Program-made: the position numbers and the translations under genes
DNA from: Alphaproteobacteria bacterium
GTDB lineage: Bacteria; Pseudomonadota; Alphaproteobacteria; JACZXZ01
NCBI GenBank assembly: GCA_052143835.1
Contig: JBKQRV010000093.1
Coordinates: 3,135 to 67,134 of the forward strand
Length of the DNA: 64,000 bases
Direction of reading: 5' to 3'
In this document: positions 1 through 64,000 of the stretch, piece by piece
Position numbering within the stretch: the stretch's first letter is position 1
Layout: the number at the start of each line of letters is the position of its first letter
The notes under the pieces: model-generated
Database searches by the model: none
What the model was told of the DNA's origin: nothing
The model's input: the letters and a program-made list of their open reading frames with translations, nothing else

Positions 1-1675
1 CTTCGCCCGGTTCATTTCCGGAGCGCTCGTCGCGGTGTTTCGCGACGTGCTGCCATTGGGTGGCGACAGCCAGGAGGCACTCGGCCATTTTCTGCTGCTT
101 TGTACATTTGCATTCGGCTGCTCGTGCTATTTTCTCGCTCGCGCCGTCATGCCGGGATACTCGGTGGCGCAACTGTGTTTCGTTGTCGCCTCGACCTTCA
201 GCGGATTTACCCTTAACCTGGTCTACGCCAACAATTTCGATCATCTTCTCGGGATTGCGATAGGCCCGTTCATCGCGGGCATGGCAGTCATCGTGCGATG
301 GCGCGGCCGTGAGGCAATCCTCGTTGGCGCCGCCATGGCGGCGCTTCTTTGCATCTATCCGGAGATGGGGGTCATCCTGGCGCTGCCCACGGCCATTGTC
401 ATGGCTTGGCGCTTGTGGCGCTGCCGCCCGCGCTACCGGAGACTGGCGGCATTCGCGGGCCTTTTGCTTCTCGTCGTCTTCCTGGCAACGCTGCCGTGGC
501 AGAAGGTGTTGTTGCAATACATGGCTATGCAGCTCGAGGCGGGAACGGCGTCCGGCACCCGGCCCGGAGAGGGATATTTCCATACGCTGTTCGATGCGGA
601 ATGCAGCCCCGGCGCGATGTTCGGCCTCTATGCTCCGTTCCAGCCATGCACCCGCCCTCTCATCCTCAATCTGCTCAAGGACGCCGTTGCCGTGATCGGC
701 GCGCTCCTTGTGCTGGCCGGCGCATGGCGGCCTGGGCGCGCCATGGTGGCGCCGTTCGCGCTCTCGGCGCTGATCATAGCGTTGGGCACGGCCCTTATGT
801 TGCTTGAGCAAGAATATGACTACGGCGCCTTCAAGATCCTCGCCTCGGGATGGTATGTTCTGGCGCTGCTCATGGTGGTCGGAGCCGGGTCTCTCGCGGC
901 GCAGGGACCGTACTTTCAGAAAGCGATATCAGCATTGGCGCTTGCCTACGTTGCCGTCATCGGGTTGCGAGTCTGGCAGTTGGCCGGTGACGTCGCGGTT
1001 AAGGATATGGCCTATTTCCGCACGGTCGAGCATTTGGCCGACTTCGACCCTCGCGCCAGGATCGCCGTCCAATTGAGCGACAGTTTGGCGCTCGAGTGGG
1101 CGCTCTATTATCTTCGCGACAGACCGCTGGCGGTGGCGGGATTGAATCATCCCTATCTTTTCGCTCTGGATGAATTCTATGAGAGACAGTTGCAAAGCGG
1201 TCTGGGTGAGGCGGCGTATCTGCTTTCCGACACCCGTTACGACGACTGCTTCGGTCACGCCGTCCGGCAGGGCGGTCCCTATCTCCTCTACAAGCTTCCG
1301 TCAGGCGTGCGCACGATCCTCACCTATATAAGGGGACCGAACGGGAGCACCGAGCAGAGCGGGAGGGTCGCCCTCGCGGCGGGTGATCAAGACACGCGCA
1401 TCTCGATCTTCTCGGTGAGCGAGGGCATCGCGAAACTCTCGGCCGACTTAGCACTCGATCCCGGTGGGTCGGGTTTCGAGAGCCTGCGCCTCCTCATCCG
1501 CTCCAACCTCGAGGACAAAGAGGTCGCGGTTGACCAGGACGGCCATATCGCGGTCGACGTCAAGGTGCCCGCGGGCCGCTCCGAGATCCGCCTGCGCGTG
1601 CTCGACCAGGGTGCCGCGGGCTCGCCGCCTCCGCGGATCGATGCGCGGCAGATCGCGGTCTGCGCGCCGGCATAG
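1..1675 (+). CDS. Polytopic membrane protein, function unknown; 5' end lies upstream of the window
   Basis: The reading frame is open from nt 2 with no upstream stop; the listed ORF 35..1675 starts at an internal GTG. The first ~330 aa are strongly hydrophobic (multi-TM) and are followed by a ~200 aa soluble C-terminal domain. No family motif recognised. Confidence 0.5.
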   Translation, partial: FARFISGALVAVFRDVLPLGGDSQEALGHFLLLCTFAFGCSCYFLARAVMPGYSVAQLCFVVASTFSGFTLNLVYANNFDHLLGIAIGPFIAGMAVIVRWRGREAILVGAAMAALLCIYPEMGVILALPTAIVMAWRLWRCRPRYRRLAAFAGLLLLVVFLATLPWQKVLLQYMAMQLEAGTASGTRPGEGYFHTLFDAECSPGAMFGLYAPFQPCTRPLILNLLKDAVAVIGALLVLAGAWRPGRAMVAPFALSALIIALGTALMLLEQEYDYGAFKILASGWYVLALLMVVGAGSLAAQGPYFQKAISALALAYVAVIGLRVWQLAGDVAVKDMAYFRTVEHLADFDPRARIAVQLSDSLALEWALYYLRDRPLAVAGLNHPYLFALDEFYERQLQSGLGEAAYLLSDTRYDDCFGHAVRQGGPYLLYKLPSGVRTILTYIRGPNGSTEQSGRVALAAGDQDTRISIFSVSEGIAKLSADLALDPGGSGFESLRLLIRSNLEDKEVAVDQDGHIAVDVKVPAGRSEIRLRVLDQGAAGSPPPRIDARQIAVCAPA

Positions 1676-1806
1676 GCAATAAGCCGTTGCGCCGGCCCGC
1701 GCGGTGGGGCAGTAAAGTCGGGTTCGCCGAGAGCTGCGGTGGCGCGGAAGGCACCCCGGCGCCGCGGATCGAGAAGAAGCCCGGGTCCGGGTCGTACAAA
1801 AGGTTC

Positions 1807-2703
1807 ATGTCCGCCATGCTCAATCCTCCCGCGGAAATGCCCTGCCGTATCTGCGGCTCTTCCGCAGGGTTCATCGGCAGCAAGGCGGGAAAATTCGTGA
1901 GGAGCGACTTCAACCTCTACCGCTGCGCCGATTGCGGGCTCGCCTTCGTCGGCAATCCGATCACGGATCACAAGGCGGTCTATTCGGAAGATTTCTATAA
2001 GGGTCGCGGTGCCGACCCGATGGTCGATTACGAATTCGAGCTGTACCACCCGCAGGAGACGGTGCGCATCTACGAATGGCGCGGCATTCTGCGGGTCGTC
2101 ACGGCCTTGAGGGGCGAGACAAAGGGGTGCCGCTGGCTCGATTTCGGCTGCGGCAATGGCGGCCTGGTACGCCACCTCCGCGAAAAGGGTGCGGCCGACG
2201 CTGTCGGGTTCGACGAAGGATGGATTGCGGATCGGGCGCGCGCGCTCGGCATCCCGATACTGCGGTCAGAGGAGCTCGCCTCCCATCGAGGCGCCTTCGA
2301 CGTGGTGACCGCGATGGAGGTGTTCGAGCACTTGCCGGATCCGGTGTCGAGCCTCAGGGACATCCGAGCGCTGATGAGACCGGGGGGCCTGCTGTTCTAT
2401 ACGACGGGCAATGCGCGTCCGCACCGGAACGCGCTCATCGCCTGGCCCTACGTCTTGCCGGAAGTCCACGTCAGCTTCTACGAGCCGAGGACCTTGCATC
2501 GCCTGCTGAGCCGAACGGGCTTTCGTACCGAGCACCGCGGATTCGTCCCCGGCTTCGAGGACATCATACGCTTCAAGGTGCTGAAGAACCTGCGCCTGCG
2601 CACGACCGCGACGTGGGAGAAGGCGATGCCTTGGCCGCTCGTTTCCCGGATCGTGGACGCCAAGTACGGGGTCACCGCGCATCCGGTCGCCTGGGCAGCG
2701 TGA
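1807..2703 (+). CDS. Class I SAM-dependent methyltransferase with N-terminal CxxC..CxxC zinc ribbon
   Basis: CRICGSS..CADCGL zinc ribbon; motif I LDFGCGNGG; FDVVTAMEVFEHLPDP; LMRPGGLL. The ATG at 1807 is in frame with the TTG-initiated track ORF 1687..2703. Confidence 0.75.
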   Translation: MSAMLNPPAEMPCRICGSSAGFIGSKAGKFVRSDFNLYRCADCGLAFVGNPITDHKAVYSEDFYKGRGADPMVDYEFELYHPQETVRIYEWRGILRVVTALRGETKGCRWLDFGCGNGGLVRHLREKGAADAVGFDEGWIADRARALGIPILRSEELASHRGAFDVVTAMEVFEHLPDPVSSLRDIRALMRPGGLLFYTTGNARPHRNALIAWPYVLPEVHVSFYEPRTLHRLLSRTGFRTEHRGFVPGFEDIIRFKVLKNLRLRTTATWEKAMPWPLVSRIVDAKYGVTAHPVAWAA

Positions 2704-2720
2704 ACGCCCGACGGCGAGGC

Positions 2721-3476
2721 TCATCGGCCCTGCGCGCGCGAGGCCTCTTTATGGCCGACCAGGATATGCACCTGGACCGGGGTGAGCGCTGACGGCACCG
2801 TGATGCCGTAGAGCACGACTTTGCGGCCCCTCGGCATGTGTTCGACCTCGACCTTCGGCAGGAATTCGGCGACCATGTCGCGCAGATCCTCGACGACATA
2901 CTGGAGCGTCGGCGGGTGCGACGAGATGAGCGGGATGATCCGTACCGCGCTTCGGTAGGCCAGCCGCTCCAGGCGATAGAACCAACGCGGCACGCACGAC
3001 TCCACGAGGATGAAGCGGCCGCCCGGCTTCAGCACGCGGCTCGCCTCTTGAATGGCGCGACGCGCGTTGGCCTTGCAGTCCGCGACGCTGCTGCCGACCA
3101 GATGGTGGATCAGCATCACGATGAGCACGCCGTCGAAAGACGCGTCCGGCTCGGGGATGTCGAGCGCGCTGCCCGTCCTGGCCTGGGCATTGGGCGGCAG
3201 GGTGTTCTTGCAAATCTCCGGCGGCAGCTGGTCGAAGAAGAGATCCAACGCCATGATCTCGCCGACGCGCGTCGCGTCGTAATTGCACACACCTCCGTTT
3301 CCGATGTCGAGCATCCGGCCTATCCCGGCGATCTTCTCGCTTACGTATTTGCGCAACTGGACGTAAGTATCGATGGTCTCGAGGCTCTTCCTGTATTCCG
3401 CGAGGTGGTCCAGGAAGAACTGCCTATTGGTCGCCTGAGCGTCCGCCTGGACGGGGTCGGCAAGGTGGACACTCAC
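2721..3476 (-). CDS. Class I SAM-dependent methyltransferase
   Basis: Motif I MLDIGNGG; VLIVMLIHHL; RVLKPGGRFILVE. Likely GTG start preceded by a GGAGAGG Shine-Dalgarno; the track start is TTG at 3533. There is no internal ATG before motif I. Confidence 0.65.
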   Translation of the reverse strand: MSVHLADPVQADAQATNRQFFLDHLAEYRKSLETIDTYVQLRKYVSEKIAGIGRMLDIGNGGVCNYDATRVGEIMALDLFFDQLPPEICKNTLPPNAQARTGSALDIPEPDASFDGVLIVMLIHHLVGSSVADCKANARRAIQEASRVLKPGGRFILVESCVPRWFYRLERLAYRSAVRIIPLISSHPPTLQYVVEDLRDMVAEFLPKVEVEHMPRGRKVVLYGITVPSALTPVQVHILVGHKEASRAQGR

Positions 3477-3641
3477 GAAGGGCCTCTCCAAGCAATCGCG
3501 GAAACGAGGTGTGCCGCGCCAGAGTTGCGGCAAGCCATCGCAAAGACTTGTTGCAATGGCTTGTTCAAGTCAAGTCAAGACTTACTTCGCTCGAGCTCTC
3601 GCCTGTCCCCGACGGCGCTCGGCCGCGGCGGCGCTTCGAGC

Positions 3642-4664
3642 CTAGGGTCCGTGCGAGCGCGGCGTCTCGCCGGTGCCGGGTCCGGAGCCGGGGCCGCGCC
3701 GGTCGCGCACGCCGACGTTGACGGCGCGCGCGACGACGAACTGCGGGCGCCTGCGCACCTCGTCATAGATGCGCCCGATGTATTCCCCGAGCACGCCGAC
3801 CGCCATGAGCTGCACCCCGCCCATGAAGAGCACGAGGATGATGATCGTCGGCACGCCCATCGGGTAATCCATGCCGAATGCCACCTTGGCGGCGAGGACG
3901 AAGACGATCATCGCTAGGCTGAACAGGAGCACTCCGAAGCCGGTCCACAGCATGAAGGAGAGCGGATATGTCGAGAAACCGAACACGCCGTTGAAGCCGA
4001 TCCTGAGCGAGCCGAGATAGCGGTTGTATTTGCTGATGCCGGCCTCCCGGGCCTCGCGCTCGTATTCGAGGAAGGTCTGGCGGAAGCCGACCAGCGCAAC
4101 GAGGCCTCTGAGAAAGCCGTGGCCCTCGCTGAGCTCGCGCAGCTCCTCGATCACGCGCCGATTTAGGATGCGGAAATCGCCCGTGTTGCGCGGTATCGAG
4201 ACATCGGAGATGCGGTCGATCAGGCGGTAGCCGAATTCGGCGACGAAGCGCTTCATCGCCGTCTCGCCCTTGCGGCTCGCGCGCCGCGCGGTCACCACGT
4301 CGAAGCCTTCCGCGAGCTTGGCGTGCATCTTCTCGATCAGCTCGGGCGGATCCTGGAGGTCGACGTCGATCACCACGCAGCTCTCGCCCCGGCAGTTCAG
4401 GATTCCGGCCATCGTCGCGGCTGGCTGACCGAAGCGCCGGCTGAAGAGGAGAAGCCCGATCCGCGGATCGCGCGCCGCCTCCTCGGCGATGATCGCCTCG
4501 GTGCGGTCGGGACCGGGATCGAGGCAGAAGATGATCTCATAAGACCCGATGCGCTCGAGCACCGGACGCAGGCGGGCGAGAAAGGGGCGGATATTGTCTT
4601 CTTCCCGATAGACCGGAACGACGACCGAAATCCTGGGGATCGCTTCCTCGTCCATGCCCATCAT
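3642..4664 (-). CDS. GT2 polyprenyl-phosphate sugar synthase-like glycosyltransferase (DPM1/ArnC/GtrB-like) with C-terminal TM helices
   Basis: ISVVVPVYREEDNI, DPGPDRT, VIDVDLQDPPE, then two hydrophobic C-terminal helices. Start taken at MMGMDEE; the track ORF extends to 4784. Confidence 0.75.
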   Translation of the reverse strand: MMGMDEEAIPRISVVVPVYREEDNIRPFLARLRPVLERIGSYEIIFCLDPGPDRTEAIIAEEAARDPRIGLLLFSRRFGQPAATMAGILNCRGESCVVIDVDLQDPPELIEKMHAKLAEGFDVVTARRASRKGETAMKRFVAEFGYRLIDRISDVSIPRNTGDFRILNRRVIEELRELSEGHGFLRGLVALVGFRQTFLEYEREAREAGISKYNRYLGSLRIGFNGVFGFSTYPLSFMLWTGFGVLLFSLAMIVFVLAAKVAFGMDYPMGVPTIIILVLFMGGVQLMAVGVLGEYIGRIYDEVRRRPQFVVARAVNVGVRDRRGPGSGPGTGETPRSHGP

Positions 4665-4933
4665 CGCTTTTGGGACAACCTTGATGTCGAACAGCGGAAT
4701 GACGAATGGAATGTTAGCACATCGGGTTTCGCGCGACGGTCGCGGCAATGAGCGCGGCTCTTTACACACAATCCGCAGGGGCAAGTCAAGCGATCAGCCC
4801 GAAGCGCATGCGCGGCCGCCAAGAAGACGGGCAGGCCAAGGACTCCGGGCTGGACTTTCATGGGCGAGGACTCTAAGCATTCGGCACCGGATGCCCCGCG
4901 CATCGTGGTCCGAGGGCCGCTTGGTATGCCGAG

Positions 4934-5845
4934 ATGACGAAGTTCGCCTTTGACTTTCCGAGGCCTCGAGAGGCCGCGGCGGCGCCGGTGTGGCAGGGCG
5001 ATGCGTTTTGCGTCGGAGACGAGAAGCGGCGCATCGTCGCCTACGACGTCGGCGCCTCGGGGTGGACCGACGAGCTCACGCATCTCCATGAGGAGAAGGA
5101 CGCGGAGACGCATTTCATCAGCGTGGCGTCCCGCAACTGCGCGCTCGGCGCGATCAGGCGGCTCAACACCGCCAAGAGGCCGGTCATTCTCGAGATCGGC
5201 TGCGCGTCGGGCTATTTCCTGCGCGATCTCGTGGCCGCGTTTCCGGACGCCGATATCATCGGCGCCGATTATACGCTCGCGACGCTCGAGGCGGTCGCGG
5301 ATCGCGTTCGCGGCATCCCGCTTCTTCGCTTCGACCTCACGCAATGCCCGCTCCCCGACGCGTCGGTGGACGTCGTTGTCACGCTCAATGTGCTGGAGCA
5401 CATCGAGAGGGACGACTTGGCACTCCAGCACATCTATCGCATCCTGAAGCCGGGCGGCCTGATGATCGCCGAAGTGCCCGCCGACCCGGGGCTTTACGAC
5501 AGCTACGACAAGCTCCTCATGCATTATCGCCGCTACGACATGAAAGAGCTCGAGCGCCTGACGCTCGCCGCGGGCTTCGCCACGCTCGAGAAGTCGCATC
5601 TCGGCTTTTTGCTCTATCCGGCGTTCTGGCTGACGAAGAAGCTTTCCCGCTTGTCCCGGCGTACGCCGGGGCCGGGGAGCGATGCGGACGTCCGCGCGAG
5701 GGTCGAGCGCTCGATCGCGACGACGCGCCGGTGGAACCGTCTCGTCTACCGCCTCATGGATTTCGAGGGCTGGCTGCGCCACCGCGTCTATTTGCCGGTC
5801 GGGATTCGCTGCCTCATCAACTGCCGCAAGCCGGTGCTTAAGTGA
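4934..5845 (+). CDS. Class I SAM-dependent methyltransferase
   Basis: Motif I ILEIGCASGY; VDVVVTLNVLEHIERD; ILKPGGLMIAE. ATG start. Confidence 0.7.
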   Translation: MTKFAFDFPRPREAAAAPVWQGDAFCVGDEKRRIVAYDVGASGWTDELTHLHEEKDAETHFISVASRNCALGAIRRLNTAKRPVILEIGCASGYFLRDLVAAFPDADIIGADYTLATLEAVADRVRGIPLLRFDLTQCPLPDASVDVVVTLNVLEHIERDDLALQHIYRILKPGGLMIAEVPADPGLYDSYDKLLMHYRRYDMKELERLTLAAGFATLEKSHLGFLLYPAFWLTKKLSRLSRRTPGPGSDADVRARVERSIATTRRWNRLVYRLMDFEGWLRHRVYLPVGIRCLINCRKPVLK

Positions 5846-6072
5846 GAGCGGCGGTTTCGCGGCATTCGCAGCACCGTCGGGCCTGAGAGGGACGCGCGGC
5901 AATTGGGACCGGCCGAGCTCGTCGCGGCGAGGCGAGATGGGACGCGAAGGGCGCGGCATTGTAACTTGACCCGCGGGCCTCGGCGAGTTAACAGCCAGAC
6001 GGCGCTTGGTGGCGGACGCGCGCGCGAGTGCGCGCCGGACGCCGCGGAAGCAGCAAGGGAAATCGAACGACG

Positions 6073-7056
6073 ATGTCGAGTGCCGCCCCTCGCTCCGCCC
6101 ACGTGAAGAGATGGCTCGCGCTTTTCGGCAAGGGGGCGGTCTCCGCCTTCCTGCTCTGGCTCATGCTCCGGCATCTCGATTGGGCCGACGTCATCGCGCG
6201 CCTCCATAGTATTTCTCCGTTCTCGCTCCTCGGCGCGCTCCTGCTCACCTATGTCGGCACGTCGCTCTCGGCGGCGAGGTGGTGGCTCATTCTATCGGCG
6301 GTCAATTATCGGCTGCCGATCACCGATTTGCTGCGCTACGTCTTCGTGGGTTTCTTCTTCAACCAAGCATTGCCCTCGACCGTCGGGGGCGATGCCATGC
6401 GCATTGTCCTCGGCACGCGCGCCGGCCTGCCGGTGGACGTGGCCTTCCGCTCGGTGTTCGCGGAGCGGCTGATCGGCCTCTTCGTGCTGTTGCTGTTGAG
6501 CCTCGCCGGCCTGCCCAAGATCATGCGGTACTTCGACATGGACTATCATGCCTGGCTGTTGGCCGGCGTGGTCGTGGGCGGGCTCGTCGGCATGATCGCC
6601 GGCTGGTTTCTCATCAACGTCAGCGGCTGGCTCAGGCGTTTTCGCCTCGGCCGTCTCGTGCACAACGTCGCGCGCGACGTCCTGGCCGTCCTCATGCATC
6701 GCCACTATTTCATCCTGATCGCGGTGATCTCGCTCATCGGCCAAGTGTTGGGGTGCCTCGCGATCTGGGCCATCGCCCGCGGCCTGGGGACCGGCCTCGA
6801 CCCGATTCATACGCTGCTCGTGGTGCCCATCGTCCTCGTGCTCCTCATGGTGCCCATCTCCATCGCGGGCTGGGGGCTGCGCGAGTCGATGCTGCTCGTA
6901 GGCCTCGGCATCGTCGGCGTGAGCCCAGGGGATGCGGTTTTGACCTCGCTGCTTTATGGCCTCGTCAATCTGTTCGGAAGCCTCATCGGCGGGGTGTTGT
7001 GGCTGTTGGGCGGCAGCCGCCGCGGCGCGCTTAAGACGGAGGCGAAGCCCCTTTAA
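6073..7056 (+). CDS. Flippase-like integral membrane protein (LPG-synthase-TM / UPF0104-type domain)
   Basis: About 8 predicted TM segments; conserved-looking FFFNQALPSTVGGDAMR loop. These proteins typically accompany GT2 polyprenyl-P-sugar synthases. The ATG at 6073 is in frame with the track ORF start at 6028. Confidence 0.55.
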   Translation: MSSAAPRSAHVKRWLALFGKGAVSAFLLWLMLRHLDWADVIARLHSISPFSLLGALLLTYVGTSLSAARWWLILSAVNYRLPITDLLRYVFVGFFFNQALPSTVGGDAMRIVLGTRAGLPVDVAFRSVFAERLIGLFVLLLLSLAGLPKIMRYFDMDYHAWLLAGVVVGGLVGMIAGWFLINVSGWLRRFRLGRLVHNVARDVLAVLMHRHYFILIAVISLIGQVLGCLAIWAIARGLGTGLDPIHTLLVVPIVLVLLMVPISIAGWGLRESMLLVGLGIVGVSPGDAVLTSLLYGLVNLFGSLIGGVLWLLGGSRRGALKTEAKPL

Positions 7057-7345
7057 GGGGGATTCTCCCTTCAATTCCCCATCATTCATTCCACCGCAAT
7101 GGAGGTTGTCAGGGCTCTATTGGGTGGCGCCGAAGTCGTCTCCAGGCTGAAAAGCCGCGCGGAGCTTGTGGAGGGCACTGTCGAAGCGTTCGCGCGCCTC
7201 TAAAGCAAAATCCACAGAGAGGCGGCCCAATACCCTCGCAGACGTTGGCCCGGCCGCGCGGTTTCTGGCTATAATGACACCACGTCAGCGGCCGGATTCG
7301 ACCTGCGGGGATATCACGGGACGATAGCATTCGGGAGTTAGGGCG

Positions 7346-8683
7346 GTGAAGAGTTGGCTTAAGGACCGTGCGCGCGGTTTGGTCGGCTATTACGACCTTC
7401 GCCAAGCTTTGGCGCGCATCGAGGACACCCTGAGTGTGGTCCTTTGGCGACAGGCGGATATTCTGGAAACGGACCGCGTTAACCTCTCTCGTTTGGAAGT
7501 CGCTGACTCGGCAAAATCCCGAATGAAAGGATCAAACTATTCATTCGCCAAGCGAGAGGTCTTGCGCCGACGCGCAATGGAATCGCAGCGGAGCGTACTC
7601 AGCCGGCTCGTCTGCGCGGCCTGTCTCGGCAACTTGGAACGACCGAGCGAAGGCGCCGAGCTGGCTTGCGCCAAATGCGGCGGGCGCTACGAGATTCGCG
7701 ACGATGTCCCGATCATGTTGGTCATGGACCCCAATTGGGCCAAGAAACGGGATGAGATCGTCGGCGAAGTCGCCTACAACGCGCGCACGGCACCTCCACA
7801 CGTGCATGAGCAGCGCAACAGCTTCATGAACGAGAGCAGCCGCTCTCTGCTGAAATCGCTGAACATCGAGCTATCCCAGGACGACGTCCTCATCGTCGGC
7901 TGCTCCATGGCGGAAGCGGAATGCTTTGAGCCCCTCGCGCGCTCGTCGGTAGCGCTCGACATCGTCCCCGAGCTCACGTTGGCCTACCAGAAACACAGCG
8001 CAGGGGAAGGGCGGAACGTCGCGTGGATCTGCGGGGACGGCGAATGCTTGCCTTTCGCTGCCGGGACGTTCGATACCGTGATCGTGCGCCAGGCGCTGCA
8101 CCACATGCTGAAGTATTATTCCGCTATCAGCGAGTTCTTCCGCGTTTGCCGCGTCGGCGGACGCGTCATCATCATCGAGGAGCCATACAGCAAACCGGAC
8201 CTGGCCGACGCGGCTCTGCTCGAATTGCCCGATGATTTTCCGCTCTACGGAACAATCCGCCTCGGAGATCTGCGTCGGCGGCTCGGCGTGCCAAGCGTGG
8301 CGTCCACCGGCACCAGCGGCCGCGAGCTGATCGACTTCAGCCGATTGGAGGCGATAAAAGCGTATATTCCCGCGATCGCTGGCGATAACGAAAGCCTGCT
8401 CGCCGACAAGTACCACGCCTTCGCGACGATCAATTTGATTCTCTCGCTTCGCCTTCACACCGACGAGTTCGATCTGCTTTGGCCGGACAGGGTCGGTTGG
8501 GTGGACCACTCGGGTGAGGAGATCGCCTTCTGCACCGGCGCCAATCCGGCCGTGACTCAGCCCTTGATCGAGCGCCTGGCCGCCGCGAGCACGCTTTCGG
8601 TCATTGCCCGCAAATCACGCAAGACGACCGTTCTGCGCATCCGCGACGACCTCAAAGCCTCGCCAATGCAAGCGGTGTCGTGA
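7346..8683 (+). CDS. Trm112-like zinc-ribbon domain fused to a class I SAM methyltransferase
   Basis: CAACLG..CAKCGGRYEIRDDVPIML (Trm112-like); LPFAAGTFDTVIVRQALHHM; VGGRVIIIEEP. GTG start with a GGGAG Shine-Dalgarno 8 nt upstream. Confidence 0.6.
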   Translation: MKSWLKDRARGLVGYYDLRQALARIEDTLSVVLWRQADILETDRVNLSRLEVADSAKSRMKGSNYSFAKREVLRRRAMESQRSVLSRLVCAACLGNLERPSEGAELACAKCGGRYEIRDDVPIMLVMDPNWAKKRDEIVGEVAYNARTAPPHVHEQRNSFMNESSRSLLKSLNIELSQDDVLIVGCSMAEAECFEPLARSSVALDIVPELTLAYQKHSAGEGRNVAWICGDGECLPFAAGTFDTVIVRQALHHMLKYYSAISEFFRVCRVGGRVIIIEEPYSKPDLADAALLELPDDFPLYGTIRLGDLRRRLGVPSVASTGTSGRELIDFSRLEAIKAYIPAIAGDNESLLADKYHAFATINLILSLRLHTDEFDLLWPDRVGWVDHSGEEIAFCTGANPAVTQPLIERLAAASTLSVIARKSRKTTVLRIRDDLKASPMQAVS

Positions 8684-8716
8684 GGCTTCAAGCCGCGACC
8701 CGGCCGTCCATCGCAC

Positions 8717-8748
8717 GAGCCCCGCGCGGCGTGGGGGCTCTCTTGCTG
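8717..8748 (+). terminator. Candidate intrinsic terminator after the 7346..8683 gene
   Basis: GAGCCCC-gcgcggcgt-GGGGCTC, a perfect 7 bp stem with a 9 nt loop, followed by tcttgctg. It lies in the 133 bp convergent gap. Confidence 0.3.
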
Positions 8749-8816
8749 CCGAGTGCCGCTGTGCTGAGGTCATGACGCTGGGCCGACGCGATGCGATGGG
8801 ATCATGCGCTGCCGCC

Positions 8817-9686
8817 TCAGTCGCGTCCGATGATGAGGCCTCGCATGCGGCGCGCGAAGATCTTGGTCAGGCTCCAAGCGACCGAGACCCAGTTGCGCCA
8901 TTGCAGCGCCTTCGAGCGGCCGGCCTTGCGCTCGTAAGAGACCGCATCGACCTCCACGAAGGAGGCGCCCTGATCCAGGACGCGTGTGAGCAATTCGGCC
9001 TGGAAGCCGAAGCCGGTGCCCTCGGTGTGATAGCGCAGCACGTAGGAGCGCCGATAGCAGTTGCCGCCGTTGTAATAGCGCGGCTTGTGACCGCTCAAGA
9101 GACGCACCAACGTCGCGAAGGCGCGCGAGAGGAGGATGCGGGCGCGGCTCTTCCCCAAGATCGTTCGATGGCAGGGCACGATGACGTCCGCCTTGTCGAG
9201 CGCGCGGAAGATATTGACGAAGGTCTCCACCGGCTCGACGTCGTCGCCCCAGGCGATACGATGGTAGCGCCCCTTGGCCAAGAAGGCGCTGTCGTAGCAA
9301 TTGCGCGCGATGCCGCGGCGGCGCTCGTGCCGCACCAAGGTGATATCCGTCTCCGGGTGCTCGCGCATGTAACGCTCGACCACGTCTGCGGTCCGATCGG
9401 TCGATGCGTCGTCGAAGACGTGCGCCTCGTAGGTGATGCCGGTCTGCCGCGCCGCCTCGGCGATCGTATCGAGGGTGCCGCAGACCCCGTCCTCCTCGTT
9501 GAGCACGGGGATGTAGAGCGTGATGTCGACCGTGCCGCTGAAGAGTTCATCGTAGAAATCCAGAAGCCCAGGCCGGCGGCCCGGAAATCCGTGGATCACG
9601 CGTGACCTTGCGGCGAGCGCCGGCCTCTCTACGTCCTCGCTGCCCATTCTCTTGCCCATTCGGCACTCGTCGCCGGACCAAGCCAT
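8817..9686 (-). CDS. GT2 family glycosyltransferase (soluble type)
   Basis: DITLYIPVLNEED, HVFDDASTDRT, and a DxD-like region. ATG at 9686; alternative ATGs at 9659 and 9647. Confidence 0.7.
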   Translation of the reverse strand: MAWSGDECRMGKRMGSEDVERPALAARSRVIHGFPGRRPGLLDFYDELFSGTVDITLYIPVLNEEDGVCGTLDTIAEAARQTGITYEAHVFDDASTDRTADVVERYMREHPETDITLVRHERRRGIARNCYDSAFLAKGRYHRIAWGDDVEPVETFVNIFRALDKADVIVPCHRTILGKSRARILLSRAFATLVRLLSGHKPRYYNGGNCYRRSYVLRYHTEGTGFGFQAELLTRVLDQGASFVEVDAVSYERKAGRSKALQWRNWVSVAWSLTKIFARRMRGLIIGRD

Positions 9687-9963
9687 CCGCGGGAGACGTT
9701 ATGCTGATCGCTCAAGGGGGCGCAAGGGTGCGCGTGGGTCCTCAACGGGCCCGTTCCGAGGCCCGTGAATGTGGCGGCAACCGTTTGCTAACCTCTTCAA
9801 TCTTCGAGTAATTCGATGCGAGCGAGGAGACCCAAATGGGCACCTTCGCGGGAAATTGCGGTATTGATATCGCTCCGGACATCGCTATGATCTCGTCCCA
9901 CGACGGTGGGCAGAAACCAGGGCCTCGGTCATCCGATCGGCCCGCAGAGGAGAAATCTCGATC

Positions 9964-10944
9964 TTGGAATCGAACCGGCCGCTCAGCAGGGACCGTGCGC
10001 TCAAGGCCTACCGGGACATGCTGCGCATCCGCATGGTCGAAGAGGCGATTGCGGAGCATTACAGCGAGCAGGAGATGCGTTGTCCTGTCCATTTGTCGGT
10101 CGGACAGGAGGCGGCCGCCGTCGGAGTGTGCCTGGCGCTCACCGACGCCGACCGCGCCTACAGCACGCACCGCTGCCATTCGCATTATCTGGCCAAGGGC
10201 GGACCGCTCAAGCCGATGTTGGCGGAGATCTACGGCAAGGTGGACGGCTGCCTCGGCGGGCGCGGCGGGTCGATGCATCTCACCTCGCCCGAGCATGGCA
10301 TGATGCTGAGCGTGCCGATCGTGGGAAGCTCGATTCCCTTGGCGGTCGGCTCAGCACTCGCGGATACGATCGACGGGCGCGATAGCGTGAGCGTCGCCTT
10401 CTTCGGCGATGCGGCCGTCGAGGAGGGCATCTGGCACGAGAGCGCGAATTTCGCGAGCCTGCGCAAGCTGCCGGTGCTCTTCGTCTGCGAGAACAATCTC
10501 TACTCCGTCTACACCCCGCTCGCCGAGCGCCAGCCGAACCGGCCGCTCACGCAGCTCGCCGAATCGCATGGCATGGCGACGGCGCACGCCGACGGCAACG
10601 ACTTGGACGCGGTCGCGCGCGCCTCGAGCGAAGCGGTCGCGCGCGCCCGGCGCGGCGACGGCCCCAGCTTTCTCCTGCTCGACACCTATCGTTGGCGCGA
10701 GCACTGCGGACCGAATTACGACAATAATATCGGCTACCGCACGCCCGAGGAGTTCGAGTCGTGGCGCGCGCTCGACCCGATCCCGCGCTACCGGCGCGCG
10801 CTCGAAAGCTCCGGCGCGCTCAGCGCCCAGGCGGCAGAGCGCATGGCATCCGAGATCGCTGCGGAGATCGCGGAGGCCTTCGCCTTTGCCAAGGCCTCGC
10901 CCTTGCCCGATGCCAGCGCCGCGGCGAGCACGATATATGCCTGA
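9964..10944 (+). CDS. TPP-dependent dehydrogenase E1 component alpha subunit (PDH/acetoin dehydrogenase E1alpha-like)
   Basis: TPP motif FFGDAAVEEG..x27..CENNLYS; YRDMLRIRMVEE N-terminus. TTG start 11 nt after AGAGGAGAA. No ATG or GTG lies between the upstream stop at 9865 and 9964. Confidence 0.8.
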   Translation: MESNRPLSRDRALKAYRDMLRIRMVEEAIAEHYSEQEMRCPVHLSVGQEAAAVGVCLALTDADRAYSTHRCHSHYLAKGGPLKPMLAEIYGKVDGCLGGRGGSMHLTSPEHGMMLSVPIVGSSIPLAVGSALADTIDGRDSVSVAFFGDAAVEEGIWHESANFASLRKLPVLFVCENNLYSVYTPLAERQPNRPLTQLAESHGMATAHADGNDLDAVARASSEAVARARRGDGPSFLLLDTYRWREHCGPNYDNNIGYRTPEEFESWRALDPIPRYRRALESSGALSAQAAERMASEIAAEIAEAFAFAKASPLPDASAAASTIYA

Positions 10945-12040
10945 GAGCGTCTCGACGATGACCGCGCTCCGTACGATCAGCATGGCCGACGCCATCCGCG
11001 AGGGACTGACGGAAGCGGCCAAGCGCGATCCCTCGGTCATCTTCTTTGCCGAGGGCGTGGCCGACCCGGCCGCGGTCTACGGCACGCTCAAGGGCATCGG
11101 CAGCGTGATCGGCCACGAGCGGATGATCGAGATGCCGGTTGCCGAGGCGGGCCTGTGCGGGGTCGCCATCGGGGCGGCACTCTCCGGCAAGCGGCCGGTG
11201 ATCAGCTTCCACCGGGTCGAGTTCGCGCTGCTCGCGATGGAGCAGATCGTCAACAACGCCGCCAAGACCACCTATATCAGCGGCGGCCGGCACCACGTTC
11301 CGATCGTGCTCCGGCTCGTGGTCGGCCGCGGCTGGGGCCAGGGTCCGGAGCACTCGCAGAGCCTCGAGACGATGTTCTCCTACTTCCCCGGCCTCAAGGT
11401 CGTCATGCCGACCTATCCCGCCGACACCAAGGGCATGGTCGTGGCCGCCGTCGAGGACAACAATCCGGTCATCCTCATCGAGCACCGCTGGTGTCATTAC
11501 GTGCAGGGGCACGTCCCCGAGGGCTATTACCGCGAGGCGATCGACGGGCCGCGCACGATTCGCCAGGGCAAAGACATCACGATCGTCGCCACCAGCTACA
11601 TGGTCCTGGAGGCGATGCGGGCGGCGACGGCGCTCGCGGCGCTCGGCGTGGACGCGGAAGTCATCGACCTGCGCGTTCTGCGGCCGATGGCGCTCGCGCC
11701 GGTTCTCGCCTCCGTGCGCCGCACGGGACGACTCTTGACGGTCGACACCGGCTTCAAGACGCTCGGCATCGGCGCCGAGGTGGTGGCCGAGACGACGGCG
11801 AAGTGCTTCGCCGCGCTTAAGGCGGCACCCCAACGTATCGGGCTCCCGGACCATCCGCTGCCGAGCTCCCGCGGGCTCATCCGCGGCCTCTATCCGGACA
11901 GCATAAGCATCATGCGTACGATCAGCGAGATGCTCAAGCTGCCGGCGGAGCGGGAGGCGCAGGCCGAGGCCGAGCTCGCGGCCCAGCGCGGTAATCTGCC
12001 GATCGATGTGCCCGACCCGTTTTTCAAGGGCCCTTTCTAG
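10937..12040 (+). CDS. TPP-dependent dehydrogenase E1 component beta subunit (transketolase-like)
   Basis: VIFFAEGVADP, GLCGVAIGAALSGKRPV, VVMPTYPADTKGM, and a C-terminal transketolase-C-like domain. The ATG overlaps the alpha stop (ATGCCTGA). A C-terminal 40 aa Ala/Glu-rich extension is present. Confidence 0.8.
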   Translation: MPESVSTMTALRTISMADAIREGLTEAAKRDPSVIFFAEGVADPAAVYGTLKGIGSVIGHERMIEMPVAEAGLCGVAIGAALSGKRPVISFHRVEFALLAMEQIVNNAAKTTYISGGRHHVPIVLRLVVGRGWGQGPEHSQSLETMFSYFPGLKVVMPTYPADTKGMVVAAVEDNNPVILIEHRWCHYVQGHVPEGYYREAIDGPRTIRQGKDITIVATSYMVLEAMRAATALAALGVDAEVIDLRVLRPMALAPVLASVRRTGRLLTVDTGFKTLGIGAEVVAETTAKCFAALKAAPQRIGLPDHPLPSSRGLIRGLYPDSISIMRTISEMLKLPAEREAQAEAELAAQRGNLPIDVPDPFFKGPF

Positions 12041-12088
12041 AACCGACGCCGTCCCTGCCGCGGCAGCCTGAGGAGACGAAGGATCGCC

Positions 12089-13198
12089 ATGCGCGTGCGC
12101 TACTCCCCGCTTGGCCAACAGTTCGCCGAGCCGGACGAGATATTCGAGGAGCTGCGCGCGCTGGTGAAGAGCGGCGACTTCACCTTGGGCAAGGCCGTGG
12201 ACGAGTTCGAGACGGCCTTTGCCGAGACCGTCGGCATCAAGCATGCGATCGGGGTGGGCTCCGGCACGGACGCGCTGAAGATTCCCTTGAAGGCGCTCGG
12301 CATCGGCCCCGGGGACGAGGTGATTACCTGCGCCAATACCTTCTGGGCCACGGTCGGCGCCATCGCCGAGGTCGGCGCGAAGCCGGTCTTCGTCGATTGC
12401 GACGACAGCTTCTGCCTCGATCCCGGGCTGCTCGAGCAGGCGATCACGCCGCGCACCAAGGCGATCATGCCGGTCCATTTGACCGGCGAGGTCGCCGACA
12501 TGCGGCGCATCGGGGCGATCGCCGAGCGCAACGCGCTGCCGCTCGTCGAGGACGGCTGCCAGAGCCTCATGGGCGAGCTCGACGGGGCCAAGGTGGGCAG
12601 CTTCGGCATTGCCTGCGGCTTCTCGATGCATCCCTTGAAGGTCATCAACGTTTGGGGCGATGCGGGGGTCGTCGTCACCAACGACGATGAAATGGACCGG
12701 CTGTGCCGCCTCCTGCGCAACCACGGCCTCAGGAACCGCGACGAGATGGAGATGTTCGGCTACAATTCGCGGCTGGATTCCGTGCAGGCGGTCGTCGGCA
12801 AATGGATCTTGCGCCAGATCGACTGGATCGTCGAAACGCGCGCGAAGAACGCGGCCTATTACGACGAGGGCCTGAAGGACATTCCCGGCATCCGCGTGCC
12901 GCCGCGCAATCCGCGCTCCAAGAACGTCTACCTCCTCTATATGGTCTTTGCCGAGCGGCGCGACGAGCTGGTGCGGCACTGCCTCGCGGCCGGCGTTGAG
13001 GCCAAGGTGCATTACCCCGTTCCCCTCTATCGCCAGCCCGCACTCGCCTTTCTCGCCCACCGTCCGGGCGATTTCCCCGTGACCGACCGCCACGCCGCCT
13101 CCGTCATCAGCTTTCCGGTCGACCAGCATCTCGGCAGGCCCGAGCAGGATCACGTCATCTCAACCGTGCGGAATTTCTATCGCGGAGCCCCATCATGA
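12089..13198 (+). CDS. DegT/DnrJ/EryC1/StrS-family PLP-dependent sugar aminotransferase/dehydratase
   Basis: GVGSGTDAL; FSMHPLKVINVWGDAG (PLP lysine); NHGLRNRDEMEMFGYNSRLD. GAGGAG Shine-Dalgarno 13 nt upstream of the ATG. Confidence 0.85.
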   Translation: MRVRYSPLGQQFAEPDEIFEELRALVKSGDFTLGKAVDEFETAFAETVGIKHAIGVGSGTDALKIPLKALGIGPGDEVITCANTFWATVGAIAEVGAKPVFVDCDDSFCLDPGLLEQAITPRTKAIMPVHLTGEVADMRRIGAIAERNALPLVEDGCQSLMGELDGAKVGSFGIACGFSMHPLKVINVWGDAGVVVTNDDEMDRLCRLLRNHGLRNRDEMEMFGYNSRLDSVQAVVGKWILRQIDWIVETRAKNAAYYDEGLKDIPGIRVPPRNPRSKNVYLLYMVFAERRDELVRHCLAAGVEAKVHYPVPLYRQPALAFLAHRPGDFPVTDRHAASVISFPVDQHLGRPEQDHVISTVRNFYRGAPS

Positions 13199-14307
13199 GC
13201 GAGGCCAAGGTCCCCTTCATCGATCTCAAGCAGCGCTTCGTCGAGGAGCGCGAGGAGCTGCTCGCCTGCGTCGAGCGCGTGCTCGCCAAGGGCCACGTCA
13301 TACTCACGCCGGAGGTGCGCGAGCTCGAGGAGGCGGTCGAGCGCTACACCGGGGCCAAGCATTGCATCAGCCTCAACTCGGGCACGGATGCGCTGATGCT
13401 CGGCCTCTGGGCCTGCGGCATCGGCAAGGGCGACGAGGTGATTCACCCGCCGATCTCGTTCGTGGCGACGACTGCCGCCATCGTGCACATCGGCGCCACG
13501 CCGGTCTTCGCCGACGTGGGGCCGGACCAGCTCATCGATCCGGCCCAGATCGAGCGCCGCATCACGCCGCGCACAAAGGCCATCATGCCGGTGCACTGGA
13601 CGGGGCGCATGTGCAACATGCCCGCCATCCTCGACATCGCCAAGCGCCACAATCTCGTGGTGGTGGAGGATTCGGCGCAGTCGATGGGGTCGTATATGAG
13701 CGGCAAGCACGGCGGCACTTTCGGCCGGGCGGGTGCGATCTCCTGCCACGCGCTCAAGAACTTCAACGCGATCGGCGACGGCGGCCTCCTCCTCACCGAC
13801 GACGACGAGATCGACAAGAAGCTCCGCCTCTATCACAACCACGGCATAGCCTCGCGCGACAATATCGTGATCTACGGCGTCAATAGCCGGTTGGACGCCG
13901 TGAGCGCGGAAGTGCTCAAGTTCCGCCTGACCAGGCTCGAAAGCGTCGTCGGCCGGCGCCGTCGCAATGCCAACCTCTATCGCCAGCTCATCAAGGCGCG
14001 CCAGGTGACGATCCCGGAGGAGAAGCCCGGCACCAAGGACGCCTACGTCATGTTCCTCGTCCTCGCCGAGCGGCGCGACGCGCTCAAGGAGGCGCTCGCC
14101 AAGGACGGCATCGAGACGCTCGTCTATTACGGCACGGCACTCCACCTGCACGAGGCGGCGAAGAAGCTCGGCTACAAGAGGGGCGACTTCCCCGCCGCCG
14201 AGAAGCAGTGCGACATGGTGCTGGCGCTGCCGCACCATCAGCACCTGACCGAGGACCAGATCGGCTTCGTGGCCGACAAGGTGAACCGCTTCTACGGGGT
14301 CAACTGA
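13195..14307 (+). CDS. DegT-family PLP-dependent sugar aminotransferase, paralog 2
   Basis: NSGTDAL; ISCHALKNFNAIGDGG; NHGIASRDNIVIYGVNSRLD. ATGA start/stop overlap with the upstream DegT. Confidence 0.85.
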   Translation: MSEAKVPFIDLKQRFVEEREELLACVERVLAKGHVILTPEVRELEEAVERYTGAKHCISLNSGTDALMLGLWACGIGKGDEVIHPPISFVATTAAIVHIGATPVFADVGPDQLIDPAQIERRITPRTKAIMPVHWTGRMCNMPAILDIAKRHNLVVVEDSAQSMGSYMSGKHGGTFGRAGAISCHALKNFNAIGDGGLLLTDDDEIDKKLRLYHNHGIASRDNIVIYGVNSRLDAVSAEVLKFRLTRLESVVGRRRRNANLYRQLIKARQVTIPEEKPGTKDAYVMFLVLAERRDALKEALAKDGIETLVYYGTALHLHEAAKKLGYKRGDFPAAEKQCDMVLALPHHQHLTEDQIGFVADKVNRFYGVN

Positions 14308-14311
14308 GGCG

Positions 14312-14968
14312 ATGATCGGCGGCCCGGTTCTCGTCATAGCCCCGCACGCGCTCGACGAGGTCCTCGGCTGCGGCGGCACTGTGGCACGGCACGCAGGTGC
14401 TGGTGCCAGGGTCGACATTCTGGTGCTCATGGGCGACGGCAGCGGGCGCGACGCGGCGCGGCGCACGGCTGCCGGCCGGGCCGCCGAGCTCTTGGGCGCG
14501 CGGCCTCCTCGCCTTGCCGGCTTCCCCGAGAACCGCAGCGACACCATCCCGCTCCTCGAGCTGGTGGGTGCGGTCGAGCGCGCGCTACGCGAGCTCTCCC
14601 CCGAGACCGTCTATGTGAGCCCTGCCGGCAGCCTCAACCTCGACCATCGCCGTGTCTTCGAGGCGAGCGTGACCGCACTCCGGCCGCAGCCGGGCCTCTC
14701 CGTGCGCGCGGTCTATGCCTACGAGATTCTCTCGAGCACCAACTGGGCGCCGCGCGGCGTGGGCCTTCCCTTCGAGCCGCAGCGCTTCGTCGACGTGAGC
14801 CAAGTCTTCGCGCTCAAGCTCGCCGCACTCGCGCTCTACGGCGACGAGATGCGCCCCTTTCCCCATGCCCGCTCGTTGGAGGCCGTGAAAGCGCATGCCG
14901 CCTATCGTGGCAGCACGATCGGCGTCGCCCATGCCGAGGCCTTCGAGGTGGTGCGGGAGATCGGTTAG
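14312..14968 (+). CDS. PIG-L/LmbE-family N-acetyl-sugar deacetylase-like protein (variant active-site motif)
   Basis: VIAPHALDEVLGCGGT, against the family consensus AHPDDEVLGCGGT; the C-terminal YRGSTIGVAHAEAFEVV is typical of the family. Confidence 0.7.
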   Translation: MIGGPVLVIAPHALDEVLGCGGTVARHAGAGARVDILVLMGDGSGRDAARRTAAGRAAELLGARPPRLAGFPENRSDTIPLLELVGAVERALRELSPETVYVSPAGSLNLDHRRVFEASVTALRPQPGLSVRAVYAYEILSSTNWAPRGVGLPFEPQRFVDVSQVFALKLAALALYGDEMRPFPHARSLEAVKAHAAYRGSTIGVAHAEAFEVVREIG

Positions 14969-15010
14969 CGGTTTGCGCCGACAACGACAAAGAGCGGCGA
15001 GAGGGAAATC

Positions 15011-16462
15011 GTGAATTTCACCCAGCCGGAATTCCTCATCCTCTTCTCCCTGTTTTTGCCGATCTATTTCATGTTGCGGAGACGGCTGCGCGCGCAGACG
15101 CTCGCGCTCACGCTCGCAAGCTATATCTTCTATGCGTGGTTCGACTGGCGGTTCCTTGGCTTGCTGCTTCTTTCCACGGTCGTCGATTTCTATTTTGCCA
15201 TCGTGATCGACTATGCGAAGCATTCTGAGAAGCAGCCGTATCCGATCAACGTCGCCAAATGCACATTATGGGCGAGCGTCGCCTACAATCTGGCGGTCCT
15301 TGGTTTCTTCAAGTATTTCGATTTCTTCATGGGCTCGTTTCAAGCTTTGTTTGATCATCTTGGAATTCGCGAGTCTCTTCCTGTCCTGCAAATTGTGCTT
15401 CCAGCGGGCATATCGTTCTACACGTTCCAGTCCTTGAGCTACGTGATCGACGTCTATGACGGCAAGCTGCGCGCGACGAACCGTCTCGCGGACTACGCCG
15501 CCTACATCAGCTTCTTCCCGCATCTCGTCTCCGGCCCCATTCTGCGCGGCGCCTACCTCATGCCGAAGATCGTCCATGAGCGCAAAATGTCGCTGCCCTT
15601 GGCCTTGAGCGGACTGCAGCTCGCTCTTTGGGGCTATTTCACCAAGCTGGTCCTGGCCGACAACATGGCCTCCATCGTGAACCGTATCTTCCTCAACCCC
15701 TCGCCGCATGGCGCCGGGGTCATCATCGCGACCTACGCGTTCGCTTTCCAGATCTACGGCGATTTCATGGGCTACACGAATATCGCGCGCGGCATTTCGA
15801 GGATGATGGGCTTCGAGCTCGTGCTCAACTTCAATCTCCCCTATTTCGCGGCGAACCCCGGCGATTTCTGGCGGCGCTGGCACATCAGCCTTTCGAGCTG
15901 GCTGCGCGACTATCTCTATATCCGCCTCGGCGGGAACCGCAACGGGCGGCTCCAAACCTATCGCAATCTGCTTATCACCATGATCCTCGGCGGCCTGTGG
16001 CACGGCGCGGCGTGGAACTTCATCATCTGGGGAGCCTATCACGGAGTCTTGCTCGCCATTCATCGCGCATTTCGCGACGGCAAGCGAGTCTTGTCGGCAG
16101 CGGTGGCGGATCAAGGGGGGGGCCGCGTGCTCAATGGACTGAAGATCGTCTGCTTCTTTCAGCTCACCTGCATCGGCTGGCTCATTTTTCGCGCCCGCGG
16201 CTTTCACGACATTATTGCCAAATTCAAGGCCGTGCTGCTCTATACCAAGCTCGACGATTTTTGGACGCCGGACGCTGCGTATCTCGTGGCATTTGCGGTG
16301 CCGTTCGTGGCATTCGAGGTATATCAATACCTCTCCGGCCAACTCGAGCCCTGGCGCCGCTGGCCCTGGCCGATCCGGACCTTGTGGTATGCCGCATTGC
16401 TGATCTTGATCGCGATCTTGATGCCCGAAGTGGAGACGCCGTTTATCTATTTCCAATTCTAG
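15011..16462 (+). CDS. MBOAT-family membrane-bound O-acyltransferase (AlgI/DltB-like)
   Basis: Classic AlgI N-terminus MNFTQPEFLILFSLFLPIYF; FWRRWHISLSSWLRDYLYIRLGG; WHGAAWNFIIWGAYHG (catalytic His region). GTG start after GAGGGAAATC. Confidence 0.85.
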   Translation: MNFTQPEFLILFSLFLPIYFMLRRRLRAQTLALTLASYIFYAWFDWRFLGLLLLSTVVDFYFAIVIDYAKHSEKQPYPINVAKCTLWASVAYNLAVLGFFKYFDFFMGSFQALFDHLGIRESLPVLQIVLPAGISFYTFQSLSYVIDVYDGKLRATNRLADYAAYISFFPHLVSGPILRGAYLMPKIVHERKMSLPLALSGLQLALWGYFTKLVLADNMASIVNRIFLNPSPHGAGVIIATYAFAFQIYGDFMGYTNIARGISRMMGFELVLNFNLPYFAANPGDFWRRWHISLSSWLRDYLYIRLGGNRNGRLQTYRNLLITMILGGLWHGAAWNFIIWGAYHGVLLAIHRAFRDGKRVLSAAVADQGGGRVLNGLKIVCFFQLTCIGWLIFRARGFHDIIAKFKAVLLYTKLDDFWTPDAAYLVAFAVPFVAFEVYQYLSGQLEPWRRWPWPIRTLWYAALLILIAILMPEVETPFIYFQF

Positions 16463-16484
16463 AAGGAGCGGGCCGGATTTGAGG

Positions 16485-17645
16485 ATGCGCCCTGCACAGT
16501 CGGGAGCCTCGACGGATCCGCTGGGGAAGGGAGCGGCGCGACGCGCTCTTTTCTCTCGTGTGCCGGGTGCGCGCGACCTCGTCATCGCCCTGCTGCTCGG
16601 CGCGGCCATCCTGCTGGGCTTCGACGCGCTCGGCGGAAGGATCGAGCTCCTGGGCCGCCTGCACCTCTGGCATGCGCAATGGCATCTCTGGGTAGAGCGG
16701 CATTTCCCGGCGTCCGCGGCCGGGATCGGGGCAGCCGCTTCGGCGCAACCCGTGGCGACGGATTTCCGTCTCAAGCGCGACCCGTTCCTTGTTTTTACCA
16801 AGGAGGACGGTCTTCGCTACCACCCCTTGATCGATTTCGCGGGCGCGCAGTTTCCCGGCGCGCGATCCTCCTACGAGAAGCGGGACTTCTTCGGGTTCCG
16901 CAACGACTTCAATGCCTATCTCAATCCGGGAAGCTATACCTATATCGTCATGACGGGGAACAGCGAGCTGGTGGGGGCGACCCACACGACGACGATCGCG
17001 CAGGACCTGGAATTCATCCTCAATACGCGGTCTGAGAGGAAATATCGCGTTCTCAATCTCGGCTTGAACAGCGCCACCTCCTCGAACGAGATAAATTTCT
17101 TCGTCAATTTGGCCTTCAATCTCCATCCTGAATTCGTCATCAGCCACTCATTCGTCACCGATATGCGCGATTGCGACAAGGAGGCGCCGGAATTCCAGAA
17201 GATCGGCATGTTTTTCCCGGACTTCGAAACGAAATGGATTAGGCTGGACGATGCTGCGAATTACGACCCAGAGGGTCCGGCGCGGTTTCGCGGCCCGCCG
17301 TCGGAAAAGTATCTACTCGAGGGCTTCGTGCGGGACTTGCAACGTTATCGGGCGATTGCCGCGGCGAGCGGCGCGCGCTTCATATTCGGGCTGCAAAAGT
17401 TCGATGAGAGCCGTGCCAAAGGGACGCCAGGCGAGGCAGACTGGGCGCGCGTCAAGCGCATGTACGAGAATTTCAAGGCCCTCCTCCGTGAACACCCATT
17501 GAAGATCGACATGATCGACTTCAATTCGGTCGCCGAAGTGCACCTCGCTTCCTCGACCGACCCGATGCATACGACGAACGCCAGCGCGCGGCGCATCGCC
17601 GAAATATACGCTGACCGCATTTTGGCCCTTGAAAGGCAACAATGA
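16485..17645 (+). CDS. AlgJ/AlgX/DltD-like periplasmic O-acyltransferase partner of MBOAT, paralog 1 (N-terminal membrane anchor)
   Basis: Single N-terminal TM helix; YTYIVMTGNSE block; C-terminal DPMHTTNASARRIAEIYAD (D..H catalytic-type motif). Sits immediately downstream of the MBOAT gene. Confidence 0.5.
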   Translation: MRPAQSGASTDPLGKGAARRALFSRVPGARDLVIALLLGAAILLGFDALGGRIELLGRLHLWHAQWHLWVERHFPASAAGIGAAASAQPVATDFRLKRDPFLVFTKEDGLRYHPLIDFAGAQFPGARSSYEKRDFFGFRNDFNAYLNPGSYTYIVMTGNSELVGATHTTTIAQDLEFILNTRSERKYRVLNLGLNSATSSNEINFFVNLAFNLHPEFVISHSFVTDMRDCDKEAPEFQKIGMFFPDFETKWIRLDDAANYDPEGPARFRGPPSEKYLLEGFVRDLQRYRAIAAASGARFIFGLQKFDESRAKGTPGEADWARVKRMYENFKALLREHPLKIDMIDFNSVAEVHLASSTDPMHTTNASARRIAEIYADRILALERQQ

Positions 17646-17790
17646 GCCGGGTCTGCGAGAACGTGCGCAACAGGCGGCAACCAGCGGAAGCCGAGGCCGG
17701 CCCTCGCGCGAGCGGAGAATTGCGGCGGGGCCGCGCGCGCGGCCGGCGGCCGGCGTCTCGACGAGGCACCTTGGTCGACAGGCATCGCCC

Positions 17791-19035
17791 ATGAATGGCA
17801 TCCGCACGATCGCGTCGGCGGCAAGGCTGCGGCGTGGATCGCTCGCGCGCATGCTGCGGAGAAAGCGGACGACCGCGCGGGAGTTCCTGCTCGCAGTGCT
17901 TCTTGCCGGAACGGTCCTCTTCGCTTTCGGCGCGGCGGGCGGCAAGATCGAGCTGTGGAACCGCTTGTATCTCTGGTATGCGTCAAAGGAGATCGCGGCA
18001 CAGGACCATGCGTTGCCTTTGCAGGCGAAGGGCGAGCGGACCGCCGCCTCCGAAGACGCCGCCGGCGAGTTTCGCCTCGACCACGATCCGTTCCTGACCT
18101 TCACCAAAAGGACCGGGTTCCGTCTCCATCCGTTGATCGATTTCGTGGGAGCGAACTTTAACGACGACAAGGACATTTTTATGGGGCAAACCACGGAGCA
18201 CTATTGGCAGGATCGGGATTTTTTCGGATTTCGCAATAATTTCAACGCCTATTTCGATCCCGGGGGCTATACCTACATCGTCATGACCGGCAATAGCGAG
18301 GCGGTCGGCTTCCGGCACGAGACGACGATCGCGCAGAATCTGCAAAGCATTCTGGAGGCGCGCACCGGGAAGCGATACCGCGTCTTGAATTTGGCGCTGA
18401 ACAGCGCGACCAGCGCGAACGAGATCAACTATTTCATCAATCTGGGGTTCGATCTTCATCCCGCGTTCGTCATCAGCCACGGGTTTGCAATGGACATGCT
18501 CTACGGCTATCAGGTGGCGCCCGAATTTCAGTCGATGGGACTATTCTATCACGCCTTGGCGAAAATCCAAGCCGAACGCATTCATGCGGGGAATTTCGAT
18601 CCGCGAGCGTTCGAGCTCGCCGAGCAATCGGTCTCGGAAGGGCATTTGCTCGAGGGCTGCATCCGCAATCTGGAGCGCTACCGCGCCATCGCCGAGGCAA
18701 GCGGCGCCAAGTTCATCCTGGGAATCCAGAAATTCGATGCCAGCCGCGTCAAGGGATTGCCAGGGCCGATCGGCGAGTCCGGCTATGATCGCGTCGCCCG
18801 CATGTACACGAAATTCAAGGAAATCCTTGCCCGCGGCCAATTGGACCTGGATGTCATCGATTTCAATACATATCCCGGTATCGAGCTGGCCGTCGCAACC
18901 GATGCGATACACACCACGGAGGCGAGCTCCCGGAGAATTGCGGAGATTTACGCCGATCACATACTGGCATTGGAAAAGAGCGGCGCGCGGGGGCTGCTCG
19001 GCACGCCTGCGAAGTCGAACGCCGAAGCCGAATGA
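17791..19035 (+). CDS. AlgJ/DltD-like periplasmic O-acyltransferase partner, paralog 2
   Basis: Colinear with 16485..17645: YTYIVMTGNSEAVG, DAIHTTEASSRRIAEIYADHILALE. Start taken at MNGIRT; the track ORF starts at 17629. Confidence 0.5.
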   Translation: MNGIRTIASAARLRRGSLARMLRRKRTTAREFLLAVLLAGTVLFAFGAAGGKIELWNRLYLWYASKEIAAQDHALPLQAKGERTAASEDAAGEFRLDHDPFLTFTKRTGFRLHPLIDFVGANFNDDKDIFMGQTTEHYWQDRDFFGFRNNFNAYFDPGGYTYIVMTGNSEAVGFRHETTIAQNLQSILEARTGKRYRVLNLALNSATSANEINYFINLGFDLHPAFVISHGFAMDMLYGYQVAPEFQSMGLFYHALAKIQAERIHAGNFDPRAFELAEQSVSEGHLLEGCIRNLERYRAIAEASGAKFILGIQKFDASRVKGLPGPIGESGYDRVARMYTKFKEILARGQLDLDVIDFNTYPGIELAVATDAIHTTEASSRRIAEIYADHILALEKSGARGLLGTPAKSNAEAE

Positions 19036-19536
19036 ACGAGGTCCGAGGTGGGCGAGGGGAATGCATGTTCGTTGGAGATCACCATGGAGGCGCCGCGACG
19101 GCGCTCTGTCTAACGTACGCTCGCTCGACGCCGCCGAGACGCGTGCCACCCAAGAATTCGCTCGAATTCGTACGTTCTGAACGACGCGCATGAGGTGCTT
19201 GTACCGGCGCACGGCAAGGCCGCGGCGGCTCATCCAGGGCGCGCTCGGCGTCATGCCTGCGTCGCCGCATTGGCCTATCCAGTGAGCCGCGATTGAGCAG
19301 CGCCTTGCGGTCGATCGCGAAACAGTGCATCCTGACATCCACGGCCGCAATCCAACGGAGCATGTCGGTCGACGAGCGCACTGTCGCGAAGTAGCGCTCG
19401 ATGCGAAGCCCCCATGGTCGACCCGCTTGCGTTGGCCTGCCATTCTTGGGCTCGAGGATCAAAGACCGACTTGGCAAGAGCCTTGGCATGCGCGTCGAGA
19501 AGCAGGACGGCTGAGGGATCAAGAGCAATATTGAGA

Positions 19537-21165
19537 ATGTCGCTGCGCTCTATCCCTTCGGCTGGTCTCCCGTACCGCACGCCGCCGCGCTCTTGGGCGC
19601 AGTGGGGTAGTCTCGCCGCCAAGCTCCCCCTGCTTTACCTCGCCGCGGCGGCGCTTACCGCAATTTACGTCTGTCAGGACGAGCACATCGCCGTGCACCC
19701 GGCATGGTACCTCGAGGATATGCCCGCGCTAACCTATGGCAACGGGAAATTCGGGGCGGAGGAACTCATCAAGCAGTTTCAGAATTTCGGCGGCTGGATC
19801 GAATTTCGTCCACGGTTCTTGGCGTACTTTATTTTGACCCTTGACCAATATCTACGATTCTTCCTCTATCCGTTTTGGCGAATTCCGACGAATTTTTCGA
19901 TAATGTACATACCCGAGTTGATTTCTGTTGTCTTGTTCTACAGAACAGTCTTCAATCTCACCAGTCGGAAAAACTCGGCTCAGGTCGGAACGGCCCTTTA
20001 CGTGACTTCGCTCGGTTTTACGTCGGGCTTGTCCTACATGTTCTTGGCCGGCAAACCGATGACAAACGTCATCTTCATCGTTATTGCCGCCATTGCCTCG
20101 GAAATGTGGAAAAAAGACGAGACCAAGCTCTTCATTGAGCACTCGCCGGGTCATCAGCTGATCATATTGCTGACGATGTTCATCGGCTTCAATTTCGACG
20201 AGGGGGCGTTTTTCGCCCCTCTTATCGCCCCCACCCTGTTTCCCTCGCTCTTTGTACCTCGTGATCCTCGGCGACGCCTGGGCGGGCGCACGGCGCTCAA
20301 TCTGCTTGTCTATTTTCTGCCGGTGTTGTGTTTTCTTTTGTTTGTTTTGGTCATCGTCCCGGTAATCACGCGAGCGACCTACGGCTACGACTTCGATTTC
20401 ATTTCGACGGTTCTGGGAACCCATGACCCGCGGATGCACGAGGCCGACTATGGGCTCGCGGGGCGCTTCACGCCGACGACCCTCTATTTGAACTTCCTCG
20501 CGTTGCTCGAACCCTCCTTCATTCCCTGGCAGCTTCGCCCCTACCTGGGTTGGGGCGGACAAAGCATCGTCGGGTCGCTTTATATCGGCACGGTCGTCAT
20601 CGTTGCGGTGTGGGTTGCGAGGCTGGGCTCGATATTCGACCGTCGCCTCGCGTTTCGCTCCCTCGTCCTGCTCGGGTTGTTCATTCTGTTTTCTGCGCTA
20701 TTGAACGGACGTCACGCCATCATCGTCAACGGCTACTACTATGGTTCGGCAATCGCCGTGTTCGTGAGCCTTTCGCTCGCACTTCTGGTGCGCGCCGCCT
20801 CGGCTCGCGGGATCAGGGCGCAGGGAGTGGCGCTGCTGCTCGTGGCTTGGCCGATCGCGATCCAAATCGATCACTCCGTGTACGCGACCTCGCAGAGCCA
20901 AATCGGATACAACGCGCTTGCCGCAGACGACTACTCCAAAAATTCGCCCCTCGGCTTCGTCAAGCTCGATCGCCAGCGCCCGGTTTCGGGACAGGAGCTG
21001 GATTGGATTTGGCGGATGTGGAAAGCGGGCAAGTTGCTCGAAATTGGTTCGAGGCGCATTTCGCCCGGTTCCCTCTATCTCGTGGCCGAGCTTTACAGGC
21101 TCGACCAATACAAGTACGGCCCGATCCCTTCCGGCTTGATGGGGGCAGAGACAATTCGGCGATGA
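19537..21165 (+). CDS. Family-A polytopic membrane protein (unknown function; candidate periplasmic glycan-assembly enzyme)
   Basis: More than 10 TM segments. Motif FRPRFLAYFILTLDQYLRFFLY..IPTNFSIMYIPELISVVLFYR is shared with five other ORFs in the window. Start taken at MSLRSIP; track start 19414. Confidence 0.55.
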   Translation: MSLRSIPSAGLPYRTPPRSWAQWGSLAAKLPLLYLAAAALTAIYVCQDEHIAVHPAWYLEDMPALTYGNGKFGAEELIKQFQNFGGWIEFRPRFLAYFILTLDQYLRFFLYPFWRIPTNFSIMYIPELISVVLFYRTVFNLTSRKNSAQVGTALYVTSLGFTSGLSYMFLAGKPMTNVIFIVIAAIASEMWKKDETKLFIEHSPGHQLIILLTMFIGFNFDEGAFFAPLIAPTLFPSLFVPRDPRRRLGGRTALNLLVYFLPVLCFLLFVLVIVPVITRATYGYDFDFISTVLGTHDPRMHEADYGLAGRFTPTTLYLNFLALLEPSFIPWQLRPYLGWGGQSIVGSLYIGTVVIVAVWVARLGSIFDRRLAFRSLVLLGLFILFSALLNGRHAIIVNGYYYGSAIAVFVSLSLALLVRAASARGIRAQGVALLLVAWPIAIQIDHSVYATSQSQIGYNALAADDYSKNSPLGFVKLDRQRPVSGQELDWIWRMWKAGKLLEIGSRRISPGSLYLVAELYRLDQYKYGPIPSGLMGAETIRR

Positions 21166-21315
21166 GGCCCCCACGCGCGAGCGTCCGCATGCCAAAGCTC
21201 GAGAGGTCCTGCGGTGATCGCTGAGCGCCTCGCCGAGCGGAGTAAGGGCGTCGGCGGCGGTGCGATATCCCGAGCGCCGCAGCGCAAGTAGGTCGGGGAC
21301 CGAGCGAAGACAGTG

Positions 21316-22938
21316 ATGAACAAAGCGAGATACAGGCAAAATCTTGTTCTTGCGATCGTCGCCCTGGCGGCGGGATTCGCCGCCGCCTGGCCCGCGCTCC
21401 ATCTTGTCCTGGTCGATGCGAATTTGGCATCGGTCTATCACGAGAACATCGGCTATCGCTTCGGCTGGGTATTGCGCTTGGTCGATGGTGCCCCCGGGGA
21501 CTATGTAAATCCGGGCCAGGGCGTCCTACTCTCCTTGGTGCAGGCGATCTACTACCTCGTCGGCAAAGCGCTCCATCTCGATCTCTTCGGGCAGATAGAT
21601 TTATTCGCGTTGCTGACCCTCGGCGTTCCCGCCGCCGGCATGCTCGTGTTGGCGCTGTGCGTTGCTTGGGATCAAAGGCTCCACCCCGGCGTGCGCGCGG
21701 CTCTCGTTGTGACGCCGCTCGTCATGGGCCTCGGCCATACGCATACCTTCGCATACGAGACGTACCCGGACTATCTCGCCTATACCAAGCCGCTTTTTCT
21801 CCTCTTCGGGTGGCGCTGGCTCAAGTACTGCGCGTGGAAGGAGATCGGTTCGCGCTCGATCGCGCTCGAGCTCGGGGTTTTGGCGGGTCTGTTGGGCGCC
21901 CTTAAGGTGGTGTACCTCATTTTCCCCGCAGGCCTGTTATTGGCGACGCTCTGCGCTAGCGCGCGAAGTGCGCCGCGCAGGGCGGCTCGCATGGGCGCAT
22001 ATGTGGGCGCGTCGGCGATTCTAACGATGGGGGGCCTGTTTATCGTTCACTACGGCGGGGACCTGGGCGAGATCGTTCGCTTCTTTCGGGACATGGTCAA
22101 CTTTACAAATCAATTTTCGGCGGCGCCTGCCATTTCCATCAGTCCCTTCGAGAGCTGGTCGACGCACAGCAATTCCGACCTCGCCTGGTTGACCATCGTG
22201 TTAGCCACCGTTCTTCTTTTCGGTTTCGGACGCCGCGGAAAAAACGGGGCGGTCGCTGCAGCAGCAATGGGAATTTTGGCGGCAATTGCCTTGGCTATTG
22301 CCTATTGGCGCGGAGGCGGAAGCAGTTATTTCGATGCTGTGGTGATCATGGCGATTTTGTGCGTTCTCGCGACCGCGACGTTCCGCAATCGGCGCCTGGT
22401 CGGGATCGCGTCTTTGGGACTCACGGGCGTATTCGTTCTCTGGCCGGCGGCCTGGGTCTGCACGCACTGGCAGAATTACGTCACCGAATACGATTTGCTG
22501 CCGAATCTCGTGACCGAGGGAGATTGGCAGCGCGATCTATTCCAGTGGGACGTCGCCCAGGGCCTGCCGGTCTACGTGCTGATGCCCTCAAGCAATTTCA
22601 TGCAAGGGACGATCGAAGACATGCTCATGCGCGGCTTGTCGAACTTCGAGCAGAGCTCGCTCGAGTCGAATAACAATTTGACGCGCGACGCCCTCTTCCC
22701 GCAGTTTCACTTCGGCCTTTGGAACATCGAGCTGCCGCCCCAGCCGCTGGTCCTTCTTTGGGTCACTCGCGACCGGCCCTTTCCTCTGGTCGATCAGGCC
22801 ATGCTCGACCAGGAAACGCAGTTGATCGCGCGCCTGCTCAAGGGACGCAAGCGGGAACGCTGCTACCATGTCACGCAGCCGCTCACGCGGGCCGTTATAT
22901 ATTCCTGCGTGGTGAGCGCACCCGAAAGCGAGCCATAG
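21316..22938 (+). CDS. Family-B polytopic membrane protein with C-terminal soluble domain (unknown function), partner of family A
   Basis: Paralog of 30012..31673 (shared HENIGYRFxWVLR, PGQGVLLSL, YVLMPS..QGTIEDM, CY(H/R)VTQ). Multi-TM N-terminal half. Confidence 0.55.
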   Translation: MNKARYRQNLVLAIVALAAGFAAAWPALHLVLVDANLASVYHENIGYRFGWVLRLVDGAPGDYVNPGQGVLLSLVQAIYYLVGKALHLDLFGQIDLFALLTLGVPAAGMLVLALCVAWDQRLHPGVRAALVVTPLVMGLGHTHTFAYETYPDYLAYTKPLFLLFGWRWLKYCAWKEIGSRSIALELGVLAGLLGALKVVYLIFPAGLLLATLCASARSAPRRAARMGAYVGASAILTMGGLFIVHYGGDLGEIVRFFRDMVNFTNQFSAAPAISISPFESWSTHSNSDLAWLTIVLATVLLFGFGRRGKNGAVAAAAMGILAAIALAIAYWRGGGSSYFDAVVIMAILCVLATATFRNRRLVGIASLGLTGVFVLWPAAWVCTHWQNYVTEYDLLPNLVTEGDWQRDLFQWDVAQGLPVYVLMPSSNFMQGTIEDMLMRGLSNFEQSSLESNNNLTRDALFPQFHFGLWNIELPPQPLVLLWVTRDRPFPLVDQAMLDQETQLIARLLKGRKRERCYHVTQPLTRAVIYSCVVSAPESEP

Positions 22939-23072
22939 TATCCGATTCGACGGATGAGCGGTGACCCATGCGAGGGCCGTCGACGTTGACCTTGCGGCGA
23001 CACCCCTCCGGCCATGGTCAGGGAAGGCACGACTCGCAGACCAGTCAGGCGACGGGCGGCCACGCCAGGCGG

Positions 23073-25571
23073 TCAATAAGGATTTTCGCGCGCTGCCACA
23101 AGCGCCTCGTCGATGAGGGCGGCGTCCTGCTCGAGGCACCGAGCCCGACTTCCGTATCCTCCGGTCCATTCCAGGCTCACGTCCGCCTTGCCCTCGAAGT
23201 AGAGTGCCAGAAGCGCTACGTCGGCGCGCAGTAGCGTCCCCGGCGGCCCGTTCCAGCGCGCCGTCCAGCAATTGGAGAAGCGAAAGGGAAGGACGATCAG
23301 GCTTGCATTACCGGCGGATCGTGCCGAAAGGTGGACGATCTGGCGTCGTGTCGCGATTTCGCTCGTCTCCACCGGCTGAAGCTCGCGGCTGGGCAGGCGC
23401 TCTAGGTCGGAATCCAAAAGCACCGCCTCAGCCTGCGGATCGAACTCCGGCCGCCTCATGCGGAGTAACGCCGCGGAAAGCGTCGCGGCCGCCTCCAGAC
23501 GGGTCACGCCATAGCCTCTGATATTGGCTTTGTAGAGCTCGGCCACCACATAATCCTTCCACTCGAAGGCGATCGGCGTCGACGCCAATGTGCCGCGGTT
23601 TTCCTCCCGCGTCACCACGTATCGCACGCCCGCCAACGCCAGCCGATCGGGTCGAAACTGATAAAGCGCGGTCCAGTTAGGCGAGAAGCGGACATGAGCG
23701 CCCTGCATCAGATATCGCGTCCAAAAAAGAAAGTACAAGTAGTCGTGGCTTTGCTCATAGGTAGACGCGACCGGGATACCGTTGAAAGGCAAGGAGGCAA
23801 GCATCATGCCGTTGCCGCCATCGCGAAAGTTGCGCTCGCGCTCGGCGATCATGTCGGCGCGGTCAGGCCGCTCGGCGTCAAATGGCGAGAGATACTCGGC
23901 CCGCCCGGCAAAAGCCCCGGACGAGCCCAGTCGATTCTTCAGGAAATCGACAATAGGGTTATCGCCCGCATTGACGCCGCGCCCGAAGTCGGTATCCCGG
24001 CAGCCGAGAAGCGTCACGTGGCCGCACCGACTCGGGTAGAGGAAATACGGCTTGGTTGCCCAAATCTGGGTTGTGAGCGCGGCAACGACGGCGATAAAGC
24101 CATAACAGACCGCGTCATTCCCTAGCGTGGCGAGATTTCGCCCCGGGCGGATCGGCTCCGATGACGGATGCCACGATGCGGGCAGGAACCGAGGCGCAAA
24201 CAATCTCAGCAGGTTGTAGACGAATGCCAGGGCTAGAGTCATCAGAACGACGAGAACGACAAGATCGCTCGCCGCCGAGCGCGGCGACTGGCCGCCGCTG
24301 TATTTGGCAAAGGTCGCGAACAGACCGTAGACGTTGAAAAACATATACGCGACGGCATATGACAGAATGACCGCTCCGGCACACCAGAGCACGAAGCGCC
24401 AACCGCCGTTGGCCACGAGTAATTTTGTGCCGGCACACAGTGCCACCGCGGCAGAAAACGCATAGAGTTGCGGGATAAACGTCTCGATGCGGTCGAGCGG
24501 CGGCAACGGTCGCAGGAGGTCACCGAAGATTCCCCAGGACGACAATAGGTAGAGAAGCTGGATACCCCCCACGATTGCAGCCAAGGCCAGGATCATCGAG
24601 CGCGCCATAGGCGGCACGCGGTCGACGACCAGCAGACTGGCAACCGCGCAGGCGGCAGTGAGGCGGCTAGCGATGGGTGGTGCAAACCAGTAGAGGGGCG
24701 GTCCCGACGCGAAGAAGTACGGACGGAGCTCGCGAGCAAACACAACGCGCGAGGAAACCCGCACAACAGCTTGCCACGACGCATAAGCGTCGAGTCCGGG
24801 AAGGAACAGGATCGTGCCGACCGCCGCCACCAGGCCGAAGAGATAGTAGCACGCCCACCGGCGCAGTGCTCTGCCGCCAACGATGGGAATAACGGCAGCG
24901 ATGCCGATCAGCACGCCGACGGCGATAAGGGAGCCGATCGGATAGGTCATTATCAAGAACAGGAGAGACAGGAACAACGCCGCGCTGTTAGGCGAGAAAA
25001 GTCGTTGCCTTAGTCGAATTCCACGCACATAGAAAGCGAGGCAAAGGGGAAGCAGGACGGTTTCGCTGGCATTAAAGGTCCCCGCAGAGTTCTGCGTTCC
25101 CCCGACACTCATCGACAAGCAGAACGACAGGAGTACGCACAAATAGCTCGTCGTGACGGCAAGCGTCCGTGCCCCGGGAAGGACCGCCGTCGCGAACAGG
25201 TAGGTGGCAAGCCAGCACGCCGCCAGGCGAAGCGCCATGGTCAACTGAAACGCGATCAGATAGTTTTGCGCGCTTTCGTGGCCGAACCTTACGAACAGCA
25301 TCGGCCAGGAAAACGGATCGAAGGCAATCGTCCAAAACAGGTTGGGCTGCCCCAAACCGTCGATCAGCTTAAAGCCAAAAAGGAGAGAGAGAGGCCGCTC
25401 CGTATTCAGGCGTTGGAGCAAAGACATGTAATTGAATGCGCCATCCTCGCCGTGCAGCGGGAATGAGAGCAGGTAGACGTAAAACCCGATCGCCAGAACG
25501 CTTATCAGGAGAAAATGCGCCCATAGCGGAAGTGTCGTCCCGTTATCGCGAAGGTGCGAGCTGCCGGGCAT
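23073..25571 (-). CDS. Large (about 830 aa) polytopic membrane protein with C-terminal extracytoplasmic domain, function unknown
   Basis: About 14 hydrophobic segments in the first 480 aa, then a ~350 aa soluble domain. ATG at 25571; the track TTG is at 25592. Confidence 0.5.
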   Translation of the reverse strand: MPGSSHLRDNGTTLPLWAHFLLISVLAIGFYVYLLSFPLHGEDGAFNYMSLLQRLNTERPLSLLFGFKLIDGLGQPNLFWTIAFDPFSWPMLFVRFGHESAQNYLIAFQLTMALRLAACWLATYLFATAVLPGARTLAVTTSYLCVLLSFCLSMSVGGTQNSAGTFNASETVLLPLCLAFYVRGIRLRQRLFSPNSAALFLSLLFLIMTYPIGSLIAVGVLIGIAAVIPIVGGRALRRWACYYLFGLVAAVGTILFLPGLDAYASWQAVVRVSSRVVFARELRPYFFASGPPLYWFAPPIASRLTAACAVASLLVVDRVPPMARSMILALAAIVGGIQLLYLLSSWGIFGDLLRPLPPLDRIETFIPQLYAFSAAVALCAGTKLLVANGGWRFVLWCAGAVILSYAVAYMFFNVYGLFATFAKYSGGQSPRSAASDLVVLVVLMTLALAFVYNLLRLFAPRFLPASWHPSSEPIRPGRNLATLGNDAVCYGFIAVVAALTTQIWATKPYFLYPSRCGHVTLLGCRDTDFGRGVNAGDNPIVDFLKNRLGSSGAFAGRAEYLSPFDAERPDRADMIAERERNFRDGGNGMMLASLPFNGIPVASTYEQSHDYLYFLFWTRYLMQGAHVRFSPNWTALYQFRPDRLALAGVRYVVTREENRGTLASTPIAFEWKDYVVAELYKANIRGYGVTRLEAAATLSAALLRMRRPEFDPQAEAVLLDSDLERLPSRELQPVETSEIATRRQIVHLSARSAGNASLIVLPFRFSNCWTARWNGPPGTLLRADVALLALYFEGKADVSLEWTGGYGSRARCLEQDAALIDEALVAARENPY

Positions 25572-25794
25572 CAACACGGTCCTCTTGGCCAACCGAGGGG
25601 GAAGAAGCTCGATCTTTGCAGGGTTAGCTGCAGGAATTCGCCGAGAAAATAAGATATGTTTTCATCGCGCGCCTTGTCATCATGAATTATACCGTCGGCT
25701 CGAGGCGTTCAGGACAGCGATAGGGCGCGATTGAGGGCTTGCCTTGGCAGCACTCCGAGGGATATCGGCATGATAAGCGGCGAAAATTAGAACG

Positions 25795-28209
25795 ATGCCC
25801 GGCATGACGCCCGAATCGCCGATCGAGCCTCGCCCGTACGGCCCCCGCTGCGGCGATCTCGCACTCATGACCGGGGTTCTTGCCGTGTGGCTCGTCGTGC
25901 ACGCCGCATTCTGGCGTCGTCTGATCCTTCACGATGCCTGGCTATACAATTTCCCTGCACTCTTCGGCGTCAGCAAGGCCATGGCTTGCGCCGGCATGCC
26001 GGATTGGCTGGGGACGGTTGACTCCGGGACCCCCATCAGCATCTATACCTCGGCCTTCACGCTGACCAATCCGCTCCGCCTTGCCTTGCTCTTCCTCATG
26101 AGCTGCCTCAAGCCGGGCGTCGTCGGAGCGGTCTATTTTCACAAGGTCCATATTCTCCTCCTCTATCTTTCGTTCGCGTTCGGGACGTTCGTGATGGGCC
26201 GCGTGCTGTTCCAGCGCGCGCTCTCCGCCATCTATCTTTTCGCGGCCGTCCTGTTCGCCGGCTTGTGCATGGAGACCATGCATTCCGACCAGACCGTCCT
26301 CATTCTCTTCTGGCTGCCCTGGATTGTGATTTGCGTCGCTCGATTCCACTACGAGCCGGCAGGGCCCCGGGCCCATTGGTATCTGAATGCCGCCGTCCTC
26401 TTTGTCGGACTCCAGGCGCTCGATGAGACGCCGCACTTCACGGCCTTCGCCGCCGGGCTGGCGCTGGTGCTCTACGCGGCACTCGAGCCCCAAGCCCTCC
26501 TCGCCGGCGTGCGTCTTCATTGGAAGCGGCTTTGGCCGGCCGTACTGGTTCTGGCACTTACGGCCGCTCACTTGCACTATCTCCTGGGCGAGCTCGGCCA
26601 CTATGCGTCCTCGCTGCGCTATGCCGTGTCCTTCCACGCGGAATTGCGGCTCGATCTGGCCAATCTGAGCGAGACCGGTTTCGCTCAGCCTAGCGCTTTC
26701 CTGGGATCCTTCCTGCCGCTCGCCTTCACGCGGACGTTCGACTCGCTCGCGGACGCCCTTCACGCCTGGTACGCCGGGCATGTGCTCGCGACCTTGTCGC
26801 CCGAGCGCCGCTTCTTCGTTTACCAGCTCGACGCGGTCATGTTCTTCGTCGGCATCATTCCCATGGTGCTGGCGGCGGCGTTTCTGTTGCAACGGGGTGC
26901 GGCTCGGCGCCGCGTGGGCTGGGGGCTTTTTGCGCTTCTGAGCCTTCTGGCGGCATTGCAGCAAAGTCGGCTCTATCTGCTGATCTTCGAGCTGCCGTTC
27001 TTCAATATCTTCCGCTCGTACCTTCTTCTCGCACTCTTCGGCATCTTTGCGGTGCTGGTGATGAGCGGATATGGCATGGATGCACTCCTCACGCTCGAGC
27101 CCGAACCGCGCCGACGCCTGGCCGGGCGGGCGCTCGCCGTCACCGCAGCGCTGGCAGGGGTTGCCGCCCTCCTGTTCCTTTGGCTCTTCACCTTGCCCGT
27201 GCCCACGACGGCCCTTCCTGCGGCTCGCTTCACGTTGCCGGAGCCGAACGTCCGGTTGCGTTACGCGGTACTCGTCGATGTCGGCATGTTGGCCTCCGGC
27301 CTCGGGGTCCTTGCCTGGGCGGCCTATGGCGCTGCCGACGTGCGCCAGGCGATGTCCGTCGCCATCCTCGTGCTGGCGCTTTCCCAGGCGGCCTACCAGG
27401 GCTATGTCTACCGCATTCTTGCCGTCCCGGTCGGCGAGGCCGTGGCGCGCTTCGGACTCGACGAGATCGACCGTAGGCCGATCCCGCAGGCCGCGGCCGA
27501 CGATCCTCGCGCGCTCACCCGCAAGCTCTGCACGACGTTCGCGCAATGCTATCTCTCGACGCGCGACACGGCGTCGCTTCGCCTCGATCACGAGGGGACG
27601 TTCTTCCGCAGCCTGGGGGAGGCCCTGTTCCAGCCCGGCCTCGAACGCCCCGTGGTCGAGGCGCTCACCGCGATCGGCCGTCCCATTTTCTGGAGCAGCC
27701 GACGCGCGGCACCCTATGCCGATGACGCCGAGCTGACGCGCGAGCTCAACGACCACGCCGCAGATATCAGCGAGAGGCTCGGCGAGCTGGTCTATGTCCG
27801 GCGCAAGGACCTCGATGCGCTCGGGCGGCCGCCGGACGGGGCGGCGGACCCGGTGCTGACTGACCTCGCCCGCGGCGTGGACTGGACGCATCTTTCCTAT
27901 CGCGCGGAAACGCCGTTCTATCTCAACGCCGCCATCGCCGATTTGCGCCATTGGCGGATCACTTTGGGCGGCAAGTTGGTGAGCGCCGTGCGCGGCAATT
28001 TCGGGGGGCTGGCTGCAGCTGTACCCGCTGGTGCTGGCGTGATCGAGCTCAGCTACGTCAATCGGGCAAGCCAACTCTTCTTCGCGACCCGACTTCTCAT
28101 GGGGCTCTTGGGACTCTTTGCCATGGCTTGGCTTATGCGCACGGGGACCTGCCGCACAAAGGCGGCGGGACCCGACAAAATTTCCGGACCTTCCGCGCGG
28201 CACGGCTGA
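25795..28209 (+). CDS. YfhO-like large membrane protein (putative GT-C-type glycosyltransferase), paralog 1
   Basis: About 800 aa; ~13 TM; ~250 aa soluble domain; a final C-terminal TM (LFFATRLLMGLLGLFAMAWL), the architecture typical of YfhO. Paralog of 58563..60857. Confidence 0.5.
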   Translation: MPGMTPESPIEPRPYGPRCGDLALMTGVLAVWLVVHAAFWRRLILHDAWLYNFPALFGVSKAMACAGMPDWLGTVDSGTPISIYTSAFTLTNPLRLALLFLMSCLKPGVVGAVYFHKVHILLLYLSFAFGTFVMGRVLFQRALSAIYLFAAVLFAGLCMETMHSDQTVLILFWLPWIVICVARFHYEPAGPRAHWYLNAAVLFVGLQALDETPHFTAFAAGLALVLYAALEPQALLAGVRLHWKRLWPAVLVLALTAAHLHYLLGELGHYASSLRYAVSFHAELRLDLANLSETGFAQPSAFLGSFLPLAFTRTFDSLADALHAWYAGHVLATLSPERRFFVYQLDAVMFFVGIIPMVLAAAFLLQRGAARRRVGWGLFALLSLLAALQQSRLYLLIFELPFFNIFRSYLLLALFGIFAVLVMSGYGMDALLTLEPEPRRRLAGRALAVTAALAGVAALLFLWLFTLPVPTTALPAARFTLPEPNVRLRYAVLVDVGMLASGLGVLAWAAYGAADVRQAMSVAILVLALSQAAYQGYVYRILAVPVGEAVARFGLDEIDRRPIPQAAADDPRALTRKLCTTFAQCYLSTRDTASLRLDHEGTFFRSLGEALFQPGLERPVVEALTAIGRPIFWSSRRAAPYADDAELTRELNDHAADISERLGELVYVRRKDLDALGRPPDGAADPVLTDLARGVDWTHLSYRAETPFYLNAAIADLRHWRITLGGKLVSAVRGNFGGLAAAVPAGAGVIELSYVNRASQLFFATRLLMGLLGLFAMAWLMRTGTCRTKAAGPDKISGPSARHG

Positions 28210-28377
28210 GGTGCGGTCGCGGAGCGCTCAATGCGCGGGCGACGTTGTAATCGCCGAAGGCTCACGCGCAAGCCTATATAGGCACGGGCGTCCCTGCTGC
28301 TTCTTGTTCCCCGGCACGCATCCGGCTAGAAGTAGCGACCAACCGCGCTCTTTGGCGCGGACGTCGGAGTGTCTTGG

Positions 28378-30015
28378 ATGACCGCTGGGGATGAACAAGG
28401 GGAAGGGGTAGGGGAAAGACGGCGAACGGGCGTTCGCCGGTGCTGCCGCGCGCTCATCGAGAGGCTGCCCATCCTCTACCTCGCCGCCGCGGCCATCGCC
28501 GTATTCTACTTGTGCGAGGACGAGCACGTGGCGGTGCACATCGGCTGGTACAGGGACAACATGCCGTTCCTGACCTACGGCGACGGAAACTTCGGGAGCG
28601 AGGAGTTCCTCAAGCAATTCCGCAACTTCGGCGGCTGGATCGAGTTTCGCGCGCGCTTTCTCACGTACTTCTTCCTGACGCTCGATCACTACTTGAGGTT
28701 CTTCCTTTACCAATACGTGCGGATTCCAAAAGGTCTCTCGATCCTATACGTGCCGGAGCTCGTCTCGGTCTTTCTGTTCTACAAGCTGATCAGGAACATC
28801 ACGGGCCACAGGATATCGTCGTTGTTGGGGACCGCTTTCTACGTCACCTCGATCGGGTTCACCTCGGGCCTCAGCCTGATGTTCATGCCGGGGAAGCCGA
28901 TGACGAACGTCATCTTCATCATCGTCGCCTATCTCTGCTCGGAAATGTGGAGAAGAGATCGCGACAGGCTGTTCGTCGAGCAGCCTATCGGCTTGCAGAT
29001 CGCCGTGCTGGCGACGATGTTCTTCGGCTTTAATTTCGACGAAGGCGATTTTTTCGCGCCCGTGATCGCGCCGCTGCTCTTCCCCTCGCTTTTCTGGCGG
29101 CGTGGTCGCCTGCCGGGAAACACCGCTCGAAACTGCCGCAACATTCTCGTCTATATTCTGCCGGTGCCGTGCTTCCTGTTCTTCGTGCTGGTCATCGTCC
29201 CGCACATTACGCGGACGTACTACGGCTATGACTTCGACTTCATTTCGACCGTTCTGGGTACGCACGACCCGCGCATGCATGAAGCCGATTATGGGCTCGT
29301 CGGCCGCTTCACCCTCGCGACGCTCTATTCGAATTTCCTGGCGCAGATGGGGACCGTCGTCGTTCCTTGGTGGCTCGACTCCGGCCTGGCCGTCGGAGCA
29401 CGGGGCGTCGTCAAGGAGCTCTCGCTGGCGATGCTTGTCGCGGGCGCTGTCGTGCTACCGGTGCTGACGCGCTATGCCGGAGCAAGGCTCGCCTACCGCT
29501 CGCTGCTGCTGCTCGGGCTGAATATTCTGTTCTCGGCACTTCTCAACGGCCGCCACGGCGTCGTCGTGGACGGGTACTATTACGGCTCGGCCATCGCGGT
29601 GTTCACGAGCCTATCGCTGGCCCTTGCCTGTCATGCGGCGTGTCTTCATCGTCCGACCGTTCGGCGGACCGCGATCGTCCTCGCCGCCTTGCCGATCTTC
29701 GTTCAGATCGGCAATGCCGTGAAATTCGAACGCGACAATCGGAGGCTCTACGCCACGCTTGTGCTCGAGTTTTATACCAAGAGCCCTTCCGACATTCGGC
29801 CGCTCTTCGCCGCACTCGATCCGCACCGCGGCGTCTCGACCGAGGAGCTCGATTGGATCTGGCGCCTTTGGAAGGAAGGAAAATGGGACGAGCTGCGCAC
29901 GGCCACCATCTCGCCGGGCGCCGTCTATCTCGTCGCGGAGCTTCGCCGCATGGACCAGCTTAAGGGGGGCCGTCTTCCCTCCGGGCTCCTCGGAGCCGAA
30001 ACAATCGCACGATGA
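28378..30015 (+). CDS. Family-A polytopic membrane protein, paralog (A')
   Basis: FRARFLTYFFLTLDHYLRFFLY..LSILYVPELVSVFLFYK and a YGYDFDFISTVLGTHDPRMHEADYGL block near-identical to 19537..21165. GGAG lies 9 nt before the ATG at 28378. Confidence 0.55.
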   Translation: MTAGDEQGEGVGERRRTGVRRCCRALIERLPILYLAAAAIAVFYLCEDEHVAVHIGWYRDNMPFLTYGDGNFGSEEFLKQFRNFGGWIEFRARFLTYFFLTLDHYLRFFLYQYVRIPKGLSILYVPELVSVFLFYKLIRNITGHRISSLLGTAFYVTSIGFTSGLSLMFMPGKPMTNVIFIIVAYLCSEMWRRDRDRLFVEQPIGLQIAVLATMFFGFNFDEGDFFAPVIAPLLFPSLFWRRGRLPGNTARNCRNILVYILPVPCFLFFVLVIVPHITRTYYGYDFDFISTVLGTHDPRMHEADYGLVGRFTLATLYSNFLAQMGTVVVPWWLDSGLAVGARGVVKELSLAMLVAGAVVLPVLTRYAGARLAYRSLLLLGLNILFSALLNGRHGVVVDGYYYGSAIAVFTSLSLALACHAACLHRPTVRRTAIVLAALPIFVQIGNAVKFERDNRRLYATLVLEFYTKSPSDIRPLFAALDPHRGVSTEELDWIWRLWKEGKWDELRTATISPGAVYLVAELRRMDQLKGGRLPSGLLGAETIAR

Positions 30016-31673
30016 CGGCACTCCAGCCAGAGGCGACAGGCCATGGCGCCTCGCCGCGCAGCTTCCAACTCGCGCTCTTCGTAATCGCCTTGCTCTCGGG
30101 CCTCGCCGCGGCGTGGCCACCGCTTCATCTCGTCATCGTGAACGCCAATCTCGCCACCTATTTTCACGAGAACATCGGCTATCGCTTCTTCTGGGTGCTG
30201 CGCGCGATCGACGGCGCGCCGGGTGACTTCGTGCATCCGGGGCAGGGCGTGCTCCTCTCGCTCATCCAGGCGATCTACTATCTGGCGGGCAAGGCGCTGG
30301 GCCTCGATCTGTGGGGCCGGATCAGTCTCTTCGGCCACCTTACTCTCGGCGTCCCCACCGTCGCGACGGCGCTGCTGGGCTTGGCCATAGCGCTCGACCG
30401 CAGGCTCGAGCCCGGCGTTCGTGCGGCCCTCGTGACGGCACCGCTCGCGATGGGCCTCGGCCACACGCACATCTTTTCCTACAGCCTGTATCCGGACTAT
30501 ACCGCCTATGCCAAGCTGTTGTTTCTCCTCTTCGGCTGGCGCTGGTTGGCGCTCGGGGGATGGAATGGTATCGAATCGGCGCGAGCGGCCTCTGAGCTCG
30601 GCATCCTGGGAGGGCTTCTCGGCGCGCTAAAGCTGAACTATGCGTTCTTTCCGGCCGGTCTCCTGCTGGCTTCCCTCGGCGTGACCGCGGCACTTCGCCC
30701 GCGCATGGCCCTTGGCCTCGCGGCGCTCGTTGCCGCGGTCGCTGCGGCGACGATGGGGGGGCTGTTTCTCCTGCACTATGGCGGCAGCGTCCAGCCCATC
30801 TTGCGCTTTTTCGTCGTGCTCTCAAGCTTTTCGCGCTCGCTTTCCGGCGCACCCGGCCTTTCGATCGATCCCTTCGCAAGCTGGTCCACCAACAACTACT
30901 CGGACCTTGCTTGGCGTGCGGCCCTTATGGCCGCACTCTGCGCGTTGATGATCGGACAGCGGCGGGCAAAGGCTCTGTTCTTTGCCCTCGTCTTGGCGGC
31001 CATAGGTGCCATCGCCGTGATGCTGGCCTATTGGCGCGGCGGCGGGACGAGCTACTTCGACGCCGTCGTCATGCTCAGCATCCTCTCTGTTCTTGCCGCC
31101 GCGACCTTCGCCGGCCGGCGCGCGCGGAATTACGCATCATTGGTGCTTGCGGGTATCTTCGTGGCATGGCCGGCCGCTTGGGTCGCCTCCAACTGGCAGA
31201 TTTACGAAACGGACCATGGGCTGCTGCCGGACCTCGAACTTGCGGGGGATTGGCAGCGCGGGCTTTACAATTGGAACCGGGCGCAGCACTTGCCCGTCTA
31301 TGTGCTGATGCCGTCGAATAGCTTTCCGCAGGGGACCATCGAGGACATGATGCTGCGCGGCATGACCAATTTCAGCGATGATTGGGGCGTCGCGAACCAG
31401 AACCCGACCCGTGAAGCGCTGTTCCCCGAGTTTCACATCGTTTCCTACAACATGTTCGACATGTTTCGGCCGCCCCCGCGCTATGTCTTCATGTGGGTGA
31501 CAGGCAAGCGCCCCTTTCCACTGGTCGACCAGGCGACGCTCGATCGCCAAAACAAGGAAGTGGATCGCCTGTTGAGCGGACGGCGCCGTGAGGCGTGCTA
31601 TCGCGTCACGCAGGCAATCACGGGAGCCGAGATCATATCCTGCGTTGTGAGCTTGGCTGACGATCGGCCATAG
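30012..31673 (+). CDS. Family-B polytopic membrane protein, paralog (B')
   Basis: Colinear with 21316..22938; the ATG overlaps the stop of A' (ATGA). Confidence 0.55.
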   Translation: MTALQPEATGHGASPRSFQLALFVIALLSGLAAAWPPLHLVIVNANLATYFHENIGYRFFWVLRAIDGAPGDFVHPGQGVLLSLIQAIYYLAGKALGLDLWGRISLFGHLTLGVPTVATALLGLAIALDRRLEPGVRAALVTAPLAMGLGHTHIFSYSLYPDYTAYAKLLFLLFGWRWLALGGWNGIESARAASELGILGGLLGALKLNYAFFPAGLLLASLGVTAALRPRMALGLAALVAAVAAATMGGLFLLHYGGSVQPILRFFVVLSSFSRSLSGAPGLSIDPFASWSTNNYSDLAWRAALMAALCALMIGQRRAKALFFALVLAAIGAIAVMLAYWRGGGTSYFDAVVMLSILSVLAAATFAGRRARNYASLVLAGIFVAWPAAWVASNWQIYETDHGLLPDLELAGDWQRGLYNWNRAQHLPVYVLMPSNSFPQGTIEDMMLRGMTNFSDDWGVANQNPTREALFPEFHIVSYNMFDMFRPPPRYVFMWVTGKRPFPLVDQATLDRQNKEVDRLLSGRRREACYRVTQAITGAEIISCVVSLADDRP

Positions 31674-31779
31674 CATCGCGTCGACCGGCGCGGTGGGCTT
31701 TTCATTTCGTAGCGCCGGCGGCTCGGTCGATATAGTGTCGCTGAGGCTGCGCTCCGCTTGCGCGGGAGACCCCGCTGGA

Positions 31780-34059
31780 ATGACAGATTCGCCGATCATG
31801 GTCGCCGTCGCCCTTGCCTGGATCACCGGTCACTTTGGCCTTTATGTGGCATGCAGGCTTCGTGGCGGCAGCCTTGGCAAGTGGCAGGACGTGCTGAGCT
31901 TCCACCTCGTCTCGGCGGCGGGACTTGGGGCGGTCATTGCCGGCCTGAGCGTGCTCGCGTGGAGCGCCAATGCGGCGATGGCGGCAGCAACAGCGCTGGC
32001 GCTGCACGGCGTCTACAGCTTGGCAATGCTGGAGAGTTGGCCGCTGCTCGAGGCGAGCCTCGCGCTCGCAGGGGCGGAGAGGACGGCGTACCGCGGCGCG
32101 GTCGGCGAGATCACGTTTCTCGACCGCATCGATGGGCTGATGCGCCGATCCGCGCGGCTGCTCGCGATTGCCGCCTTCATCGCCCTCTTCGCAGCAGTCG
32201 CTTGGTATTTGCTGCTGCGCCCGATCTACGCCGCAAGCTTCATCGAATATTATATGAAATATCTGCCCTTCCTGACCGACCACGGGTTGCGGGGCATCCT
32301 CGATCTCGCGGCCCTGGGCGATCCGCGCCCACGCCTCCTTCCCTTGCTCGGTGCCGTCGTCAACGTCGATCTTCGGCGGGCCTTGCTGCTGCTCGGCCCG
32401 ATGCATCCATCGTTCGGCATCGCTTGGCTGATCTATCCCGCAGCTCTCGTAGCTCTCTACTGGGCCGTTTATCTCTTGTGCGGGCGGAGGACGCCGGCGG
32501 TGATCGCGACCCTGCTCTATGCGGCCTCGCCCGGGCACCTCGACATCCTGGTAGACTATTACATACCAGCCAAGCCGCTCGTAAATTTGTTCTTTATCAC
32601 GGCGTTGGTGGGTGTGGGGTTGAGCGAGCCGCACGCCTTGCTGAACAGGCGGCCGCGCCCTTTACTCGGTACGAGCATCCTGTTTCTCTCGGCGCTCGGC
32701 GGCGTGCTTTCGGACGAGACGGCGGTCTTCCTGATCTCAACGGCCGGCATCCTCGCGCTGCCGCGCCTACTCGACCGCAGCGCCGGAGCTGTCCGGAGGC
32801 TGGCGGCGCCGGCCGCACTTGTCGCGGCCCTCTTGATCTATGTCTCGATCGGCTTCTTCGCGTTGCCGGCGATCGCCGAGCGCCACGGGTATGCGGTCGT
32901 CCCCCTCGGCGTCGTCATGTTGCGCGGCGTCTATGCGGCGATGTTCGGCACGGAGCAGCCCCTCGGCGCATTTCTGCACGGCATCCACTCCGGCAGCTTG
33001 CTCGAGACCATCGTGTCGGCGCACACGGTGCTGGGTCGCGCCGTCGTCGGAGATTGGACGTACAATCGCCCGCCGCGACCCTTTTGGGACGCAAGTGCCC
33101 GCGAGTACGGCCAACAGCTCGCGGTCCTCATCGCGTTCGCGGCTCTCCTGTTGTCGGTCAGTCGCGCGCAACGCCGGCTCCTCTGGTCCCTCGTGCTGGC
33201 GTTCGCGTTGTTCGTATACGGGCAGGCGGTGATGATCTATCCGCTTGCTCCCTATTTGGTCGAAGTGAACTATTACGCCGGCCTCTCGTCCATCTTCGTG
33301 GCCCTGCTCGTCGGCCTGCTGCTCGGCGATTTTGCCGAGCGCAAGGGCTGCCTGCCCCTCGCGGGGCTCGCGGCCGCGTGGCTCGCCTTCACCAGCTTCT
33401 CCAACTTCCTCGCCACCGCGCAGCGGCACCCCGGTTTCACCGATGCGCCGTTGACCTGGACGGACCTGCGCGAGGCCCGCGCGCGCGCGCTGGCCGGACA
33501 GCTTCTCGATATGCCGGGAGCGGCCGGCTCTCCCGACGGGCTCCCGCATCGCGGCCGCAAGTACCTTTACGCGCTCGAGGTTGCGATGGCGCGGCAGCAT
33601 GCACGGGGCGAGCGCGTGGACATCCAACCGCTCCAACCGCTCGCGAGCGCTCCCCTTTATCGGAGTCTTCACCTGGAAACCCTGTTCGACACCAAGATTC
33701 CGCGTTTGGCACAGCCCGGTCCCGCCACCCTTGCGGAGGCAAGGGGCAGCGCCGGCGCTACGGCCGCGGCACTCGGCGTGGCGTCGCTACAAGGCCGCCG
33801 TCTCCGCGGCAGCACCGCCGAGTGGAACGTCGACATCACGATTGCGGAGAACGGCGTTGTCCGCGGCACGGTATGGCGCCCCGGCCTCATGCGGCTCTGG
33901 GGCATGACCGGCCGTCTCGCGCGGGGGACGGAAGGCGACTGCCTCGTCTTCGATCAGGCCCCGGCACTTTGTATGGCTACGCTCGTCACGCTCAAGGATG
34001 GCCTCTCCGCGTACGACGCCGGCGGCCGGTGGGTCCTCGCCTTCCACTACGTGCGGTGA
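31780..34059 (+). CDS. Family-A-related large (about 760 aa) polytopic membrane protein with long C-terminal domain
   Basis: PRLLPLLGAVVNVDLRRALLLLGP..PSFGIAWLIYPAALVALYW matches the family-A motif. The ATG at 31780 is in frame with the GTG-initiated track ORF 31693. Confidence 0.5.
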   Translation: MTDSPIMVAVALAWITGHFGLYVACRLRGGSLGKWQDVLSFHLVSAAGLGAVIAGLSVLAWSANAAMAAATALALHGVYSLAMLESWPLLEASLALAGAERTAYRGAVGEITFLDRIDGLMRRSARLLAIAAFIALFAAVAWYLLLRPIYAASFIEYYMKYLPFLTDHGLRGILDLAALGDPRPRLLPLLGAVVNVDLRRALLLLGPMHPSFGIAWLIYPAALVALYWAVYLLCGRRTPAVIATLLYAASPGHLDILVDYYIPAKPLVNLFFITALVGVGLSEPHALLNRRPRPLLGTSILFLSALGGVLSDETAVFLISTAGILALPRLLDRSAGAVRRLAAPAALVAALLIYVSIGFFALPAIAERHGYAVVPLGVVMLRGVYAAMFGTEQPLGAFLHGIHSGSLLETIVSAHTVLGRAVVGDWTYNRPPRPFWDASAREYGQQLAVLIAFAALLLSVSRAQRRLLWSLVLAFALFVYGQAVMIYPLAPYLVEVNYYAGLSSIFVALLVGLLLGDFAERKGCLPLAGLAAAWLAFTSFSNFLATAQRHPGFTDAPLTWTDLREARARALAGQLLDMPGAAGSPDGLPHRGRKYLYALEVAMARQHARGERVDIQPLQPLASAPLYRSLHLETLFDTKIPRLAQPGPATLAEARGSAGATAAALGVASLQGRRLRGSTAEWNVDITIAENGVVRGTVWRPGLMRLWGMTGRLARGTEGDCLVFDQAPALCMATLVTLKDGLSAYDAGGRWVLAFHYVR

Positions 34060-34221
34060 GTCGCGGTAATGAGATCGGGGACCACGAGTGTCCGGCAATG
34101 TCCTGCCCAGCCGCCGCGAACCGGTGCCCGCGTCGCCCAGCCGGGCTTCTAACTCATTGACCCATCGAGTAGGGGGGGCTATACAGGGCGCCTTGTTGGG
34201 AGCCTCGACGGTGCGCGACTA

Positions 34222-35259
34222 ATGCTTGAAAAGAATCTGAACATCAATGACTTGGTGGCCGAAGTCGCGAACGAGGTGCCGCGCACCTACCGCGACCTGC
34301 TAAAGGCCGCGAACTTGTCGCGTGATGAGATCAGCAAGCTCCACGAGATCCGCGACGGACGTGCCTTGCTCGATCTCCTGGGCGCACTGGCGACGGCGGC
34401 GGCGGTCCCTTGGATATATCTGGCCTTTCCCAATCCGCTCACGGCCGTGGTTTGCGTATTGCTGACGATCCACAATTTCAACAGCTTTGCCCAGGTCGTG
34501 CATGGCAGCGATCACGGAAAGTTTCTGAGCAGCGGTCGTTGGAACGACATCTTAGGATCCCTCGGCGCAGCGCTCCTCGGCTTCACCCGCGAAGGCCATG
34601 CGCTCGCGCACCAGATGCACCACCTGGAGCTCAACACCGACGAGGACTCGGATCGAATCTGGGGACGGCCGGAGCAGTCGACGCGGGAGATGCTCGGCAT
34701 GTGGCTCCAAGACATCTTCATGATCTCCGCGGCAAAGCGTCTCCTTCAGTACATGCAGTTCGACCGCAAGACCTTCACCGCGACGCCGTGGCGAGGGCTG
34801 AACCTCGGCTTCTTCAGCGGCAAGATCGGCCGCGTCGTGCCCGTCGTCGCCGTGCAAGTTCTCGTCATCGCCTATTACTCGGCGGTGATCGGCCCGCAGT
34901 TTTACATCTATTTCTACGTGCTGCCGATTCTCACCATTTATCCGGCGCAGATCCGGCTGCGTACGGCCTGCGAGCATTGCTTCGAGGCCGGCTATCGGCC
35001 GCGCAACAGAGGAGAGCGCTGGGTGTCACGCAGCATTCGGGCGAACCTGTTCGAGCGCCTGGTGATCGCGCCGCTGCTCATCCAGTATCATTTCGAGCAC
35101 CACCTGCTGCCCGGCGTGCCCTATTACAATCTGCCGCTGGCGCGCCGAATCCTTGCGAAGAATGGCCTGGAGGTGCCGTTGGCACCCGGCTATTTCGCCT
35201 TCGTCTTCCGCCGCTGGCGCGCCGAGCGGCAGCTCGCGCGCGCTGCCGTGGCCGTCTGA
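34222..35259 (+). CDS. Membrane fatty-acid desaturase family protein
   Basis: Three His boxes (HGSDH, HQMHH, HFEHH) with hydrophobic stretches between them. Confidence 0.75.
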   Translation: MLEKNLNINDLVAEVANEVPRTYRDLLKAANLSRDEISKLHEIRDGRALLDLLGALATAAAVPWIYLAFPNPLTAVVCVLLTIHNFNSFAQVVHGSDHGKFLSSGRWNDILGSLGAALLGFTREGHALAHQMHHLELNTDEDSDRIWGRPEQSTREMLGMWLQDIFMISAAKRLLQYMQFDRKTFTATPWRGLNLGFFSGKIGRVVPVVAVQVLVIAYYSAVIGPQFYIYFYVLPILTIYPAQIRLRTACEHCFEAGYRPRNRGERWVSRSIRANLFERLVIAPLLIQYHFEHHLLPGVPYYNLPLARRILAKNGLEVPLAPGYFAFVFRRWRAERQLARAAVAV

Positions 35260-35480
35260 GCCGAGCGAGCGGGCGGAGAGGATTTCACCGTCCTTGGGTC
35301 GGCTGTGCCGCTCTCCGGTGCGCGTCGTCGTGCGTAAGCGCGGCCGCAACTCTCGGCGACATGGCCCAAAGGCATTCTTTGCAGGCCAGAGGAAATTCGC
35401 TAAGGGCACGAAATCCCGTCCTCGCGTCGAAGGTCGTGGCCGTTGCGGGGGCTCCCCGGATGTGCACGAGGCCGGCTATT

Positions 35481-35642
35481 CTAAAATTTCGTATAGATGA
35501 ACGGCAGGAAAGCATGCCCGCCGCCCAACACGGCAAGCGCGATAAGGATGATCACCAGCGTCAATAGCGGGAAGAGCCAATATTTTTGGTTGGCCCAGAG
35601 CGCGCGAAGCAGGCTCTTCAAGAGGGGGGGCCGCATGTTCAT
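35481..35642 (-). CDS. Small (53 aa) single-TM protein, DUF5989-like
   Basis: MNMRPPLLKSLLRALWANQKYWLFPLLTLVIILIALAVLGGGHAFLPFIYTKF. The ..APFIYT.F C-terminus and the size resemble small proteins found in polysaccharide clusters. Start taken at the internal ATG of track ORF 35481..35714. Confidence 0.4.
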   Translation of the reverse strand: MNMRPPLLKSLLRALWANQKYWLFPLLTLVIILIALAVLGGGHAFLPFIYTKF

Positions 35643-35649
35643 TGCTTTG

Positions 35650-36873
35650 TCAATCGTGAGGACGTGAAGGCGGCGCTTCTCCGCGCTGCAGGGGGCGTTC
35701 GGACGCACTTCCACGGAGGAGGTGCGGCAAGACCGCGCCCTCTAGCCACGGCGCTCCGTCATCGCCCGCCGCGCGGGCGTCGGACGGAGGCTTGAGCCGA
35801 GGCCGAGCCGCAAGGATCGGTCTCTCGAAAAAATGGAAGAACAGCCACGCGAATGCGACGGTCGAGGTGATGTAGACCGCGAATTGAAGGGGCGTCGACA
35901 TGCCCGAGAGGCCCTCGCGCACCAGGTAAAGGGCGTGCATGTGGAAGAGATACACGCCGTAGGATATTCTTCCAAGAAAGAAGCTGAGCGCGCGAACGGC
36001 CGCGAAACGATCGATTGCCGGCGCGGCCGCTCGAAAGAAGGTGACGGCCAGCATGCCGAACGCGGCGGCAATGAAAGGAAATGCCAGCTTGGCGGCGGGA
36101 CTGCCGACCTCCGAAATGAGCGTCGTCGTCTTGAAGCCGACGAGGGACGAGAGCACGAGCAGCACGAAGGACGCGACCCCAGCGCGGCGAAAATTGAAGC
36201 GCTCGAGCAGGAGGAAGAGCAGGAACCCGTACACGATCGAATCGATGCGGAAGACGACGACCCTGCGCACCTCCGGGCCCCAGTTTCCGATATCCCCGCA
36301 TGTCACGCGCAGGATCGAGACCGCGACGATCACGACGACCGCGGTTTTGACGGGCCGAGCCATGCCGCGCGGTCCGAACGTCCGGATGAGGAGCAAGAGG
36401 GCGGGGAAGCACACGTAAAACCATTCCTCGATCGAGAGGCTCCATGCGACGGTGTAATAGTCGTTCGCGTTGGATTGACGCCACAGATTCTGCACATAAA
36501 AGAGATAACGCCAAAAGTCGGACGAGCGCATCTGCTGGAACAGCACCGAGATCACGATCAGAGCAACCACGTAGGGCGGAACGGTGCGCATCCAGCGCCG
36601 CACCAGGAATCTGAGAAGTGTTGTGGAATTGCCGCGCTCGACGCAGAACAGGATCTGCGGCGCAAGCACGAACCCGCTCAAGACGAAGAAGATCTCCACC
36701 GCGAGCACGGACACGGATTCGGCGACGCCGGTTCCGTCGGCGGTGTAGATGAAGAAATGCGGAACCGCAACCGACAGGGCCGCCAGTCCGCGCAACAGAT
36801 CCAGCGAAGCGACGCGGTTCAATGAGTCCGAGCGCAATTCCGCGCACTCAAATTGCACGATCCGATCGATCGC
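35650..36873 (-). CDS. Acyltransferase family 3 (OafA/OatA-like) integral membrane O-acyltransferase
   Basis: LDLLRGLAALSVAVPHFFIY; SVLAVEIFFVLSGFVL; WSLSIEEWFYVCFP; about 10 TM. Start taken at MAIDRIV; the track ORF extends to 37056. Confidence 0.75.
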   Translation of the reverse strand, partial: AIDRIVQFECAELRSDSLNRVASLDLLRGLAALSVAVPHFFIYTADGTGVAESVSVLAVEIFFVLSGFVLAPQILFCVERGNSTTLLRFLVRRWMRTVPPYVVALIVISVLFQQMRSSDFWRYLFYVQNLWRQSNANDYYTVAWSLSIEEWFYVCFPALLLLIRTFGPRGMARPVKTAVVVIVAVSILRVTCGDIGNWGPEVRRVVVFRIDSIVYGFLLFLLLERFNFRRAGVASFVLLVLSSLVGFKTTTLISEVGSPAAKLAFPFIAAAFGMLAVTFFRAAAPAIDRFAAVRALSFFLGRISYGVYLFHMHALYLVREGLSGMSTPLQFAVYITSTVAFAWLFFHFFERPILAARPRLKPPSDARAAGDDGAPWLEGAVLPHLLRGSASERPLQRGEAPPSRPHD

Positions 36874-37327
36874 CATCGCGGGTCCTGCGGCGGCAAGCCG
36901 GTCAAGGAAGCGATGGAACGCACCCGACGTGCAGTCATTGTTATCGCCTCGACCCTTGGAATTCACGCGCCGTCTGATCGCAATACCGGTCCCAACGGGT
37001 ATACCCGGCCCGCGAATGTGGCCCGGTAGATTGGCCGGGGCAAGCCCCGCGCGCAAAAGACCCGCATTCCACCGAATCGGCCTGCGATGCGCAACCTACA
37101 GCGGCCGCTTTCCCCTGTCAAAGTCGTCGCCGCGCGGGTCTGCTGGAGGCTGGTCCCGGCGTCGGCGTCGCCGCAAGGCTCTCGCGAGCGCTGCCCTTGC
37201 GAGCGCTTGCTTGAGGAACGTGGTGTGGTAACATGGCGGCGTCACCCTTCGGGTACTCGGCAAGCTCATCGGGCCGGCGCAAGCCGGTCGCCGAATCTCC
37301 TGCTCCCATTTCGTGCGTGCGCCGCTG

Positions 37328-38722
37328 ATGCTTCACCGCCGTTTGAAACTGCTACGGACGCTCGCGGTGAACGCAGTTGTCCTGTTCGCTCTGCTCGAGC
37401 TGGCCGGCCTCGTATATTACCTGGTGCATGACGGGCATCTCTATTATCTCGCCAGAGACTCGATCGTCAGAAATCGCGTCTCCGGACCTGCTGCGGGGCT
37501 GCGCGACGTCAACGCGGAAGATTTGCGCCGCGCATTGCGGCTGGGCCTGTCGCAGACCGAATTCCGCATCAGCCCCTACTACGGCTACAACCTCGCTCCC
37601 AACGAGCGAGTTCTCGTCGGGGATTCTCGCGCGCAGGATCTGGCGCGGCCGGAGTGCAAATATCGGGTCAATGTGCTGTGCGAGAAGGGCGGCGTCTATT
37701 ACGTTACGAACAATTATGGCTTCAATTCCGTGCTGGATTATCCCTACCGGAAGCAAGGCGACGACGAGTATGTCATCGGGCTCTTCGGCGGGTCCATGGC
37801 GGTCGCCTTCGCCAAGTTTACGATGCCGGAGCTGTACGACGATATCCTGCCGCAGGTGCCCGGGCTGCGCGGCAAGAAAATCACCCTGCTCTCCTTCGCG
37901 CGCGAGGGGTTCAAGCAGCCACAGCCGCTCGCGACGCTTGCCTACTTCCTGTCGATCGGCCAACGGTTCGACCTGGTCGTCAACATCGACGGTGCCAATG
38001 AAATCATTCATGCTCTGGTCAACAACCGCGCCGGCGTCGACTACTCGATGCCTTCCGACGGGCAGATCAGGGACCTGGTAAACATGTTCAGCGCGGCCGT
38101 GTATCAAGAAACCGGCCGTCCGGCCCTGTTGAGCTTCTTTTTTTGGAAGAAGGCAAGAGAGCGGCTGTTGCTTGAGATGTCCAAGATTCCGCTCGCCGGC
38201 CCCGCCCTCCTGCTCGAGCTTGGCGCGGAGCTTGCGGGGCGCCTCGAGGCACGGGCGGAAAAGTCGGCGCTCACGCTCGATCCCTCGGCGGCGCTCGCGC
38301 AGCCCGTCTTCATTCTGCCGCAGAGACCGGGCACCTCCCCGGAACAGGCCCTCGAGCAAAGCATCGCAACCTGGCGACGGTCATCGATCCTGATGGCGGG
38401 CATGCTGCGCAGCTACGGCATCCCATACCTCCACGTCCTTCAGCCCAACCAGTATCTTTCCGCGAAACCGTTCAGCGAGGAGGAAAAGCGGACTGTGCTC
38501 AGCTGGGACAAATGGTGGGCGCAACCGATGCACGACGGTTATGTGCGCATGCTTGCGGAGTCCAAGGAATTGACCAAGGCCGGCGTAAACTTCGTCAGCG
38601 CGGTGGACATCTACGATAATGTTCGCGAGACGATATATGCCGACGACTGCTGCCACACCAATCCCGAGGGCATGAAGCTGCTGGCACGGTTCATCGCCCA
38701 GCACATCCCGACGACGCCCTGA
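37328..38722 (+). CDS. AlgJ/DltD-like periplasmic O-acyltransferase-type protein, paralog 3
   Basis: N-terminal TM; VIGLFGGSMAVAF; C-terminal DIYDNVRETIYADDCCHTNPEGMKLLARFIA. Same layout as 16485 and 17791. Confidence 0.5.
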   Translation: MLHRRLKLLRTLAVNAVVLFALLELAGLVYYLVHDGHLYYLARDSIVRNRVSGPAAGLRDVNAEDLRRALRLGLSQTEFRISPYYGYNLAPNERVLVGDSRAQDLARPECKYRVNVLCEKGGVYYVTNNYGFNSVLDYPYRKQGDDEYVIGLFGGSMAVAFAKFTMPELYDDILPQVPGLRGKKITLLSFAREGFKQPQPLATLAYFLSIGQRFDLVVNIDGANEIIHALVNNRAGVDYSMPSDGQIRDLVNMFSAAVYQETGRPALLSFFFWKKARERLLLEMSKIPLAGPALLLELGAELAGRLEARAEKSALTLDPSAALAQPVFILPQRPGTSPEQALEQSIATWRRSSILMAGMLRSYGIPYLHVLQPNQYLSAKPFSEEEKRTVLSWDKWWAQPMHDGYVRMLAESKELTKAGVNFVSAVDIYDNVRETIYADDCCHTNPEGMKLLARFIAQHIPTTP

Positions 38723-38873
38723 AGCGGCAGGCGGGGCTCGAAAGCTGGGACCTCAGCCTCGAGCGGATCGTGGCCGGAGACGACGAGTCGGCCTTACGTC
38801 TCGAACCGCTCAAGCCGAAAGCGGGCGAACCAGGTATCGAGCCTTGAGTGACGGAAGCGAGCAAAGGAATGAA

Positions 38874-40319
38874 ATGAGCGATGCGCGAGCGGACCTCTTC
38901 GGGCGCAAGCGCACGATCCGTGCGCGGGCCGACCGTCAGGCGGGCGAGCGCCTCGCTTGGATCGCGCGCAACAGCTATTTCTACCGGGAGGACCACCGTT
39001 ACCTGCGCTTCCTGATTCCGCCGGGGATCAAGGTGCTCGAGCTCGGTTGCGGCGTCGGACACAGCTTGGCGGCGGTGGCGCCTGCGCGCGGAGTCGGCGT
39101 CGACTTCAGCGAGGCCACCTTGGCCGTGGCGCGCGAGCGCTATCCCGACTACGAATTTCGTCTCGGCGACGTCGAGGATGCGGTGACGCTCGAGGGATTG
39201 GGCGGACCGTTCGACGTCATCCTGCTCGCCGACACGATTGGTGAGCTCGAGGATTGCCAGACGACCCTTGTCAATCTCCGTCGGGTCGCGACGCCGGATA
39301 CGCGTATCGTCATCTCCTATTACTCGACGATGTGGGAGCCGCTCCTCAAGCTTGGCGTGTGGCTGCGGCAAAAGATGCCGCAGGAGCCGCAGAACTGGCT
39401 TTCGACCGAGGACATCATGGCGCTCCTCGAGCTCGCCGGGTTCGAGGTGGTGAAACGCGAGTGGCGCCAGCTCCTGCCCAAGCGCCTCTTGGGCCTGGGT
39501 CCTTTCGTCAACCGCTATGTCGCGACCCTGCCGCTCATCCGCCGTCTTTGCTTGCGCAATTATGTGGTGGCGCGGCCGCGGCCGACCGGCTCGCGCGAGG
39601 CGCTTTCGGCGAGCGTGATCATCCCTTGCAAGAACGAGCGCGGCAACATCGAGGCCGCGATCCGCCGCCTGCCGCGCTTCGCGGACGACCTCGAGATCAT
39701 CTTCGTCGAGGGCGGCAGCGAGGACGGCACGCGCGCGGAGATCGAGCGCGTGATGGCGCGCTATCCCGAGCGCGACATCCGCTTGTTGGCGCAGGACGGC
39801 AAAGGCAAAGCGGACGCGGTGCGCAAGGGCTTCGCGCACGCCCGCGGCGAGGTCCTCATCATCCTCGATGCCGACCTGACGGTGCCGCCGGAGTGGCTGC
39901 CGCGCTTTTACGAGGCGGTCCGTTCGGGCCGCGGCGAGTTCGTCAACGGCTCGCGCCTGATCTATCCGATGGAGGAGCAGGCGATGCGCTTTCTGAACCT
40001 TGTCGCCAACCGCGTCTTTTCACGGCTCTTCACTTGGCTCTTGAACGAGCGCCTGACCGATACGCTTTGCGGCACCAAGGCGCTTTTGAAGCGCCATTAC
40101 CGGAGGATCGCGGCCGACCGCGCCTACTTCGGCGACTTCGATCCCTTCGGCGACTTCGACCTCATCTTCGGTGCCGCCAAGCTCAACTTGAAGATCGTCG
40201 AAATCCCGGTGCGCTACGCGAGCCGGCGCTACGGCGAGACGCAGATCTCGCGCTTCAGGCACGGCTGGCTGCTGCTCCGCATGGTCATCTTCGCCTTCCG
40301 CAAGCTCAAGGCTTTCTGA
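38874..40319 (+). CDS. Bifunctional fusion: N-terminal class I SAM methyltransferase + C-terminal GT2 glycosyltransferase
   Basis: N-terminal VLELGCGVGHS and FDVILLADTIGELED; C-terminal SVIIPCKNERGNIE, ILDADLTVPPE. AAGGA lies 7 nt before the ATG; the track TTG is at 38844. Confidence 0.75.
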   Translation: MSDARADLFGRKRTIRARADRQAGERLAWIARNSYFYREDHRYLRFLIPPGIKVLELGCGVGHSLAAVAPARGVGVDFSEATLAVARERYPDYEFRLGDVEDAVTLEGLGGPFDVILLADTIGELEDCQTTLVNLRRVATPDTRIVISYYSTMWEPLLKLGVWLRQKMPQEPQNWLSTEDIMALLELAGFEVVKREWRQLLPKRLLGLGPFVNRYVATLPLIRRLCLRNYVVARPRPTGSREALSASVIIPCKNERGNIEAAIRRLPRFADDLEIIFVEGGSEDGTRAEIERVMARYPERDIRLLAQDGKGKADAVRKGFAHARGEVLIILDADLTVPPEWLPRFYEAVRSGRGEFVNGSRLIYPMEEQAMRFLNLVANRVFSRLFTWLLNERLTDTLCGTKALLKRHYRRIAADRAYFGDFDPFGDFDLIFGAAKLNLKIVEIPVRYASRRYGETQISRFRHGWLLLRMVIFAFRKLKAF

Positions 40320-40597
40320 GCCGTCGCGCGATCCCCCGCGCAGGCGCTTCGATGGCCCTTTCACCACTGCCTCCTCGCCGGCGGGCGTGCTCCCGGTGTC
40401 GATCTGCTCGCTGCGCCGGATGCATCGGCCGACCCCGGCTCGGTGTCGTCGGCAACATTCCGCGACATCGTTTCTGTTTATTTGCTGATTTCCCCGGCCC
40501 TATGGGGGCCGCTTAGAGCCTGACCGAAAAAGAGTTGAGTGATCTCAGGGTCCTTATCGAGGTGCTCACAGCGAGTGCGACAACGTACGATCCGGAC

Positions 40598-42253
40598 TCA
40601 GTAGTTCCCAGGCGCAATGCACGTCTGTTCCGGACAATACCCCTCCAATCGTTGAGGCCAAATGCAGCAGGCGCGCGACGTACAGAGCTTGTGGTCCATC
40701 AGCTCGAACAGCCACACGTCACTCGGAGAAAACGCGGCGCGCAACTTGGTGAGGTCCTCACCCGCCTGCGCCGCCCGCCAGTACTTTACGACTTTCGCCA
40801 GGGTGAGCGTTGCGCCGGGCGTAAACGGCTCGCGCCCGCCGCCCTGCACGTACATTTGGGCGTAGGCAGCTTCATAGCTGTCCATCGCCTCTCGGTTGTC
40901 GCGCAGCAAGTTTGCGCAGGACACCCAGCCGAGATAGCAGGCGGCAAGAATGCAAGCCGCGCGAGCGGCCAGCATGCCGCGAAAGCAGCCGACCGTGATT
41001 CCGATCACGACGACGGAGAAGACCGCTATGAGAGCGCCATAGTAATAGTTGGACTGGTAGCCTCCCCCGATCGGCGCCGTGATCAGACGGGACAACACAA
41101 GACCCTCGTAAATTGCACACAGGACAAGGAGAACTATTGCCCGCGCTAGCCGCCAGCGCAATTGCGCGCTTGCCCGCGCAGCGGCAGCCCCGATGCCGAC
41201 GGCGAACGGAAAAACGCTTGCGGCGGCGGCGGTCCCGACCGACCGCGGCCAGGCAAACTCAAATTTCAAGATGTTCCAAGCCGACGACAGGATCGTGCCG
41301 AGGTCGAGCTGCGCGAGCAGAGGCGACACCCACGGAGTCGCTCGCGACCCAAGATTGAACGTCCAGCCCCAGAAGTCCATAGTAGGATAGATTCCTTTGG
41401 GCCAATAGTACGTCGTAGCGATTGGAGCGAGCCAAGTGACGAACGCCAAATACAACGCGAACGTGGAGAACAGACAAATCGCCAGAGCGAGGTGCCGACG
41501 TTGGAACAGGGACGGGAACATGATGGGTAGGGCGCCATAGATAACCCAGGCGGTCTCATCGGTACAACAGGTCAGGAGCAGCGCCATATAGAGGACCACG
41601 GCCTTGGTCGAGTATGCGCGCCAATCGCCGGACTGCCAAATCTTCGCCGCCAAATATAGGCAGAAAATGACGAACGAATTAGCGAACGCCTTTGCTGGAA
41701 TCGTCATCATGAGAATGGGCGAAAGAAAGCCCTCCGAGAGCGCATAGAGTCCGACGGCCAGCCGTGCCGCCATTCTGTCCCGCGTAAGGGCGAAGACGGT
41801 GCGGTGAAGAAAATACAACGAGATGAGCGAGAAGAACCATGTCAAAGACAGACTTGGATGCGGCGGCAGATATCCGGCAAGCCAGACGCGGAACATCTGA
41901 TCCAAATGAAAAAAAAGGTACGCTAGAAACCGCCCTCGCCCGCAATCGCTGTTCAAGCAATCAAAGAAGTAACGACCCAACTGGTGCCAATTGAGCGGCG
42001 CGGACCTCAGCGTGATCGCTCCACGCAGCGAGAGCCAGCCGACCGTCGCGGGCCTCAACGGCTGCGATGCGCTGAATATGATTTCGTGTCTTATTCTCCA
42101 TTGCGGGATAAAGTTGAAGACATCGGGCCTCATCCAATTGATGCCGTAGTCCGTCAGGAAGCATGCAAGAAGCGAGAGCGATGCTGCGAGAAATAGCAGC
42201 GCCGACCAATTTTCCAGGGACCTTGCTCTGGAGAAAGCCCGTCCCGCACTCAT
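40598..42253 (-). CDS. Family-A polytopic membrane protein, paralog (D subgroup)
   Basis: GRGRFLAYLFFHLDQMFRVWLAGYLPPHPSLSLTWFFSLISLYFLHR. ATG at 42253. Confidence 0.5.
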   Translation of the reverse strand: MSAGRAFSRARSLENWSALLFLAASLSLLACFLTDYGINWMRPDVFNFIPQWRIRHEIIFSASQPLRPATVGWLSLRGAITLRSAPLNWHQLGRYFFDCLNSDCGRGRFLAYLFFHLDQMFRVWLAGYLPPHPSLSLTWFFSLISLYFLHRTVFALTRDRMAARLAVGLYALSEGFLSPILMMTIPAKAFANSFVIFCLYLAAKIWQSGDWRAYSTKAVVLYMALLLTCCTDETAWVIYGALPIMFPSLFQRRHLALAICLFSTFALYLAFVTWLAPIATTYYWPKGIYPTMDFWGWTFNLGSRATPWVSPLLAQLDLGTILSSAWNILKFEFAWPRSVGTAAAASVFPFAVGIGAAAARASAQLRWRLARAIVLLVLCAIYEGLVLSRLITAPIGGGYQSNYYYGALIAVFSVVVIGITVGCFRGMLAARAACILAACYLGWVSCANLLRDNREAMDSYEAAYAQMYVQGGGREPFTPGATLTLAKVVKYWRAAQAGEDLTKLRAAFSPSDVWLFELMDHKLCTSRACCIWPQRLEGYCPEQTCIAPGNY

Positions 42254-42875
42254 GATGCTCGGCCGGAACAGGATTCAAGGAATCCCGGTGCTTCCGCCGA
42301 TCCTTGCGCGGAAGCGACGCTCAACGCGCTGCCCCGCAGGCCGCTCCACTAGGCCACCTTGGACAGGCCCTTGCCGAGGAAATCGATGAAATGGCAGGAA
42401 ACAGCCAAGAATGCCAGAACCAGGACCAACGTGGCGGCATGGACGGCGTGGGCGTGCGACCACGGGTCGGAGTTGCCCCCAAGGCTGAAGGCGCCGGCGG
42501 CGATGCCTGCAATTCTCGGCTGTCCCGGGAATTCACGCGCGCCAGCCCTTGCGCTCCGGCAGCCGGGCTCTCGGCACGCGGCCTCCCTTGGAAGCAACGC
42601 AGGACTTGAATGGACATGTTCCGCATCTTGAGCCTGGCAACGTCGTCTGCGTGCCCATCTTTACGATAGCATGAGGTAAAGGCAGGCTGAAGTCCCTTTT
42701 GCGCAGCAACGTGACGTGGCATTCTCGCCGCTCATCTGAGGGGGGCCGGGCGGCCAAAATCGGACGTACGCACCTTCACCTCCTCGGCCCCCAAGTTCGC
42801 CGTCGATCCGGGTCCACCTTGCTGCATAGGCCGAAATGGCGCATTCTGACGCGTGCAAGGCCGGTCATTGGGGGA

Positions 42876-43859
42876 ATGTCGGCCAAGGCACCTTCATGGA
42901 TTCCTTCGGAGTGCATGACGATTTCATCGGGCAGAGACATCTCGATCGAAGTTACTCCCGTTCGCCCGCGGCAGGTGATCAAGACACCAATCGATTGTCC
43001 CGTATGCGGCTCGAACCGATACCATGTTCGCTTTCGCGACGAACTGGGCGACCTCGCCGCACACGTGGATTACGATTTTGTCCCCGAGACGCAAAAGGTC
43101 TATCAGATCGTCCGCTGCGACGATTGTGGATTCATCTATACGAATCCGGTGCCGAACCTGGCACTTGCCTATTCCGACAACGTCGATCAGGTGTACCTCT
43201 CCAGCGTGGAGCAACGGCGGCGAACCGCGACGCGCAATGTTGCCCGCCTGATGGCGCGGAATAGGGGCGGCCACGTCCTCGATATCGGCTGTGCCACAGG
43301 CATTTTCCTCGACGCGGCCGCGGCTGCGGGTTTTACCACTGAAGGCATCGAGCTGTCGCAATGGATGCGTGAAGAGGCCGGCCGCAACCACCTTGTCCAC
43401 GTCAAGCCCCTGAGTGATCTTAACTGGGAAGAGCGCTTCGACATCATTACGCTCTGGGGCGTCATCGAGCACCTCAGCGATCCAGCGCGGGAGATGCATC
43501 TCGTGTTCCGCGCACTAAAGCCAGGCGGTTATGTGTTCATCTACACCGGTAATGCCGATTCCTGGCTCGCACGGATCATGGGCCGGCGGTGGTATTGGTA
43601 CATGGGAATGCATCTCATGTATTTTTCAAGGACGACGCTGAAGCGATTGTTGACGAGGATCGGGTTTGTCGGGATTGAAACCGAAGCGCACACGACCTAT
43701 TTTTCCCTCGCCTCGCTGTCGATCAGCTTGCGGCGCTACGCTGCGCTTTCTCCGGTGGTTCGCCTTCTCCAGCATCGGTGGTTTGCTAACCGGGTCATCG
43801 CGCTGACGCTCAGTGGCGAGATGATCATGATCGCCCGCAAGCCGACGACGGCGCCGTAG
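42876..43859 (+). CDS. Zinc-ribbon + class I SAM methyltransferase (paralog of 1807..2703 and 57556..58566)
   Basis: CPVCGS..CDDCGF; VLDIGCATGIF; FDIITLWGVIEHLSDP; LKPGGYVFI. Start taken at MSAKAP; the track ORF starts at 42699. Confidence 0.7.
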   Translation: MSAKAPSWIPSECMTISSGRDISIEVTPVRPRQVIKTPIDCPVCGSNRYHVRFRDELGDLAAHVDYDFVPETQKVYQIVRCDDCGFIYTNPVPNLALAYSDNVDQVYLSSVEQRRRTATRNVARLMARNRGGHVLDIGCATGIFLDAAAAAGFTTEGIELSQWMREEAGRNHLVHVKPLSDLNWEERFDIITLWGVIEHLSDPAREMHLVFRALKPGGYVFIYTGNADSWLARIMGRRWYWYMGMHLMYFSRTTLKRLLTRIGFVGIETEAHTTYFSLASLSISLRRYAALSPVVRLLQHRWFANRVIALTLSGEMIMIARKPTTAP

Positions 43860-44063
43860 GGTCGGCACAGTACACATGACGCGCAAGGGCGCCCCGCGCT
43901 GGCTGATCGTTGCCGCATCCAATCGTTCACCGCGATCCGACGGGCAGCTTCCTGGAGCTGTTATATGGCAAGGTCTTTCTATTGTACGTCGTGCGCCCCA
44001 TCTGCGATGGGATTGTTCGTGGCAGCAAGAGGCAATCGAGTTTTCTCACGGTCTGCTCGTGTT

Positions 44064-45311
44064 ATGAAAACATCTTCAGTCTATCGTGAAATCTCGGTGT
44101 GCCGGATTTGTGGAACCAAAAACCTCGAAAGTATCCTCGACCTCGGAGTGCAGGCGCTTGCCAGCCGCTTTCCCCGTAAGGGCGAGCCGGACCCTCCGCA
44201 AGCGCCGCTCGTGCTGGTGCGGTGCACGCATTGCGGACTCGTCCAACTGCTCCATTCGGTGACGCCAGGAGAACTTTATACCCCCGGTTATGGCTACAAG
44301 TCCGGCGGCAATACCACGATGCAGGCACATCTGGCCGGATTGGCCCGTTGGGTCGAGGAACGCTGCCCGCTAAAGACAGGCGATATTATCGTCGACATCG
44401 GGTCCAACGATGGTACCTTGCTCAAGTCCTTTGCCACCCCTGGCCTCCGGCGGATCGGCATAGATCCGATCGCCGGCAAGTTCCGTGACCAGTACCCCAA
44501 TGACGTGCAGCTCCACGAAAGCTTCTTCTCGGCTGAGACCTACCGCATTGTAAGCGGTGGCGGGAAGGCTAAGGTCGCAACCTCGATCGCCATGTTCTAC
44601 GACCTGGAATCTCCCATGGATTTCGTCGCCGCCGTGAAGGCAGCGCTGCTCCCCGATGGAATATGGGTGTTGGAACAGAGCTATCTGCCAACCATGCTCG
44701 AAGCCAACGCCTTTGACACCATTTGCCATGAGCATTTGGAATACTACGCCTTGCGCCAGATCGAGTATCTAGCCGATACTTCTGGTATGCGTGTCTTTGA
44801 CGTCGAGTTGAATTCATGCAACGGCGGCAGCTTCCGTCTAGCGGTCTGCCAACGGGATGCACCCCACGCCACGCGGGAGGATCGCATCGGGCGGTTGCGC
44901 AAGCTCGAAGGAAAGTTGAAGCTGGATACCCGAGCCCCGTACGACGCCTTCAAGCGGCGGATCGACAAAGTTTGCGAAAAACTGCGGACGTTCGTAGCGG
45001 CCGAGCGTAGAGCCGGCAAGACCTTCTATCTCTATGGCGCCTCCACGAAGGGAAATACGCTCCTCCAATATTGCAAGCTGGATGCGAGCAAAATCGTCGC
45101 TGCGGCGGAGCGTAACCCGGAGAAATGGGGCTGCCGTACGCCGCTGACCGGCATCCCAATTCATTCCGAGGAGGAATGCCGCGCTGCTAGGCCCGATTAT
45201 TTCCTGGTCCTTCCCTGGCATTTTCGTAATGAGTTCGTCGAACGCGAAGCCGAGTTCTTGAGATCCGGCGGCAAGCTCGTCTTTCCTTTGCCCGATTTGG
45301 AAATCGTCTAG
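44064..45311 (+). CDS. Sugar C-methyltransferase (TylCIII/NovU-type, zinc-binding N-domain + MTase + C-terminal domain)
   Basis: CRICGTKNL..CTHCGLVQL zinc knuckle; IVDIGSNDGTLL; CHEHLEYY; C-terminal FYLYGASTKGNTLLQY. Start taken at MKTSSVY; track start 43965. Confidence 0.7.
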   Translation: MKTSSVYREISVCRICGTKNLESILDLGVQALASRFPRKGEPDPPQAPLVLVRCTHCGLVQLLHSVTPGELYTPGYGYKSGGNTTMQAHLAGLARWVEERCPLKTGDIIVDIGSNDGTLLKSFATPGLRRIGIDPIAGKFRDQYPNDVQLHESFFSAETYRIVSGGGKAKVATSIAMFYDLESPMDFVAAVKAALLPDGIWVLEQSYLPTMLEANAFDTICHEHLEYYALRQIEYLADTSGMRVFDVELNSCNGGSFRLAVCQRDAPHATREDRIGRLRKLEGKLKLDTRAPYDAFKRRIDKVCEKLRTFVAAERRAGKTFYLYGASTKGNTLLQYCKLDASKIVAAAERNPEKWGCRTPLTGIPIHSEEECRAARPDYFLVLPWHFRNEFVEREAEFLRSGGKLVFPLPDLEIV

Positions 45312-45313
45312 GA

Positions 45314-46273
45314 ATGGGTACCGCACCTCGGGCTCTCGTCATCGGCGCTGCGGGCCAGGATGGTTCCTACCTCTGCGAGCAGTTGAGGGCGGACGGCCTG
45401 CAAGTCTTCGGCCTGACTCGCCAGGGGCTGAGCGGCCCCGACGGGGCCGAACGGCAGTCGGTCGCCCTATCTGACCGCACTGCCATGGCAGGGCTGATCG
45501 CGAACGGCGGCTTCGATCAAATCTATTACCTCGCCGCCTACCACCATTCGTCCGAAGACCGCCTCGACGCGGAAACCGACATTGTGCGGCGCAGTCTTGC
45601 GGTGCACGTGGACGGGTTGGTCAACGTTCTCGACGCCCTGGTTGCCATCCGGTCGCGCGCGGCACTGTTTTACGCCGCCTCTTCTCATGTCTTCGGCGTC
45701 GTCACGGAAGAGCCTCAGACCGAGCGAACGCCGCTGGCACCGGTCTGCGCCTACGGCATCTCCAAAGCCGCCGGCGTCCAACTCTGTCAATTCTACCGCC
45801 ACGACCAAGGCTTACGCGCCAGTGTCGGGTTCTTGTTCAACCATGAATCGCCGCGGCGGCCCCTGCGTTTCCTTTCGCGCAAGGTCGCCCGCGCCGCCGT
45901 CGAGATACGGCGCGGATTGCGCCGTCAGGTGCGCCTGGGCGACCTTGCGGCGCGCGCAGACTGGGGCTATAGCCCGGAATATACCGACGCCATGCGCCGC
46001 ATCCTTGCTCTCGAAGAAGCCGGCGACTTCGTCATCGCCTCTGGCCGCGGGGCTGCCGTCCGCGATTTCGTCGCGGCCGCCTTCGCCCGGGTCGGATTGG
46101 ACTGGCGCGAGCATGTGGTGATCGATCCGTCGCTGGTTCAGAAGGTCAACCGCGGGTCCCTGGTTGGGAATCCCGCAAAAATCGCGCGGGCAACGGGATG
46201 GTCTGCGCGCACCACTTTGGAGGAATTGGCGGCTCTCATGGTGGATGCGGAATACGCCGCTGTCGAGGCCTGA
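45314..46273 (+). CDS. GDP-mannose 4,6-dehydratase-family NAD(P)-dependent SDR (Rmd-like; catalytic Glu not conserved)
   Basis: ALVIGAAGQDGSYLCEQL; FLFNHESPRRP (GMD-family signature); YGISK (YxxxK). The position aligned to the GMD S/T-S-E triad reads SSH. Confidence 0.7.
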   Translation: MGTAPRALVIGAAGQDGSYLCEQLRADGLQVFGLTRQGLSGPDGAERQSVALSDRTAMAGLIANGGFDQIYYLAAYHHSSEDRLDAETDIVRRSLAVHVDGLVNVLDALVAIRSRAALFYAASSHVFGVVTEEPQTERTPLAPVCAYGISKAAGVQLCQFYRHDQGLRASVGFLFNHESPRRPLRFLSRKVARAAVEIRRGLRRQVRLGDLAARADWGYSPEYTDAMRRILALEEAGDFVIASGRGAAVRDFVAAAFARVGLDWREHVVIDPSLVQKVNRGSLVGNPAKIARATGWSARTTLEELAALMVDAEYAAVEA

Positions 46274-47805
46274 TGCGCGACCAAATCCGAACCCTCGTGA
46301 TGATCCCCACATACAACGAAGCAGAGAACGTCGAACTCATCGTCACCGAGATCCGCGCCACAGGCCTCGACCTCGACCTCCTTTTCGTCGACGACAATTC
46401 GCCCGATGGCACCGGCGCCATTCTCGACCGCTTGGCCGCCGAATACCCGCGTCTCAAAGTCCTGCATCGATCCGGGAAGCAGGGCATCGGTTCGGCCCAT
46501 ATGGCGGGCGTCCGTTGGGCCTACGAGCACGGATATACGAGGCTGGTGACCATGGATTCGGATTTCAGCCACTCGCCATCCGATATCGGGCGTCTATTGT
46601 CGGCCGGCGACGACGTCGACGTGGTGGTTGGCTCGCGCTTCATCGGTCCCCACAGCCTCGATGGCTGGGCGTGGAATCGGAGGCTGTTGACCCATCTCGG
46701 CCATTTCCTCACCACCATCTTCCTCGATCTGCCGCTAGACTGCACCAACGCCTTCCGCTCGTATCGACTCGATCGCATTTCTGCCGGCATTTTCGAGATG
46801 GTGGGGTCGAGAGGCTATTCATTTTTCTATGAATCGCTGCACCGGCTGAATGTCAATGGAGTGAGGATTTCACAAATCGCGATCGACTTGCCGCCGCGCA
46901 CCTACGGCCATTCCAAGATGAAGCTCAAGGACATCCTGCAGAGCGTCCGGTTCTTGTGGCGCCTGGGCTGGCGCACCCGGCTCAATCGCGCTTCCTTGAT
47001 TTACGTGGCGCCGTTCGACGGCGTCGACACCGGCGATAAAGCCCAGGCGGCTTGGGAATCCTATTGGAGCGGCGCGGGGCACGAGGGCAAGTGGCTCTAC
47101 GACTTGGTCGCCGCCATCTACCGGCGTTTTATCATCCGCCCAGCGGTTACCCATTTCCTGAGCAACACCTTCGGCACGGGCGCCAAATTGCTCCACGCCG
47201 GCTGCGGCACCGGCGTGGTGGACATCGGCGCCTACGATCGCTTCAACATCACCGCCTTCGATATTTCGCCGCGAGCGCTTACCGAATACGCCCGCCATCA
47301 CGCGGGGCGAGCGGTGCTCCTGCAGGGTAGCGTGTTCGCGATTCCCGCCGAGCCAGGAAGCTACGACGGTGTCTTCAATCTCGGTGTCATGGAACATTAT
47401 ACCGAGGAGGAGATCGCTCGCATCCTCAGCGAATTCCGCCGCGTGCTGAAGCCTGGCGGCCGAATTGTTCTGTTCTGGCCGCCGGTCTATGGGCTTGCGA
47501 CCCAGGCGCTGAAGCTCATCCATTATGTGCTGAGGCGGATCATGAAGAGGGATATCGCGCTGCACCCGCCGGAACCGACGCAGGTGAGGTCGCGCCGGCA
47601 GATCGAAGACTATTTGGGCGCGACGGGCTTTAAATTGGAAGTTTATTATTTCGGGATTCGCGACATGTTTACCCATCGCATAATCAGTGCGGTGCGCTCT
47701 GGCGAGGAGACATCCGCCGCGACGAGGAGCCGGCCGCCCACGGCGTCGACGCGCGGGAGTAGAGCCAGCGATGAGGAGTCTGGCGCGGCCGTCAAATCTC
47801 GTTGA
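46273..47805 (+). CDS. Bifunctional fusion: N-terminal GT2 polyprenyl-phosphate sugar synthase-like domain + C-terminal class I SAM methyltransferase
   Basis: N-terminal VMIPTYNEAENV, LFVDDNSPDGT, VTMDSDFSHSP; C-terminal LHAGCGTGVV, VFNLGVMEHY, LKPGGRIVL. The ATG overlaps the upstream stop (TGATG). Confidence 0.75.
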   Translation: MRDQIRTLVMIPTYNEAENVELIVTEIRATGLDLDLLFVDDNSPDGTGAILDRLAAEYPRLKVLHRSGKQGIGSAHMAGVRWAYEHGYTRLVTMDSDFSHSPSDIGRLLSAGDDVDVVVGSRFIGPHSLDGWAWNRRLLTHLGHFLTTIFLDLPLDCTNAFRSYRLDRISAGIFEMVGSRGYSFFYESLHRLNVNGVRISQIAIDLPPRTYGHSKMKLKDILQSVRFLWRLGWRTRLNRASLIYVAPFDGVDTGDKAQAAWESYWSGAGHEGKWLYDLVAAIYRRFIIRPAVTHFLSNTFGTGAKLLHAGCGTGVVDIGAYDRFNITAFDISPRALTEYARHHAGRAVLLQGSVFAIPAEPGSYDGVFNLGVMEHYTEEEIARILSEFRRVLKPGGRIVLFWPPVYGLATQALKLIHYVLRRIMKRDIALHPPEPTQVRSRRQIEDYLGATGFKLEVYYFGIRDMFTHRIISAVRSGEETSAATRSRPPTASTRGSRASDEESGAAVKSR

Positions 47806-48037
47806 CACGGGCGCGAATTGATTCTCAATAGGCCGGCAAGCCAAACGGAGCGTTTCGAGCCGCCGGTCCTGTGTGCTCCTGGAGGAGCAGGAATAGTTTC
47901 ACGGATGCGCAACCTGTTTCGTATCGATTCTTTGATGCTCGCTGTTTCCCTGCGGCATTGCATACCCACTACCTCATCAGTCGGCCGCTCCCGATCGTCG
48001 CGGCATAGGCGCCCGCGGTCGCTTTTCAGGCACGTCG

Positions 48038-49525
48038 ATGTTTGATGGAAGGGCGCAAGGTGCGCGGTCCCGAACCTCGCGGCTCGAGCTTTACGTGGCC
48101 GCGCTTTTTTGCTTCGCATCCCTGGTCGTCGTCGCGCTTTGCGTGACGGACTACAGCATCACCTGGATGCACCCGGAAGTGTTCCTCGCGGAACGCAAGC
48201 ACGTGCTGGCTTTGACCGAGCTTCATTGGCGCGACGTCGCGCGCTTTTTCGATTGCGAGGCATTATCGGACATCTGCGCGGAGGCGCGTTTTCTCTCGTA
48301 CTTGACGGGCTATGTGAATTCCTTCTTCCGCCTGTGGCTCGTCCAATATATTCCGCCGCACCCCAGCATCAGCATAACGTGGCTGCTGTCGTTCGCCTCG
48401 CTTTATTTCTTCTACCGCGCGATCGTCCTGCTCACGGATGATCCACCCGCCGCCCTGCTCGGCACGGGGCTGTACGCGCTCTCCGCCGGTTACCTCTCCT
48501 CGCTGCTCATGCTCTTCAATCCCGCCAAGGCGCTGGCCGGCTTCTTCGTCAATTTCTGCCTGTTCCAGGCGACGCGGATCCGGCGCGCGCCCGACCACAG
48601 GGCTTGGTCCGCCGCGGCGGTCATCTTGTATCTTTCGCTCTTCCTCGCCTACTGCTCGGATCAGAGCTGCTGGTTCCTGTGCGGGGGCATCCCCGTTCTG
48701 TTGGTGGAATGGCAGCAGCGCCGCGACTGGCCGTTCCTCGCGTGCGTCGTCGCGACGTTCCCGCTCTTCCTGGCGTTCGTGACTTGGGCGGCACCGGTGA
48801 TCGTGAGATCGCTTTGGGGTTATACGGATTTCGAGTTCTGGAGTTATGTGTTCAATGTCGGCCGAGCGGCCAAGGGGGTGCCGTTCCTGGACCGGCTGAA
48901 CGTGCGGACGCTTGGCGCCATCGCGTACAACATGCTGCATAGCGAGTTCACATGGTGGCGCTCGGGATCGACGGTCGCCGCCCTCAGTCTATTGCCCTTG
49001 GCCGCGGCCATCCTCGCCGCTGCCGGCCTTGCGGGCCGGCAGATGCGGCTGCTTCTTGCCCGGACCGTGCTCCTGTTCGCGCTCTTTACCTGCTACGAGA
49101 GCCTCCTCCTGACTCGTCATTTCGTCGAGGCCGGCACTTTTTACTATGGCGCGCTCTTCCCGAATTTCGCGCTTCTCATGGTCGCCGTCGCGATCAGCTG
49201 CCTGCGCGGCGTCCGCACCGCCCGCGCCGTGGCCTGCTTGGCGGCGATCTATCTCGGCTACATCTCCTTCACTTGGTGCATGTCCTTCAACCGCTATTGG
49301 ATGGGCGTACACGACCGTTTGTACGCGAGGACGGACTTGGTCCCGGAGGACTATGGCCCGCTCACCCTCGGGGCACCTTTGAGCGAGGCCAAGGTCGCCG
49401 CCTACTGGCGGGCCGCGCGGACCGGCGATGACTTTCGCCGCCTGCGGCCGTCGTTCGCGCCCAGGGACATGTGGCTCTTCGAGGAGCTGGACGCCTGGCG
49501 CCGGCGGCAGGGGCTCGATCGCTAA
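48038..49525 (+). CDS. Family-A polytopic membrane protein, paralog (D subgroup)
   Basis: AEARFLSYLTGYVNSFFRLWLVQYIPPHPSISITWLLSFASLYFFYR. ATG at 48038. Confidence 0.5.
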   Translation: MFDGRAQGARSRTSRLELYVAALFCFASLVVVALCVTDYSITWMHPEVFLAERKHVLALTELHWRDVARFFDCEALSDICAEARFLSYLTGYVNSFFRLWLVQYIPPHPSISITWLLSFASLYFFYRAIVLLTDDPPAALLGTGLYALSAGYLSSLLMLFNPAKALAGFFVNFCLFQATRIRRAPDHRAWSAAAVILYLSLFLAYCSDQSCWFLCGGIPVLLVEWQQRRDWPFLACVVATFPLFLAFVTWAAPVIVRSLWGYTDFEFWSYVFNVGRAAKGVPFLDRLNVRTLGAIAYNMLHSEFTWWRSGSTVAALSLLPLAAAILAAAGLAGRQMRLLLARTVLLFALFTCYESLLLTRHFVEAGTFYYGALFPNFALLMVAVAISCLRGVRTARAVACLAAIYLGYISFTWCMSFNRYWMGVHDRLYARTDLVPEDYGPLTLGAPLSEAKVAAYWRAARTGDDFRRLRPSFAPRDMWLFEELDAWRRRQGLDR

Positions 49526-49646
49526 ATCGCGACGCCGCTATGGTCATGCAGCATGCGAAATGAGGCGCGGCGGTTGAGACAAAGCTTTCGAAGAAATCGT
49601 GCTCTGCGGCGAGGCCGTCGGGCGCATGCGCGGCCCGGCTCGCCTT

Positions 49647-51185
49647 TCAATGGTCCACCGCGCGCAGATGGCTGATGTAACGCAGCTCGCACACGAGATA
49701 GAGGGCGCCCACGGGTATGGGCGCCTCCCGCAGGCGCTCCTCGAGGCGGCCCTGTCGCCACGCGGTCCAAAGCTCCTCGAGGATCGCATGACTGACCGGC
49801 AGCTTTTCGTCGACCGCGACGGCGTTGCCCATCTCATGGGGAACGAGGCCATTTGTTTTCAAGGACAGGAGGTTCGTCGCCTCGGCCACACCTTGCTGTG
49901 CGACGGCCGTATTGTGGATCTGCATGGCGACGATCAGGGCGGTCGCGACGACAAAGGCGACGCGCAGCCCCGCGCGCTCCCGACGGATCGCTGCGAACCA
50001 GATGCCGAGCATGAGCGCAAACAGGACAGCGAAGACCGAGCCGTAATAAAAACCGTACGCCCATCCGCCGTGGCGGCCCTGGACCGCGGCGAAAAATATC
50101 AGGAATGCCGCCATCGTGATGCCGCACCGCGCCGTCAATCTGCGGCGGGCCGGGCTCAAACAGCCGCGGCAGAGCGCGAGTGCCGCCAGCCCAAGGACGA
50201 AAAGCGGCACGCATATGATGTATGTCGCGAGCTCCGACGACGGCGCGCCCAGATCGGCTCCGGCAAAAAGCTGAAATACGTTCTTGGTCTCGAGCGGAAC
50301 GATAGCGCTTCCGAAGAGGGCCAGAAAGTTGAGCGCGAGCGTGCGCAACGAAAACATGCCGAACGGCCCCGTGGTCCCCTTGCTGTTCAAGATGGCGCCC
50401 ATATAGTCGAAATGATAATGAAAATAATGCTCGGTGATCATCGGCGCGAAGACGATGGCGAAGAGGAAAAACGCGGCAAGGGGTAGCGCCAGAATGGCGA
50501 GGTTGACCGCGGCGGCACTCGTGCCCCGCGCTGTCCATGCAGGCGGCAGGAAACGGCCCGGGAACAGCAAAACCAGCAAGGGATAGGCGAAGAGAGGCAT
50601 CTCGTCGAGGAAGGGCCCGAAAAAGAGGAGCACCAGCAGGGCATATTTCCGCCATCTCGGTATGAAGAACAAAAAAGTCCCGGGAGCTGCCTGACGATCG
50701 AGTCCGGAGGCCAGGAAGAGGGCGACGATGTACACCACATTGGACAAGGCTTTTCCTGACGCCAAGCCGAAGGTGAATCCCGAGAGGAAGCCGACCGACG
50801 AGAGATAAACGGCCAGCGTAAGCCAGGCGGCTTGCTTGTCTCGCGTGACGTTCTGCATGAGTCTGTAAAGGCAATAAGGCCCCAAGATGAGTTGAAATAG
50901 CCATGACAGCGAAAGGGTTGGCGGTATGACGAAATAGTCGTAGAGAAAATATCGCAAGTGAAAATCAAGCAGCGCCACGAAATACATCAGAAATCTTGGC
51001 CTGTTGCCATCCGGATCTCCAAAGTTATAAAACATGTTCAAGAGATCTCCCCACCTCAGGGGAAGATGCCCCTGCATCAGGCCCAGGGCGTCGGCGATGT
51101 AAAATTGCGGGTCGACGGCGGCGTTTTCGTAGCCGGATAAATAAAACAGGGCAAAAATCGCGGCCACGATGGAGGCAGCGATCAT
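49647..51185 (-). CDS. Family-A polytopic membrane protein, paralog
   Basis: NRPRFLMYFVALLDFHLRYFLYDYFVIPPTLSLSWLFQLILGPYCLYR. First ATG at 51185; track TTG at 51227. Confidence 0.5.
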   Translation of the reverse strand: MIAASIVAAIFALFYLSGYENAAVDPQFYIADALGLMQGHLPLRWGDLLNMFYNFGDPDGNRPRFLMYFVALLDFHLRYFLYDYFVIPPTLSLSWLFQLILGPYCLYRLMQNVTRDKQAAWLTLAVYLSSVGFLSGFTFGLASGKALSNVVYIVALFLASGLDRQAAPGTFLFFIPRWRKYALLVLLFFGPFLDEMPLFAYPLLVLLFPGRFLPPAWTARGTSAAAVNLAILALPLAAFFLFAIVFAPMITEHYFHYHFDYMGAILNSKGTTGPFGMFSLRTLALNFLALFGSAIVPLETKNVFQLFAGADLGAPSSELATYIICVPLFVLGLAALALCRGCLSPARRRLTARCGITMAAFLIFFAAVQGRHGGWAYGFYYGSVFAVLFALMLGIWFAAIRRERAGLRVAFVVATALIVAMQIHNTAVAQQGVAEATNLLSLKTNGLVPHEMGNAVAVDEKLPVSHAILEELWTAWRQGRLEERLREAPIPVGALYLVCELRYISHLRAVDH

Positions 51186-51644
51186 CGCCCCTATGAATCC
51201 GTCCTGATGGTCTCGTATGCCCTGCAATATCGAATCCCACCTGGCATCCGCGCAATATGCCGACGCTTGGCCGAATCTACGCGCCCTTGGCCGCAGGCGC
51301 CAGGGTCGCGATGTCCAAGGTCACGAGGAGATAGTTTCTGGACGAAGCTGCCGCGTTCTCGCCTTCTTCACCCCAGCGACCGGTGCGCTCGAGCTACTCC
51401 CCGTACGGGCGCGAAAGGGCCAAGTCGGCCATTAGAGAATGGTGCGCGCCGCGCCCGGCGCCGGAAGCCTTGCGGAAGGCGCCTTTAGGCTTCCGCGTAT
51501 CCCAGCCGAATGTTATCTTTCTTGGTCATTTGGGGACTGTCGGCAGAATGGCTTCGCCGTTCGTCGCAAGACGGCGACTGGCGGACCAGCGGCGGGTGAC
51601 GTCGGGCGCCGAGGTGCGGCGATTCGCGTGAGGGGACGAGCGCA

Positions 51645-52970
51645 ATGGTCGTTTCGAGGGCTGGAGACATGCGCGAAATCCGGGTTCCCTACGACGACGA
51701 AATCGTGTTGCGCGTGCCTGCGGGCGAAGCCGCTTCCGAGCCGCTCCTTTCGATCGTGATCCCCGCGATGGACGAAGCGGCCGTGATCGGAGAATTTCTC
51801 GGCTGGTGCCGCGAGGGAATCGCGAAGGCGGGAATCGCCGCCGAGATCATCATTGTCGACAGCTCCAGTGACCGCACGGGGGAGATCGCCCTTGCCGAAG
51901 GCGCGCGCGTGCTCACGACGCCGAAACGCGGGCTCGGACGCGCCTATATCGATGCCATTCCCTTCATACGCGGCCGGTATGTGCTGATGGGCGACGCCGA
52001 CTGTACCTATGATTTCCGGGAGCTGAACGGGTTTGTCGAAAAGTTGGAGCAAGGCTACGAGTTCGTCATGGGATCGCGCTTTGCGGGCGCCATCGAGCCC
52101 GGGGCGATGCCGGCGCTGCATCGTTACTTCGGCACACCGCTCACGGGTGCCATTCTGAATCTGATATATGGCACGCGGTTCTCCGATATCCATTGCGGGA
52201 TGCGCGGTGTGACCCTAGCAGCGTTGCGCGCGATGATGCTGCAGTCCCAGGGATGGGAATATGCGTCGGAAATGCTGATCAAGGCGACGCGACTGGGCCT
52301 GCGGACCGGCGAGACGCCGGTAAAGTTCCTGCGCGACCGCGCGGGCCGCGTAAGTCATCACAGGCGTGCGGGATGGCTCTCTCCCTGGGCGGCCGGATGG
52401 AACAATCTAAAGGCGATGCTGGTCAGCGGGGCCGACTTCTTTCTGATCAAGCCCGGCCTGGTGCTGCTGGCGATGGGCCTTGCGCTGATGCTGGCGCTGG
52501 TCGGTGGACCGATCACGGTCGGAAGGGTCACGCTCTCTCTGAACGTAATGATGCTGGCGCTGACGATGGCGGTGGTGGGCCTGCAGGCCTGCCTGCTGGG
52601 CGGGGTGGCGCGCTCGCTGTACGACCTGCTCGGGCGGCAACGAACGCGCTGGCTCCAAGCGTTCTCCTATACGCGAACGACTCTGTTGTCGCTCCTGATG
52701 TTCGTCGCGGGACTGTGGCTGACTGGCAATTTCGTCGTGGAATTCGTCAACGCCGGCTATGCGATGCTGCCGCAGGAAACGGCGGCCAATCATCGAGCGG
52801 TATTCGGATTGTTCATGATCATCGCGGCGTTTCAGATCTTCATGGCGATGCTCCTGATGCATGGCGTGGCGGGTTTCGCCCCGCTTTACGACGCCAATAG
52901 CGTCGCCACCAGGGAGGCAGGCGTGGCGTCAAGAGGGGAGAAATTCAATCGGGCGAAGGTGGCGGAGTGA
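51645..52970 (+). CDS. GT2 polyprenyl-phosphate sugar synthase-like glycosyltransferase with C-terminal multi-TM domain
   Basis: LSIVIPAMDEAAVI, IIVDSSSDRTG, LMGDADCTYD; about 4 TM in the last 170 aa. Confidence 0.75.
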   Translation: MVVSRAGDMREIRVPYDDEIVLRVPAGEAASEPLLSIVIPAMDEAAVIGEFLGWCREGIAKAGIAAEIIIVDSSSDRTGEIALAEGARVLTTPKRGLGRAYIDAIPFIRGRYVLMGDADCTYDFRELNGFVEKLEQGYEFVMGSRFAGAIEPGAMPALHRYFGTPLTGAILNLIYGTRFSDIHCGMRGVTLAALRAMMLQSQGWEYASEMLIKATRLGLRTGETPVKFLRDRAGRVSHHRRAGWLSPWAAGWNNLKAMLVSGADFFLIKPGLVLLAMGLALMLALVGGPITVGRVTLSLNVMMLALTMAVVGLQACLLGGVARSLYDLLGRQRTRWLQAFSYTRTTLLSLLMFVAGLWLTGNFVVEFVNAGYAMLPQETAANHRAVFGLFMIIAAFQIFMAMLLMHGVAGFAPLYDANSVATREAGVASRGEKFNRAKVAE

Positions 52971-53042
52971 AAAGGCTAGTAGGCCACGCCGGGCCCCACG
53001 TGCCGGCTGTTCGATGTGCGGGGCGCGGCAGGGCTAGGCGCT

Positions 53043-53723
53043 TCAACCTTGCGGGAGCCGTAATTCCATCCCTATAAGGAGATTGACGTGGATTGAGGGG
53101 ACGCGCGTCGGAAAATACACGGTCCGCACCGAGCCAAATCTCTTTCGGACTTCCGAGAGTATTTCCGCTGACGTGTTGACATGGTCATAGGCCATCATCC
53201 AGTCAAAATTCTTCCCGAATTTGCGCTCGAAAATCCTGCGACTGGTGAGGTTCCTGCCGAGGGTATACGCAATCCCTCCCTCGCAAGGGATGACGACGCT
53301 GAAAACACCGCTAGGCTTCATCACGCGTGCAACCTCCGCAAGGGCGTGAGGGAGATTGGCAAGGTGTTCCAATACGTGTATCGCCAGGATGCGGTCGAAG
53401 GTCGAGTCCTTGAATGGAAGGCCTACGTCGATATCGGCCGCCGCAACCCTGACCGGCTCACGGATCAGCGACGTGTCGCGGTCGACGCCGAAGTAATTCT
53501 CGGATCGTTCGATCCGCGCATGGCTGCCTTCTCCGATGCCGATCTCAAGCGTTGTCGCGCGCGGGGATGCGGTGCGAAGTGGAAATCCGTGGTTGAACGC
53601 GCGCACCGGACCGAAACTATTGTTCATAATCGGTAGCCAGTATTCGTTCCATAGGTGCAATAGGTTGAGCTGGTCGGCGGACAAGGTCGGCCTTTTTTTG
53701 GGCCACTTGTACGTGCCCTTCAT
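53043..53723 (-). CDS. Class I SAM-dependent methyltransferase
   Basis: TLEIGIGEGS; DVGLPFKDSTFDRILAIHVLEHL; MKPSGVFSV. Start taken at MKGTYKW; the track ORF extends to 54338. Confidence 0.65.
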   Translation of the reverse strand: MKGTYKWPKKRPTLSADQLNLLHLWNEYWLPIMNNSFGPVRAFNHGFPLRTASPRATTLEIGIGEGSHARIERSENYFGVDRDTSLIREPVRVAAADIDVGLPFKDSTFDRILAIHVLEHLANLPHALAEVARVMKPSGVFSVVIPCEGGIAYTLGRNLTSRRIFERKFGKNFDWMMAYDHVNTSAEILSEVRKRFGSVRTVYFPTRVPSIHVNLLIGMELRLPQG

Positions 53724-53756
53724 TGAAGACCCTGGAACTTTTTTTGAGAACAACAT

Positions 53757-53918
53757 TCCAAAATGAACCTGATTGCGTCGGGAGTCAGTATGTTCCAACG
53801 CCGCACCGAAGCGAACGACGGCGAATGCAGAATCTCCAAAAGGAAGACCTTGTCCGTCAGCCCTGACGAAGCGAATTTCAGGATAACATCTCTCCAAAGC
53901 GATTGCGTCGTCAATCCC
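53757..53918 (-). pseudogene. Possible remnant of a second methyltransferase (motif II/III fragment only)
   Basis: In the same frame upstream of 53723: IRFVRADGQGLPFGDSAFAVVRFGAALEH, with no motif I and low-complexity sequence before it. Confidence 0.25.
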
Positions 53919-54509
53919 GCCGCGGCATCCGAGGCTTGTTCGGGTACCAGGCTTCGAGATGACCGGAGCTATCGCAAGCAAGATCGGTCTGAATATCCGC
54001 TCCGAGCCTCGGGCCGCAGCCGGTCCCGGTCGCACCGTTGGCGCGCGAGCTGGTGCGCAATTCCGGGGGCCTCGCCCTTCTCGTGGTCCGGCGGGCGCTG
54101 TGGTGGGCGCAAAGCCGCACGCTCGCGGTATCTCTGCTCGGTTTTGCTGCTGATGCTTGCCACCTGCTTGGTGTCGGCCAGCTAAAGCATGCGCTTCGAG
54201 CAGGTCATGCTTCCACTCATGCCGATGACGAGGGCGCTCGCCTTGGAGAGACTCGTTCTTGCCGTTCGGGGCCGTCTGAAGCGTCGGCATCCTGGACCGG
54301 CCGGGTCTACCGGAGGCGAGGTGCGGCACTCCGGCCAAGCCAGTGCTTCTTTGCGCGCGGGCCCCGTGGTAACGTGCGCGCGCGAGATGCCGCCGGAGTT
54401 GCGAGGCGGAAGCTGGCGAGGGCCGCGACGGTAGCGCTCCCGTGGTGTGGCCGATGGCGATGCCGGGCGGTGAGGACGTTCATTCGGGCCACCTTTGGAG
54501 AGGACGGGA

Positions 54510-55808
54510 GTGAAATCGCAGGAAAGACGAGGGGCCGACCGTGGCAGCGGAGCTCCCAAGCTCGACGTGGTCAACGGCTGGCGCGGCTACGCAATCCTGG
54601 CGGTTTTGATGATCCATTCGCTCGGGCGTCCTTTCCCGCCCGAGGCGTTCCATGTCCCGGCCGGGCATCTCAAGATCACCCTCGGTGCGATCCTCAACAG
54701 TGGCTGGATCGGAGTCGACGCCTTTTTCATGGCCTCCGGCTTCGTCCTCTATCTCCCCTACGCGAATCGGCGGCGCGAGATGCGGCGCGCCGCCGACTGC
54801 ATCGCGTTTTTCAAGCGCCGCGCGCTTCGCCTCCTGCCGCTGTGCTTCCTCGGCAGCTTCCTCCCCTTCATCATGATCGATTTCCCGCCGATTTCGGATC
54901 ACCGGTTCTGGATCTACCTGGTGAATTTTCCGCTTGCCACCTTCAGTTGGATCGCCGGATACAACGTGATGAACGCCAACGGCGCGCTGTGGTCAATCTC
55001 GATCGAAATCCTGCTCTCGGCCCTGTTCCCGCTCTTCGTCGTCGCCGTCCATCGCTGGGGTGCCTTCCGGCTCTTCGCGGCCCTGGCCGTCTTTTACGCG
55101 GCGAACAGAGAGATCACGCTGCTCACAGGTGGACGAACCGTTTTCTGGCCGCTCGTGGCGCACTCGAGCACGCTCCAGAATTTCCTGCTGCTGAGCGGCG
55201 GCGACGTCACTTGGCTGGCATTCGTCGAGTTCGCCGCGGGGATCTACTTCGCGCACCTCTACGTGAATCCCGACCTTCCCGTCATAAACCTGCTGAGAAA
55301 GTACTCGCTCGCGTGCTTCACGATCGGGCTCGTCGTGATTCTGGTATTCTGCCAACTCAATTGGCATTACGCCACGGCGAGAAATCTCGGTTGGCCCACA
55401 AGCGCGCTCGACGTACCGTTGCCCTTCATCTTGGAGGCCGGATTGTATCTGATGTTCGCCGCGCTGCTCTTTGGCTCGAACCGGGCCCTTCATTGGCTCT
55501 TTGCCAACTGGGCCATCCAGCTCATAGGAGCGATGTGCTACAGCATCTATATCTGGCACTCGCCGCTGTTCCTGAAATTTACCTTGGGCGTCAACCCGCA
55601 GCCATGGCAGCACGCCTTTGCGATATACATACCGGCCCTCGCGCTGATTTTGGCGTTCTCCGCGTTTTCCTATCGCTTCATCGAGTTCCCCAACAAGAGC
55701 CTTTCCGAGCTGTTCTTGTTGGGCAGCAGGCCGGCGAGCCGCCGCACCCCAAGCGTCCTTCCGCGAGAGCCCGCGGCACCCGAATCCCTCAGAACCGATT
55801 CCGACTGA
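54510..55808 (+). CDS. Acyltransferase family 3 integral membrane O-acyltransferase
   Basis: LDVVNGWRGYAILAVLMIHS; GVDAFFMASGFVL; LWSISIEILLSALFP; about 10 TM. GTG at 54510 with GGAG 9 nt upstream; the track TTG is at 54495. Confidence 0.7.
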   Translation: MKSQERRGADRGSGAPKLDVVNGWRGYAILAVLMIHSLGRPFPPEAFHVPAGHLKITLGAILNSGWIGVDAFFMASGFVLYLPYANRRREMRRAADCIAFFKRRALRLLPLCFLGSFLPFIMIDFPPISDHRFWIYLVNFPLATFSWIAGYNVMNANGALWSISIEILLSALFPLFVVAVHRWGAFRLFAALAVFYAANREITLLTGGRTVFWPLVAHSSTLQNFLLLSGGDVTWLAFVEFAAGIYFAHLYVNPDLPVINLLRKYSLACFTIGLVVILVFCQLNWHYATARNLGWPTSALDVPLPFILEAGLYLMFAALLFGSNRALHWLFANWAIQLIGAMCYSIYIWHSPLFLKFTLGVNPQPWQHAFAIYIPALALILAFSAFSYRFIEFPNKSLSELFLLGSRPASRRTPSVLPREPAAPESLRTDSD

Positions 55809-55875
55809 CGCGATGGCCGCTCGGCGCGCCGAGCGCCGACCGCGCTGGCGACGAACTCGCTTCCGCGCGTCGGCG

Positions 55876-56352
55876 TCAGATGTCGTTCCCGTGCTTGAAG
55901 AGGCGACGCAGGCGCTCGTAGACGGCCACGATTCGCCCCCCCGCCGCGGTCAGCGCCAGGCCCTCCGGGCCGGCGCTGAGAAAGCCGGCCTGGATCAAGC
56001 GGCTTATCCGCGCCTCGGTCATGTTGCGTCCGCTGTAGAGCCGTGCCACCTCATCGGGACCGAGCGGCTGCCGCGACAGCCTCGACAACAGGTTGGCCGA
56101 CACGCTGCTGAGCGTGAACGTGAACAGAAATATGTAGAGATTGCAGAGGAACGCATAGGCGAGCACGCCGGTGATCAGCTCTGCCGACAAAGGGCCGTAG
56201 CGAGCGATCAGCCATAAGATCAATAGCAATCCGACGGTGCTGCCGACCGCGAGAAAGCGGAGCACGCTGTTAGCGATGAGCCCCAACCGTCCGGCCAAGG
56301 CGTGCAGGCCGAGCGAGACCAGGAAGAAAAGGAACCCCGAGATCAACGACAT
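55876..56352 (-). CDS. Small membrane-anchored protein with C-terminal winged-helix-like domain, paralog 1
   Basis: About 3 TM, then MTEARISRLIQAGFLSAGPEGLALTAAGGRIVAVYERLRRLF. Start taken at MSLISGF. Confidence 0.45.
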   Translation of the reverse strand: MSLISGFLFFLVSLGLHALAGRLGLIANSVLRFLAVGSTVGLLLILWLIARYGPLSAELITGVLAYAFLCNLYIFLFTFTLSSVSANLLSRLSRQPLGPDEVARLYSGRNMTEARISRLIQAGFLSAGPEGLALTAAGGRIVAVYERLRRLFKHGNDI

Positions 56353-56477
56353 ACGGAGTGAGGGCGGCCGTGCCTGGAATGGCGTGGGGCGGAGACGGCC
56401 ACGTGGTTCTCCCTGAGGTGCCCGACCGAGTCTCGTCCCGCTGGCGGGCCGCATTGGCGAGACTGCCGCGGCGCTGT

Positions 56478-56984
56478 CTAGCCCGTATCCGCGTAATTGG
56501 CAAGCCAACGAAGCATGCGGATCGCACCCCCGACAAGCTCGCCTCTGCCGGTCAGGCGGTAGCGCCCATCATCGAGGCAAAGAAGACCCAAGGCGCTCAG
56601 CGACCGCAGCCGTTCCGTCTTCTTGGCCTCGCCGGTTCGGGCGAATTCGTCCACGAGCGTGTCAGGGGTCGCGCTGCCGCGGCGCCTGACTTCGGCAAGG
56701 ATGGCAATCGAGTAGCTGATCTGCGACAGGGACCAAAGCTCCAGGAACGTGATGCTGTAAAGGCCGTGCAGCATGACGAGGCCCAGACCCGCGACGAGCA
56801 GCCGGTAACTCCCGGCGAGCACGCCGGGCAGCAGGACGGCCGCCGAATAGAGGCAGCTCGATATCGCATGATAGGCGAAGATAGTTGCTTCCCGTCTGAA
56901 GCCGGCAAGGTGCCGCAACAAGGCGAGATACAGCGCCAGATGAAGCACGAGATAAGCGACCGCGACGAGATAAAGCTCAACCAT
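56478..56984 (-). CDS. Small membrane-anchored protein with C-terminal winged-helix-like domain, paralog 2
   Basis: MVELYLVAVAYLVL.. (3 TM), then a soluble C-terminus ..RLRSLSALGLLCLDDGRYRLTGRGELV. The SD AGGAGAG lies 7 nt upstream of the ATG at 56984. Confidence 0.45.
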   Translation of the reverse strand: MVELYLVAVAYLVLHLALYLALLRHLAGFRREATIFAYHAISSCLYSAAVLLPGVLAGSYRLLVAGLGLVMLHGLYSITFLELWSLSQISYSIAILAEVRRRGSATPDTLVDEFARTGEAKKTERLRSLSALGLLCLDDGRYRLTGRGELVGGAIRMLRWLANYADTG

Positions 56985-57555
56985 GGGAGGTATCTCTCCT
57001 TCGGCCGCCCGCGTGATCGGCTCGCCCGCGGCGCGTCGGCGCAGCGACAGATGGCGTCCTGGTCGACCGCTCTCCCGACGCGGCTCGGCCGACCCGATCG
57101 ACCTTCGCGACGCCGCGCGCATCCTCGGCCCGGCATAGAGTTACCCCATTCATTTGGACGCGGCAATCCCATCGATGGCCAGCAGGTCCTGTGACCGGCC
57201 CGCGCCTTGTTGAAAGACGCGCCCGAACCGTGCCGACTTAAGGCTTGTGCAGCTAGGGAAAGTAATCTATAGCACCTCGCCGTGCGATCGGGGCCGGTCA
57301 TTGCTCTTCAGGGTCATGAGTTTTGGCACCCTCCGGGCGTGCCACGTGCGGCATCTACGGCGATGGCGATGCCGGGCTTCCCAGGGCTTGCCGTGAAATG
57401 CTCGAGCGGACAATCTCCCCACCCCACGAACGCCCCGTGCTCGCAGCAATCCAATGGCCGCAGCGGGCCCTTTCGGGCCTGATCATCTGCGGCGGGCTTG
57501 AGGCCGCGCCTGGGCGAGCTACGAAGCGGGCAGCGCATCGAGCCCCGGAAGCCAC

Positions 57556-58566
57556 ATGAGTGATCTTGGAAGCCGCCGCGAGAGGGACGTTCGGCCGCCG
57601 GGCGGCCTAGCGACGGCCGGTCGTGGACGCACGCGGACGCCCACCCCCGCATCGGACACGCCAAGATGCAGCGTCTGCGGCTGCAGCGAGCGCGTGCCCG
57701 TGTTCCATGCCCGCGATTACGAGCACGGCGTGCCTGGCGAATGGCTGGTCGTTCGCTGTCCCCGATGCAATCTCATGTTCCTCTCGCCGATGCCGGCGGA
57801 CGAGGAGCTGGCTTCATTTTACCCTTCGAATTACTCGGCCTATCAAAGCGGTTCGCCGTTGGCCTGGTTGTTTCGTAGCGTCTATCGACTCGACGCGCGG
57901 CGCATTCGGCGGCTCATCGGCGAGCGCGGCCGCATTCTCGACGTCGGCTGCGGCAACGGCGATGCGCTTCTCCAGATCGGGCCGTACGGAAAGTGGGACC
58001 TCTGCGGCGTCGAGCTGAACGGTGCGGCGGTCGAGAAGGCCAGGAGTGCCGGTGTTTCGGTCCAGCAAGGTGACCTCGCCAGCTGCAATTTTCCGGATGC
58101 GAGCATGCGGCTCATCCGCATGGGGCACGTCATCGAGCACGTGCCCCGGCCGGCCGACACCTTGCGGCGTGCCTATGCGTTGCTGGAGCCGGGGGGCGTG
58201 CTCTATGGCGAGACGCCGAGCACGGATTGCCTCGATTTTCGTTTGTTCGGCAAATACTGGGGGGCTCTCCACGTCCCGCGCCACCTTTTTTTCTTCGACG
58301 GGCGCAATCTGAGGCGCGCGTTGGAGCAGGCCGGCTTCGTCGACGTGTCGATCGCGCCGCGGCTGAGGACGGTCGGTTGGTCGTGCGGCGTGCAAAATTA
58401 CCTGGCCGACCGCGCCGGCCTGCGCATACCGGAAGCGGGCCGCGTGCGCTGGTATCTACTTCTCATCATTTGTTTTCTTCCGCTCACGCTCCTGCAGTCG
58501 CTATCCGGCAAGACGGCGACCGTCGCGTTCACGGCGCGCAAACCCGGCGGCGTGGGCCGTCGATGA
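57556..58566 (+). CDS. Zinc-ribbon + class I SAM methyltransferase
   Basis: CSVCGCSE..CPRCNLMF; ILDVGCGNGD; IRMGHVIEHVPRP; LEPGGVLY. Confidence 0.7.
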   Translation: MSDLGSRRERDVRPPGGLATAGRGRTRTPTPASDTPRCSVCGCSERVPVFHARDYEHGVPGEWLVVRCPRCNLMFLSPMPADEELASFYPSNYSAYQSGSPLAWLFRSVYRLDARRIRRLIGERGRILDVGCGNGDALLQIGPYGKWDLCGVELNGAAVEKARSAGVSVQQGDLASCNFPDASMRLIRMGHVIEHVPRPADTLRRAYALLEPGGVLYGETPSTDCLDFRLFGKYWGALHVPRHLFFFDGRNLRRALEQAGFVDVSIAPRLRTVGWSCGVQNYLADRAGLRIPEAGRVRWYLLLIICFLPLTLLQSLSGKTATVAFTARKPGGVGRR

Positions 58567-60857
58567 TGCTCGACTCCAGACGGCTCATGCTGGCCGTCGC
58601 GTTTGCCTGGGCGGCGCTCCACCTCGCCTTCCTCGGACAATTCATCTATCACGACAGCTGGAAGCACAACTTTCCCATGCTCTACGACCTCGCGCAGCAG
58701 AGCAGCTGCCGCGGCCTACCGTCTTGGCTCTGGACTCCCGATAGCGGCACGCCGACGCTTATCTACGTCATCAGCACGAGCTTGACGCAGATTCTGCGCG
58801 CGCCGGCGCTTTATCTTCTGGGCTGCGTGCATCCCGGTCTCGTCGCCAGCGTTTATTACCACAAGGCGGTTACCTATCTCGGCTACTTCGGCTTGGCGCT
58901 CGGCATGTACGTGCTCGGCAGGCTGCTGCTCCAGCACCGCATGTCGGCGGTCTATCTGTTCGCCGCGACCCTCTTCGCCGGGCTTTGTCTCCAGGCGGCT
59001 CATTCCGACCAGGTCGTCACCATCACTTTCTGGTTTCCTTGGACGGCTGCCTGCGGCGTGCTCTACCACCGCCATTACGACTCCTTGAGCGGAAGTCGCT
59101 ATCTCAATCTCGCCGTTCTTTTCGTCTGCCTGCAGTCGTTCGACCAATATCCCCACTTCCAGGTCATTGCCGTCGGAGCCGCGGCCGCGATTTACGCGCT
59201 CTTCGAGCGGCGGCGCGCGCTCGCGGCCCTTCGCATGCACTGGCGGCGGCTTTGGCCTTCGGCGCTCGTGCTCGGCTTGACGATCTCGCATTTCCTGATC
59301 TTACGCGGCGCCGTGAGCGGCTACGCGCCGTCCCTGCGCACCGCCCTCGTCGTCGACCCCACCCTTTTCAGCGAAAGCGGTTTCGTGCAGCCAACAGCCT
59401 TGATCGGCAGCATCCTGCCGACCAGTCTGCTTGCCGGTTTCGAGGCGCTTAAAAGCGACATGGAAAACTTCTTTGAGTATTTGCGGGTGGCCCCGCATAC
59501 GGCTTGGTCAATCTTCCGCCTCGACGAGCTCGCCTTCTATGTCGGCGTCGTGCCACTCGTGCTTGCTGCCGTCTTCCTGTTGCGCCCGGGCATGGCGAGA
59601 TTGAGGCTCGGCTGGGTCATTTGGATCACCGTGATCTTTGCCGTGTCGCTGGAGCAGACGCGACTGTATCTCTTCTTGTTCCACTACGTCCCCTTCTTCG
59701 ATCTGTTCCGCTCGTACTTCCTGTTCATTCTGTTCGTGATGCTGGGCGTCCTCGTGATCAGCGCTTACGGCTTCGACGCGGTCCTGACCCTGCCCGACGT
59801 TGCGCGCCGCGCGGTGCTGCGGCGCGCCGGCCTCGCCCTTTTCATCATGGTTCTCGGGGCGGTCATCGCGCTCCTGTCGATGGCTGCTTTCGATCCGAAT
59901 CCCTTGCATCTGTTATTGACCCTCAAGGGGCCGCTTCTCAGGGACCTTCTCATCACTGCAGCCGCATACCCGGCGCTCCTTTACGCGGCATGGCCGAACG
60001 TTCTGCCTGAGCGCCGGGGCCTTGCCTTGATCGCGGTCATGGTGCTTTCGCAGGTGATTTACACGGCGGGCACCTATTCTCAGGTCGCGATCGCGCAGCC
60101 GCGGCTTTTCGCCGAATTCGGGCTCGAGCGCTCCGAGTTGGAGCCCTTCGATGCCGCGATCCGCGGCGACCCCAATGCGGTCCAAAGAAAGCTCTGCGCG
60201 CAATTCGCCGAGTGTTACCTCTCGCGCCGGCCGTCGGTGTCGCTCCGTCGCGACCTCGAGGGCACGTTCTTGCGGTCGCGGCGCGGGGCCGTGTTCGTTC
60301 GGCACCTCAGCCTGCCCGTCGCCGAGGCCCTGCTGGGGTTGACGATGCCGGTATTCTGGACCAGCCGTCACCTCGAGGAAATCGATTCGGATGACTCCCT
60401 CGTTGAGCGCCTAAATGCCCACGATACGGACATCGCGCTCTTTCTTCGCGAGGTCGCCTATGTCAAGAAGCGCGCCTTCGAAAAGCTCGCGGCCGGCCAG
60501 GATGCGGGCGGGGAATGGGCGGATCACGTCGAGCTGCGCAAGCTGGAGTGGGGCCGGGATGTCGTCCGGCTTTCATACAATGCCGATAAGCCGGTGCTCT
60601 TGAATGCCTCGATCACCTGCACGTCCGAGTGGACGGCCAGCGTTGACGGCAAGGAGATTCCGCTCGTTTGCGCCAACGTCGATGGACTCTTGCTGCGGCT
60701 GCCGCCAGGTGCAGGGACCGTCACGCTCCACTATCGAGACCGCTGGAGCGATTTCGTATTCGACACGCGGTATGTGCTTTTGGCAATCGCCCTCTTCGGC
60801 ATCATACGGTTGGCGGGAGCGGCTCTGCGGCGGCGTTCGGCCGCTTTGCGCCCCTGA
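58563..60857 (+). CDS. YfhO-like large membrane protein (putative GT-C-type glycosyltransferase), paralog 2
   Basis: Colinear with 25795..28209 (HSDQ(V/T)V.I.FW.PW, RKLC..FA.CYLS.R, terminal TM YVLLAIALFGIIRL). The ATG overlaps the upstream stop (ATGA). Confidence 0.5.
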   Translation: MMLDSRRLMLAVAFAWAALHLAFLGQFIYHDSWKHNFPMLYDLAQQSSCRGLPSWLWTPDSGTPTLIYVISTSLTQILRAPALYLLGCVHPGLVASVYYHKAVTYLGYFGLALGMYVLGRLLLQHRMSAVYLFAATLFAGLCLQAAHSDQVVTITFWFPWTAACGVLYHRHYDSLSGSRYLNLAVLFVCLQSFDQYPHFQVIAVGAAAAIYALFERRRALAALRMHWRRLWPSALVLGLTISHFLILRGAVSGYAPSLRTALVVDPTLFSESGFVQPTALIGSILPTSLLAGFEALKSDMENFFEYLRVAPHTAWSIFRLDELAFYVGVVPLVLAAVFLLRPGMARLRLGWVIWITVIFAVSLEQTRLYLFLFHYVPFFDLFRSYFLFILFVMLGVLVISAYGFDAVLTLPDVARRAVLRRAGLALFIMVLGAVIALLSMAAFDPNPLHLLLTLKGPLLRDLLITAAAYPALLYAAWPNVLPERRGLALIAVMVLSQVIYTAGTYSQVAIAQPRLFAEFGLERSELEPFDAAIRGDPNAVQRKLCAQFAECYLSRRPSVSLRRDLEGTFLRSRRGAVFVRHLSLPVAEALLGLTMPVFWTSRHLEEIDSDDSLVERLNAHDTDIALFLREVAYVKKRAFEKLAAGQDAGGEWADHVELRKLEWGRDVVRLSYNADKPVLLNASITCTSEWTASVDGKEIPLVCANVDGLLLRLPPGAGTVTLHYRDRWSDFVFDTRYVLLAIALFGIIRLAGAALRRRSAALRP

Positions 60858-61034
60858 GTCTGGTTCCAGCGGCACCCCTGCCCGCCTTAATCGCCAAGGG
60901 GCAGGCGCCGGCACGGCAAACGGTTTTGCAAATTTTGCGGTTTGCGTTGACATCGATTGGCCAAAGACAGAAAACTCTAGGGCTTCCTCTGAGGCTTCTT
61001 GCGCGGTAATCGGGGGAACGCTCGAAGGTCGGAC

Positions 61035-61916
61035 ATGGAAACACGGGCAAACGTGGTGGCACAGGCCGGTTACGGGTCTCCGCACAACGTGCACGCCGAG
61101 GTTTTAGCCTGCCCGCGCTGTCATGCCGGCTCGCTGCGCATGGCAGGAGACAAGTTCCGCTGCCCCCAGTGCGGCTTCGAGGGCGGCTACAGGAACGACG
61201 TCTATCTTGTCATGGACGACAGGAGCAAATCCTATTTCGACGAACTGCATGGGACGATGACCGCGCAGAACGCTAAGGAAGGCGTCAACGAGGTGTTCTA
61301 CGCCAAGCAGTTCGCCTACATCGAGGAAATCCTTCAACCGGGAATGACGATCGTCGATATCGGATGCGGCCCTTCCGTCGGCTACCGGCGTCCGCCGGGG
61401 AGCCTCCTGATCGGGGTCGATCCCTCCTACGAATCGATCGCCGTGAACCGTAGCGTCGATCTTCGTATTTTCGGCGGCGCCCAAGCCCTGCCGATCGCCA
61501 CCGCTTCGGTCGACGTCGTCGTCTGTTTTTATTCGATCCATCACATGATCGGCTCGTCGATCTCGGAAACCCGCGACAACGTCTCCGCCGCCTTTAGGGA
61601 GTTCAAGCGCATCGTCAAACCCGGCGGCAAGATCGTGATCTTCGAAGTGAACCCGTATTGGTTGTTCTGGGCCGCCGAGCAGCTATTTTGGGGCTTGACG
61701 CGCCGCTTGTTCGGCAAGGCCATCGATTTTTACTTCTGGTCGCGGCACGGATTGAAACAGCTCGGACGCCAATATCTTGGAAGCGCGGAGCTGGAAACCG
61801 AGCACTATCGCGCCCCGTGGCGGACGACCTTTCCGCCGGCATTCTCCATCCAGTGGCTTCGCATGCCGTTTCTCCTCTATCCCTTCCATGTCGCGCGCTA
61901 CAGCTGGACCCTTTGA
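61035..61916 (+). CDS. Trm112-like zinc-ribbon + class I SAM methyltransferase
   Basis: CPRCHAGS..CPQCGFEGGYRNDVYLVM; IVDIGCGPS; VDVVVCFYSIHHM; VKPGGKIVIFE. Start taken at METRANV; track TTG at 60999. Confidence 0.65.
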   Translation: METRANVVAQAGYGSPHNVHAEVLACPRCHAGSLRMAGDKFRCPQCGFEGGYRNDVYLVMDDRSKSYFDELHGTMTAQNAKEGVNEVFYAKQFAYIEEILQPGMTIVDIGCGPSVGYRRPPGSLLIGVDPSYESIAVNRSVDLRIFGGAQALPIATASVDVVVCFYSIHHMIGSSISETRDNVSAAFREFKRIVKPGGKIVIFEVNPYWLFWAAEQLFWGLTRRLFGKAIDFYFWSRHGLKQLGRQYLGSAELETEHYRAPWRTTFPPAFSIQWLRMPFLLYPFHVARYSWTL

Positions 61917-62135
61917 TGCCGGCCCGATGAGGCCAATGCGTAGCGAGGCTCATGGTTGGAGCCCTAGCTTGAAATCGCGCGACACCCTCGGTAAGGAGAG
62001 TGGAGAATCGGAGTGCAGTGCGCCGGCTGCTGCGGGCAAATGGGGGGTGATCGCCTCTAGCGGTCGCGCGCGCCGCGGTCTCGACAGCGCCCGCGTCCTC
62101 AGGCGACGAGCGAATAGAGCCATCTCTTGGTGCCC

Positions 62136-64000
62136 ATGTCGTTTCCTGGCTCTGCCCCGGCAATGCAAAGGATCATGAAAGCGTTCGGCGCGGCGGAGTT
62201 GCCGGGCTCGAGCCGGGTCACGGCCGCTGCCGAGAAGCTCGCCTGCTTGCTTTGGCCCGTGTGGGCGTCCGTCGCGGCCTGGGCGGACCGGGCCGGCAGC
62301 TGGGTAAACGACGACAGACGTTCCCTCTTCGGGATGCTGACCGCGATCGCGGCGGTCTTCTCCATCGATGCGGCGCTCGAGATCTTCGGCGATCCGTCGG
62401 TTTTGCTCATAGTCATCGCGTGCCCGTTCGTGGCTCTCTTGCTGCTGCGGGTCGACATGGCGCTGCCGTCGAAAAGCGGCGTCTCAGGCGAGAGATTGGG
62501 TGCGCTTGCCGCCTTTCTCTTCATGCTGGGGCTATGGAGAATCGTCGCCACGCTGTGGTCTCGCGCCGGAGGCTTTTTCGGCATCCGGGAGACCGGCGAA
62601 TCTGCTTCGATATTTCTTTCGAGCTACCAAGTCAGGGACCTGACATCCTTCTTTCTGCAAGAGGTCGCCGCGAGCTCGGATCCGGCCGCCTTGGGCTTTT
62701 ACTACATTCACCATCCCAATTTCATCTCGCGGCTGTTCACCATGGCCGGCATCGCGCTCGGCATGACGCAGGAGCGCATCATTCTCGCCTGTTTCATGGT
62801 TTCCATGGTCGCGCTGTTTTTGGGGTTCCTGGCGCTGCGGCGGCTTTTCGGCCCCGGGCTGGCGGTAGCCGCAATCGGGTTCTTCGGAACCTCCTATGGC
62901 ATCTTCGTTCGTCAGGGCGGCGATCTCTTGCGCGGCTTTCACATGGCGATGTTTTGGATCCTGGTTTACCTGACCGCCCTGCAAAAAGACGCGCCGGCGC
63001 GGGGGGCCGTCGGCGTGAACATGGCGCTTGCGGTCCTCTTCGTCCTCATTGCCTCCTCGGATTGGGCGTTTCTCGTTTTCTGTTTGGCGTTCTACGTCAT
63101 GTGGCACATCTACGCCTCTCGCGGATTCGCGTTCCGCCACCTGTTCTCGTGGGTTTTCCTGCCGGTGGCGCTGACCTTCACGGCCTATTTCAGCGCTGTC
63201 GTCGCGCATACGGGGTTGCGCTTTTTCGCCCTCGATACGTTGGTCAGCTATTTTGGCCGCATGGGCAACGTGCTTTCGGGACCGCTTCTCAGGCAGGTTT
63301 GGGACCCCGAGAAATTCCGGCAGCTGTACCAGTCAAAGCACATCGTCATGTGGGATGCCAACGCCGTTCCCGCCGGCACGCACCAGGCCATCGGCGCCTA
63401 TTGGCGAGCCATGACTGCGGGCGGTTTCCTGCTCGCGGGTCTCTTGGTGATCGCCTTCATCGGTTGTTGCACGGCCATGGTGCTCCGCATTTCGACGGAC
63501 CGGCTCGCCCGTGGCGCCATATTGGCGCTCTGGGCAGCGATATGCCTGGGAGTGGCGCCCTTCGGATGGGTGATCGTTTTGATCGGCTGTCTCATCCTTG
63601 CTCTGCCCAGATTGCGCTTGGGGCCCATTGATGCGGCGGCCGAGCCGGCCGGGCGAGACCGGCTTCTTCGCGATCTCGCGGCTTGGATCACGATTTGCCT
63701 GAGCGCCGTGGCAATCACCGCAATAGCGTTTCCCAATTACGTCTTTTGGCTTTGGGACCGCGGCGTCTCGCCCGTAGGTCTTGCCGATTCGCTCGCCTTT
63801 GCGTTGATCTGCCATCTTCTCGTCTGCGGCGCTCGACCAGAGGTATGGCGGCGTGCGCTCCGGCTGGAACCTCAGCTTGCACTATCGTCCTTCGCCGGAG
63901 GGGCGGGCGGGGAGGGCCAAGCGAGCCGGCAGGGCGAGCTCGCGTCTCTACGACCTCCCGAGGAGCGGGCTGCTCTCGGCAATACCCTCTGGCGAGGTGC
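62136..64000 (+). CDS. Polytopic membrane protein, function unknown; 3' end beyond window (not in ORF track because it has no in-window stop)
   Basis: The frame is open from the TAG at 62115 to nt 64000. ATGs at 62136, 62163 and 62175. At least 12 hydrophobic segments. The competing listed ORF 62252..63631 is an Arg-rich off-frame artefact. Confidence 0.5.
   Translation, partial: MSFPGSAPAMQRIMKAFGAAELPGSSRVTAAAEKLACLLWPVWASVAAWADRAGSWVNDDRRSLFGMLTAIAAVFSIDAALEIFGDPSVLLIVIACPFVALLLLRVDMALPSKSGVSGERLGALAAFLFMLGLWRIVATLWSRAGGFFGIRETGESASIFLSSYQVRDLTSFFLQEVAASSDPAALGFYYIHHPNFISRLFTMAGIALGMTQERIILACFMVSMVALFLGFLALRRLFGPGLAVAAIGFFGTSYGIFVRQGGDLLRGFHMAMFWILVYLTALQKDAPARGAVGVNMALAVLFVLIASSDWAFLVFCLAFYVMWHIYASRGFAFRHLFSWVFLPVALTFTAYFSAVVAHTGLRFFALDTLVSYFGRMGNVLSGPLLRQVWDPEKFRQLYQSKHIVMWDANAVPAGTHQAIGAYWRAMTAGGFLLAGLLVIAFIGCCTAMVLRISTDRLARGAILALWAAICLGVAPFGWVIVLIGCLILALPRLRLGPIDAAAEPAGRDRLLRDLAAWITICLSAVAITAIAFPNYVFWLWDRGVSPVGLADSLAFALICHLLVCGARPEVWRRALRLEPQLALSSFAGGAGGEGQASRQGELASLRPPEERAALGNTLWRG

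Follow-up and report, generated by a model that had tools for sequence, protein, structure and literature searches.

A methyltransferase-rich locus from a Stellaceae-related alphaproteobacterium carries two kinds of zinc-domain enzymes and is predicted to make a methylated envelope glycoconjugate

WbdD, which caps the E. coli O8/O9a polymers, and WsaE, which does likewise on the Geobacillus S-layer glycan, place methyltransferase (MTase) activity within glycan-assembly proteins and are associated with methylated sugars in the surface polymer. In the NDP-hexose C3-methyltransferases TcaB9, KijD1, TylC3 and MtmC (PDB 3ndi, 5t64, 4rv9), an N-terminal four-Cys zinc domain precedes the class I SAM domain. 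Known Trm112/UPF0434 proteins are free subunits of 6-15 kDa; all characterised Trm112 partners that have been reviewed modify translation components, and Trm112-MTase fusions occur in bacteria and archaea, some of the archaeal ones being putative Trm9 orthologues (PMC5372719). That such a protein, in its free form, activates an MTase of the bacterial envelope is a published prediction: mycobacterial ML1347/Rv1684 (UPF0434) and MtrP are separate proteins linked by a predicted complex, which a phenotypic correlation supports (bioRxiv 10.64898/2026.07.15.738315). Three-component systems (GtrB/GtrA/GtrC, CsbB/GtcA/YfhO, ArnC/ArnT, PgfS/PgfM), composed of a GT2, a flippase and a GT-C enzyme, and a dec-P-linked methylthio-xylose donor provide precedent for the glycan context described below (PMC11127046).

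The window, by which we mean the whole 64-kb stretch of DNA analysed, comes from a soil alphaproteobacterium related to Stellaceae and known from metagenomes only; its DNA is 93.8% identical to a Stellaceae MAG. About 43 genes are supported by GC3, and the main features are collected in Table 1, MTases being named here by their first coordinate. A sequence-only reading of this DNA had predicted a heavily O-methylated glycan, such as the methylated deoxy-sugars of some alphaproteobacterial LPS; the MAG match and the sugar genes bear out an alphaproteobacterial glycan-biosynthesis locus. Most likely the window is one section of a very large locus for cell-envelope glycoconjugates in an uncultured relative of Stellaceae. 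The same reading had called at least 11 MTase domains in 64 kb exceptional, and this count was reproduced: 11 class I SAM-MTase domains score above the Pfam gathering thresholds, in all eight ORFs it had listed and in three further genes. Taking class I MTases as 1-3% of genes, an assumption from general knowledge, 43 genes would include at least 11 with a probability of 4e-13 to 4e-8. None of the window MTases reaches an NCBIfam equivalog cut-off. The density of MTases is unusual, yet the kinds of enzyme are familiar.

Table 1. Features of the 64-kb window
Position	Strand	Feature	Evidence or remark
35-1675	+	Polytopic protein, no known family	Directly 5' of zinc-type MTase 1807
1687/1807-2703	+	Type 1 zinc MTase	Cys4 CRIC-x23-CADC; Methyltransf_23, Pfam E 1.7e-27; motif I WLDFGCGNGG; no C-terminal sugar-nucleotide domain
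2721-3476 (gene 2721-3533)	-	Plain class I MTase	Methyltransf_11, Pfam E 5e-13; motif I MLDIGNGG; GC3 0.85
3642-4784	-	GT2 with two C-terminal TM helices, PgfS/ArnC-like	Pfam GT2 E 1.7e-24; TM prediction
4934-5845	+	Plain class I MTase	Methyltransf_11/25/12, Pfam E 2.7e-18; motif I ILEIGCASG
7346-8683	+	Type 2 zinc MTase	Trm112-like knuckle CAAC-x14-CAKC; Methyltransf_11, Pfam E 3.3e-13; conserved C-terminal extension of ~150 aa
8817-9686		GT2	Weak HpsE match only
9964-10944	+	TPP-dependent E1 alpha; sugar-modification block 9964-16462	Pfam, NCBIfam
about 10950-12040	+	E1 beta; same block	Pfam, NCBIfam
12089-13198, 13195-14307	+	Two DegT aminotransferases; same block	Pfam, NCBIfam
14312-14968	+	PIG-L deacetylase; same block	Pfam, NCBIfam
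15011-16462	+	MBOAT; same block	Pfam, NCBIfam
19414-34059		Block of seven polytopic proteins	7-11 predicted TM helices each
19414-21165, 28369-30015, 31693-34059		Family A	All-vs-all BLAST paralogy
21313-22938, 30012-31673		Family B	All-vs-all BLAST paralogy
23073-25592		Unplaced polytopic protein, minus strand	-
25795-28209		Family C, YfhO-like	
34222-35259	+	FA_desaturase-family membrane di-iron enzyme	Pfam E 2.3e-24
38844-40319	+	MTase-GT2 fusion	N-terminal Methyltransf_31, E 1.7e-16; C-terminal Glycos_transf_2, E 2.2e-27
40598-42253	-	Family A GT-C-like membrane protein	BLAST paralogy; no Pfam match
42699/42876-43859	+	Type 1 zinc MTase	Cys4 CPVC-x36-CDDC; Methyltransf_23, Pfam E 4.6e-33; motif I VLDIGCATG
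43965-45311	+	Complete TylC3/TcaB9-type NDP-hexose C-methyltransferase	Zinc, SAM and C-terminal domains
45314-46273	+	NDP-sugar 4,6-dehydratase-like, directly 3' of 43965	GDP_Man_Dehyd, Pfam E 8.4e-62
46198-47805	+	GT2-MTase fusion	N-terminal Glycos_transf_2, E 6.1e-24; C-terminal Methyltransf_11, E 1.7e-15
48038-49525; 49647-51227	+; -	Two family A GT-C-like membrane proteins	
51645-52970	+	GT2 with C-terminal TM domain, AglJ/PpgS-like	Pfam GT2 E 1.1e-17; NCBIfam AglJ E 3.5e-33
53043-53723	-	Plain class I MTase, 226 aa	Methyltransf_11, Pfam E 3.9e-17 (long ORF); motif I TLEIGIGEG
53724-54338	-	Upstream part of long ORF 53043-54338	Mostly low-complexity
57556-58566	+	Type 1 zinc MTase	Cys4 CSVC-x26-CPRC; Methyltransf_23, Pfam E 1.2e-27; conserved hydrophobic C-terminal helix
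58584-60857	+	Family C polytopic protein	Between zinc-type MTases 57556 and 61035
60999/61035-61916	+	Type 2 zinc MTase	Trm112-like knuckle CPRC-x13-CPQC; Methyltransf_11, Pfam E 1.9e-12
62118-63998	+	Polytopic protein, directly 3' of 61035	Continues past window end (770 aa on L008)

Judged by their reading frames and domains, all eleven MTases are intact: each is an uninterrupted ORF with a full-length Pfam domain match and coding-type GC3 (0.67-0.86), and orthologues are conserved. An inflated count, with several of the ORFs being decayed pseudogenes, would fit the lower GC3 of 42876, 43965 and 53043 (0.67-0.71), the non-canonical motif I of 7346 ('VGCSMAE', "GCSMA") and an MTase-like fragment upstream of position 53723. 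This explanation is barely credible. An intact SAM motif had been set as the test of decay, and the Gly-rich motif I is recognisable in 10 of the 11; the variant in 7346, like its other MTase motifs, is conserved throughout the family; the sole degenerate-looking piece, 53724-54338, lies outside the 11. It has no Pfam match and contains a ~50-aa stretch (the translation includes 'EIRFVRADGQGLPFGDSAFAVVRFGAALEH') similar to MTase motifs post-I to III. When a small local database was searched, this piece came closest to two small MTases, L010_12016 and L012_7127 (E about 1e-4); it is possibly the remnant of an MTase gene. Reading 53043-54338 as a single long MTase ORF was rejected in favour of a 226-aa MTase with this possible remnant upstream; on the identical contig L008 the gene is called at 226 aa.

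An N-terminal CxxC pair was found in 6 of the 11 MTases and belongs to two known kinds of zinc domain. The MTases contain 13 CxxC motifs, compared to 0.79 expected from their Cys content (P about 4e-12), and paired CxxC was seen in no non-MTase protein of the window. All five MTases previously described as zinc-ribbon enzymes have the paired motif; the count itself was too low, 43965 being a sixth, and the 15-20-residue spacers given for 1807, 42876 and 57556 are actually 23, 36 and 26 residues. For the first kind of zinc domain, the reference within the window is 43965, which has all three Pfam domains of the TcaB9/KijD1/TylC3/MtmC family (Methyltransf_13, a putative zinc binding domain, E 4.1e-17; Methyltransf_23, 4.5e-9; Methyltransf_14, 6.8e-46). 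It adjoins the 4,6-dehydratase-like gene (NCBIfam gmd E 3.5e-52, under cut-off), and therefore it is reasonable to predict that the locus makes at least one methylated deoxy-sugar. In contrast to that family, 1807, 42876 and 57556 have neither the C-terminal Methyltransf_14 domain nor a Pfam Methyltransf_13 match, are just 16-21% identical to the solved TcaB9, KijD1 and MtmC enzymes, and end in a common 'ARKP' strand, preceded in the 57556 family by the hydrophobic helix. Alignment showed both CxxC motifs, a His and the 'ARKP' tail in common between these three and 43965; the CxxC motifs of 1807 are in register with those of 43965 and are kept in relatives whose identity ranges between 94% and 24%. 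The 57556 family has more than 1,262 homologues, and in 21 of them C38, C68 and C71 never vary, with C41 kept in at least 90%; its invariant His243 aligns with TcaB9 His225, which adjoins E224. Sequence matches to TcaB9 and KijD1 in the PDB search extend into the zinc domain, and the AF2 model of 57556 (pLDDT 84) gave KijD1, MtmC and TcaB9 as best Foldseek matches (E about 1e-14, TM 0.54-0.56, ~320 columns). Together, these results show that 1807, 42876 and 57556 resemble a shortened form of the TcaB9/KijD1/TylC3 kind that keeps the Cys4 and SAM parts.

The second kind is found in 7346 and 61035, which share with Trm112/UPF0434 (YcaR) the motif 'L(A/V)CPxCxxxL ... LxCxxCxxxYx(I/V)xxG(I/V)P'. 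Their family profiles match 2js4, 2kpi, 2pk7, 2hf1 and yeast and human Trm112, UPF0434/Trm112 structures being the first matches, in agreement with the earlier Trm112-like call. The N-terminal profile of the 7346 family reached 2js4 at E 3.4e-11, 2kpi at 1.9e-10 and yeast Trm112 at about 4e-4, and that of the 61035 family 2kpi at 2.5e-10, 2pk7 at 1e-5 and 2js4 at 2.5e-4; the Pfam Trm112p score of 7346 itself was 16.7 bits, under the cut-off of 22. Some members of these fused families have lost Cys ligands, which parallels the absence of zinc-binding cysteines from some eukaryotic Trm112 proteins. The 7346 family is rarely met, with 16 representatives found at E<1e-30 in a set of 1.84 billion. 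In the 61035 family 'DIGCGP' is invariant, and comparison of the 61035 gene with a copy of 96% identity (L001) shows a pattern indicative of purifying selection (20 synonymous and 12 non-synonymous codon differences). Unlike the free subunit, the Trm112-like domain is here fused in cis to MTases of two rare, unnamed families, in an envelope-glycan rather than a translation context. ML1347/Rv1684-MtrP likewise pairs a Trm112-like protein with a class I MTase in cell-envelope biogenesis, as two proteins, whereas 7346 and 61035 are each a single polypeptide in a glycan locus. Given the translation substrates of the reviewed partners and the putative Trm9 orthologues among archaeal fusions, both enzymes could act on tRNA, rRNA or release factors and lie in the glycan locus by chance. 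We regard this as very unlikely, since the Trm9, Trm11, Mtq2 and Bud23 families were unmatched in Pfam, NCBIfam and PDB searches, bacteria have no homologues of those partners (PMC5372719), and three other lineages likewise have their 61035 orthologues embedded in runs of genes for MTases, GT2, GtrA, E1 alpha/beta, transaldolase-like proteins and giant membrane proteins.

The window MTase paralogues are 23-35% identical to one another, compared to 60-79% for orthologues of 57556 elsewhere, 62-80% for 61035 and 61% for 7346; Chloroflexi relatives of 61035 show 41-48% identity. Any MTase duplications therefore long predate this genome. A recent lineage-specific expansion, in which one zinc-ribbon MTase was duplicated repeatedly within the locus to give redundant or sub-functionalised copies, would agree with the shared architecture and end-to-end alignment of 1807, 42876 and 57556, with the alignment of the two Trm112 fusions across both domains, and with true duplications of membrane genes in the locus (19414/28369, 59% identical; 21313/30012, 57%), but the low identity between MTase paralogues and the much closer orthologues elsewhere render it highly improbable. 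By these identities the eleven class I MTases diverged from one another long ago and were gathered in the locus as distinct enzymes, with no local duplication burst of the sort that the term 'expansion' had implied. In other lineages, including Chloroflexi, the orthologues are flanked by 2-4 MTases in a row, along with E1 alpha/beta, GT2, GtrA and giant polytopic proteins.

MTases adjoining large polytopic membrane proteins is an arrangement that recurs, other phyla included, and the pairing of 1807 with the polytopic protein before it is maintained in close relatives. At least 13 large polytopic proteins without a Pfam family, from at least five sequence families, are encoded in the 64 kb. 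The block of seven gave no Pfam match even at E<=1 and no NCBIfam match. The other family C protein (58584) is 40% identical to its member in the block, matches Pfam YfhO at E 2.4e-4, under the cut-off, and corresponds to a 756-aa gene call in L008. Family A looks GT-C-like: in one model (pLDDT 79.7) the best matches were the GT-C enzymes ArnT, PglB, STT3, PimE, EmbC and AftA/B, weakly by Foldseek (E 2e-3, TM 0.42). Its homologues form only 11 clusters among 5.8 billion, and the other membrane families showed no detectable relation to it.

The five GT2 domains of the window include four like polyprenyl-phosphate-sugar synthases. The GT2 half of 38844 is best matched by the Dol-P-Man synthase 5mlz (7.5e-17), then ArnC and GtrB, and that of 46198 by 5mlz (E 4.7e-22), then ArnC; the GT2 at 3642 matches NCBIfam PgfS (E 2.2e-67) and ArnC (E 2.8e-43), both under cut-offs, and PF26629 GT2_TM_C was found on the identical L008 gene of 51645. 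Compared to the three-component systems (PMC11127046), the window has similar synthases, likewise a flippase-like membrane protein, and polytopic proteins that include one GT-C-like-fold family and one weakly YfhO-like. It differs in having at least 13 large membrane proteins rather than one GT-C per system, in MTases fused to or adjoining donor synthases, and in the absence of a Pfam GtrA match.

Since MTase and glycosyltransferase domains share one polypeptide, some MTases, especially the two fusions, might terminate the chain or regulate its length by capping the non-reducing end of a cytoplasmic polymer, as WbdD and WsaE do. The MTase set also differs among close relatives, a 2721 homologue being missing from the otherwise syntenic L017, which fits strain-variable decoration. 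Chain termination nevertheless seems unlikely: by Pfam the window contains neither a Wzm/Wzt ABC exporter nor a kinase domain or a coiled-coil ruler, and the fused GT2s resemble synthases that transfer a monosaccharide to polyprenyl phosphate (5mlz, ArnC, GtrB), not polymerising enzymes. Nor did the window's Pfam matches include an initiating phosphoglycosyl transferase or Wzx/Wzy. The plain MTases, 4934 among them, gave only generic MTases as PDB matches.

Sugar genes with E1 alpha/beta and two DegT recur in L006 at 43-50% identity. The window also encodes two Acyl_transf_3 acyltransferases, an MprF-like flippase domain and the FA_desaturase-family enzyme, orthologues of which (57-62% identity) lie within 10 kb of a 57556 orthologue in L004, where the two genes overlap, and in L007; L006 has a fragmented copy (40% identity) near its 57556 orthologue. 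This co-occurrence leaves room for a non-sugar substrate, at least of the 57556 enzyme. Part of the MTases, notably the 57556 family, could methylate a hydroxyl made by the desaturase-family enzyme, or else the head group of an aminolipid or phospholipid, in line with the hydrophobic C-terminal helix, the acyltransferases including MBOAT, the flippase domain and weak NCBIfam/PDB similarity to phospholipid N-MTases. We consider this a possible, if doubtful, explanation. The resemblance to N-MTases is of the generic Rossmann-fold sort, sugar C3-MTases are the closest relatives of the 57556 family with a solved structure, zinc domain included, and DegT, E1 alpha/beta, GT2 and GtrA sugar genes occupy the same loci. 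The closest named family of the desaturase is an amino-acid hydroxylase (NCBIfam GntB arginine hydroxylase, E 1.2e-14, far under cut-off), so the enzyme need not point to a lipid substrate.

The reading that we favour, and hold to be somewhat probable, is that the MTases decorate unusual sugars of a methylated envelope glycoconjugate finished outside the cytoplasm, with each zinc domain serving its own MTase. As in TcaB9, the first kind of zinc domain would belong structurally to the active-site region. The second most likely works in cis, stabilising or activating the MTase domain to which it is fused, much as Trm112 does in trans as a free protein. Docking of the zinc ribbon to membrane partners, as had been proposed, finds no support, both zinc domains belonging to families (TcaB9/KijD1 and Trm112) in which the domain is integral to or activates the MTase itself, and for a regulatory use of methylation we found no evidence. 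No signal peptides were found on the window MTases and SAM is cytoplasmic; therefore they should act at the cytoplasmic face, where they may methylate nucleotide-sugars or polyprenyl-phosphate-linked sugars. For the latter we infer from the domain fusions to Dol-P-Man-synthase/ArnC-like GT2s that some lipid-linked monosaccharide donors could be methylated while being made. Once flipped, such donors would serve the locus's many GT-C-like membrane proteins outside the cytoplasm, and the product would be a multiply methylated surface glycan.

Because the G+C content across the window (59-68%) crowds raw ORF lists with shadow ORFs, genes were called by third-position GC bias, and about 43 gene candidates were scanned against Pfam. 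Eleven of them carry class I SAM-dependent methyltransferase (MTase) domains above the Pfam gathering cut-offs (Methyltransf_11/12/23/25/31; see table). Against an assumed genome background in which class I MTases make up 1-3% of genes, the chance of finding at least 11 in 43 genes is 4e-13 to 4e-8. A sequence-only reading had proposed at least 11 MTase domains in 64 kb, and Pfam confirmed this count and showed each of the genes it had placed to be a real MTase gene.

Coordinates of the MTase genes and of the FA_desaturase-family enzyme in the window and in related loci (genes are named in the text by window start coordinate)
Feature	Sequence	Coordinates	Strand	Basis
MTase	window	1687/1807-2703		Pfam above cut-off
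MTase	window	2721-3533	(-)	Pfam above cut-off
MTase	window	4934-5845		Pfam above cut-off
MTase	window	7346-8683		Pfam above cut-off
MTase fused to GT2	window	38844-40319		Pfam above cut-off
MTase	window	42699/42876-43859		Pfam above cut-off
Methyltransf_13 + 23 + 14	window	43965-45311		Pfam above cut-off
GT2 fused to MTase	window	46198-47805		Pfam above cut-off
MTase	window	53043-53723	(-)	Pfam above cut-off
MTase	window	57556-58566		Pfam above cut-off
MTase	window	60999/61035-61916		Pfam above cut-off
FA_desaturase-family enzyme	window	34222-35259		
FA_desaturase-family enzyme	L004	8980-10014		
FA_desaturase-family enzyme	L007	17902-18936		
FA_desaturase-family enzyme	L006	20120-20879		

A GxGxG-like motif I is present in 10 of the 11 MTases (GCGNG, GCATG, GCGNG, GCGPS, GNGG, GCASG, GCGVG, GCGTG, GIGEG and GSNDG). 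The remaining one, 7346, has 'VGCSMAE' at this position; the same or close variants occur across its relatives, and its family also conserves an acidic residue after beta-2 and the motifs 'GDGECLPF' and 'RQALHH'/'RQALHHM'. Judged by this conservation, the unusual motif is a family trait and not decay. All eleven genes have coding-type GC3 (0.67-0.86), and 61035 differs from a 96%-identical copy in a Stellaceae MAG by 20 synonymous and 12 non-synonymous codons. Pseudogenes, in the form of decayed ORFs without an intact SAM-binding motif, had been considered in the earlier reading; we regard this explanation as extremely improbable and rejected it on the distribution of motif I, the family-conserved 7346 variant and the coding-type GC3. 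At the sequence level, the eleven MTases are intact. The sole degenerate-looking piece lies outside the eleven and is the upstream part of the long ORF 53043-54338. This part (53724-54338, minus strand), in frame upstream of the 226-aa MTase, is mostly low-complexity Arg/Pro/Ala-rich sequence and holds about 50 residues like MTase motifs, 'EIRFVRADGQGLPFGDSAFAVVRFGAALEH', which are closest to the small MTases that accompany Trm112-MTases at L010 and L012, both related loci. The piece resembles the remains of one such gene. Nine of the MTases had no equivalog-level NCBIfam match, so that no MTase substrate could be named, and in PDB sequence searches two plain MTases (4934 and 2721) and full-length 61035 matched generic MTases only. 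The G+C content is lower at 40000-46000 and 50000-54000 (0.59-0.60 versus 0.62-0.68 elsewhere), where the MTases with the lowest GC3 (42876, 43965 and 53043) also sit, and these sub-blocks may have been acquired separately.

An N-terminal paired CxxC was found in six of the MTases and in no other window protein, the MTases holding 13 CxxC motifs compared to 0.79 expected from Cys content (P ~4e-12). Five of the six had been named as zinc-type enzymes in the sequence-only reading, which missed 43965; the CxxC pairs that it described also stand, while the spacer of 15-20 residues that it gave for 1807, 42876 and 57556 had to be corrected to 23, 36 and 26 residues, respectively. The spacers of 7346 and 61035 are 14 and 13 residues.

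One of the six, 43965, carries the full three-domain Pfam set of the TylC3/TcaB9 sugar C-methyltransferases. Its zinc domain matches Methyltransf_13 (E 4.1e-17), the C-terminal Methyltransf_14 domain occurs in this protein alone (E 6.8e-46), and an NDP-sugar 4,6-dehydratase-like gene adjoins it; by domain content it is a member of this family. Neither Methyltransf_13 nor Methyltransf_14 matched 1807, 42876 or 57556 in Pfam. These three share the Cys4 zinc domain of the TcaB9, KijD1 and TylC3 enzymes, whereas the C-terminal Methyltransf_14 is absent from them, making them relatives of the C-methyltransferase family and not members. Both of their CxxC motifs are in register with those of 43965 in a MAFFT alignment, which also revealed a common His and a common C-terminal 'ARKP' strand. 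In the PDB, TcaB9 and KijD1 were among the best sequence matches of 57556, and the KijD1 alignment pairs 57556 residues 29-293 with chain residues 6-273, so the zinc domain is included. An AlphaFold2 model of the 57556 family (pLDDT 84.1, pTM 0.83) had KijD1, MtmC and TcaB9 as its top Foldseek matches (E ~1e-14, TM 0.54-0.56, ~320 columns). Among 21 homologues of 57556, three of the four Cys (C38, C68 and C71) never vary and the fourth, C41, shows at least 90% conservation; His243, also invariant in the family, aligns with the His after residue 224 in the TcaB9 E224Q entry 4e2y, i.e. the active-site His225, and 1807, 42876 and 57556 all have the aligned His. The Cys4 pattern is likewise kept in 1807 relatives from 94% down to 24% identity. 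The 57556 family also has a conserved hydrophobic helix, 'WYxLLIxPFLPxTxLQ', that might be a membrane anchor. The NCBI annotation of an identical 57556 protein (P0001, 288 aa) starts at Val49 and thereby loses the first CxxC of the zinc domain (57556-57700); homologue alignments showed the longer form with four Cys to be the conserved one. A 501-aa homologue, P0043, is fused to a HAD phosphatase annotated as D-glycero-D-manno-heptose 1,7-bisphosphate phosphatase, and SIS and HldE-like heptose-pathway genes lie beside the MTase run of L012; a link to heptose-type sugars is possible.

The other two paired-CxxC proteins are of a different type. By eye, 'LVCAACLGNL...LACAKCGGRYEIRDDVPIML' in 7346 and 'VLACPRCHAGSL...FRCPQCGF..YRNDVYLVM' in 61035 fit the Trm112 motif, and all four Cys of the CxxC...CxxC zinc-ligand pattern are present in both. 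Since single-sequence Pfam scores were weak (Trm112p, PF03966: 16.7 bits for 7346 against a cut-off of 22, and no match for 61035), we built profiles from the N-terminal domains of the two families. The 7346-family profile placed the UPF0434/YcaR-type structure 2js4 first (E 3.4e-11), also matching 2kpi, 2pk7 and 2hf1 as well as the archaeal Trm112 of 6zxw, yeast Trm112 (~4e-4) and human TRMT112; the 61035-family profile matched 2kpi (2.5e-10), 2pk7 and 2js4. With UPF0434/Trm112 structures placed first, these profiles bear out the Trm112-like call that had been made for both proteins. Some 61035 relatives are without two to four of the Cys ligands, and some Trm112 proteins have lost zinc ligands too. 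The function of bacterial Trm112 was called unknown in a 2017 review, which also states that 'in some bacteria, Trm112 is fused to MTase domains' and describes the same fusion in an archaeal subfamily (PMC5372719); a mycobacterial UPF0434 protein has been predicted to activate the envelope MTase MtrP (2026 preprint, bioRxiv 10.64898/2026.07.15.738315). The likeliest role of the knuckle in 7346 and 61035, by analogy with this literature and from the fusion itself, would be to stabilise or activate its own MTase domain in cis, perhaps by the beta-zipper contact that Trm112 proteins make with class I MTases. A literature search for Trm112 with LPS or O-antigen found nothing relevant, and it is a tentative proposal, less probable than not by some distance, that the fusions reveal envelope-glycan methylation as the native role of bacterial Trm112 domains.

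The earlier description of these genes as an expansion did not survive comparison with other genomes. In an all-against-all BLAST, the window MTases were 23-35% identical to one another, which led us to reject a local duplication burst, an explanation we consider highly improbable. Far closer relatives exist elsewhere: homologues of 57556 number more than 1,262, many of them 55-79% identical, and come from soil metagenomes and from Steroidobacteraceae and Binataceae MAGs; 61035 has about 60 (62-80% in close relatives, 41-48% in Chloroflexi MAGs); and for 7346 a set of 1.84 billion proteins yielded only 16 representatives at E<1e-30, of which the best is 61% identical. The low paralogue identity and these closer relatives indicate that the MTases of the window represent separate lineages that diverged long ago.

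Neighbourhoods of 57556 orthologues (L004, L006 and L007) hold 2-4 further MTases. In the same three genomes, an FA_desaturase-family membrane di-iron enzyme, orthologous to that of the window (57-62% identity in L004 and L007, a fragmented 40%-identical copy in L006), lies near the 57556 orthologue, and in L004 it overlaps the MTase gene. Among named families this enzyme is closest, though weakly, to the guanitoxin arginine hydroxylase GntB, and the association suggests, from gene context, a hydroxylase-plus-O-MTase pair. Alternatively, the desaturase-linked 57556 family could act on a lipid or another non-sugar molecule, which we hold to be unlikely; L006 also carries E1 alpha/beta, two DegT genes, a YfhO-like protein and a 61035 relative. 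Orthologues of 61035 again lie with MTase runs, in L010 (a Chloroflexi MAG) and in the metagenome contigs L011 and L012, together with transaldolase-like, E1 alpha/beta, GT2 and GtrA genes, and two of these three loci have polytopic proteins of 800-1,750 aa immediately downstream. The recurrence of MTase runs and sugar genes around 61035 orthologues was the reason to reject translation-related roles of the Trm112 fusions, which we judge very unlikely. At the left end of the window, the order membrane protein, 1807 MTase, 2721 MTase, GT2, 4934 MTase and flippase-like gene is kept in close relatives. One of them, L017 (Ga0335078_10042731, 77% identity), is without the 2721 MTase, an absence that suggests strain-variable methylation, and in another, L014 (Ga0209415_10003946), the membrane-protein gene 35-1675 is present twice in tandem; strains appear to differ in their MTase and transferase content.

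The window DNA is 93.8% identical to a Stellaceae (Rhodospirillales) MAG over 5.8 kb. Genes of the ENA contig L008 match the right-hand part, with the protein of the last gene (62118-) identical over 612/612 in-window residues. No tRNA genes were found in the window, and hence no sign of an island boundary. Of the five GT2 domains encoded, four resemble polyprenyl-phosphate-sugar synthases: both GT2-MTase fusions (38844 and 46198) had Dol-P-Man synthase (5mlz), ArnC and GtrB as best matches, and in NCBIfam 3642 is like PgfS/ArnC and 51645 like AglJ/PpgS. The fifth (8817-9686) matches HpsE weakly. These likenesses recall the synthases of three-component GT2 synthase/flippase/GT-C systems, with all NCBIfam scores of the GT2s below equivalog cut-offs, and by their sequence matches both fusions resemble the lipid-monophosphate-sugar synthase type. 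The fusions could also serve chain-terminating methylation, as in WbdD/WsaE-type systems, a reading we consider distinctly improbable; those systems belong to the Wzm/Wzt pathway, whereas the Pfam hits of the window genes include no ABC transporter domains. Nor do they include an initiating phosphoglycosyl transferase, Wzx/Wzy or an ABC exporter.

An MprF-type flippase-like domain is encoded at 6028-7056. GtrA had no Pfam match in the window and is present in the related locus L011. Two adjacent genes, 55876-56508 and 56478-57122 (minus strand), encode small membrane proteins of ~210 aa with three predicted TM helices each and no credible Pfam family match, a 39%-identical fragment of one of which occurs in L006; their position makes them candidate GtrA-like donor flippases. 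The window further encodes the FA_desaturase-family enzyme and two Acyl_transf_3 proteins. The stretch 9964-19035 carries TPP-dependent, pyruvate-dehydrogenase-like E1 alpha/beta, two DegT aminotransferases, a PIG-L deacetylase and an MBOAT protein, followed by two 51%-identical paralogues with one TM each and function unassigned (16479-17645 and 17629-19035). MTases are again accompanied by E1 alpha/beta in L006 and L011 and by transaldolase-like genes in L006, L010 and L012, a hint that branched or higher-carbon amino sugars may be made.

At least 13 polytopic membrane proteins of 500-840 aa (35-1675, 19414-34059, 40598-42253, 48038-51227, 58584-60857 and 62118-63998) belong to no Pfam or NCBIfam family, and two further family-less polytopic proteins of ~1,100 aa lie just beyond the window end (L008 13840-20882). 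When Pfam was run on the large membrane proteins at E<=1, five had no match at all and two had sub-threshold matches only (YfhO for 58227 and an implausible viral p10 for 62118); in NCBIfam, none of ten membrane or unknown proteins matched at equivalog level. All-against-all BLAST showed that these proteins form paralogue families. A block of two genes, one each of families A and B, is present twice (19414-22938 and 28369-31673), with protein identities of 59% and 57% and two other large membrane-protein genes between the copies; by sequence, this is an old tandem duplication. For family A (19414, 28369, 31693, 40598, 48038 and 49647), a set of 5.8 billion proteins yielded only 11 homologue clusters. 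Its AlphaFold2 model (pLDDT 79.7, pTM 0.84) weakly matched ArnT, PglB, STT3, PimE, EmbC, AftA/B, DPY19 and Pmt4 (best E 2e-3, TM 0.42), GT-C enzymes being the only credible top matches. Family C (25795 and 58584) matches Pfam YfhO weakly (E 2.4e-4). In hhalign, with thin profiles of two sequences each, family A was related to none of families B, C and D; we therefore do not claim GT-C for all the polytopic proteins. The polytopic proteins of the window may be new GT-C families.

We consider it fairly probable that these enzymes are sugar MTases decorating an envelope glycoconjugate; that they act specifically at a methylated lipid-linked donor step is roughly half as probable. With no signal peptides on the MTases and with SAM being cytoplasmic, methylation of nucleotide-sugars or of lipid-linked sugars would take place on the cytoplasmic side of the membrane, and the products would be flipped and then transferred outside the cytoplasm by the GT-C-like proteins. 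The Gtr, YfhO, ArnT and pentofuranose three-component systems and the dec-P-linked methylthio-xylose donor serve as models (PMC11127046). A doubtful extension of this proposal is an undescribed envelope-glycosylation pathway recurring across phyla (Alphaproteobacteria, Chloroflexi and others), in which Trm112-fused and shortened TcaB9-like MTases would methylate polyprenyl-phosphate- or otherwise lipid-linked unusual sugars before flipping, and new GT-C-like families would use these donors. In the sequence-only reading, the Trm112 call is correct and the methylated glycan plausible; its other suggestions, methylation used for regulation and docking of the zinc ribbon to membrane partners, found no support.

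The locus is moderately interesting for its MTase density and its many family-less membrane proteins. If our reading is right, it offers a concrete, testable setting for bacterial Trm112-like domains, and the fused proteins, if the proposal for those domains is true, would be a 'Rosetta stone' for bacterial Trm112/UPF0434 proteins as activators of envelope-glycoconjugate MTases. The TcaB9-like zinc MTases without the nucleotide-sugar domain would form a widespread unnamed subfamily, whose more than 1,200 homologues are annotated as no more than 'SAM-dependent methyltransferase', and at least five families of large polytopic membrane proteins without a Pfam or NCBIfam model would be possible new GT-C glycosyltransferase families. 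Literature searches on Stella/Stellaceae surface chemistry and on TcaB9-like O-MTases found nothing relevant. The reading predicts a heavily methylated surface glycan in poorly known soil Rhodospirillales. Methylated sugars change surface hydrophobicity and antigenicity, and such a glycan would therefore bear on how these bacteria interact with soil, phages and hosts.

Follow-up and report, generated by a model that had tools for sequence, protein, structure and literature searches.

Gene content of the locus

The window, the whole stretch of 64 kb analysed here, comes from an uncultured alphaproteobacterium and carries an envelope-glycan locus (Table 1). Five of its genes, encoding E1alpha, E1beta, two DegT-family aminotransferases and a PIG-L homologue, form one tight plus-strand operon (9964-14968), and open reading frames together with Pfam and NCBIfam matches bear out their placement in the first-pass annotation. 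The DegT/DegT overlap proposed there is real: the two genes share an ATGA (DegT2 start 13195, DegT1 end 13198), and the PIG-L gene begins 4 nt 3' of the DegT2 stop. A start/stop overlap had also been claimed for E1alpha and E1beta, and this holds for one of two possible E1beta starts. ATG 10937, the NCBI call (367 aa, MGO8867085.1), overlaps the E1alpha stop codon (10942-10944) by 8 nt; ATG 10958, selected by the ENA gene caller, lies 13 nt beyond that stop and gives 360 aa. The length of 367 aa is also found in the four closest relatives, and the E1alpha and E1beta genes of Azospirillum oryzae show the identical 8-nt overlap.

The promoter-like site upstream of E1alpha has the top consensus score within positions 8500-21500 (10/12), and no terminator-like site was found from E1alpha to the MBOAT gene, which lies on the same strand 42 nt downstream of PIG-L. 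The MBOAT gene (175 bits against TIGR04091, under the cut-off) is probably co-transcribed with the cassette in this locus; in other loci the cassette does not have it as a conserved neighbor.

Table 1. Coordinates of features in the window.
Feature	Position	Strand	Basis
PgfS/ArnC-like polyprenyl-phosphate glycosyltransferase	3642..4784	-	NCBIfam PgfS 227 bits, ArnC 148 bits, both under cut-offs
Flippase-like membrane protein	6028..7056	+	LPG_synthase_TM / TIGR00374
Small GT2 glycosyltransferase	8817..9686	-	Pfam Glycos_transf_2; divergent from E1alpha
Promoter-like site TTGATA-16-TATGAT	9864..9891	+	~73 nt upstream of E1alpha; consensus match only
E1alpha, TPP-binding subunit, 326 aa	9964..10944	+	Pfam E1_dh 231 bits, 1.6e-68; MGO8867084.1
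E1beta, Pyr and C-terminal domains and tail, 367 aa (or 360)	10937 (or 10958)..12040	+	Pfam Transket_pyr and Transketolase_C
E1beta C-terminal extension	11942..12037	+	Ala/Glu-rich helical linker, then motif DVPDPFFKGPF (12005-12037)
DegT-family PLP aminotransferase 1	12089..13198	+	Pfam 354 bits, 1.2e-105
DegT-family PLP aminotransferase 2	13195..14307	+	Pfam 346 bits, 2.7e-103
PIG-L/LmbE-fold protein, altered catalytic motif	14312..14968	+	Pfam PIG-L 55 bits, 1.9e-14
MBOAT (AlgI/DltB-like) membrane O-acyltransferase	15011..16462	+	Pfam MBOAT 2.6e-22
Sugar C-methyltransferase	43965..45311	+	Pfam Methyltransf_13/14
GMD-like SDR	45314..46273	+	Pfam GDP_Man_Dehyd; TIGR01472 178 bits (cut-off 415)
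SAM methyltransferase	60999..61916	+	Pfam; homologue of the methyltransferase that follows PIG-L in related loci

E1alpha carries the TPP-binding motif (GDA...ENN) and a His equivalent to human alpha-His263, within W-R-E-H-C-G-P, while E1beta keeps the equivalents of Glu59 and His128. The two subunits presumably form an alpha2beta2 heterotetramer. Neither reaches the NCBIfam PDH cut-offs (E1alpha, 288 bits against TIGR03182, cut-off 394; E1beta, 269 bits against PRK09212, cut-off 321). The two DegT proteins are 39% identical to each other and keep the PLP lysine, within HPLK in DegT1 and HALK in DegT2. The top solved relatives of DegT1 are 3UWC (350 bits), which we take to be a Coxiella protein, and then the sugar 3-aminotransferases DesV, QdtB and WbpE; those of DegT2 are 7B0D, 3UWC, DesV and QdtB. 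The last protein of the operon, annotated at first as a PIG-L deacetylase, does have the PIG-L fold and its zinc ligands, but HPDD has become H-A-L-D and HxDH has become N-L-D-H, and the canonical general-base Asp is missing. The deacetylase label is uncertain because this loss is common to all orthologues with complete sequences (the His is kept in locus L004).

Phylogeny and signatures of the E1 pair

A domain scan of every open reading frame of about 200 aa or longer detected no E2, E3 or lipoyl domain within the 64 kb window, and tblastn with an E2 sequence gave no match, in agreement with the earlier statement that the pair has no E2 or E3 partner. Absence in cis does not by itself imply that the pair cannot form a 2-oxoacid dehydrogenase complex, as had been argued; phylogeny, the E1beta tail and active-site changes do support that view. 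In neighbor-joining trees (100 bootstraps; 62 taxa for E1alpha and 55 for E1beta) the window pair belongs to a clade (bootstrap 100% and 99%, respectively) that contains only E1 pairs from glycan or deoxysugar clusters, including Streptomyces pairs resembling Pau11/Pau12 and the pair of a classic 2,6-dideoxysugar cluster (L044). All of the E2-linked pairs (16/16) fall outside it. This comparison had been suggested as a check by the first-pass annotation and, with the lack of E2 and E3 in 64 kb, it supports the core of the earlier reading, a stand-alone E1 pair of the AviB1/B2 type in sugar tailoring.

The E1beta extension, described before as a 40 aa Ala/Glu-rich tail, is about 32 aa long (residues 329-360 numbered from the 10958 start) and is Ala/Glu-rich in its first half only, the final 11 residues being a conserved motif. 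The linker is variable, whereas D-V-P-D-P-F-F-K-G-P-F is near-invariant: all 43 related E1beta proteins from glycan contexts have its core F-x-G-P-[FY], against none of the 16 that are E2-linked. An aromatic-x-G-P-F ending is found in 120/120 top database homologues (the exact DVPDPFFKGPF in 109), and the motif is present in 114/120 natural alpha-beta fusions. Only one of 490 plasmid matches has the tail, and that one lies within a sugar cluster. Both active-site loops also carry clade-specific substitutions, with signatures at P41, Y75, G80, E153, S181, R189, E246, G249 and P250 of E1alpha and at R86 (Phe in E2-linked pairs), R124, W126-G127-Q128 and R177 of E1beta. The new invariant arginines (alpha R189; beta R86, R124 and R177) would fit an anionic sugar-phosphate acceptor.

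These data bear on whether the pair could be a regular E1 component of acetoin or pyruvate dehydrogenase whose E2 and E3 genes lie at another place in the genome, with a position in the glycan locus that is incidental or that serves acetyl supply for acylation. We consider this very improbable, even though the catalytic Glu and His and the TPP motif are intact, the source annotation reads PDH or acetoin dehydrogenase E1 and the locus encodes acyltransferases (MBOAT and two Acyl_transf_3). Besides the exclusion of all E2-linked pairs from the clade, the remodelled loops and the distribution of the tail among plasmid matches, the glycan context of the pair is conserved over many phyla, and the extension occupies the E1beta C-terminus, which we take to be the docking place of the E2 peripheral-subunit-binding domain in Geobacillus PDH.

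Conserved genomic neighborhoods

The E1alpha-E1beta-DegT-DegT cassette is found at 15 other loci from several classes and also on a plasmid of the cultured Azospirillum oryzae, whose strain KACC 14407 has the E1 pair as HUE56_RS00825/00820. This arrangement is not due to chance; it recurs in many unrelated genomes. Orthologues within cassette loci are 59-74% identical for DegT1 and 47-69% for DegT2. The PIG-L gene is restricted to the closest cassette loci (L002, L004, L082 and L086). Homologues of the small GT2 protein (33-38% identity) adjoin the cassette in L002, L004, L082 and L083, those of the flippase-like protein (31-35%) flank it in L002, L082 and L086, and the distant SAM methyltransferase of the window is 39-40% identical to the PIG-L-adjacent methyltransferase of the same three loci. 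The C-methyltransferase and GMD-like genes that had been assigned to the pathway do exist, and homologues of the former adjoin E1 pairs in L030, L035, L041 and L065, but they lie 30 kb away and do not belong to the conserved cassette.

A GmhA and/or HldE-like gene together with SDRs adjoins the pair in 25/43 related loci, which indicates nucleotide-sugar pathways. These NDP-heptose genes adjoin the cassette in most relatives, whose gene content suggests a pathway based on heptose, one not foreseen by the first-pass annotation. Directly after E1beta, relatives encode either the two DegT enzymes or an SDR or Zn-ADH, the latter two often accompanied by an O-methyltransferase, as expected if the carbonyl of the E1 product is reduced (as by Pau7) or transaminated. 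ALS-type genes adjoin E1 pairs in L022, L026, L028, L030, L032, L065 and L088 and are absent from the 64 kb window; a second TPP enzyme of this type or a split transketolase is present in some related loci, and UGDH-like 6-dehydrogenases are encoded at L016 and L020.

Proposed function

On balance we lean toward a stand-alone TPP carboligase of sugar tailoring, split from 2-oxoacid dehydrogenase complexes, that attaches a C2 unit from pyruvate to the carbonyl of a sugar ahead of transamination; we hold this to be somewhat probable. Gene content, the lack of E2 and E3, the clade, the E1beta tail, the substitutions in the active-site loops and the recurrence of the cassette are observed; for the donor, acceptor, regiochemistry, step order and final sugar we propose the following. 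The E1 pair would decarboxylate a 2-oxo acid (pyruvate being the likeliest) to a hydroxyethylidene-TPP carbanion and would add the C2 unit to the carbonyl carbon of an activated sugar, nucleotide-linked or already on a carrier, instead of a lipoyl group, leaving a C-acetyl (alpha-ketol) group. The two co-translated DegT enzymes may then transaminate the ketone so formed, perhaps along with another keto position, to give a C-branched or chain-extended amino sugar; the branched amino-deoxy sugar predicted by the first-pass annotation, here with a C2 branch, is a candidate. The PIG-L-fold protein, small GT2, flippase-like protein and a methyltransferase, which travel with the cassette, could complete the sugar and place it on a carrier lipid, so that it can be used beyond the cytoplasm.

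Several observations count against a carboligase. The pair retains the catalytic His used in reductive acylation of lipoamide, and in AlphaFold2 models the tail did not dock with confidence at any site. Genes for a nucleotidyltransferase, a 4,6-dehydratase or a sugar oxidoreductase that could provide the keto acceptor are absent beside the window cassette, the sole SDR being 30 kb off. Both DegT proteins resemble ring C3-aminotransferases and not the known enzymes that aminate side-chain ketones, and a C2 addition creates one new ketone, which does not account for two aminotransferases. Finally, no C2-branched sugar is known from the LPS of Coxiella burnetii despite its O-antigen E1 genes (PMC5843353, PMC5423948).

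Two DegT enzymes imply two carbonyls, as would suit an enzyme of the same class and sugar context with other chemistry: chain extension at a terminal aldehyde (DXS- or transketolase-like, e.g. at hexose C6 or heptose C7), or use of glyoxylate, hydroxypyruvate or 2-oxobutyrate as donor. Its product would lack a 4-C-acetyl branch and be either a linear sugar with more carbons or an amino sugar with a C1 or C3 branch. The strong tie of the family to complete NDP-heptose pathways and UGDH-like 6-dehydrogenases is consistent with this, the additional TPP enzymes or split transketolases suggest multi-step building of carbon skeletons, and at ~50% identity to Pau11-like E1alpha the substrate could differ. 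We regard this alternative as possible but rather unlikely, since functional evidence exists for Pau11/12-like and AviB1/B2 members only and links these to a C2 branch at C4 that stems from pyruvate (PMC4425429), and another donor has no direct support. It is less probable still, and in our view doubtful, that the pair carries out non-oxidative decarboxylation of a sugar-derived 2-oxo acid (keto-uronic or ulosonic) to an aldehyde that DegT aminates, with no carboligation. E1 enzymes natively use 2-oxo acids, UGDH-like and SDR enzymes next to some relatives could make such an acid, and a DegT enzyme needs an aldehyde or ketone; however, the cassette lacks a uronate-forming dehydrogenase in the window and its closest relatives, and the Pau and AviB genetic data indicate gain of carbon, not loss. 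Judged from sequence, the clade of the window pair is widespread, and its most likely products are amino sugars with a carbon branch or an extended chain.

Comparison with known systems

Pau11/Pau12 (paulomycose branch) and AviB1/AviB2 (eurekanate branch) are, like the window pair, separate E1alpha and E1beta proteins of a sugar pathway with no E2 or E3; AviB1/AviB2 are likened to it by their published description, not by sequence. Knockout of pau11 abolished paulomycin production, which was restored on complementation, and AviB1/B2 have been implicated in the eurekanate C2 branch (PMC4425429, PMC4753412); for both systems the functional evidence is genetic only. Two Streptomyces loci (L050 and L051) have neighbors (EF-G, an EmrB-type transporter, a DesVII-like GT and a 345-aa E1beta) that match the published table for pau9, pau10, pau12 and pau15. 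Their pairs fall inside the same well-supported clade as the window pair, with ~50% identity for E1alpha and ~42% for E1beta, and these paulomycin-type E1beta proteins share the F-x-G-P-[FY] end. Pau and Avi belong to actinomycete antibiotic clusters with 2,3-dehydratase, ketoreductase, epimerase and GT1 genes, whereas the window cassette has two DegT genes and a PIG-L-fold protein and no adjacent Pau7-type ketoreductase.

In yersiniose A biosynthesis, YerE of Yersinia pseudotuberculosis uses TPP to move a C2 unit from pyruvate onto a 4-keto sugar (PMC4425429, PMC4753412). It resembles the proposed role in adding C2 within a Gram-negative O-antigen pathway, but it is a single-chain ALS-type flavoprotein (TPP_enzyme_N/M/C) whose architecture is unrelated to E1alpha/beta. 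The heterotetrameric pyruvate, acetoin and branched-chain E1 enzymes (human PDH 1NI4, Geobacillus 1W85) share fold, domains, TPP motif and catalytic Glu and His with the window pair (E-values against solved E1 structures of 2e-45 for alpha and 8e-62 for beta). The window pair differs from them in having no E2/E3, in scoring under the equivalog cut-offs, in belonging to a separate clade, and by the C-terminal extension of E1beta, Arg for Phe at beta 86, and the GRGWGQG and WREHxGP loops. In Coxiella burnetii, the E1-type 'pyruvate dehydrogenase' genes CBU_0692/CBU_0693 lie in the LPS O-antigen region, which also encodes the HldE-like CBU_0678 and SDRs (PMC5423948, PMC5843353, PMC13252051); likened by context and not by sequence, they have the same setting as most relatives of the window pair.

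Organization of the locus

In order to map the locus, we listed its ORFs, followed GC content by codon position and scanned every sizeable ORF against Pfam and NCBIfam. The window, which has a GC content of about 63% and derives from an uncultured alphaproteobacterium, is one very large envelope-glycan locus. The scanned ORFs include at least 12 SAM-methyltransferase domains, an unusually high density for 64 kb, and six GT2 glycosyltransferases, of which two are fusions with a methyltransferase. A PgfS/ArnC-like polyprenyl-phosphate glycosyltransferase, a flippase-like protein, one MBOAT and two Acyl_transf_3 acyltransferases are also encoded, and the window is rich in large membrane proteins without a family assignment. 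The NCBI accessions of E1alpha and E1beta are MGO8867084.1 and MGO8867085.1, both from a MAG contig of 142 kb. An ENA contig (ERZ25039587:contig_77105) matches the window only from position 6992, so positions 1-6991 come from the NCBI assembly alone.

The thiamine diphosphate (TPP) enzyme pair E1alpha/E1beta heads an operon whose flanking genes encode a GT2, a flippase-like protein and a methyltransferase. The ORF listing and the domain matches place its five genes exactly where the first-pass annotation had put them, and the ATGA overlap joining the two DegT genes is present as described; the PIG-L gene starts 4 nt after DegT2. The proposed start/stop overlap of E1alpha and E1beta depends on the start codon of the latter: ATG 10937, the NCBI call, gives an 8-nt overlap with the E1alpha stop, whereas ATG 10958, the choice of the ENA gene caller, leaves no overlap. 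The 367-aa form beginning at ATG 10937 is conserved in the four closest relatives, and the same 8-nt overlap occurs in Azospirillum oryzae. On weak evidence in both cases, a promoter-like site lies 73 nt 5' of E1alpha and no terminator-like site was found ahead of the MBOAT gene at 15011.

Coordinates of features in the window
Feature	Position	Remark
E1alpha	9964-10944	
E1beta	10937 or 10958 to 12040	two ATG starts
DegT1	12089-13198	
DegT2	13195-14307	
PIG-L homolog	14312-14968	
Flippase-like protein	6028-7056	homolog near cassette in closest loci
GT2	8817-9686	homolog near cassette in closest loci
Methyltransferase	60999-61916	homolog near cassette in closest loci
MBOAT-associated paralogs	16479-17645, 17791-19035	51% identical
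GT2-methyltransferase fusions	38844-40319, 46198-47805	
TylC3-type sugar C-methyltransferase	43965-45311	
FA_desaturase-fold protein	34222-35259	
Large proteins without confident family match	19537-22938, 28369-31673, 40598-42253, 48038-49525, 49647-51227, 25795-28209, 58227-60857	most about 500-880 aa

Within region 15011-19035, the AlgI/DltB-like MBOAT gene is followed by two paralogs without a family match, which may be extracytoplasmic partners of the acyltransferase. The large proteins without a confident match form paralog families: an adjacent pair (19537-21165 and 21313-22938) is duplicated as 28369-30015 and 30012-31673 (59% and 57% identity), and 25795-28209 is 40% identical to 58227-60857, which has a weak YfhO (GT-C) match. 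These proteins may be GT-C-type transferases or polymerases. The glycan locus also encodes an FA_desaturase-fold protein, which among NCBIfam models comes closest to the guanitoxin arginine hydroxylase GntB, though it scores below the cut-off.

Three other pathway types were rejected on the Pfam map: a phosphonate (Ppd) pathway, as PEP mutase is absent; a hopanoid (Hpn) cluster, as squalene-hopene cyclase and hpn genes are absent; and an aminoglycoside-type pathway using DegT and PIG-L proteins, as 2-deoxy-scyllo-inosose synthase is absent.

Relation to E1 subunits of dehydrogenase complexes

Judged by its sequence matches, the pair is a dehydrogenase-type E1 by fold, with an E1_dh alpha subunit and a Transket_pyr/Transketolase_C beta subunit (Pfam); solved PDH and BCKDH E1s match alpha at 2e-45 and beta at 8e-62. 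The TPP motif (GDA...ENN) and the active-site His (in WREHC) are kept in alpha, as are the TPP-activating Glu (AEAG) and the His (PEHSQS) in beta. Scores against NCBIfam models fall below the curated cut-offs, at 288 versus 394 for E1alpha (TIGR03182) and 269 versus 321 for E1beta (PRK09212). Domain scans of the ORFs and tblastn found no E2 (lipoyl acyltransferase), E3 or lipoyl domain in the 64-kb window, which agrees with the earlier claim as far as this stretch goes. E1 subunits of this type work with an E2 and an E3 that usually have neighboring genes; for the present pair, these could be encoded elsewhere in the genome. A single-chain TPP enzyme of the YerE type (TPP_enzyme_N/M/C) was likewise absent from the window by domain scans and homolog search, and the homolog search found no GmhA, HldE, ALS-type TPP enzyme, split transketolase, UGDH, Zn-ADH or B12-radical SAM protein there.

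Conserved gene neighborhoods

Database searches returned 8000 homologs of E1alpha and 5434 of E1beta. The best 120 for each subunit are 63-100% identical to the window proteins (63-98% for the best 120 of the 8000 E1alpha homologs). In a scan of one genome per species we obtained 80 loci from many phyla, clustered their neighboring ORFs and scored each locus for E2, GmhA, HldE-like, DegT and PIG-L genes.

The closest loci (L002, L003, L004, L082, L084 and L086; 63-72% identity) share the order E1alpha-E1beta-DegT-DegT, which we refer to as the cassette, and all except L003 and L084 also have a PIG-L gene. In L002, L082 and L086 the cassette is followed by genes for a methyltransferase, a small GT2, a flippase-like protein and a NUDIX protein; the first three have homologs in the window. 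Locus L084 (E1alpha P0070) combines the E1 pair with NUDIX, two DegT, B12-radical SAM and separate split transketolase genes, which suggests that one sugar undergoes several carbon-skeleton-editing steps.

In loci of about 48-63% identity, NDP-heptose genes, either the complete pathway or part of it (SIS/GmhA and a cytidylyltransferase-PfkB HldE-like protein), usually lie 5' of the pair together with SDR genes. The genes 3' of the pair are two DegT genes in a Candidatus Pelagibacter MAG, Paraglaciecola, Alteromonas and Vicinamibacterales, or alternatively SDR or Zn-ADH genes, often with an O-methyltransferase. Frequent further neighbors are ALS-type TPP enzymes, split transketolases, B12-radical SAM proteins and C-methyltransferases. 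SDRs usually flank the E1 pair directly in the relatives. The window cassette contains none, and a GMD-like SDR is encoded 30 kb from it. A literature search combining heptose, thiamine and O-antigen yielded no relevant paper. In 16 loci at 49% identity or less, an E2 gene (lipoyl and catalytic domain) directly follows E1beta; these are bona fide complexes and were used as the internal control set.

The cassette is also found in the cultured Azospirillum oryzae KACC 14407, on plasmid NZ_CP054615.1 (198579-227658, locus L089), beside genes for GmhA, an HldE-like kinase and three SDRs, in the order SDR-SDR-PfkB kinase-SIS-SDR-E1alpha-E1beta-DegT-DegT-hypothetical-radical SAM-NUDIX. Carbamoyltransferase, SGNH hydrolase and GT4 genes are nearby. 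Identity to the window proteins is 62% (E1alpha), 54% (E1beta), 61% (DegT1) and 47% (DegT2), and this was the only one of 490 plasmid E1beta hits aligned through the tail.

Natural E1alpha-E1beta fusions of 647-745 aa are common (L053, L065, L069, L088; proteins P0269-P0388) and occur in Omnitrophota, Magnetococcales, Woesearchaeota and cultured marine Synechococcus and Cyanobium. The Synechococcus fusion belongs to a full heptose-nucleotide cluster, which also encodes a second TPP enzyme, of the ALS type.

The O-antigen region of Coxiella burnetii contains the E1-type genes CBU_0692/0693 and also the HldE-like CBU_0678, which is needed for virenose-containing LPS in a role that is unexplained (PMC5423948, PMC5843353, PMC13252051). 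One paper classed such Coxiella E1 genes under fatty-acid metabolism (PMC5423948).

Phylogeny of the E1 pair

In neighbor-joining trees built from Kimura distances rather than by maximum likelihood (100 bootstraps; taxa picked by similarity to the query; roots human PDHA1 for alpha and Geobacillus E1beta for beta), the window pair falls in a clade of 62 taxa for alpha (100%) and 55 for beta (99%), which includes every glycan-context pair and 0 of the 16 E2-linked pairs. Three Streptomyces loci lie inside this clade. Two of them (L050 and L051) carry EF-G, an EmrB-type transporter, a DesVII-like glycosyltransferase and a 345-aa E1beta, a gene set that corresponds to pau10, pau9, pau15 and pau12 in the paulomycin cluster as published; from synteny and lengths we infer that their pairs are of the pau11/12 type. 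The third (L044) is a textbook 2,6-dideoxysugar cluster with a 2,3-dehydratase, a 3-ketoreductase, RmlA, a 3,5-epimerase and a GT1. The paulomycin authors, drawing on the analogy with AviB1/B2 of avilamycin, gave Pau11/12 a role in forming the C2 branch of paulomycose, and a pau11 knock-out, which can be complemented, ends paulomycin production (PMC4425429, PMC4753412).

The phylogeny that the first-pass annotation had proposed as a check thus favors its reading, because the pair shares a clade with the Pau-type Streptomyces pairs while the E2-linked pairs lie outside. Its core proposal, a stand-alone sugar E1 pair of the AviB1/B2 type, gains support from clade, signature and glycan context alike. 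By ancestry and signature, the pair belongs to the AviB/Pau kind, the tree being anchored for this kind by L050, L051 and L044. We consider it very likely that the pair serves a sugar pathway and is not the E1 of a complex.

C-terminal tail and active-site signatures of the clade

The C-terminal tail of E1beta, previously described as 40 aa long and Ala/Glu-rich, is real, but it measures about 32 aa and consists of a variable helix-forming linker followed by a conserved terminal motif. The consensus of this motif is D-[VIK]-P-[DGN]-x-x-F-x-G-P-[FY]-COOH, and the window sequence is DVPDPFFKGPF. Its core, the F-x-G-P-[FY] signature, was defined in the present analysis rather than taken from the literature; it ends all 43 other glycan-context E1beta proteins and none of the 16 E2-linked ones. 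Aromatic-x-G-P-F terminates all of the best 120 of the 5434 E1beta homologs, and 109 of these 120 carry exactly DVPDPFFKGPF, though they are only 66-72% identical overall. The Streptomyces proteins end in GFQGPF or GFVGPY, and the motif is present in 114 of the best 120 natural alpha-beta fusion hits, including cultured marine Synechococcus. The motif is therefore a practical signature for the clade, one that separates it from true dehydrogenase E1s where current annotation does not.

Substitutions specific to the clade cluster in the active-site loops of both subunits: P41, E153, S181, R189 and a W-R-E-H-x-G-P loop in alpha, and R86 (Phe in E2-linked pairs), R124 and R177 in beta. The arginines that are newly invariant in the clade would fit an acceptor that carries phosphate. 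Also specific to the clade is the beta loop G-R-G-W-G-Q-G, which directly precedes the catalytic His. Its Trp126 is present in 44 of 44 tail-bearing sequences and in 0 of 10 tail-less, E2-less pairs within the same clade; since Trp126 tracks the presence of the tail, this correlation suggests that tail and loop work together. AlphaFold2 did not place the tail with confidence, either in E1beta alone (pLDDT 83) or in a natural alpha-beta fusion (pLDDT 90.6, pTM 0.93), and in each model confidence was low both for the motif at the end of the tail, with a pLDDT of about 52-65, and for the GRGWGQG loop, with about 51-57. Docking of the tail may take place across the alpha2beta2 interface or may require bound ligands.

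A second E2-less group (L039, L040, L042, L045, L046, L049, L053, L061, L067 and L068) lacks the C-terminal motif wherever the end of E1beta is readable. It typically occurs with one DegT, a class-I aminotransferase and a sugar-phosphate transferase, and it has beta R86, R124 and R177, but not Trp126, in common with the tail-bearing clade.

DegT and PIG-L partners

Both DegT domains are full-length (Pfam, 354 bits for DegT1 and 346 bits for DegT2). Dehydratase members of the DegT family have His in place of the PLP-binding Lys; this Lys is present in both window proteins, as HPLK in DegT1 and HALK in DegT2. The nearest solved relatives of both are the sugar C3-aminotransferases DesV, QdtB and WbpE, and also 3UWC; neither reached an NCBIfam equivalog cut-off, and literature searches on 3UWC and 7B0D found nothing.

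The PIG-L homolog (54.7 bits, Pfam) keeps the metal ligands H12, D15 and H111, which align with those of TT1542. Its HPDD motif is changed to H-A-L-D (H-[AG]-L-D in cassette orthologs), the Asp-to-Leu change being common to all orthologs with complete sequence (L002, L004, L082 and L087). The HxDH motif reads N-L-D-H (N-L-x-D-H), with Asn for the first His, which L004 keeps. We take the HPDD Asp to be the general base, with a role for the first HxDH His, as in MshB. The PIG-L family also includes the hydratase 5CGZ. Thus, of the deacetylase assignment made in the first-pass annotation, the PIG-L fold and metal ligands stand, whereas the HPDD Asp and the first HxDH His are changed; the metal site is kept and the usual general base is gone, and the deacetylase label does not seem warranted as it stands.

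Proposed function

To our knowledge, C2-branched sugars have just two described routes, of which the E1-pair route is backed by gene knock-outs in two antibiotic pathways; no biochemistry is known to us for this route or for any clade member. A carboligase model for the E1 pair and the DegT proteins seems moderately likely to us. The pair would form hydroxyethylidene-TPP from pyruvate and transfer the C2 unit to a carbonyl of a sugar, which would then bear a C-acetyl group; the ketone so formed, and perhaps another keto position as well, would be aminated by the DegT enzymes; and the co-travelling GT2 would pass the sugar to a lipid carrier, after which it would be flipped. The model draws on the clade shared with Pau-type pairs, on the uniformly sugar-related context and on the SDR/Zn-ADH or DegT genes directly 3' of E1beta in relatives, as expected for a carbonyl that is reduced or transaminated. 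Against it count the lack of an adjacent source of the keto acceptor in the cassette, the second aminotransferase, which has no explanation, and the heptose link in relatives, which would also be compatible with chain extension or with a different donor. The cassette predicts an undescribed amino sugar; we know of no sugar that matches the predicted product.

It is conceivable, if doubtful, that tail-bearing E1s are phylum-spanning "sugar carboligases" that make branched or chain-extended (C8-C10), often diamino sugars mostly from NDP-heptose, with DVPDPFFKGPF and the co-varying Trp126 of the beta loop forming a self-docking element that replaces the lipoyl/E2 interaction and creates a sugar-acceptor site. 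Among the hosts of tail-bearing members are a Candidatus Pelagibacter (SAR11) MAG, marine Synechococcus, Azospirillum and Omnitrophota, and the Coxiella O-antigen region may encode such an enzyme too. The E1 clade is abundant in many phyla, in cell-envelope glycan loci and usually beside NDP-heptose genes. Because the cassette occurs in a cultured, transformable Azospirillum, which offers a tractable model, the amino-sugar question is open to direct test.

Comparison with known systems

Like AviB1/B2 and Pau11/12, the window pair is a stand-alone alpha/beta pair encoded in a sugar cluster. Unlike them, it lies in an alphaproteobacterial envelope-glycan locus, and its cassette includes two aminotransferases and an atypical PIG-L protein. 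This setting, an envelope-glycan locus with a conserved cassette of two aminotransferases and an atypical PIG-L protein, is new for the AviB/Pau kind.

What the first reader, a model, noticed from the sequence alone, without database searches (positions are those of the whole stretch)
19537..51185. Six-member membrane-protein paralog family sharing an Arg-rich loop motif
ORFs 19537..21165, 28378..30015, 31780..34059, 40598..42253(-), 48038..49525 and 49647..51185(-) all carry, about 90-150 aa from the N-terminus, the block (R)xRFLxY..L(D/N)..(F/L)R..L..(I/P)P...S..W(L/F)..L..LY(R/K/W)..T/C. A downstream LYA(L/T)S.GF(L/T)S block and a K(P/A)..N...(I/F) block follow. Conserved Arg and Asp residues in a loop after TM3-4 are typical of catalytic loops in GT-C enzymes and O-antigen polymerase/ligase-like proteins. 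I can assign no named family from sequence inspection.
Basis: seen in the sequence. Interest (0 to 1): 0.8.

Follow-up and report, generated by a model that had tools for sequence, protein, structure and literature searches.

The report
Six paralogs of an unnamed GT-C glycosyltransferase family
The six membrane proteins are real paralogs of a rare family, absent from Pfam and NCBIfam, that has the fold of the lipid-linked-sugar (GT-C) glycosyltransferases, and they most likely add sugars to a cell-surface glycan outside the cytoplasm of an uncultured alphaproteobacterium.

Summary
All six ORFs are homologous (BLASTP E from 0 to 1e-5). They carry the R-x-R / K / D blocks in register, with near-constant spacing: RxR to K is 82-83 residues, and K to D is 44-49 residues. 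No seventh copy lies in the window.

None of the six matches Pfam, NCBIfam or any PDB sequence. An exhaustive HMMER search found 501 family representatives among 1.84 billion proteins. The members checked come almost entirely from metagenomes and MAGs (Alphaproteobacteria, Planctomycetota).

Family-wide near-invariant residues are R91, R93, R107, K173, D221, E222 and Y401/Y402. The motif sits in the first external loop after TM1, not after TM3-4. Charge bias, amphipathicity and R91/E222 covariation place these residues on the periplasmic side. That placement is inferred, not shown.

The locus also holds GtrB-like and DPMS-like GT2 enzymes, a flippase-like protein, and a second GT-C family that shows no detectable sequence relationship to the first.

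The best reading is that these are inverting glycosyltransferases fed by polyprenyl-phosphate sugars. This is a new family within a known kind, of moderate interest.

The parts
19537..21165 (+). Paralog A (542 aa), subfamily A/B. RxR at residues 91-93 (nt 19807-19815), K173 (nt 20053-20055), D221-E222 (nt 20197-20202).
28378..30015 (+). Paralog B (545 aa), 59% identical to A. RxR at nt 28648-28656. Its stop codon overlaps the start of the next gene (ATGA at 30012-30015).
31780..34059 (+). Paralog C (759 aa), the most divergent. It has an extra N-terminal membrane segment and a C-terminal extension of about 250 aa. RxR at nt 32326-32334.
   Evidence: BLASTP C/E 1e-10. Profile score 442 bits. 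Ortholog P0045 at 62% identity.
40598..42253 (-). Paralog D (551 aa), subfamily D/E. RxR at nt 41930-41938.
   Evidence: D/E 41% identity, E=3e-108..
48038..49525 (+). Paralog E (495 aa). It has E at position 91 and Q at position 222, so it lacks the R91/E222 pair. RxR-equivalent at nt 48281-48289.
49647..51185 (-). Paralog F (512 aa), its own subfamily. RxR at nt 50994-51002.
   Evidence: A/F 8e-55. Ortholog P0012 at 70% identity.
21313..22938 (+). Member of a second GT-C_A-fold family with no detectable sequence relationship to the six. It lies directly downstream of A.
30012..31673 (+). Paralog of 21313-22938 (57% identical), directly downstream of B. A+21313 and B+30012 form a duplicated two-gene module.
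3642..4784 (-). GtrB/ArnC-type polyprenyl-phosphate glycosyltransferase (GT2 domain plus two C-terminal TM helices). Candidate maker of a lipid-P-sugar donor.
   Evidence: PDB sequence search: GtrB 5ekp E=1.5e-73, ArnC 7e-39, DPMS 1.5e-13. TM segments at 285-303 and 314-332.
38844..40319 (+). Fusion of a methyltransferase with a DPMS-like GT2 domain. Candidate lipid-P-sugar synthase.
   Evidence: Pfam. Best PDB hits are P. furiosus Dol-P-Man synthase 5mlz at 7.5e-17 and ArnC at 4.5e-14.
46198..47805 (+). Fusion of a DPMS-like GT2 domain with a methyltransferase. Candidate lipid-P-sugar synthase.
   Evidence: Pfam. 5mlz at 4.7e-22.
51645..52970 (+). GT2 with a C-terminal multi-TM domain (GT2_TM_C in the record annotation of L010).
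6028..7056 (+). LPG_synthase_TM (MprF flippase-like domain) protein. Candidate flippase for lipid-linked donors.
   Evidence: Pfam E=2.9e-47. The same gene sits next to a family member in L009.
25795..28209 (+). 804-aa multi-TM protein, 40% identical to 58227-60857 (which has a weak YfhO match). Possibly another GT-C-type enzyme.
58227..60857 (+). Large YfhO-like membrane protein, paralog of 25795-28209.
   Evidence: Pfam YfhO E=2.4e-4, below the curated cut-off. BLASTP 3e-160.

Best explanation
The six ORFs encode paralogous integral-membrane glycosyltransferases of the GT-C_A structural class. They belong to a sequence family that has no Pfam or NCBIfam model and no solved relative.

Shown:
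- The six are homologous.
- The fold of paralog A is GT-C_A.
- A small set of charged and aromatic residues is conserved family-wide.
- GT2 enzymes of the polyprenyl-phosphate-sugar-synthase type lie in the same locus.

Inferred architecture: N-terminus in the cytoplasm, 11 TM helices, and a first periplasmic loop of about 75 residues with two short helices and an amphipathic helix (residues 94-110). A periplasmic loop of about 60 residues follows TM7, and a C-terminal periplasmic domain of about 95 residues closes the protein. This layout matches that described for ALG12.

Inferred mechanism:
- Cytoplasmic GT2 enzymes (GtrB-like 3642-4784, DPMS-like 38844 and 46198) load sugars onto polyprenyl phosphate.
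- The lipid-P-sugar is flipped to the periplasmic face. The flippase candidate is the LPG_synthase_TM protein at 6028-7056.
- Each paralog transfers the sugar, with inversion, to a glycan acceptor in the periplasm.
- R93, R107, K173 and R392/H393 hold the leaving phosphate.
- An acidic residue acts as the base. The candidates are the first-loop Glu/Asp (E56 in C, D and E; D61 or D48-E49 in A, B and F) and the near-invariant D221.
- R91 pairs with E222.

The six copies fall into at least four old subfamilies (A/B, F, D/E, C). They therefore probably differ in donor, acceptor or linkage.
For: Homology:
- Pairwise BLASTP, alignment, profile search and motif spacing all agree.

Fold:
- The AF2 model of A has pLDDT 82.2 and pTM 0.86.
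- Foldseek puts ArnT, PimE, STT3A and PglB first with probability 0.99-1.00.

Architecture compared with the GT-C_A description in PMC13503287:
- That paper describes a 7-TM conserved module, a first luminal loop whose first helix bears the base, and a loop after TM7 bridging the donor groove.
- In ALG12 the donor phosphate is held by Arg residues from loop 1, the TM5-6 loop and the TM9-10 loop. ALG12 has 11 TM helices plus a C-terminal luminal domain.
- Here the conserved polar residues fall in the same three loops: R91/R93, D221/E222 and R392/H393/YYY.

Side of the membrane:
- Loops assigned to the cytoplasm carry net +0.5 to +1.9 charge. Short periplasmic loops carry net 0 to -2, except the 390-402 loop at +0.5.
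- Helix 94-110 has a hydrophobic moment of 0.33 against 0.13-0.19 for the TM helices.
- R91 and E222 co-vary. Four of six sequences without R91 also lack E222. These four are 23-32% identical to each other. Fisher p=4.7e-6.
- A few members carry C-terminal F5/8-type-C, CBM_4_9 or cupredoxin domains.

Donor supply in the locus:
- GtrB homolog at 1.5e-73 and DPMS/ArnC-like GT2 domains.
- A flippase-like protein.

Conserved association elsewhere:
- A Phycisphaerae locus pairs a member with two MTase-GT2 fusions, E1 alpha/beta and Wzm/Wzt.
- L009 pairs a member with LPG_synthase_TM, GT2, E1 alpha/beta and two DegT genes.
- The three-component scheme (lipid-P-sugar synthase, flippase, GT-C) is established for other families (PMC11127046).

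Subfamilies and selection:
- Each paralog has a closer ortholog elsewhere than within the window.
- dN/dS for A, B and C is 0.20-0.26.
Against: - No biochemical data exist for any member.
- Sequence identity to solved GT-C enzymes is about 10%. Foldseek E-values are weak (best 2.6e-3) and TM-scores are 0.3-0.45.
- The canonical first-loop acidic residue is not invariant. Position 56 is E or D in only 67% of members and is A, G or Q in paralogs A, B and F, so the catalytic base is not identified.
- I could not read model coordinates. An alternative topology treats residues 94-110 as TM2 and 204-234 as a single helix. It would put R107, K173 and D221/E222 in the inner half of the membrane. It is disfavoured but not excluded.
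- Three distant members (P0068, P0119, P0114) have no GT2 within the 10 kb or less of flank available, so the GT2 association is not universal.
- No acceptor glycan, Wzx/Wzy or Wzm/Wzt was found in the window itself.
Confidence: 0.7

Rival explanations
1. They are GT-C-fold enzymes that use lipid-pyrophosphate-linked oligosaccharides rather than lipid-monophosphate sugars. That would make them polymerases, ligases or oligosaccharyltransferase-like enzymes, as the first reader partly suggested.
For: - Several Arg and Lys residues are conserved and could bind a diphosphate.
- Six paralogs could in principle be polymerases for different repeat units.
Against: - The best matches are lipid-monophosphate-sugar users (ALG12, Pmt4, ArnT, Pmt2, ALG9).
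- There is no Wzy_C, EpsG or STT3 Pfam match.
- There is no WWD motif, and the C-terminal domain is only about 95 aa.
- The locus is rich in GtrB/DPMS-type GT2 enzymes that make monophosphate donors. No Wzx-type flippase was found.
Confidence: 0.1
2. They are polyprenyl-P-sugar-dependent GT-C enzymes, but the acceptor is not a polysaccharide. It would be a protein (PMT-like O-glycosylation) or a membrane lipid or lipid A (ArnT- or PimE-like).
For: - The locus has lipid-related genes: a fatty-acid-desaturase family protein at 34222, an MBOAT at 15011 and LPG_synthase_TM at 6028.
- Distant members stand alone in the genome, as pmt and arnT-like genes often do.
Against: - The window and related loci look like polysaccharide loci. 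They hold NDP-sugar aminotransferases, dehydratases, a C-methyltransferase, Acyl_transf_3, and MBOAT with SGNH-like partners.
- The Phycisphaerae locus has a Wzm/Wzt exporter with Wzt_C.
- Some members carry C-terminal carbohydrate-binding modules, like the O-antigen-modifying GT136 enzyme (PMC11127046).
- Six or more different GT-C enzymes in one locus suggests a multi-linkage glycan.
Confidence: 0.13
3. They have a GT-C fold but are not transferases. They would be non-catalytic scaffolds, lipid-linked-sugar binders or transporters, like the PIG-U and GAB1 subunits of GPI transamidase.
For: - The canonical first-loop catalytic acid is variable.
- Paralog E lacks R91 and E222.
Against: - Near-invariance of R93, K173, D221 and Y402 across about 140 sequences at 20-30% overall identity is typical of an active site.
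- All six window copies keep R93, R107, K173 and D221.
- The stronger structural matches are active transferases.
Confidence: 0.05

Closest known systems
ALG12 / ALG9 (CAZy GT22), Dol-P-Man-dependent ER mannosyltransferases, GT-C_A class
   Same: - Same inferred layout of 11 TM helices with N-in and a C-terminal luminal/periplasmic domain.
- Conserved basic residues fall in the three loops that hold the donor phosphate in ALG12: loop 1, TM5-6 and TM9-10 (PMC13503287).
   Different: - About 10% identity and no sequence-level match, by Pfam or by PDB profile search.
- The TM5-6 loop carries an invariant Asp-Glu pair instead of Arg.
- The first-loop base position is not conserved.
- These are bacterial proteins in a surface-glycan locus.
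ArnT (GT83), undecaprenyl-P-L-Ara4N:lipid A transferase
   Same: - A bacterial periplasmic-face enzyme that works with an ArnC-type GT2. An ArnC/GtrB homolog lies in this window.
- From my own recollection of the ArnT structure paper, not checked here: ArnT has a basic residue at the start of the second loop-1 helix that binds the lipid phosphate.
   Different: - No sequence match to PMT_2 or ArnT models.
- 11 rather than 13 TM helices (the ArnT count is from memory).
- A different motif set: RxR...R, PGKP, FxDE, YYYG.
GT136 (Citrobacter youngae ORF12) and the three-component systems (lipid-P-sugar synthase + flippase + GT-C)
   Same: - The reported GT136 architecture is 11 TM helices, a periplasmic helical domain after TM1 and a C-terminal periplasmic domain or CBM (PMC11127046).
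- The working scheme is the same: a GT2-type synthase, a flippase and GT-C post-polymerisation glycosylation.
- Some members of the present family also carry C-terminal CBM or F5/8C domains.
   Different: - The key residues reported for GT136 (D31, E34, H106, R349, Y350) do not resemble the present motif set.
- The GT136 donor synthase is a PRPP-dependent phosphoribose synthase and its flippase is a MATE protein. Neither is seen here.
- Sequence relatedness could not be tested because no GT136 sequence was available.
Mycobacterial GT-C sets (PimE, AftA/B/D, EmbA-C)
   Same: - Many paralogous or unrelated GT-C enzymes cooperate on one extracytoplasmic glycan, fed by polyprenyl-P-sugars.
   Different: - The host is a Gram-negative alphaproteobacterial MAG.
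- There is no sequence similarity.
- No decaprenyl-P-arabinose pathway genes were seen in the window.
Wzy / O-antigen ligase / EpsG / SEDS (GT-C_B and related clans)
   Same: They are multi-pass membrane proteins with conserved Arg residues in periplasmic loops, found in polysaccharide loci.
   Different: - No Pfam match.
- A different class according to PMC10920833.

Membership tests
GT-C_A structural class | A multi-pass fold with the N-terminal 7-TM conserved module shared by ArnT, PMT, STT3, ALG and Emb enzymes | tested here: met
   [not shown]
GT-C_A structural class | A long first extracytoplasmic loop after TM1 containing juxtamembrane helices | tested here: met
   In the AF2 secondary structure, TM1 is 18-45, followed by helices at 56-66, 74-81 and 94-110 before the next hydrophobic helix at 124. 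Helix 94-110 is amphipathic, with muH 0.33.
GT-C_A structural class | A catalytic Asp or Glu in the first helix of loop 1 | tested here: inconclusive
   Position 56 (motif H-P-E) is E or D in 67% of 143 members and in paralogs C, D and E. A, B and F have A, G or Q there, with D61 or D48-E49 nearby. Near-invariant D221 is an alternative candidate.
GT-C_A structural class | Active-site residues on the extracytoplasmic face | tested here: inconclusive
   Positive-inside bias, amphipathicity and R91/E222 covariation favour the periplasmic side. Model coordinates were not readable and no dedicated topology predictor was available.
GT-C_A structural class | Use of a polyprenyl-phosphate-linked sugar donor | not testable with these tools
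   There is context only: GtrB-, ArnC- and DPMS-like GT2 genes in the window and in related loci.
Existing Pfam / NCBIfam GT-C sequence families (PMT_2, Glyco_transf_22, YfhO, DUF2079, STT3 and others) | A match to the family HMM above its curated cut-off | tested here: not met
   No GT-C-family hit for any of the six at E<=1 in Pfam or NCBIfam. The only hits are sub-threshold chance matches: D to CCB1 (E 0.29) and A to CbiM (E 0.016). Among 86 members, only one has a weak DUF2079 hit (E 0.0025). PDB profile search finds nothing.
   [not shown]
Oligosaccharyltransferase (GT66) | A WWDYG-type motif in a large C-terminal periplasmic domain | tested here: not met
   No W[WY]D motif in any of the six. 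The C-terminal domain is only about 95 aa.
GT136 | Sequence similarity to C. youngae ORF12 and its D31/E34/H106/R349/Y350 residues | not tested
   No GT136 sequence was available in the tools. Only the architecture could be compared, from PMC11127046.

The most novel reading that the evidence does not exclude
The 64-kb locus encodes a largely periplasmic glycan assembly line fed by polyprenyl-phosphate sugars. It would hold at least eight GT-C_A enzymes from two previously unrecognised families, and up to about twelve if the YfhO-like and other large membrane proteins are counted. Each paralog would make a different linkage in a heavily methylated and acylated heteroglycan. This would be a Gram-negative counterpart of mycobacterial arabinogalactan/lipoarabinomannan assembly. 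The translationally coupled A/B-type and 21313/30012-type proteins would work as heteromeric GT-C pairs.
Probability: 0.3. Interest if true: 0.75.

Novelty: new variant of a known kind. Interest (0 to 1): 0.55.

Why it matters
GT-C enzymes build or decorate cell-envelope glycans outside the cytoplasm. They include drug targets (Emb, ArnT) and glycoengineering tools (PglB). This family has no Pfam or NCBIfam model, no solved relative and no named member among those checked. It comprises about 500 clusters at 50% identity, almost all seen only in metagenomes and MAGs.

Defining the family and its diagnostic motif (H-P-E ... R-x-R-F-L ... R ... P-G-K-P ... F-x-D-E ... Y-Y-Y-G) would let these proteins be annotated. 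It would also flag a class of unusually GT-C-rich glycan loci in uncultured Alphaproteobacteria and Planctomycetota. Six divergent copies in one locus offer a natural series for studying how GT-C enzymes evolve donor and acceptor specificity. This is an extension of a known enzyme class, not a new principle.

Tried and rejected
- **Sequence assignment:** Pfam, NCBIfam and PDB sequence or profile searches gave nothing usable.
- **Word-index homolog search:** it found only 11 A/B-type relatives, even with the six-paralog profile. It badly under-samples this family. The exhaustive HMMER search was needed and found 501 representatives.
- **Genome-contig scan:** With A2 the scan found only one MAG contig, so no cultured host was identified.
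- **Plasmid collection (tblastn with D and F):** no match.
- **AFDB Foldseek library:** not available.
- **Profile-profile comparison of the six-member family with the 21313/30012 family:** no relationship (probability 0.3%). I therefore do not treat these as seventh and eighth members.
- **Extending the window:** two look-ups failed because of start-codon mismatch. A third showed 4.5 kb more downstream with no further copies.
- **Alternative topology (94-110 as TM2, 204-234 as one helix):** considered and disfavoured on charge bias, amphipathicity and R91/E222 covariation, but not excluded.
- **Wzy/ligase/SEDS reading:** rejected on fold scores.
- **Compositional artefact:** rejected on constant motif spacing and family-wide conservation.


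Full report
**1. The observation**

The six ORFs exist as stated. They are A 19537-21165 (+), B 28378-30015 (+), C 31780-34059 (+), D 40598-42253 (-), E 48038-49525 (+) and F 49647-51185 (-). All are multi-pass membrane proteins.

All-against-all BLASTP links them:
- A/B 59% identity (E=0)
- D/E 41% (3e-108)
- A/F 8e-55
- B/D 2e-19
- C/E 1e-10
- A/C 1e-5

R93, R107, K173, D221, P275, Y401/Y402, S158 and G160 (A numbering) are invariant. RxR-to-K spacing is 82-83 residues and K-to-D spacing is 44-49 in all six.

A profile built from the family finds exactly these six among all window ORFs of 80 aa or more. The next best hit has E=1. dN/dS of A, B and C against orthologs on another metagenome contig is 0.20-0.26. 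The paralog family and its motif are real.

**2. Size and distribution of the family**

Pfam, NCBIfam and PDB sequence searches give no assignment for the six, or for a six-sequence or 86-sequence profile. A Pfam scan of 86 members returned only add-on domains and one weak DUF2079 hit.

The word-index homolog search found only 11 A/B-like proteins. One (P0001) is 100% identical to A and is named 'MAG: hypothetical protein [Alphaproteobacteria bacterium]'.

The exhaustive HMMER search found more:
- 501 representatives at E<=1e-3
- 191 representatives at E<=1e-30
- out of 1.84 billion cluster representatives

The few members with source names come from MAGs of Alphaproteobacteria, Planctomycetota and Phycisphaerae, and from a marine sediment metagenome. 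Most are unnamed singletons. No homolog was found in the plasmid collection. Only one further MAG contig turned up in the species-representative genome set.

Across 143 near-full-length members at about 20-30% identity, conservation is as follows:

| Residue (A numbering) | Conservation |
|---|---|
| K173 | 100% |
| D221 | 99% |
| R93 | 98% |
| E222 | 97% |
| Y402 | 97% |
| P275 | 96% |
| R91 | 94% |
| R107 | 94% |
| S158 | 94% |
| Y401 | 89% |
| P118 | 85% |
| W124 | 84% |
| N446 | 82% |

The family signature is Y..WxHPE...P...NG...WxD...F...RPRFLSY...(N/D)xKxR..L...PPHPSLS..W...LY..S.GFLS...PGKPL.N...F.DE...F...P...RH...YYYG...N.

**3. Fold**

The AlphaFold2 model of A, made with a 15-sequence alignment, has mean pLDDT 82.2 and pTM 0.86.

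- AglB and AftB 13.9, PIG-M 13.7, PglB 12.7, ALG3 12.7, AftD 12.4
- AftA 11.4, PimE 11.1, ALG6 10.2, DPY19 9.1

Foldseek is weaker, with best E 2.6e-3 and TM-scores of 0.3-0.45. It still ranks ArnT, PimE, STT3A and PglB first with probability 0.99-1.0.

According to PMC10920833, ligases and SEDS proteins form the GT-C_B class. ArnT, PMT, ALG6, Emb and OST enzymes are GT-C_A. PMC13503287 places ALG3/9/12 in GT-C_A as well.

**4. Anatomy and topology (inferred)**

From the model's helices I read this layout:
- a cytoplasmic N-terminus
- TM1, residues 18-45
- a first external loop, residues 46-123, with helices at 56-66, 74-81 and 94-110
- TM2 124-142, TM3 145-166, TM4 172-193
- TM5 about 204-220 and TM6 about 222-239
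- TM7 250-282
- a long external loop, 283-343
- TM8 344-361, TM9 366-391, TM10 402-422 and TM11 426-447
- a C-terminal external domain of about 95 residues

Three independent lines support this layout over the alternative, in which 94-110 spans the membrane and 204-234 is one helix:
- **Charge bias.** Family-averaged net charge is +0.5 to +1.9 in the loops assigned to the cytoplasm. It is 0 to -2 in the short external loops, except the 390-402 loop at +0.5.
- **Amphipathicity.** Helix 94-110 has a hydrophobic moment of 0.33. That equals the other juxtamembrane helices and is twice the value for every clear TM helix (0.13-0.19). Segments 204-220 and 222-239 are each strongly hydrophobic with a low moment.
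- **Covariation.** R91 is external in either model, and it co-varies with E222. Four of the six sequences lacking R91 also lack E222. The four are only 23-32% identical to each other, and their nearest relatives keep both residues (Fisher p=4.7e-6). This suggests a direct contact.

Under the preferred layout, every strongly conserved polar residue faces the periplasm. The layout also matches ALG12 as described in PMC13503287. ALG12 has 7+4 TM helices and a C-terminal luminal domain. Its catalytic base is in the first helix of loop 1. Its donor phosphate is held by Arg residues from loop 1, the TM5-6 loop and the TM9-10 loop, and a loop after TM7 bridges the donor groove.

I could not read model coordinates, so this remains an inference.

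The Arg motif follows TM1.

**5. Surroundings**

The whole window is a glycan locus:
- two DegT aminotransferases
- an E1 alpha/beta thiamine-diphosphate enzyme pair
- a PIG-L deacetylase
- an NDP-hexose C-methyltransferase
- a GDP-mannose-dehydratase-like enzyme
- two Acyl_transf_3 proteins
- an MBOAT followed by paralogous single-TM proteins with SGNH-like GNSE...DxxH motifs
- a fatty-acid-desaturase family protein
- eleven methyltransferase domains
- an LPG_synthase_TM (flippase-like) protein
- five GT2 genes

The GT2 at 3642-4784 (-) is a full-length GtrB homolog (5ekp E=1.5e-73, ArnC 7e-39), including the two C-terminal TM helices. The GT2 domains at 38844 and 46198 are fused to methyltransferases. 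Their best PDB matches are the archaeal Dol-P-Man synthase (7.5e-17 and 4.7e-22) and ArnC. These are the enzyme types that make polyprenyl-P-sugar donors for GT-C enzymes.

A+21313 and B+30012 are therefore a duplicated two-gene module. The stop codon of B overlaps the next start codon (ATGA), and the same overlap occurs in the syntenic locus L001.

Two further large paralogs, 25795 and 58227, are 40% identical, and 58227 has a weak YfhO match. Other multi-TM proteins (23073-25592 on the minus strand, and the truncated 35-1675) may add to the GT-C count.

**6. Related loci**

- **L001** is another contig from sample ERZ25039587. It keeps the same order: DegT x2, PIG-L, MBOAT, two SGNH-like genes, an 801-aa protein, A-like, 21313-like, B-like, 30012-like, C-like, desaturase.
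- **L009** is from a different metagenome. A member sits directly after LPG_synthase_TM, GT2, E1 alpha/beta and DegT x2. It is followed by an epimerase, a GT2 and four large proteins, two of them with weak YfhO matches.
- **L005/L006** is a marine-sediment contig whose family member belongs to a cluster that includes proteins from Phycisphaerae MAGs. The member sits among two MTase-GT2 fusions, E1 alpha/beta, Wzm/Wzt with Wzt_C, radical-SAM enzymes, a sulfotransferase and methyltransferases.
- Three distant members stand alone, with no GT2 within the 10 kb or less of flank available.

Each window paralog has a closer ortholog elsewhere than within the window. D matches P0017 at 88%, F matches P0012 at 70%, C matches P0045 at 62% and E matches P0018 at 53%. 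P0012, P0018 and P0045 appear to lie on one 148-kb contig, since all three report the same longest-contig length. The six therefore represent at least four old subfamilies kept together as a set.

**7. Mechanism**

The best-supported reading is as follows. The proteins are inverting GT-C_A glycosyltransferases acting at the periplasmic face. Their donors are polyprenyl-phosphate monosaccharides made by the locus's GtrB/DPMS-type GT2 enzymes. The donors are flipped, possibly by the LPG_synthase_TM protein. The sugars go onto a surface glycan. This is the three-component logic described for Gtr, Arn and GT136 systems (PMC11127046).

Proposed residue roles, by analogy with ALG12, ALG9 and ArnT:
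- R93, R107, K173 and R392/H393 stabilise the leaving phosphate.
- An acidic residue acts as the base.
- R91-E222 is a structural or gating salt bridge.

The base is unresolved. The canonical loop-1 position (E56) is acidic in only 67% of members, and is not acidic in A, B and F. D221 is near-invariant.

What is shown: homology, fold, residue conservation and gene context. What is inferred: sidedness, donor class, residue roles and acceptor. I put confidence in this reading at about 0.7.

Rival readings:
- donors linked through a lipid pyrophosphate (0.1)
- a protein or lipid acceptor instead of a polysaccharide (0.13)
- non-catalytic GT-C-fold proteins (0.05)

**8. Novelty and verdict**

This is a sequence family absent from Pfam and NCBIfam, with its own motif set, inside the well-known GT-C_A class. 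I rate it a new variant of a known kind.

Two things make it more than routine:
- the rarity and 'dark-matter' status of the family
- the density of GT-C enzymes in one locus, with six of this family, two of a second undescribed family, and YfhO-like proteins besides

That density hints at an extensively periplasmic assembly of a complex methylated and acylated glycan in a Gram-negative bacterium. Interest: 0.55.

Noticed in passing
[not shown]
   Followed up: yes
window 16479-17645 (+), 17629-19035 (+), 37313-38722 (+): These single-TM proteins have no Pfam match but carry GNSE...D(x)xH motifs reminiscent of SGNH-fold acyltransferases. The first two are 51% identical paralogs directly after the MBOAT gene (15011-16462). 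They may be AlgX/AlgJ-like partners for periplasmic O-acylation of the glycan.
   Followed up: partly
window 38844-40319 (+), 46198-47805 (+); L005 396-1928 and 17585-19021: Fusions of a SAM methyltransferase with a DPMS-like GT2 domain occur in both domain orders. They recur next to a family member in a Phycisphaerae-affiliated marine-sediment locus. This raises the possibility that the lipid-linked sugar donor itself is methylated.
   Followed up: partly
window 6028-14307; L009 3779-9913: A conserved cassette (LPG_synthase_TM, GT2, E1 dehydrogenase alpha/beta, two DegT aminotransferases) lies next to family members in two different metagenomes. E1 alpha/beta also recurs in the Phycisphaerae locus. 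It probably makes an unusual branched or amino sugar, but the product is unknown.
   Followed up: partly
window, whole (1687, 2721-, 4934, 7346, 38844, 42699, 43965, 46198, 53043-, 57556, 60999): There are eleven methyltransferase domains in 64 kb, including a TylC3-like NDP-hexose C-methyltransferase (43965-45311). That is an unusually high density for a glycan locus.
   Followed up: no
paralog E, window 48038-49525 (residues 82 and 209); family members P0111, P0138, P0143: Coupled loss of R91 and E222 occurs in four unrelated lineages (Fisher p=4.7e-6). This predicts a salt bridge between the first external loop and the TM5-TM6 turn. Paralog E may have altered activity or specificity.
   Followed up: yes
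window 23073-25592 (-), 25795-28209 (+), 58227-60857 (+), 35-1675 (+, truncated at the window start): These are further large multi-TM proteins with C-terminal soluble domains and no firm family. 25795 and 58227 are 40% identical, and 58227 has a weak YfhO hit. They may be additional GT-C-type enzymes.
   Followed up: partly
window 62252-63631 (+): This listed ORF is an Arg-rich wrong-frame artefact. The codon-bias-supported gene is 62118 to beyond 64000, and it corresponds to a 770-aa protein with no Pfam match on the near-identical contig L010.
   Followed up: partly
L003 (ENA ERZ25039587 contig_66716, 56.8-78.5 kb): Two family members here are embedded among IS elements (DDE transposases, IS91-type Y2 transposases, phage-type integrases), with an Acyl_transf_3 gene and GT2 fragments. 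This suggests mobility or decay of parts of such loci.
   Followed up: no
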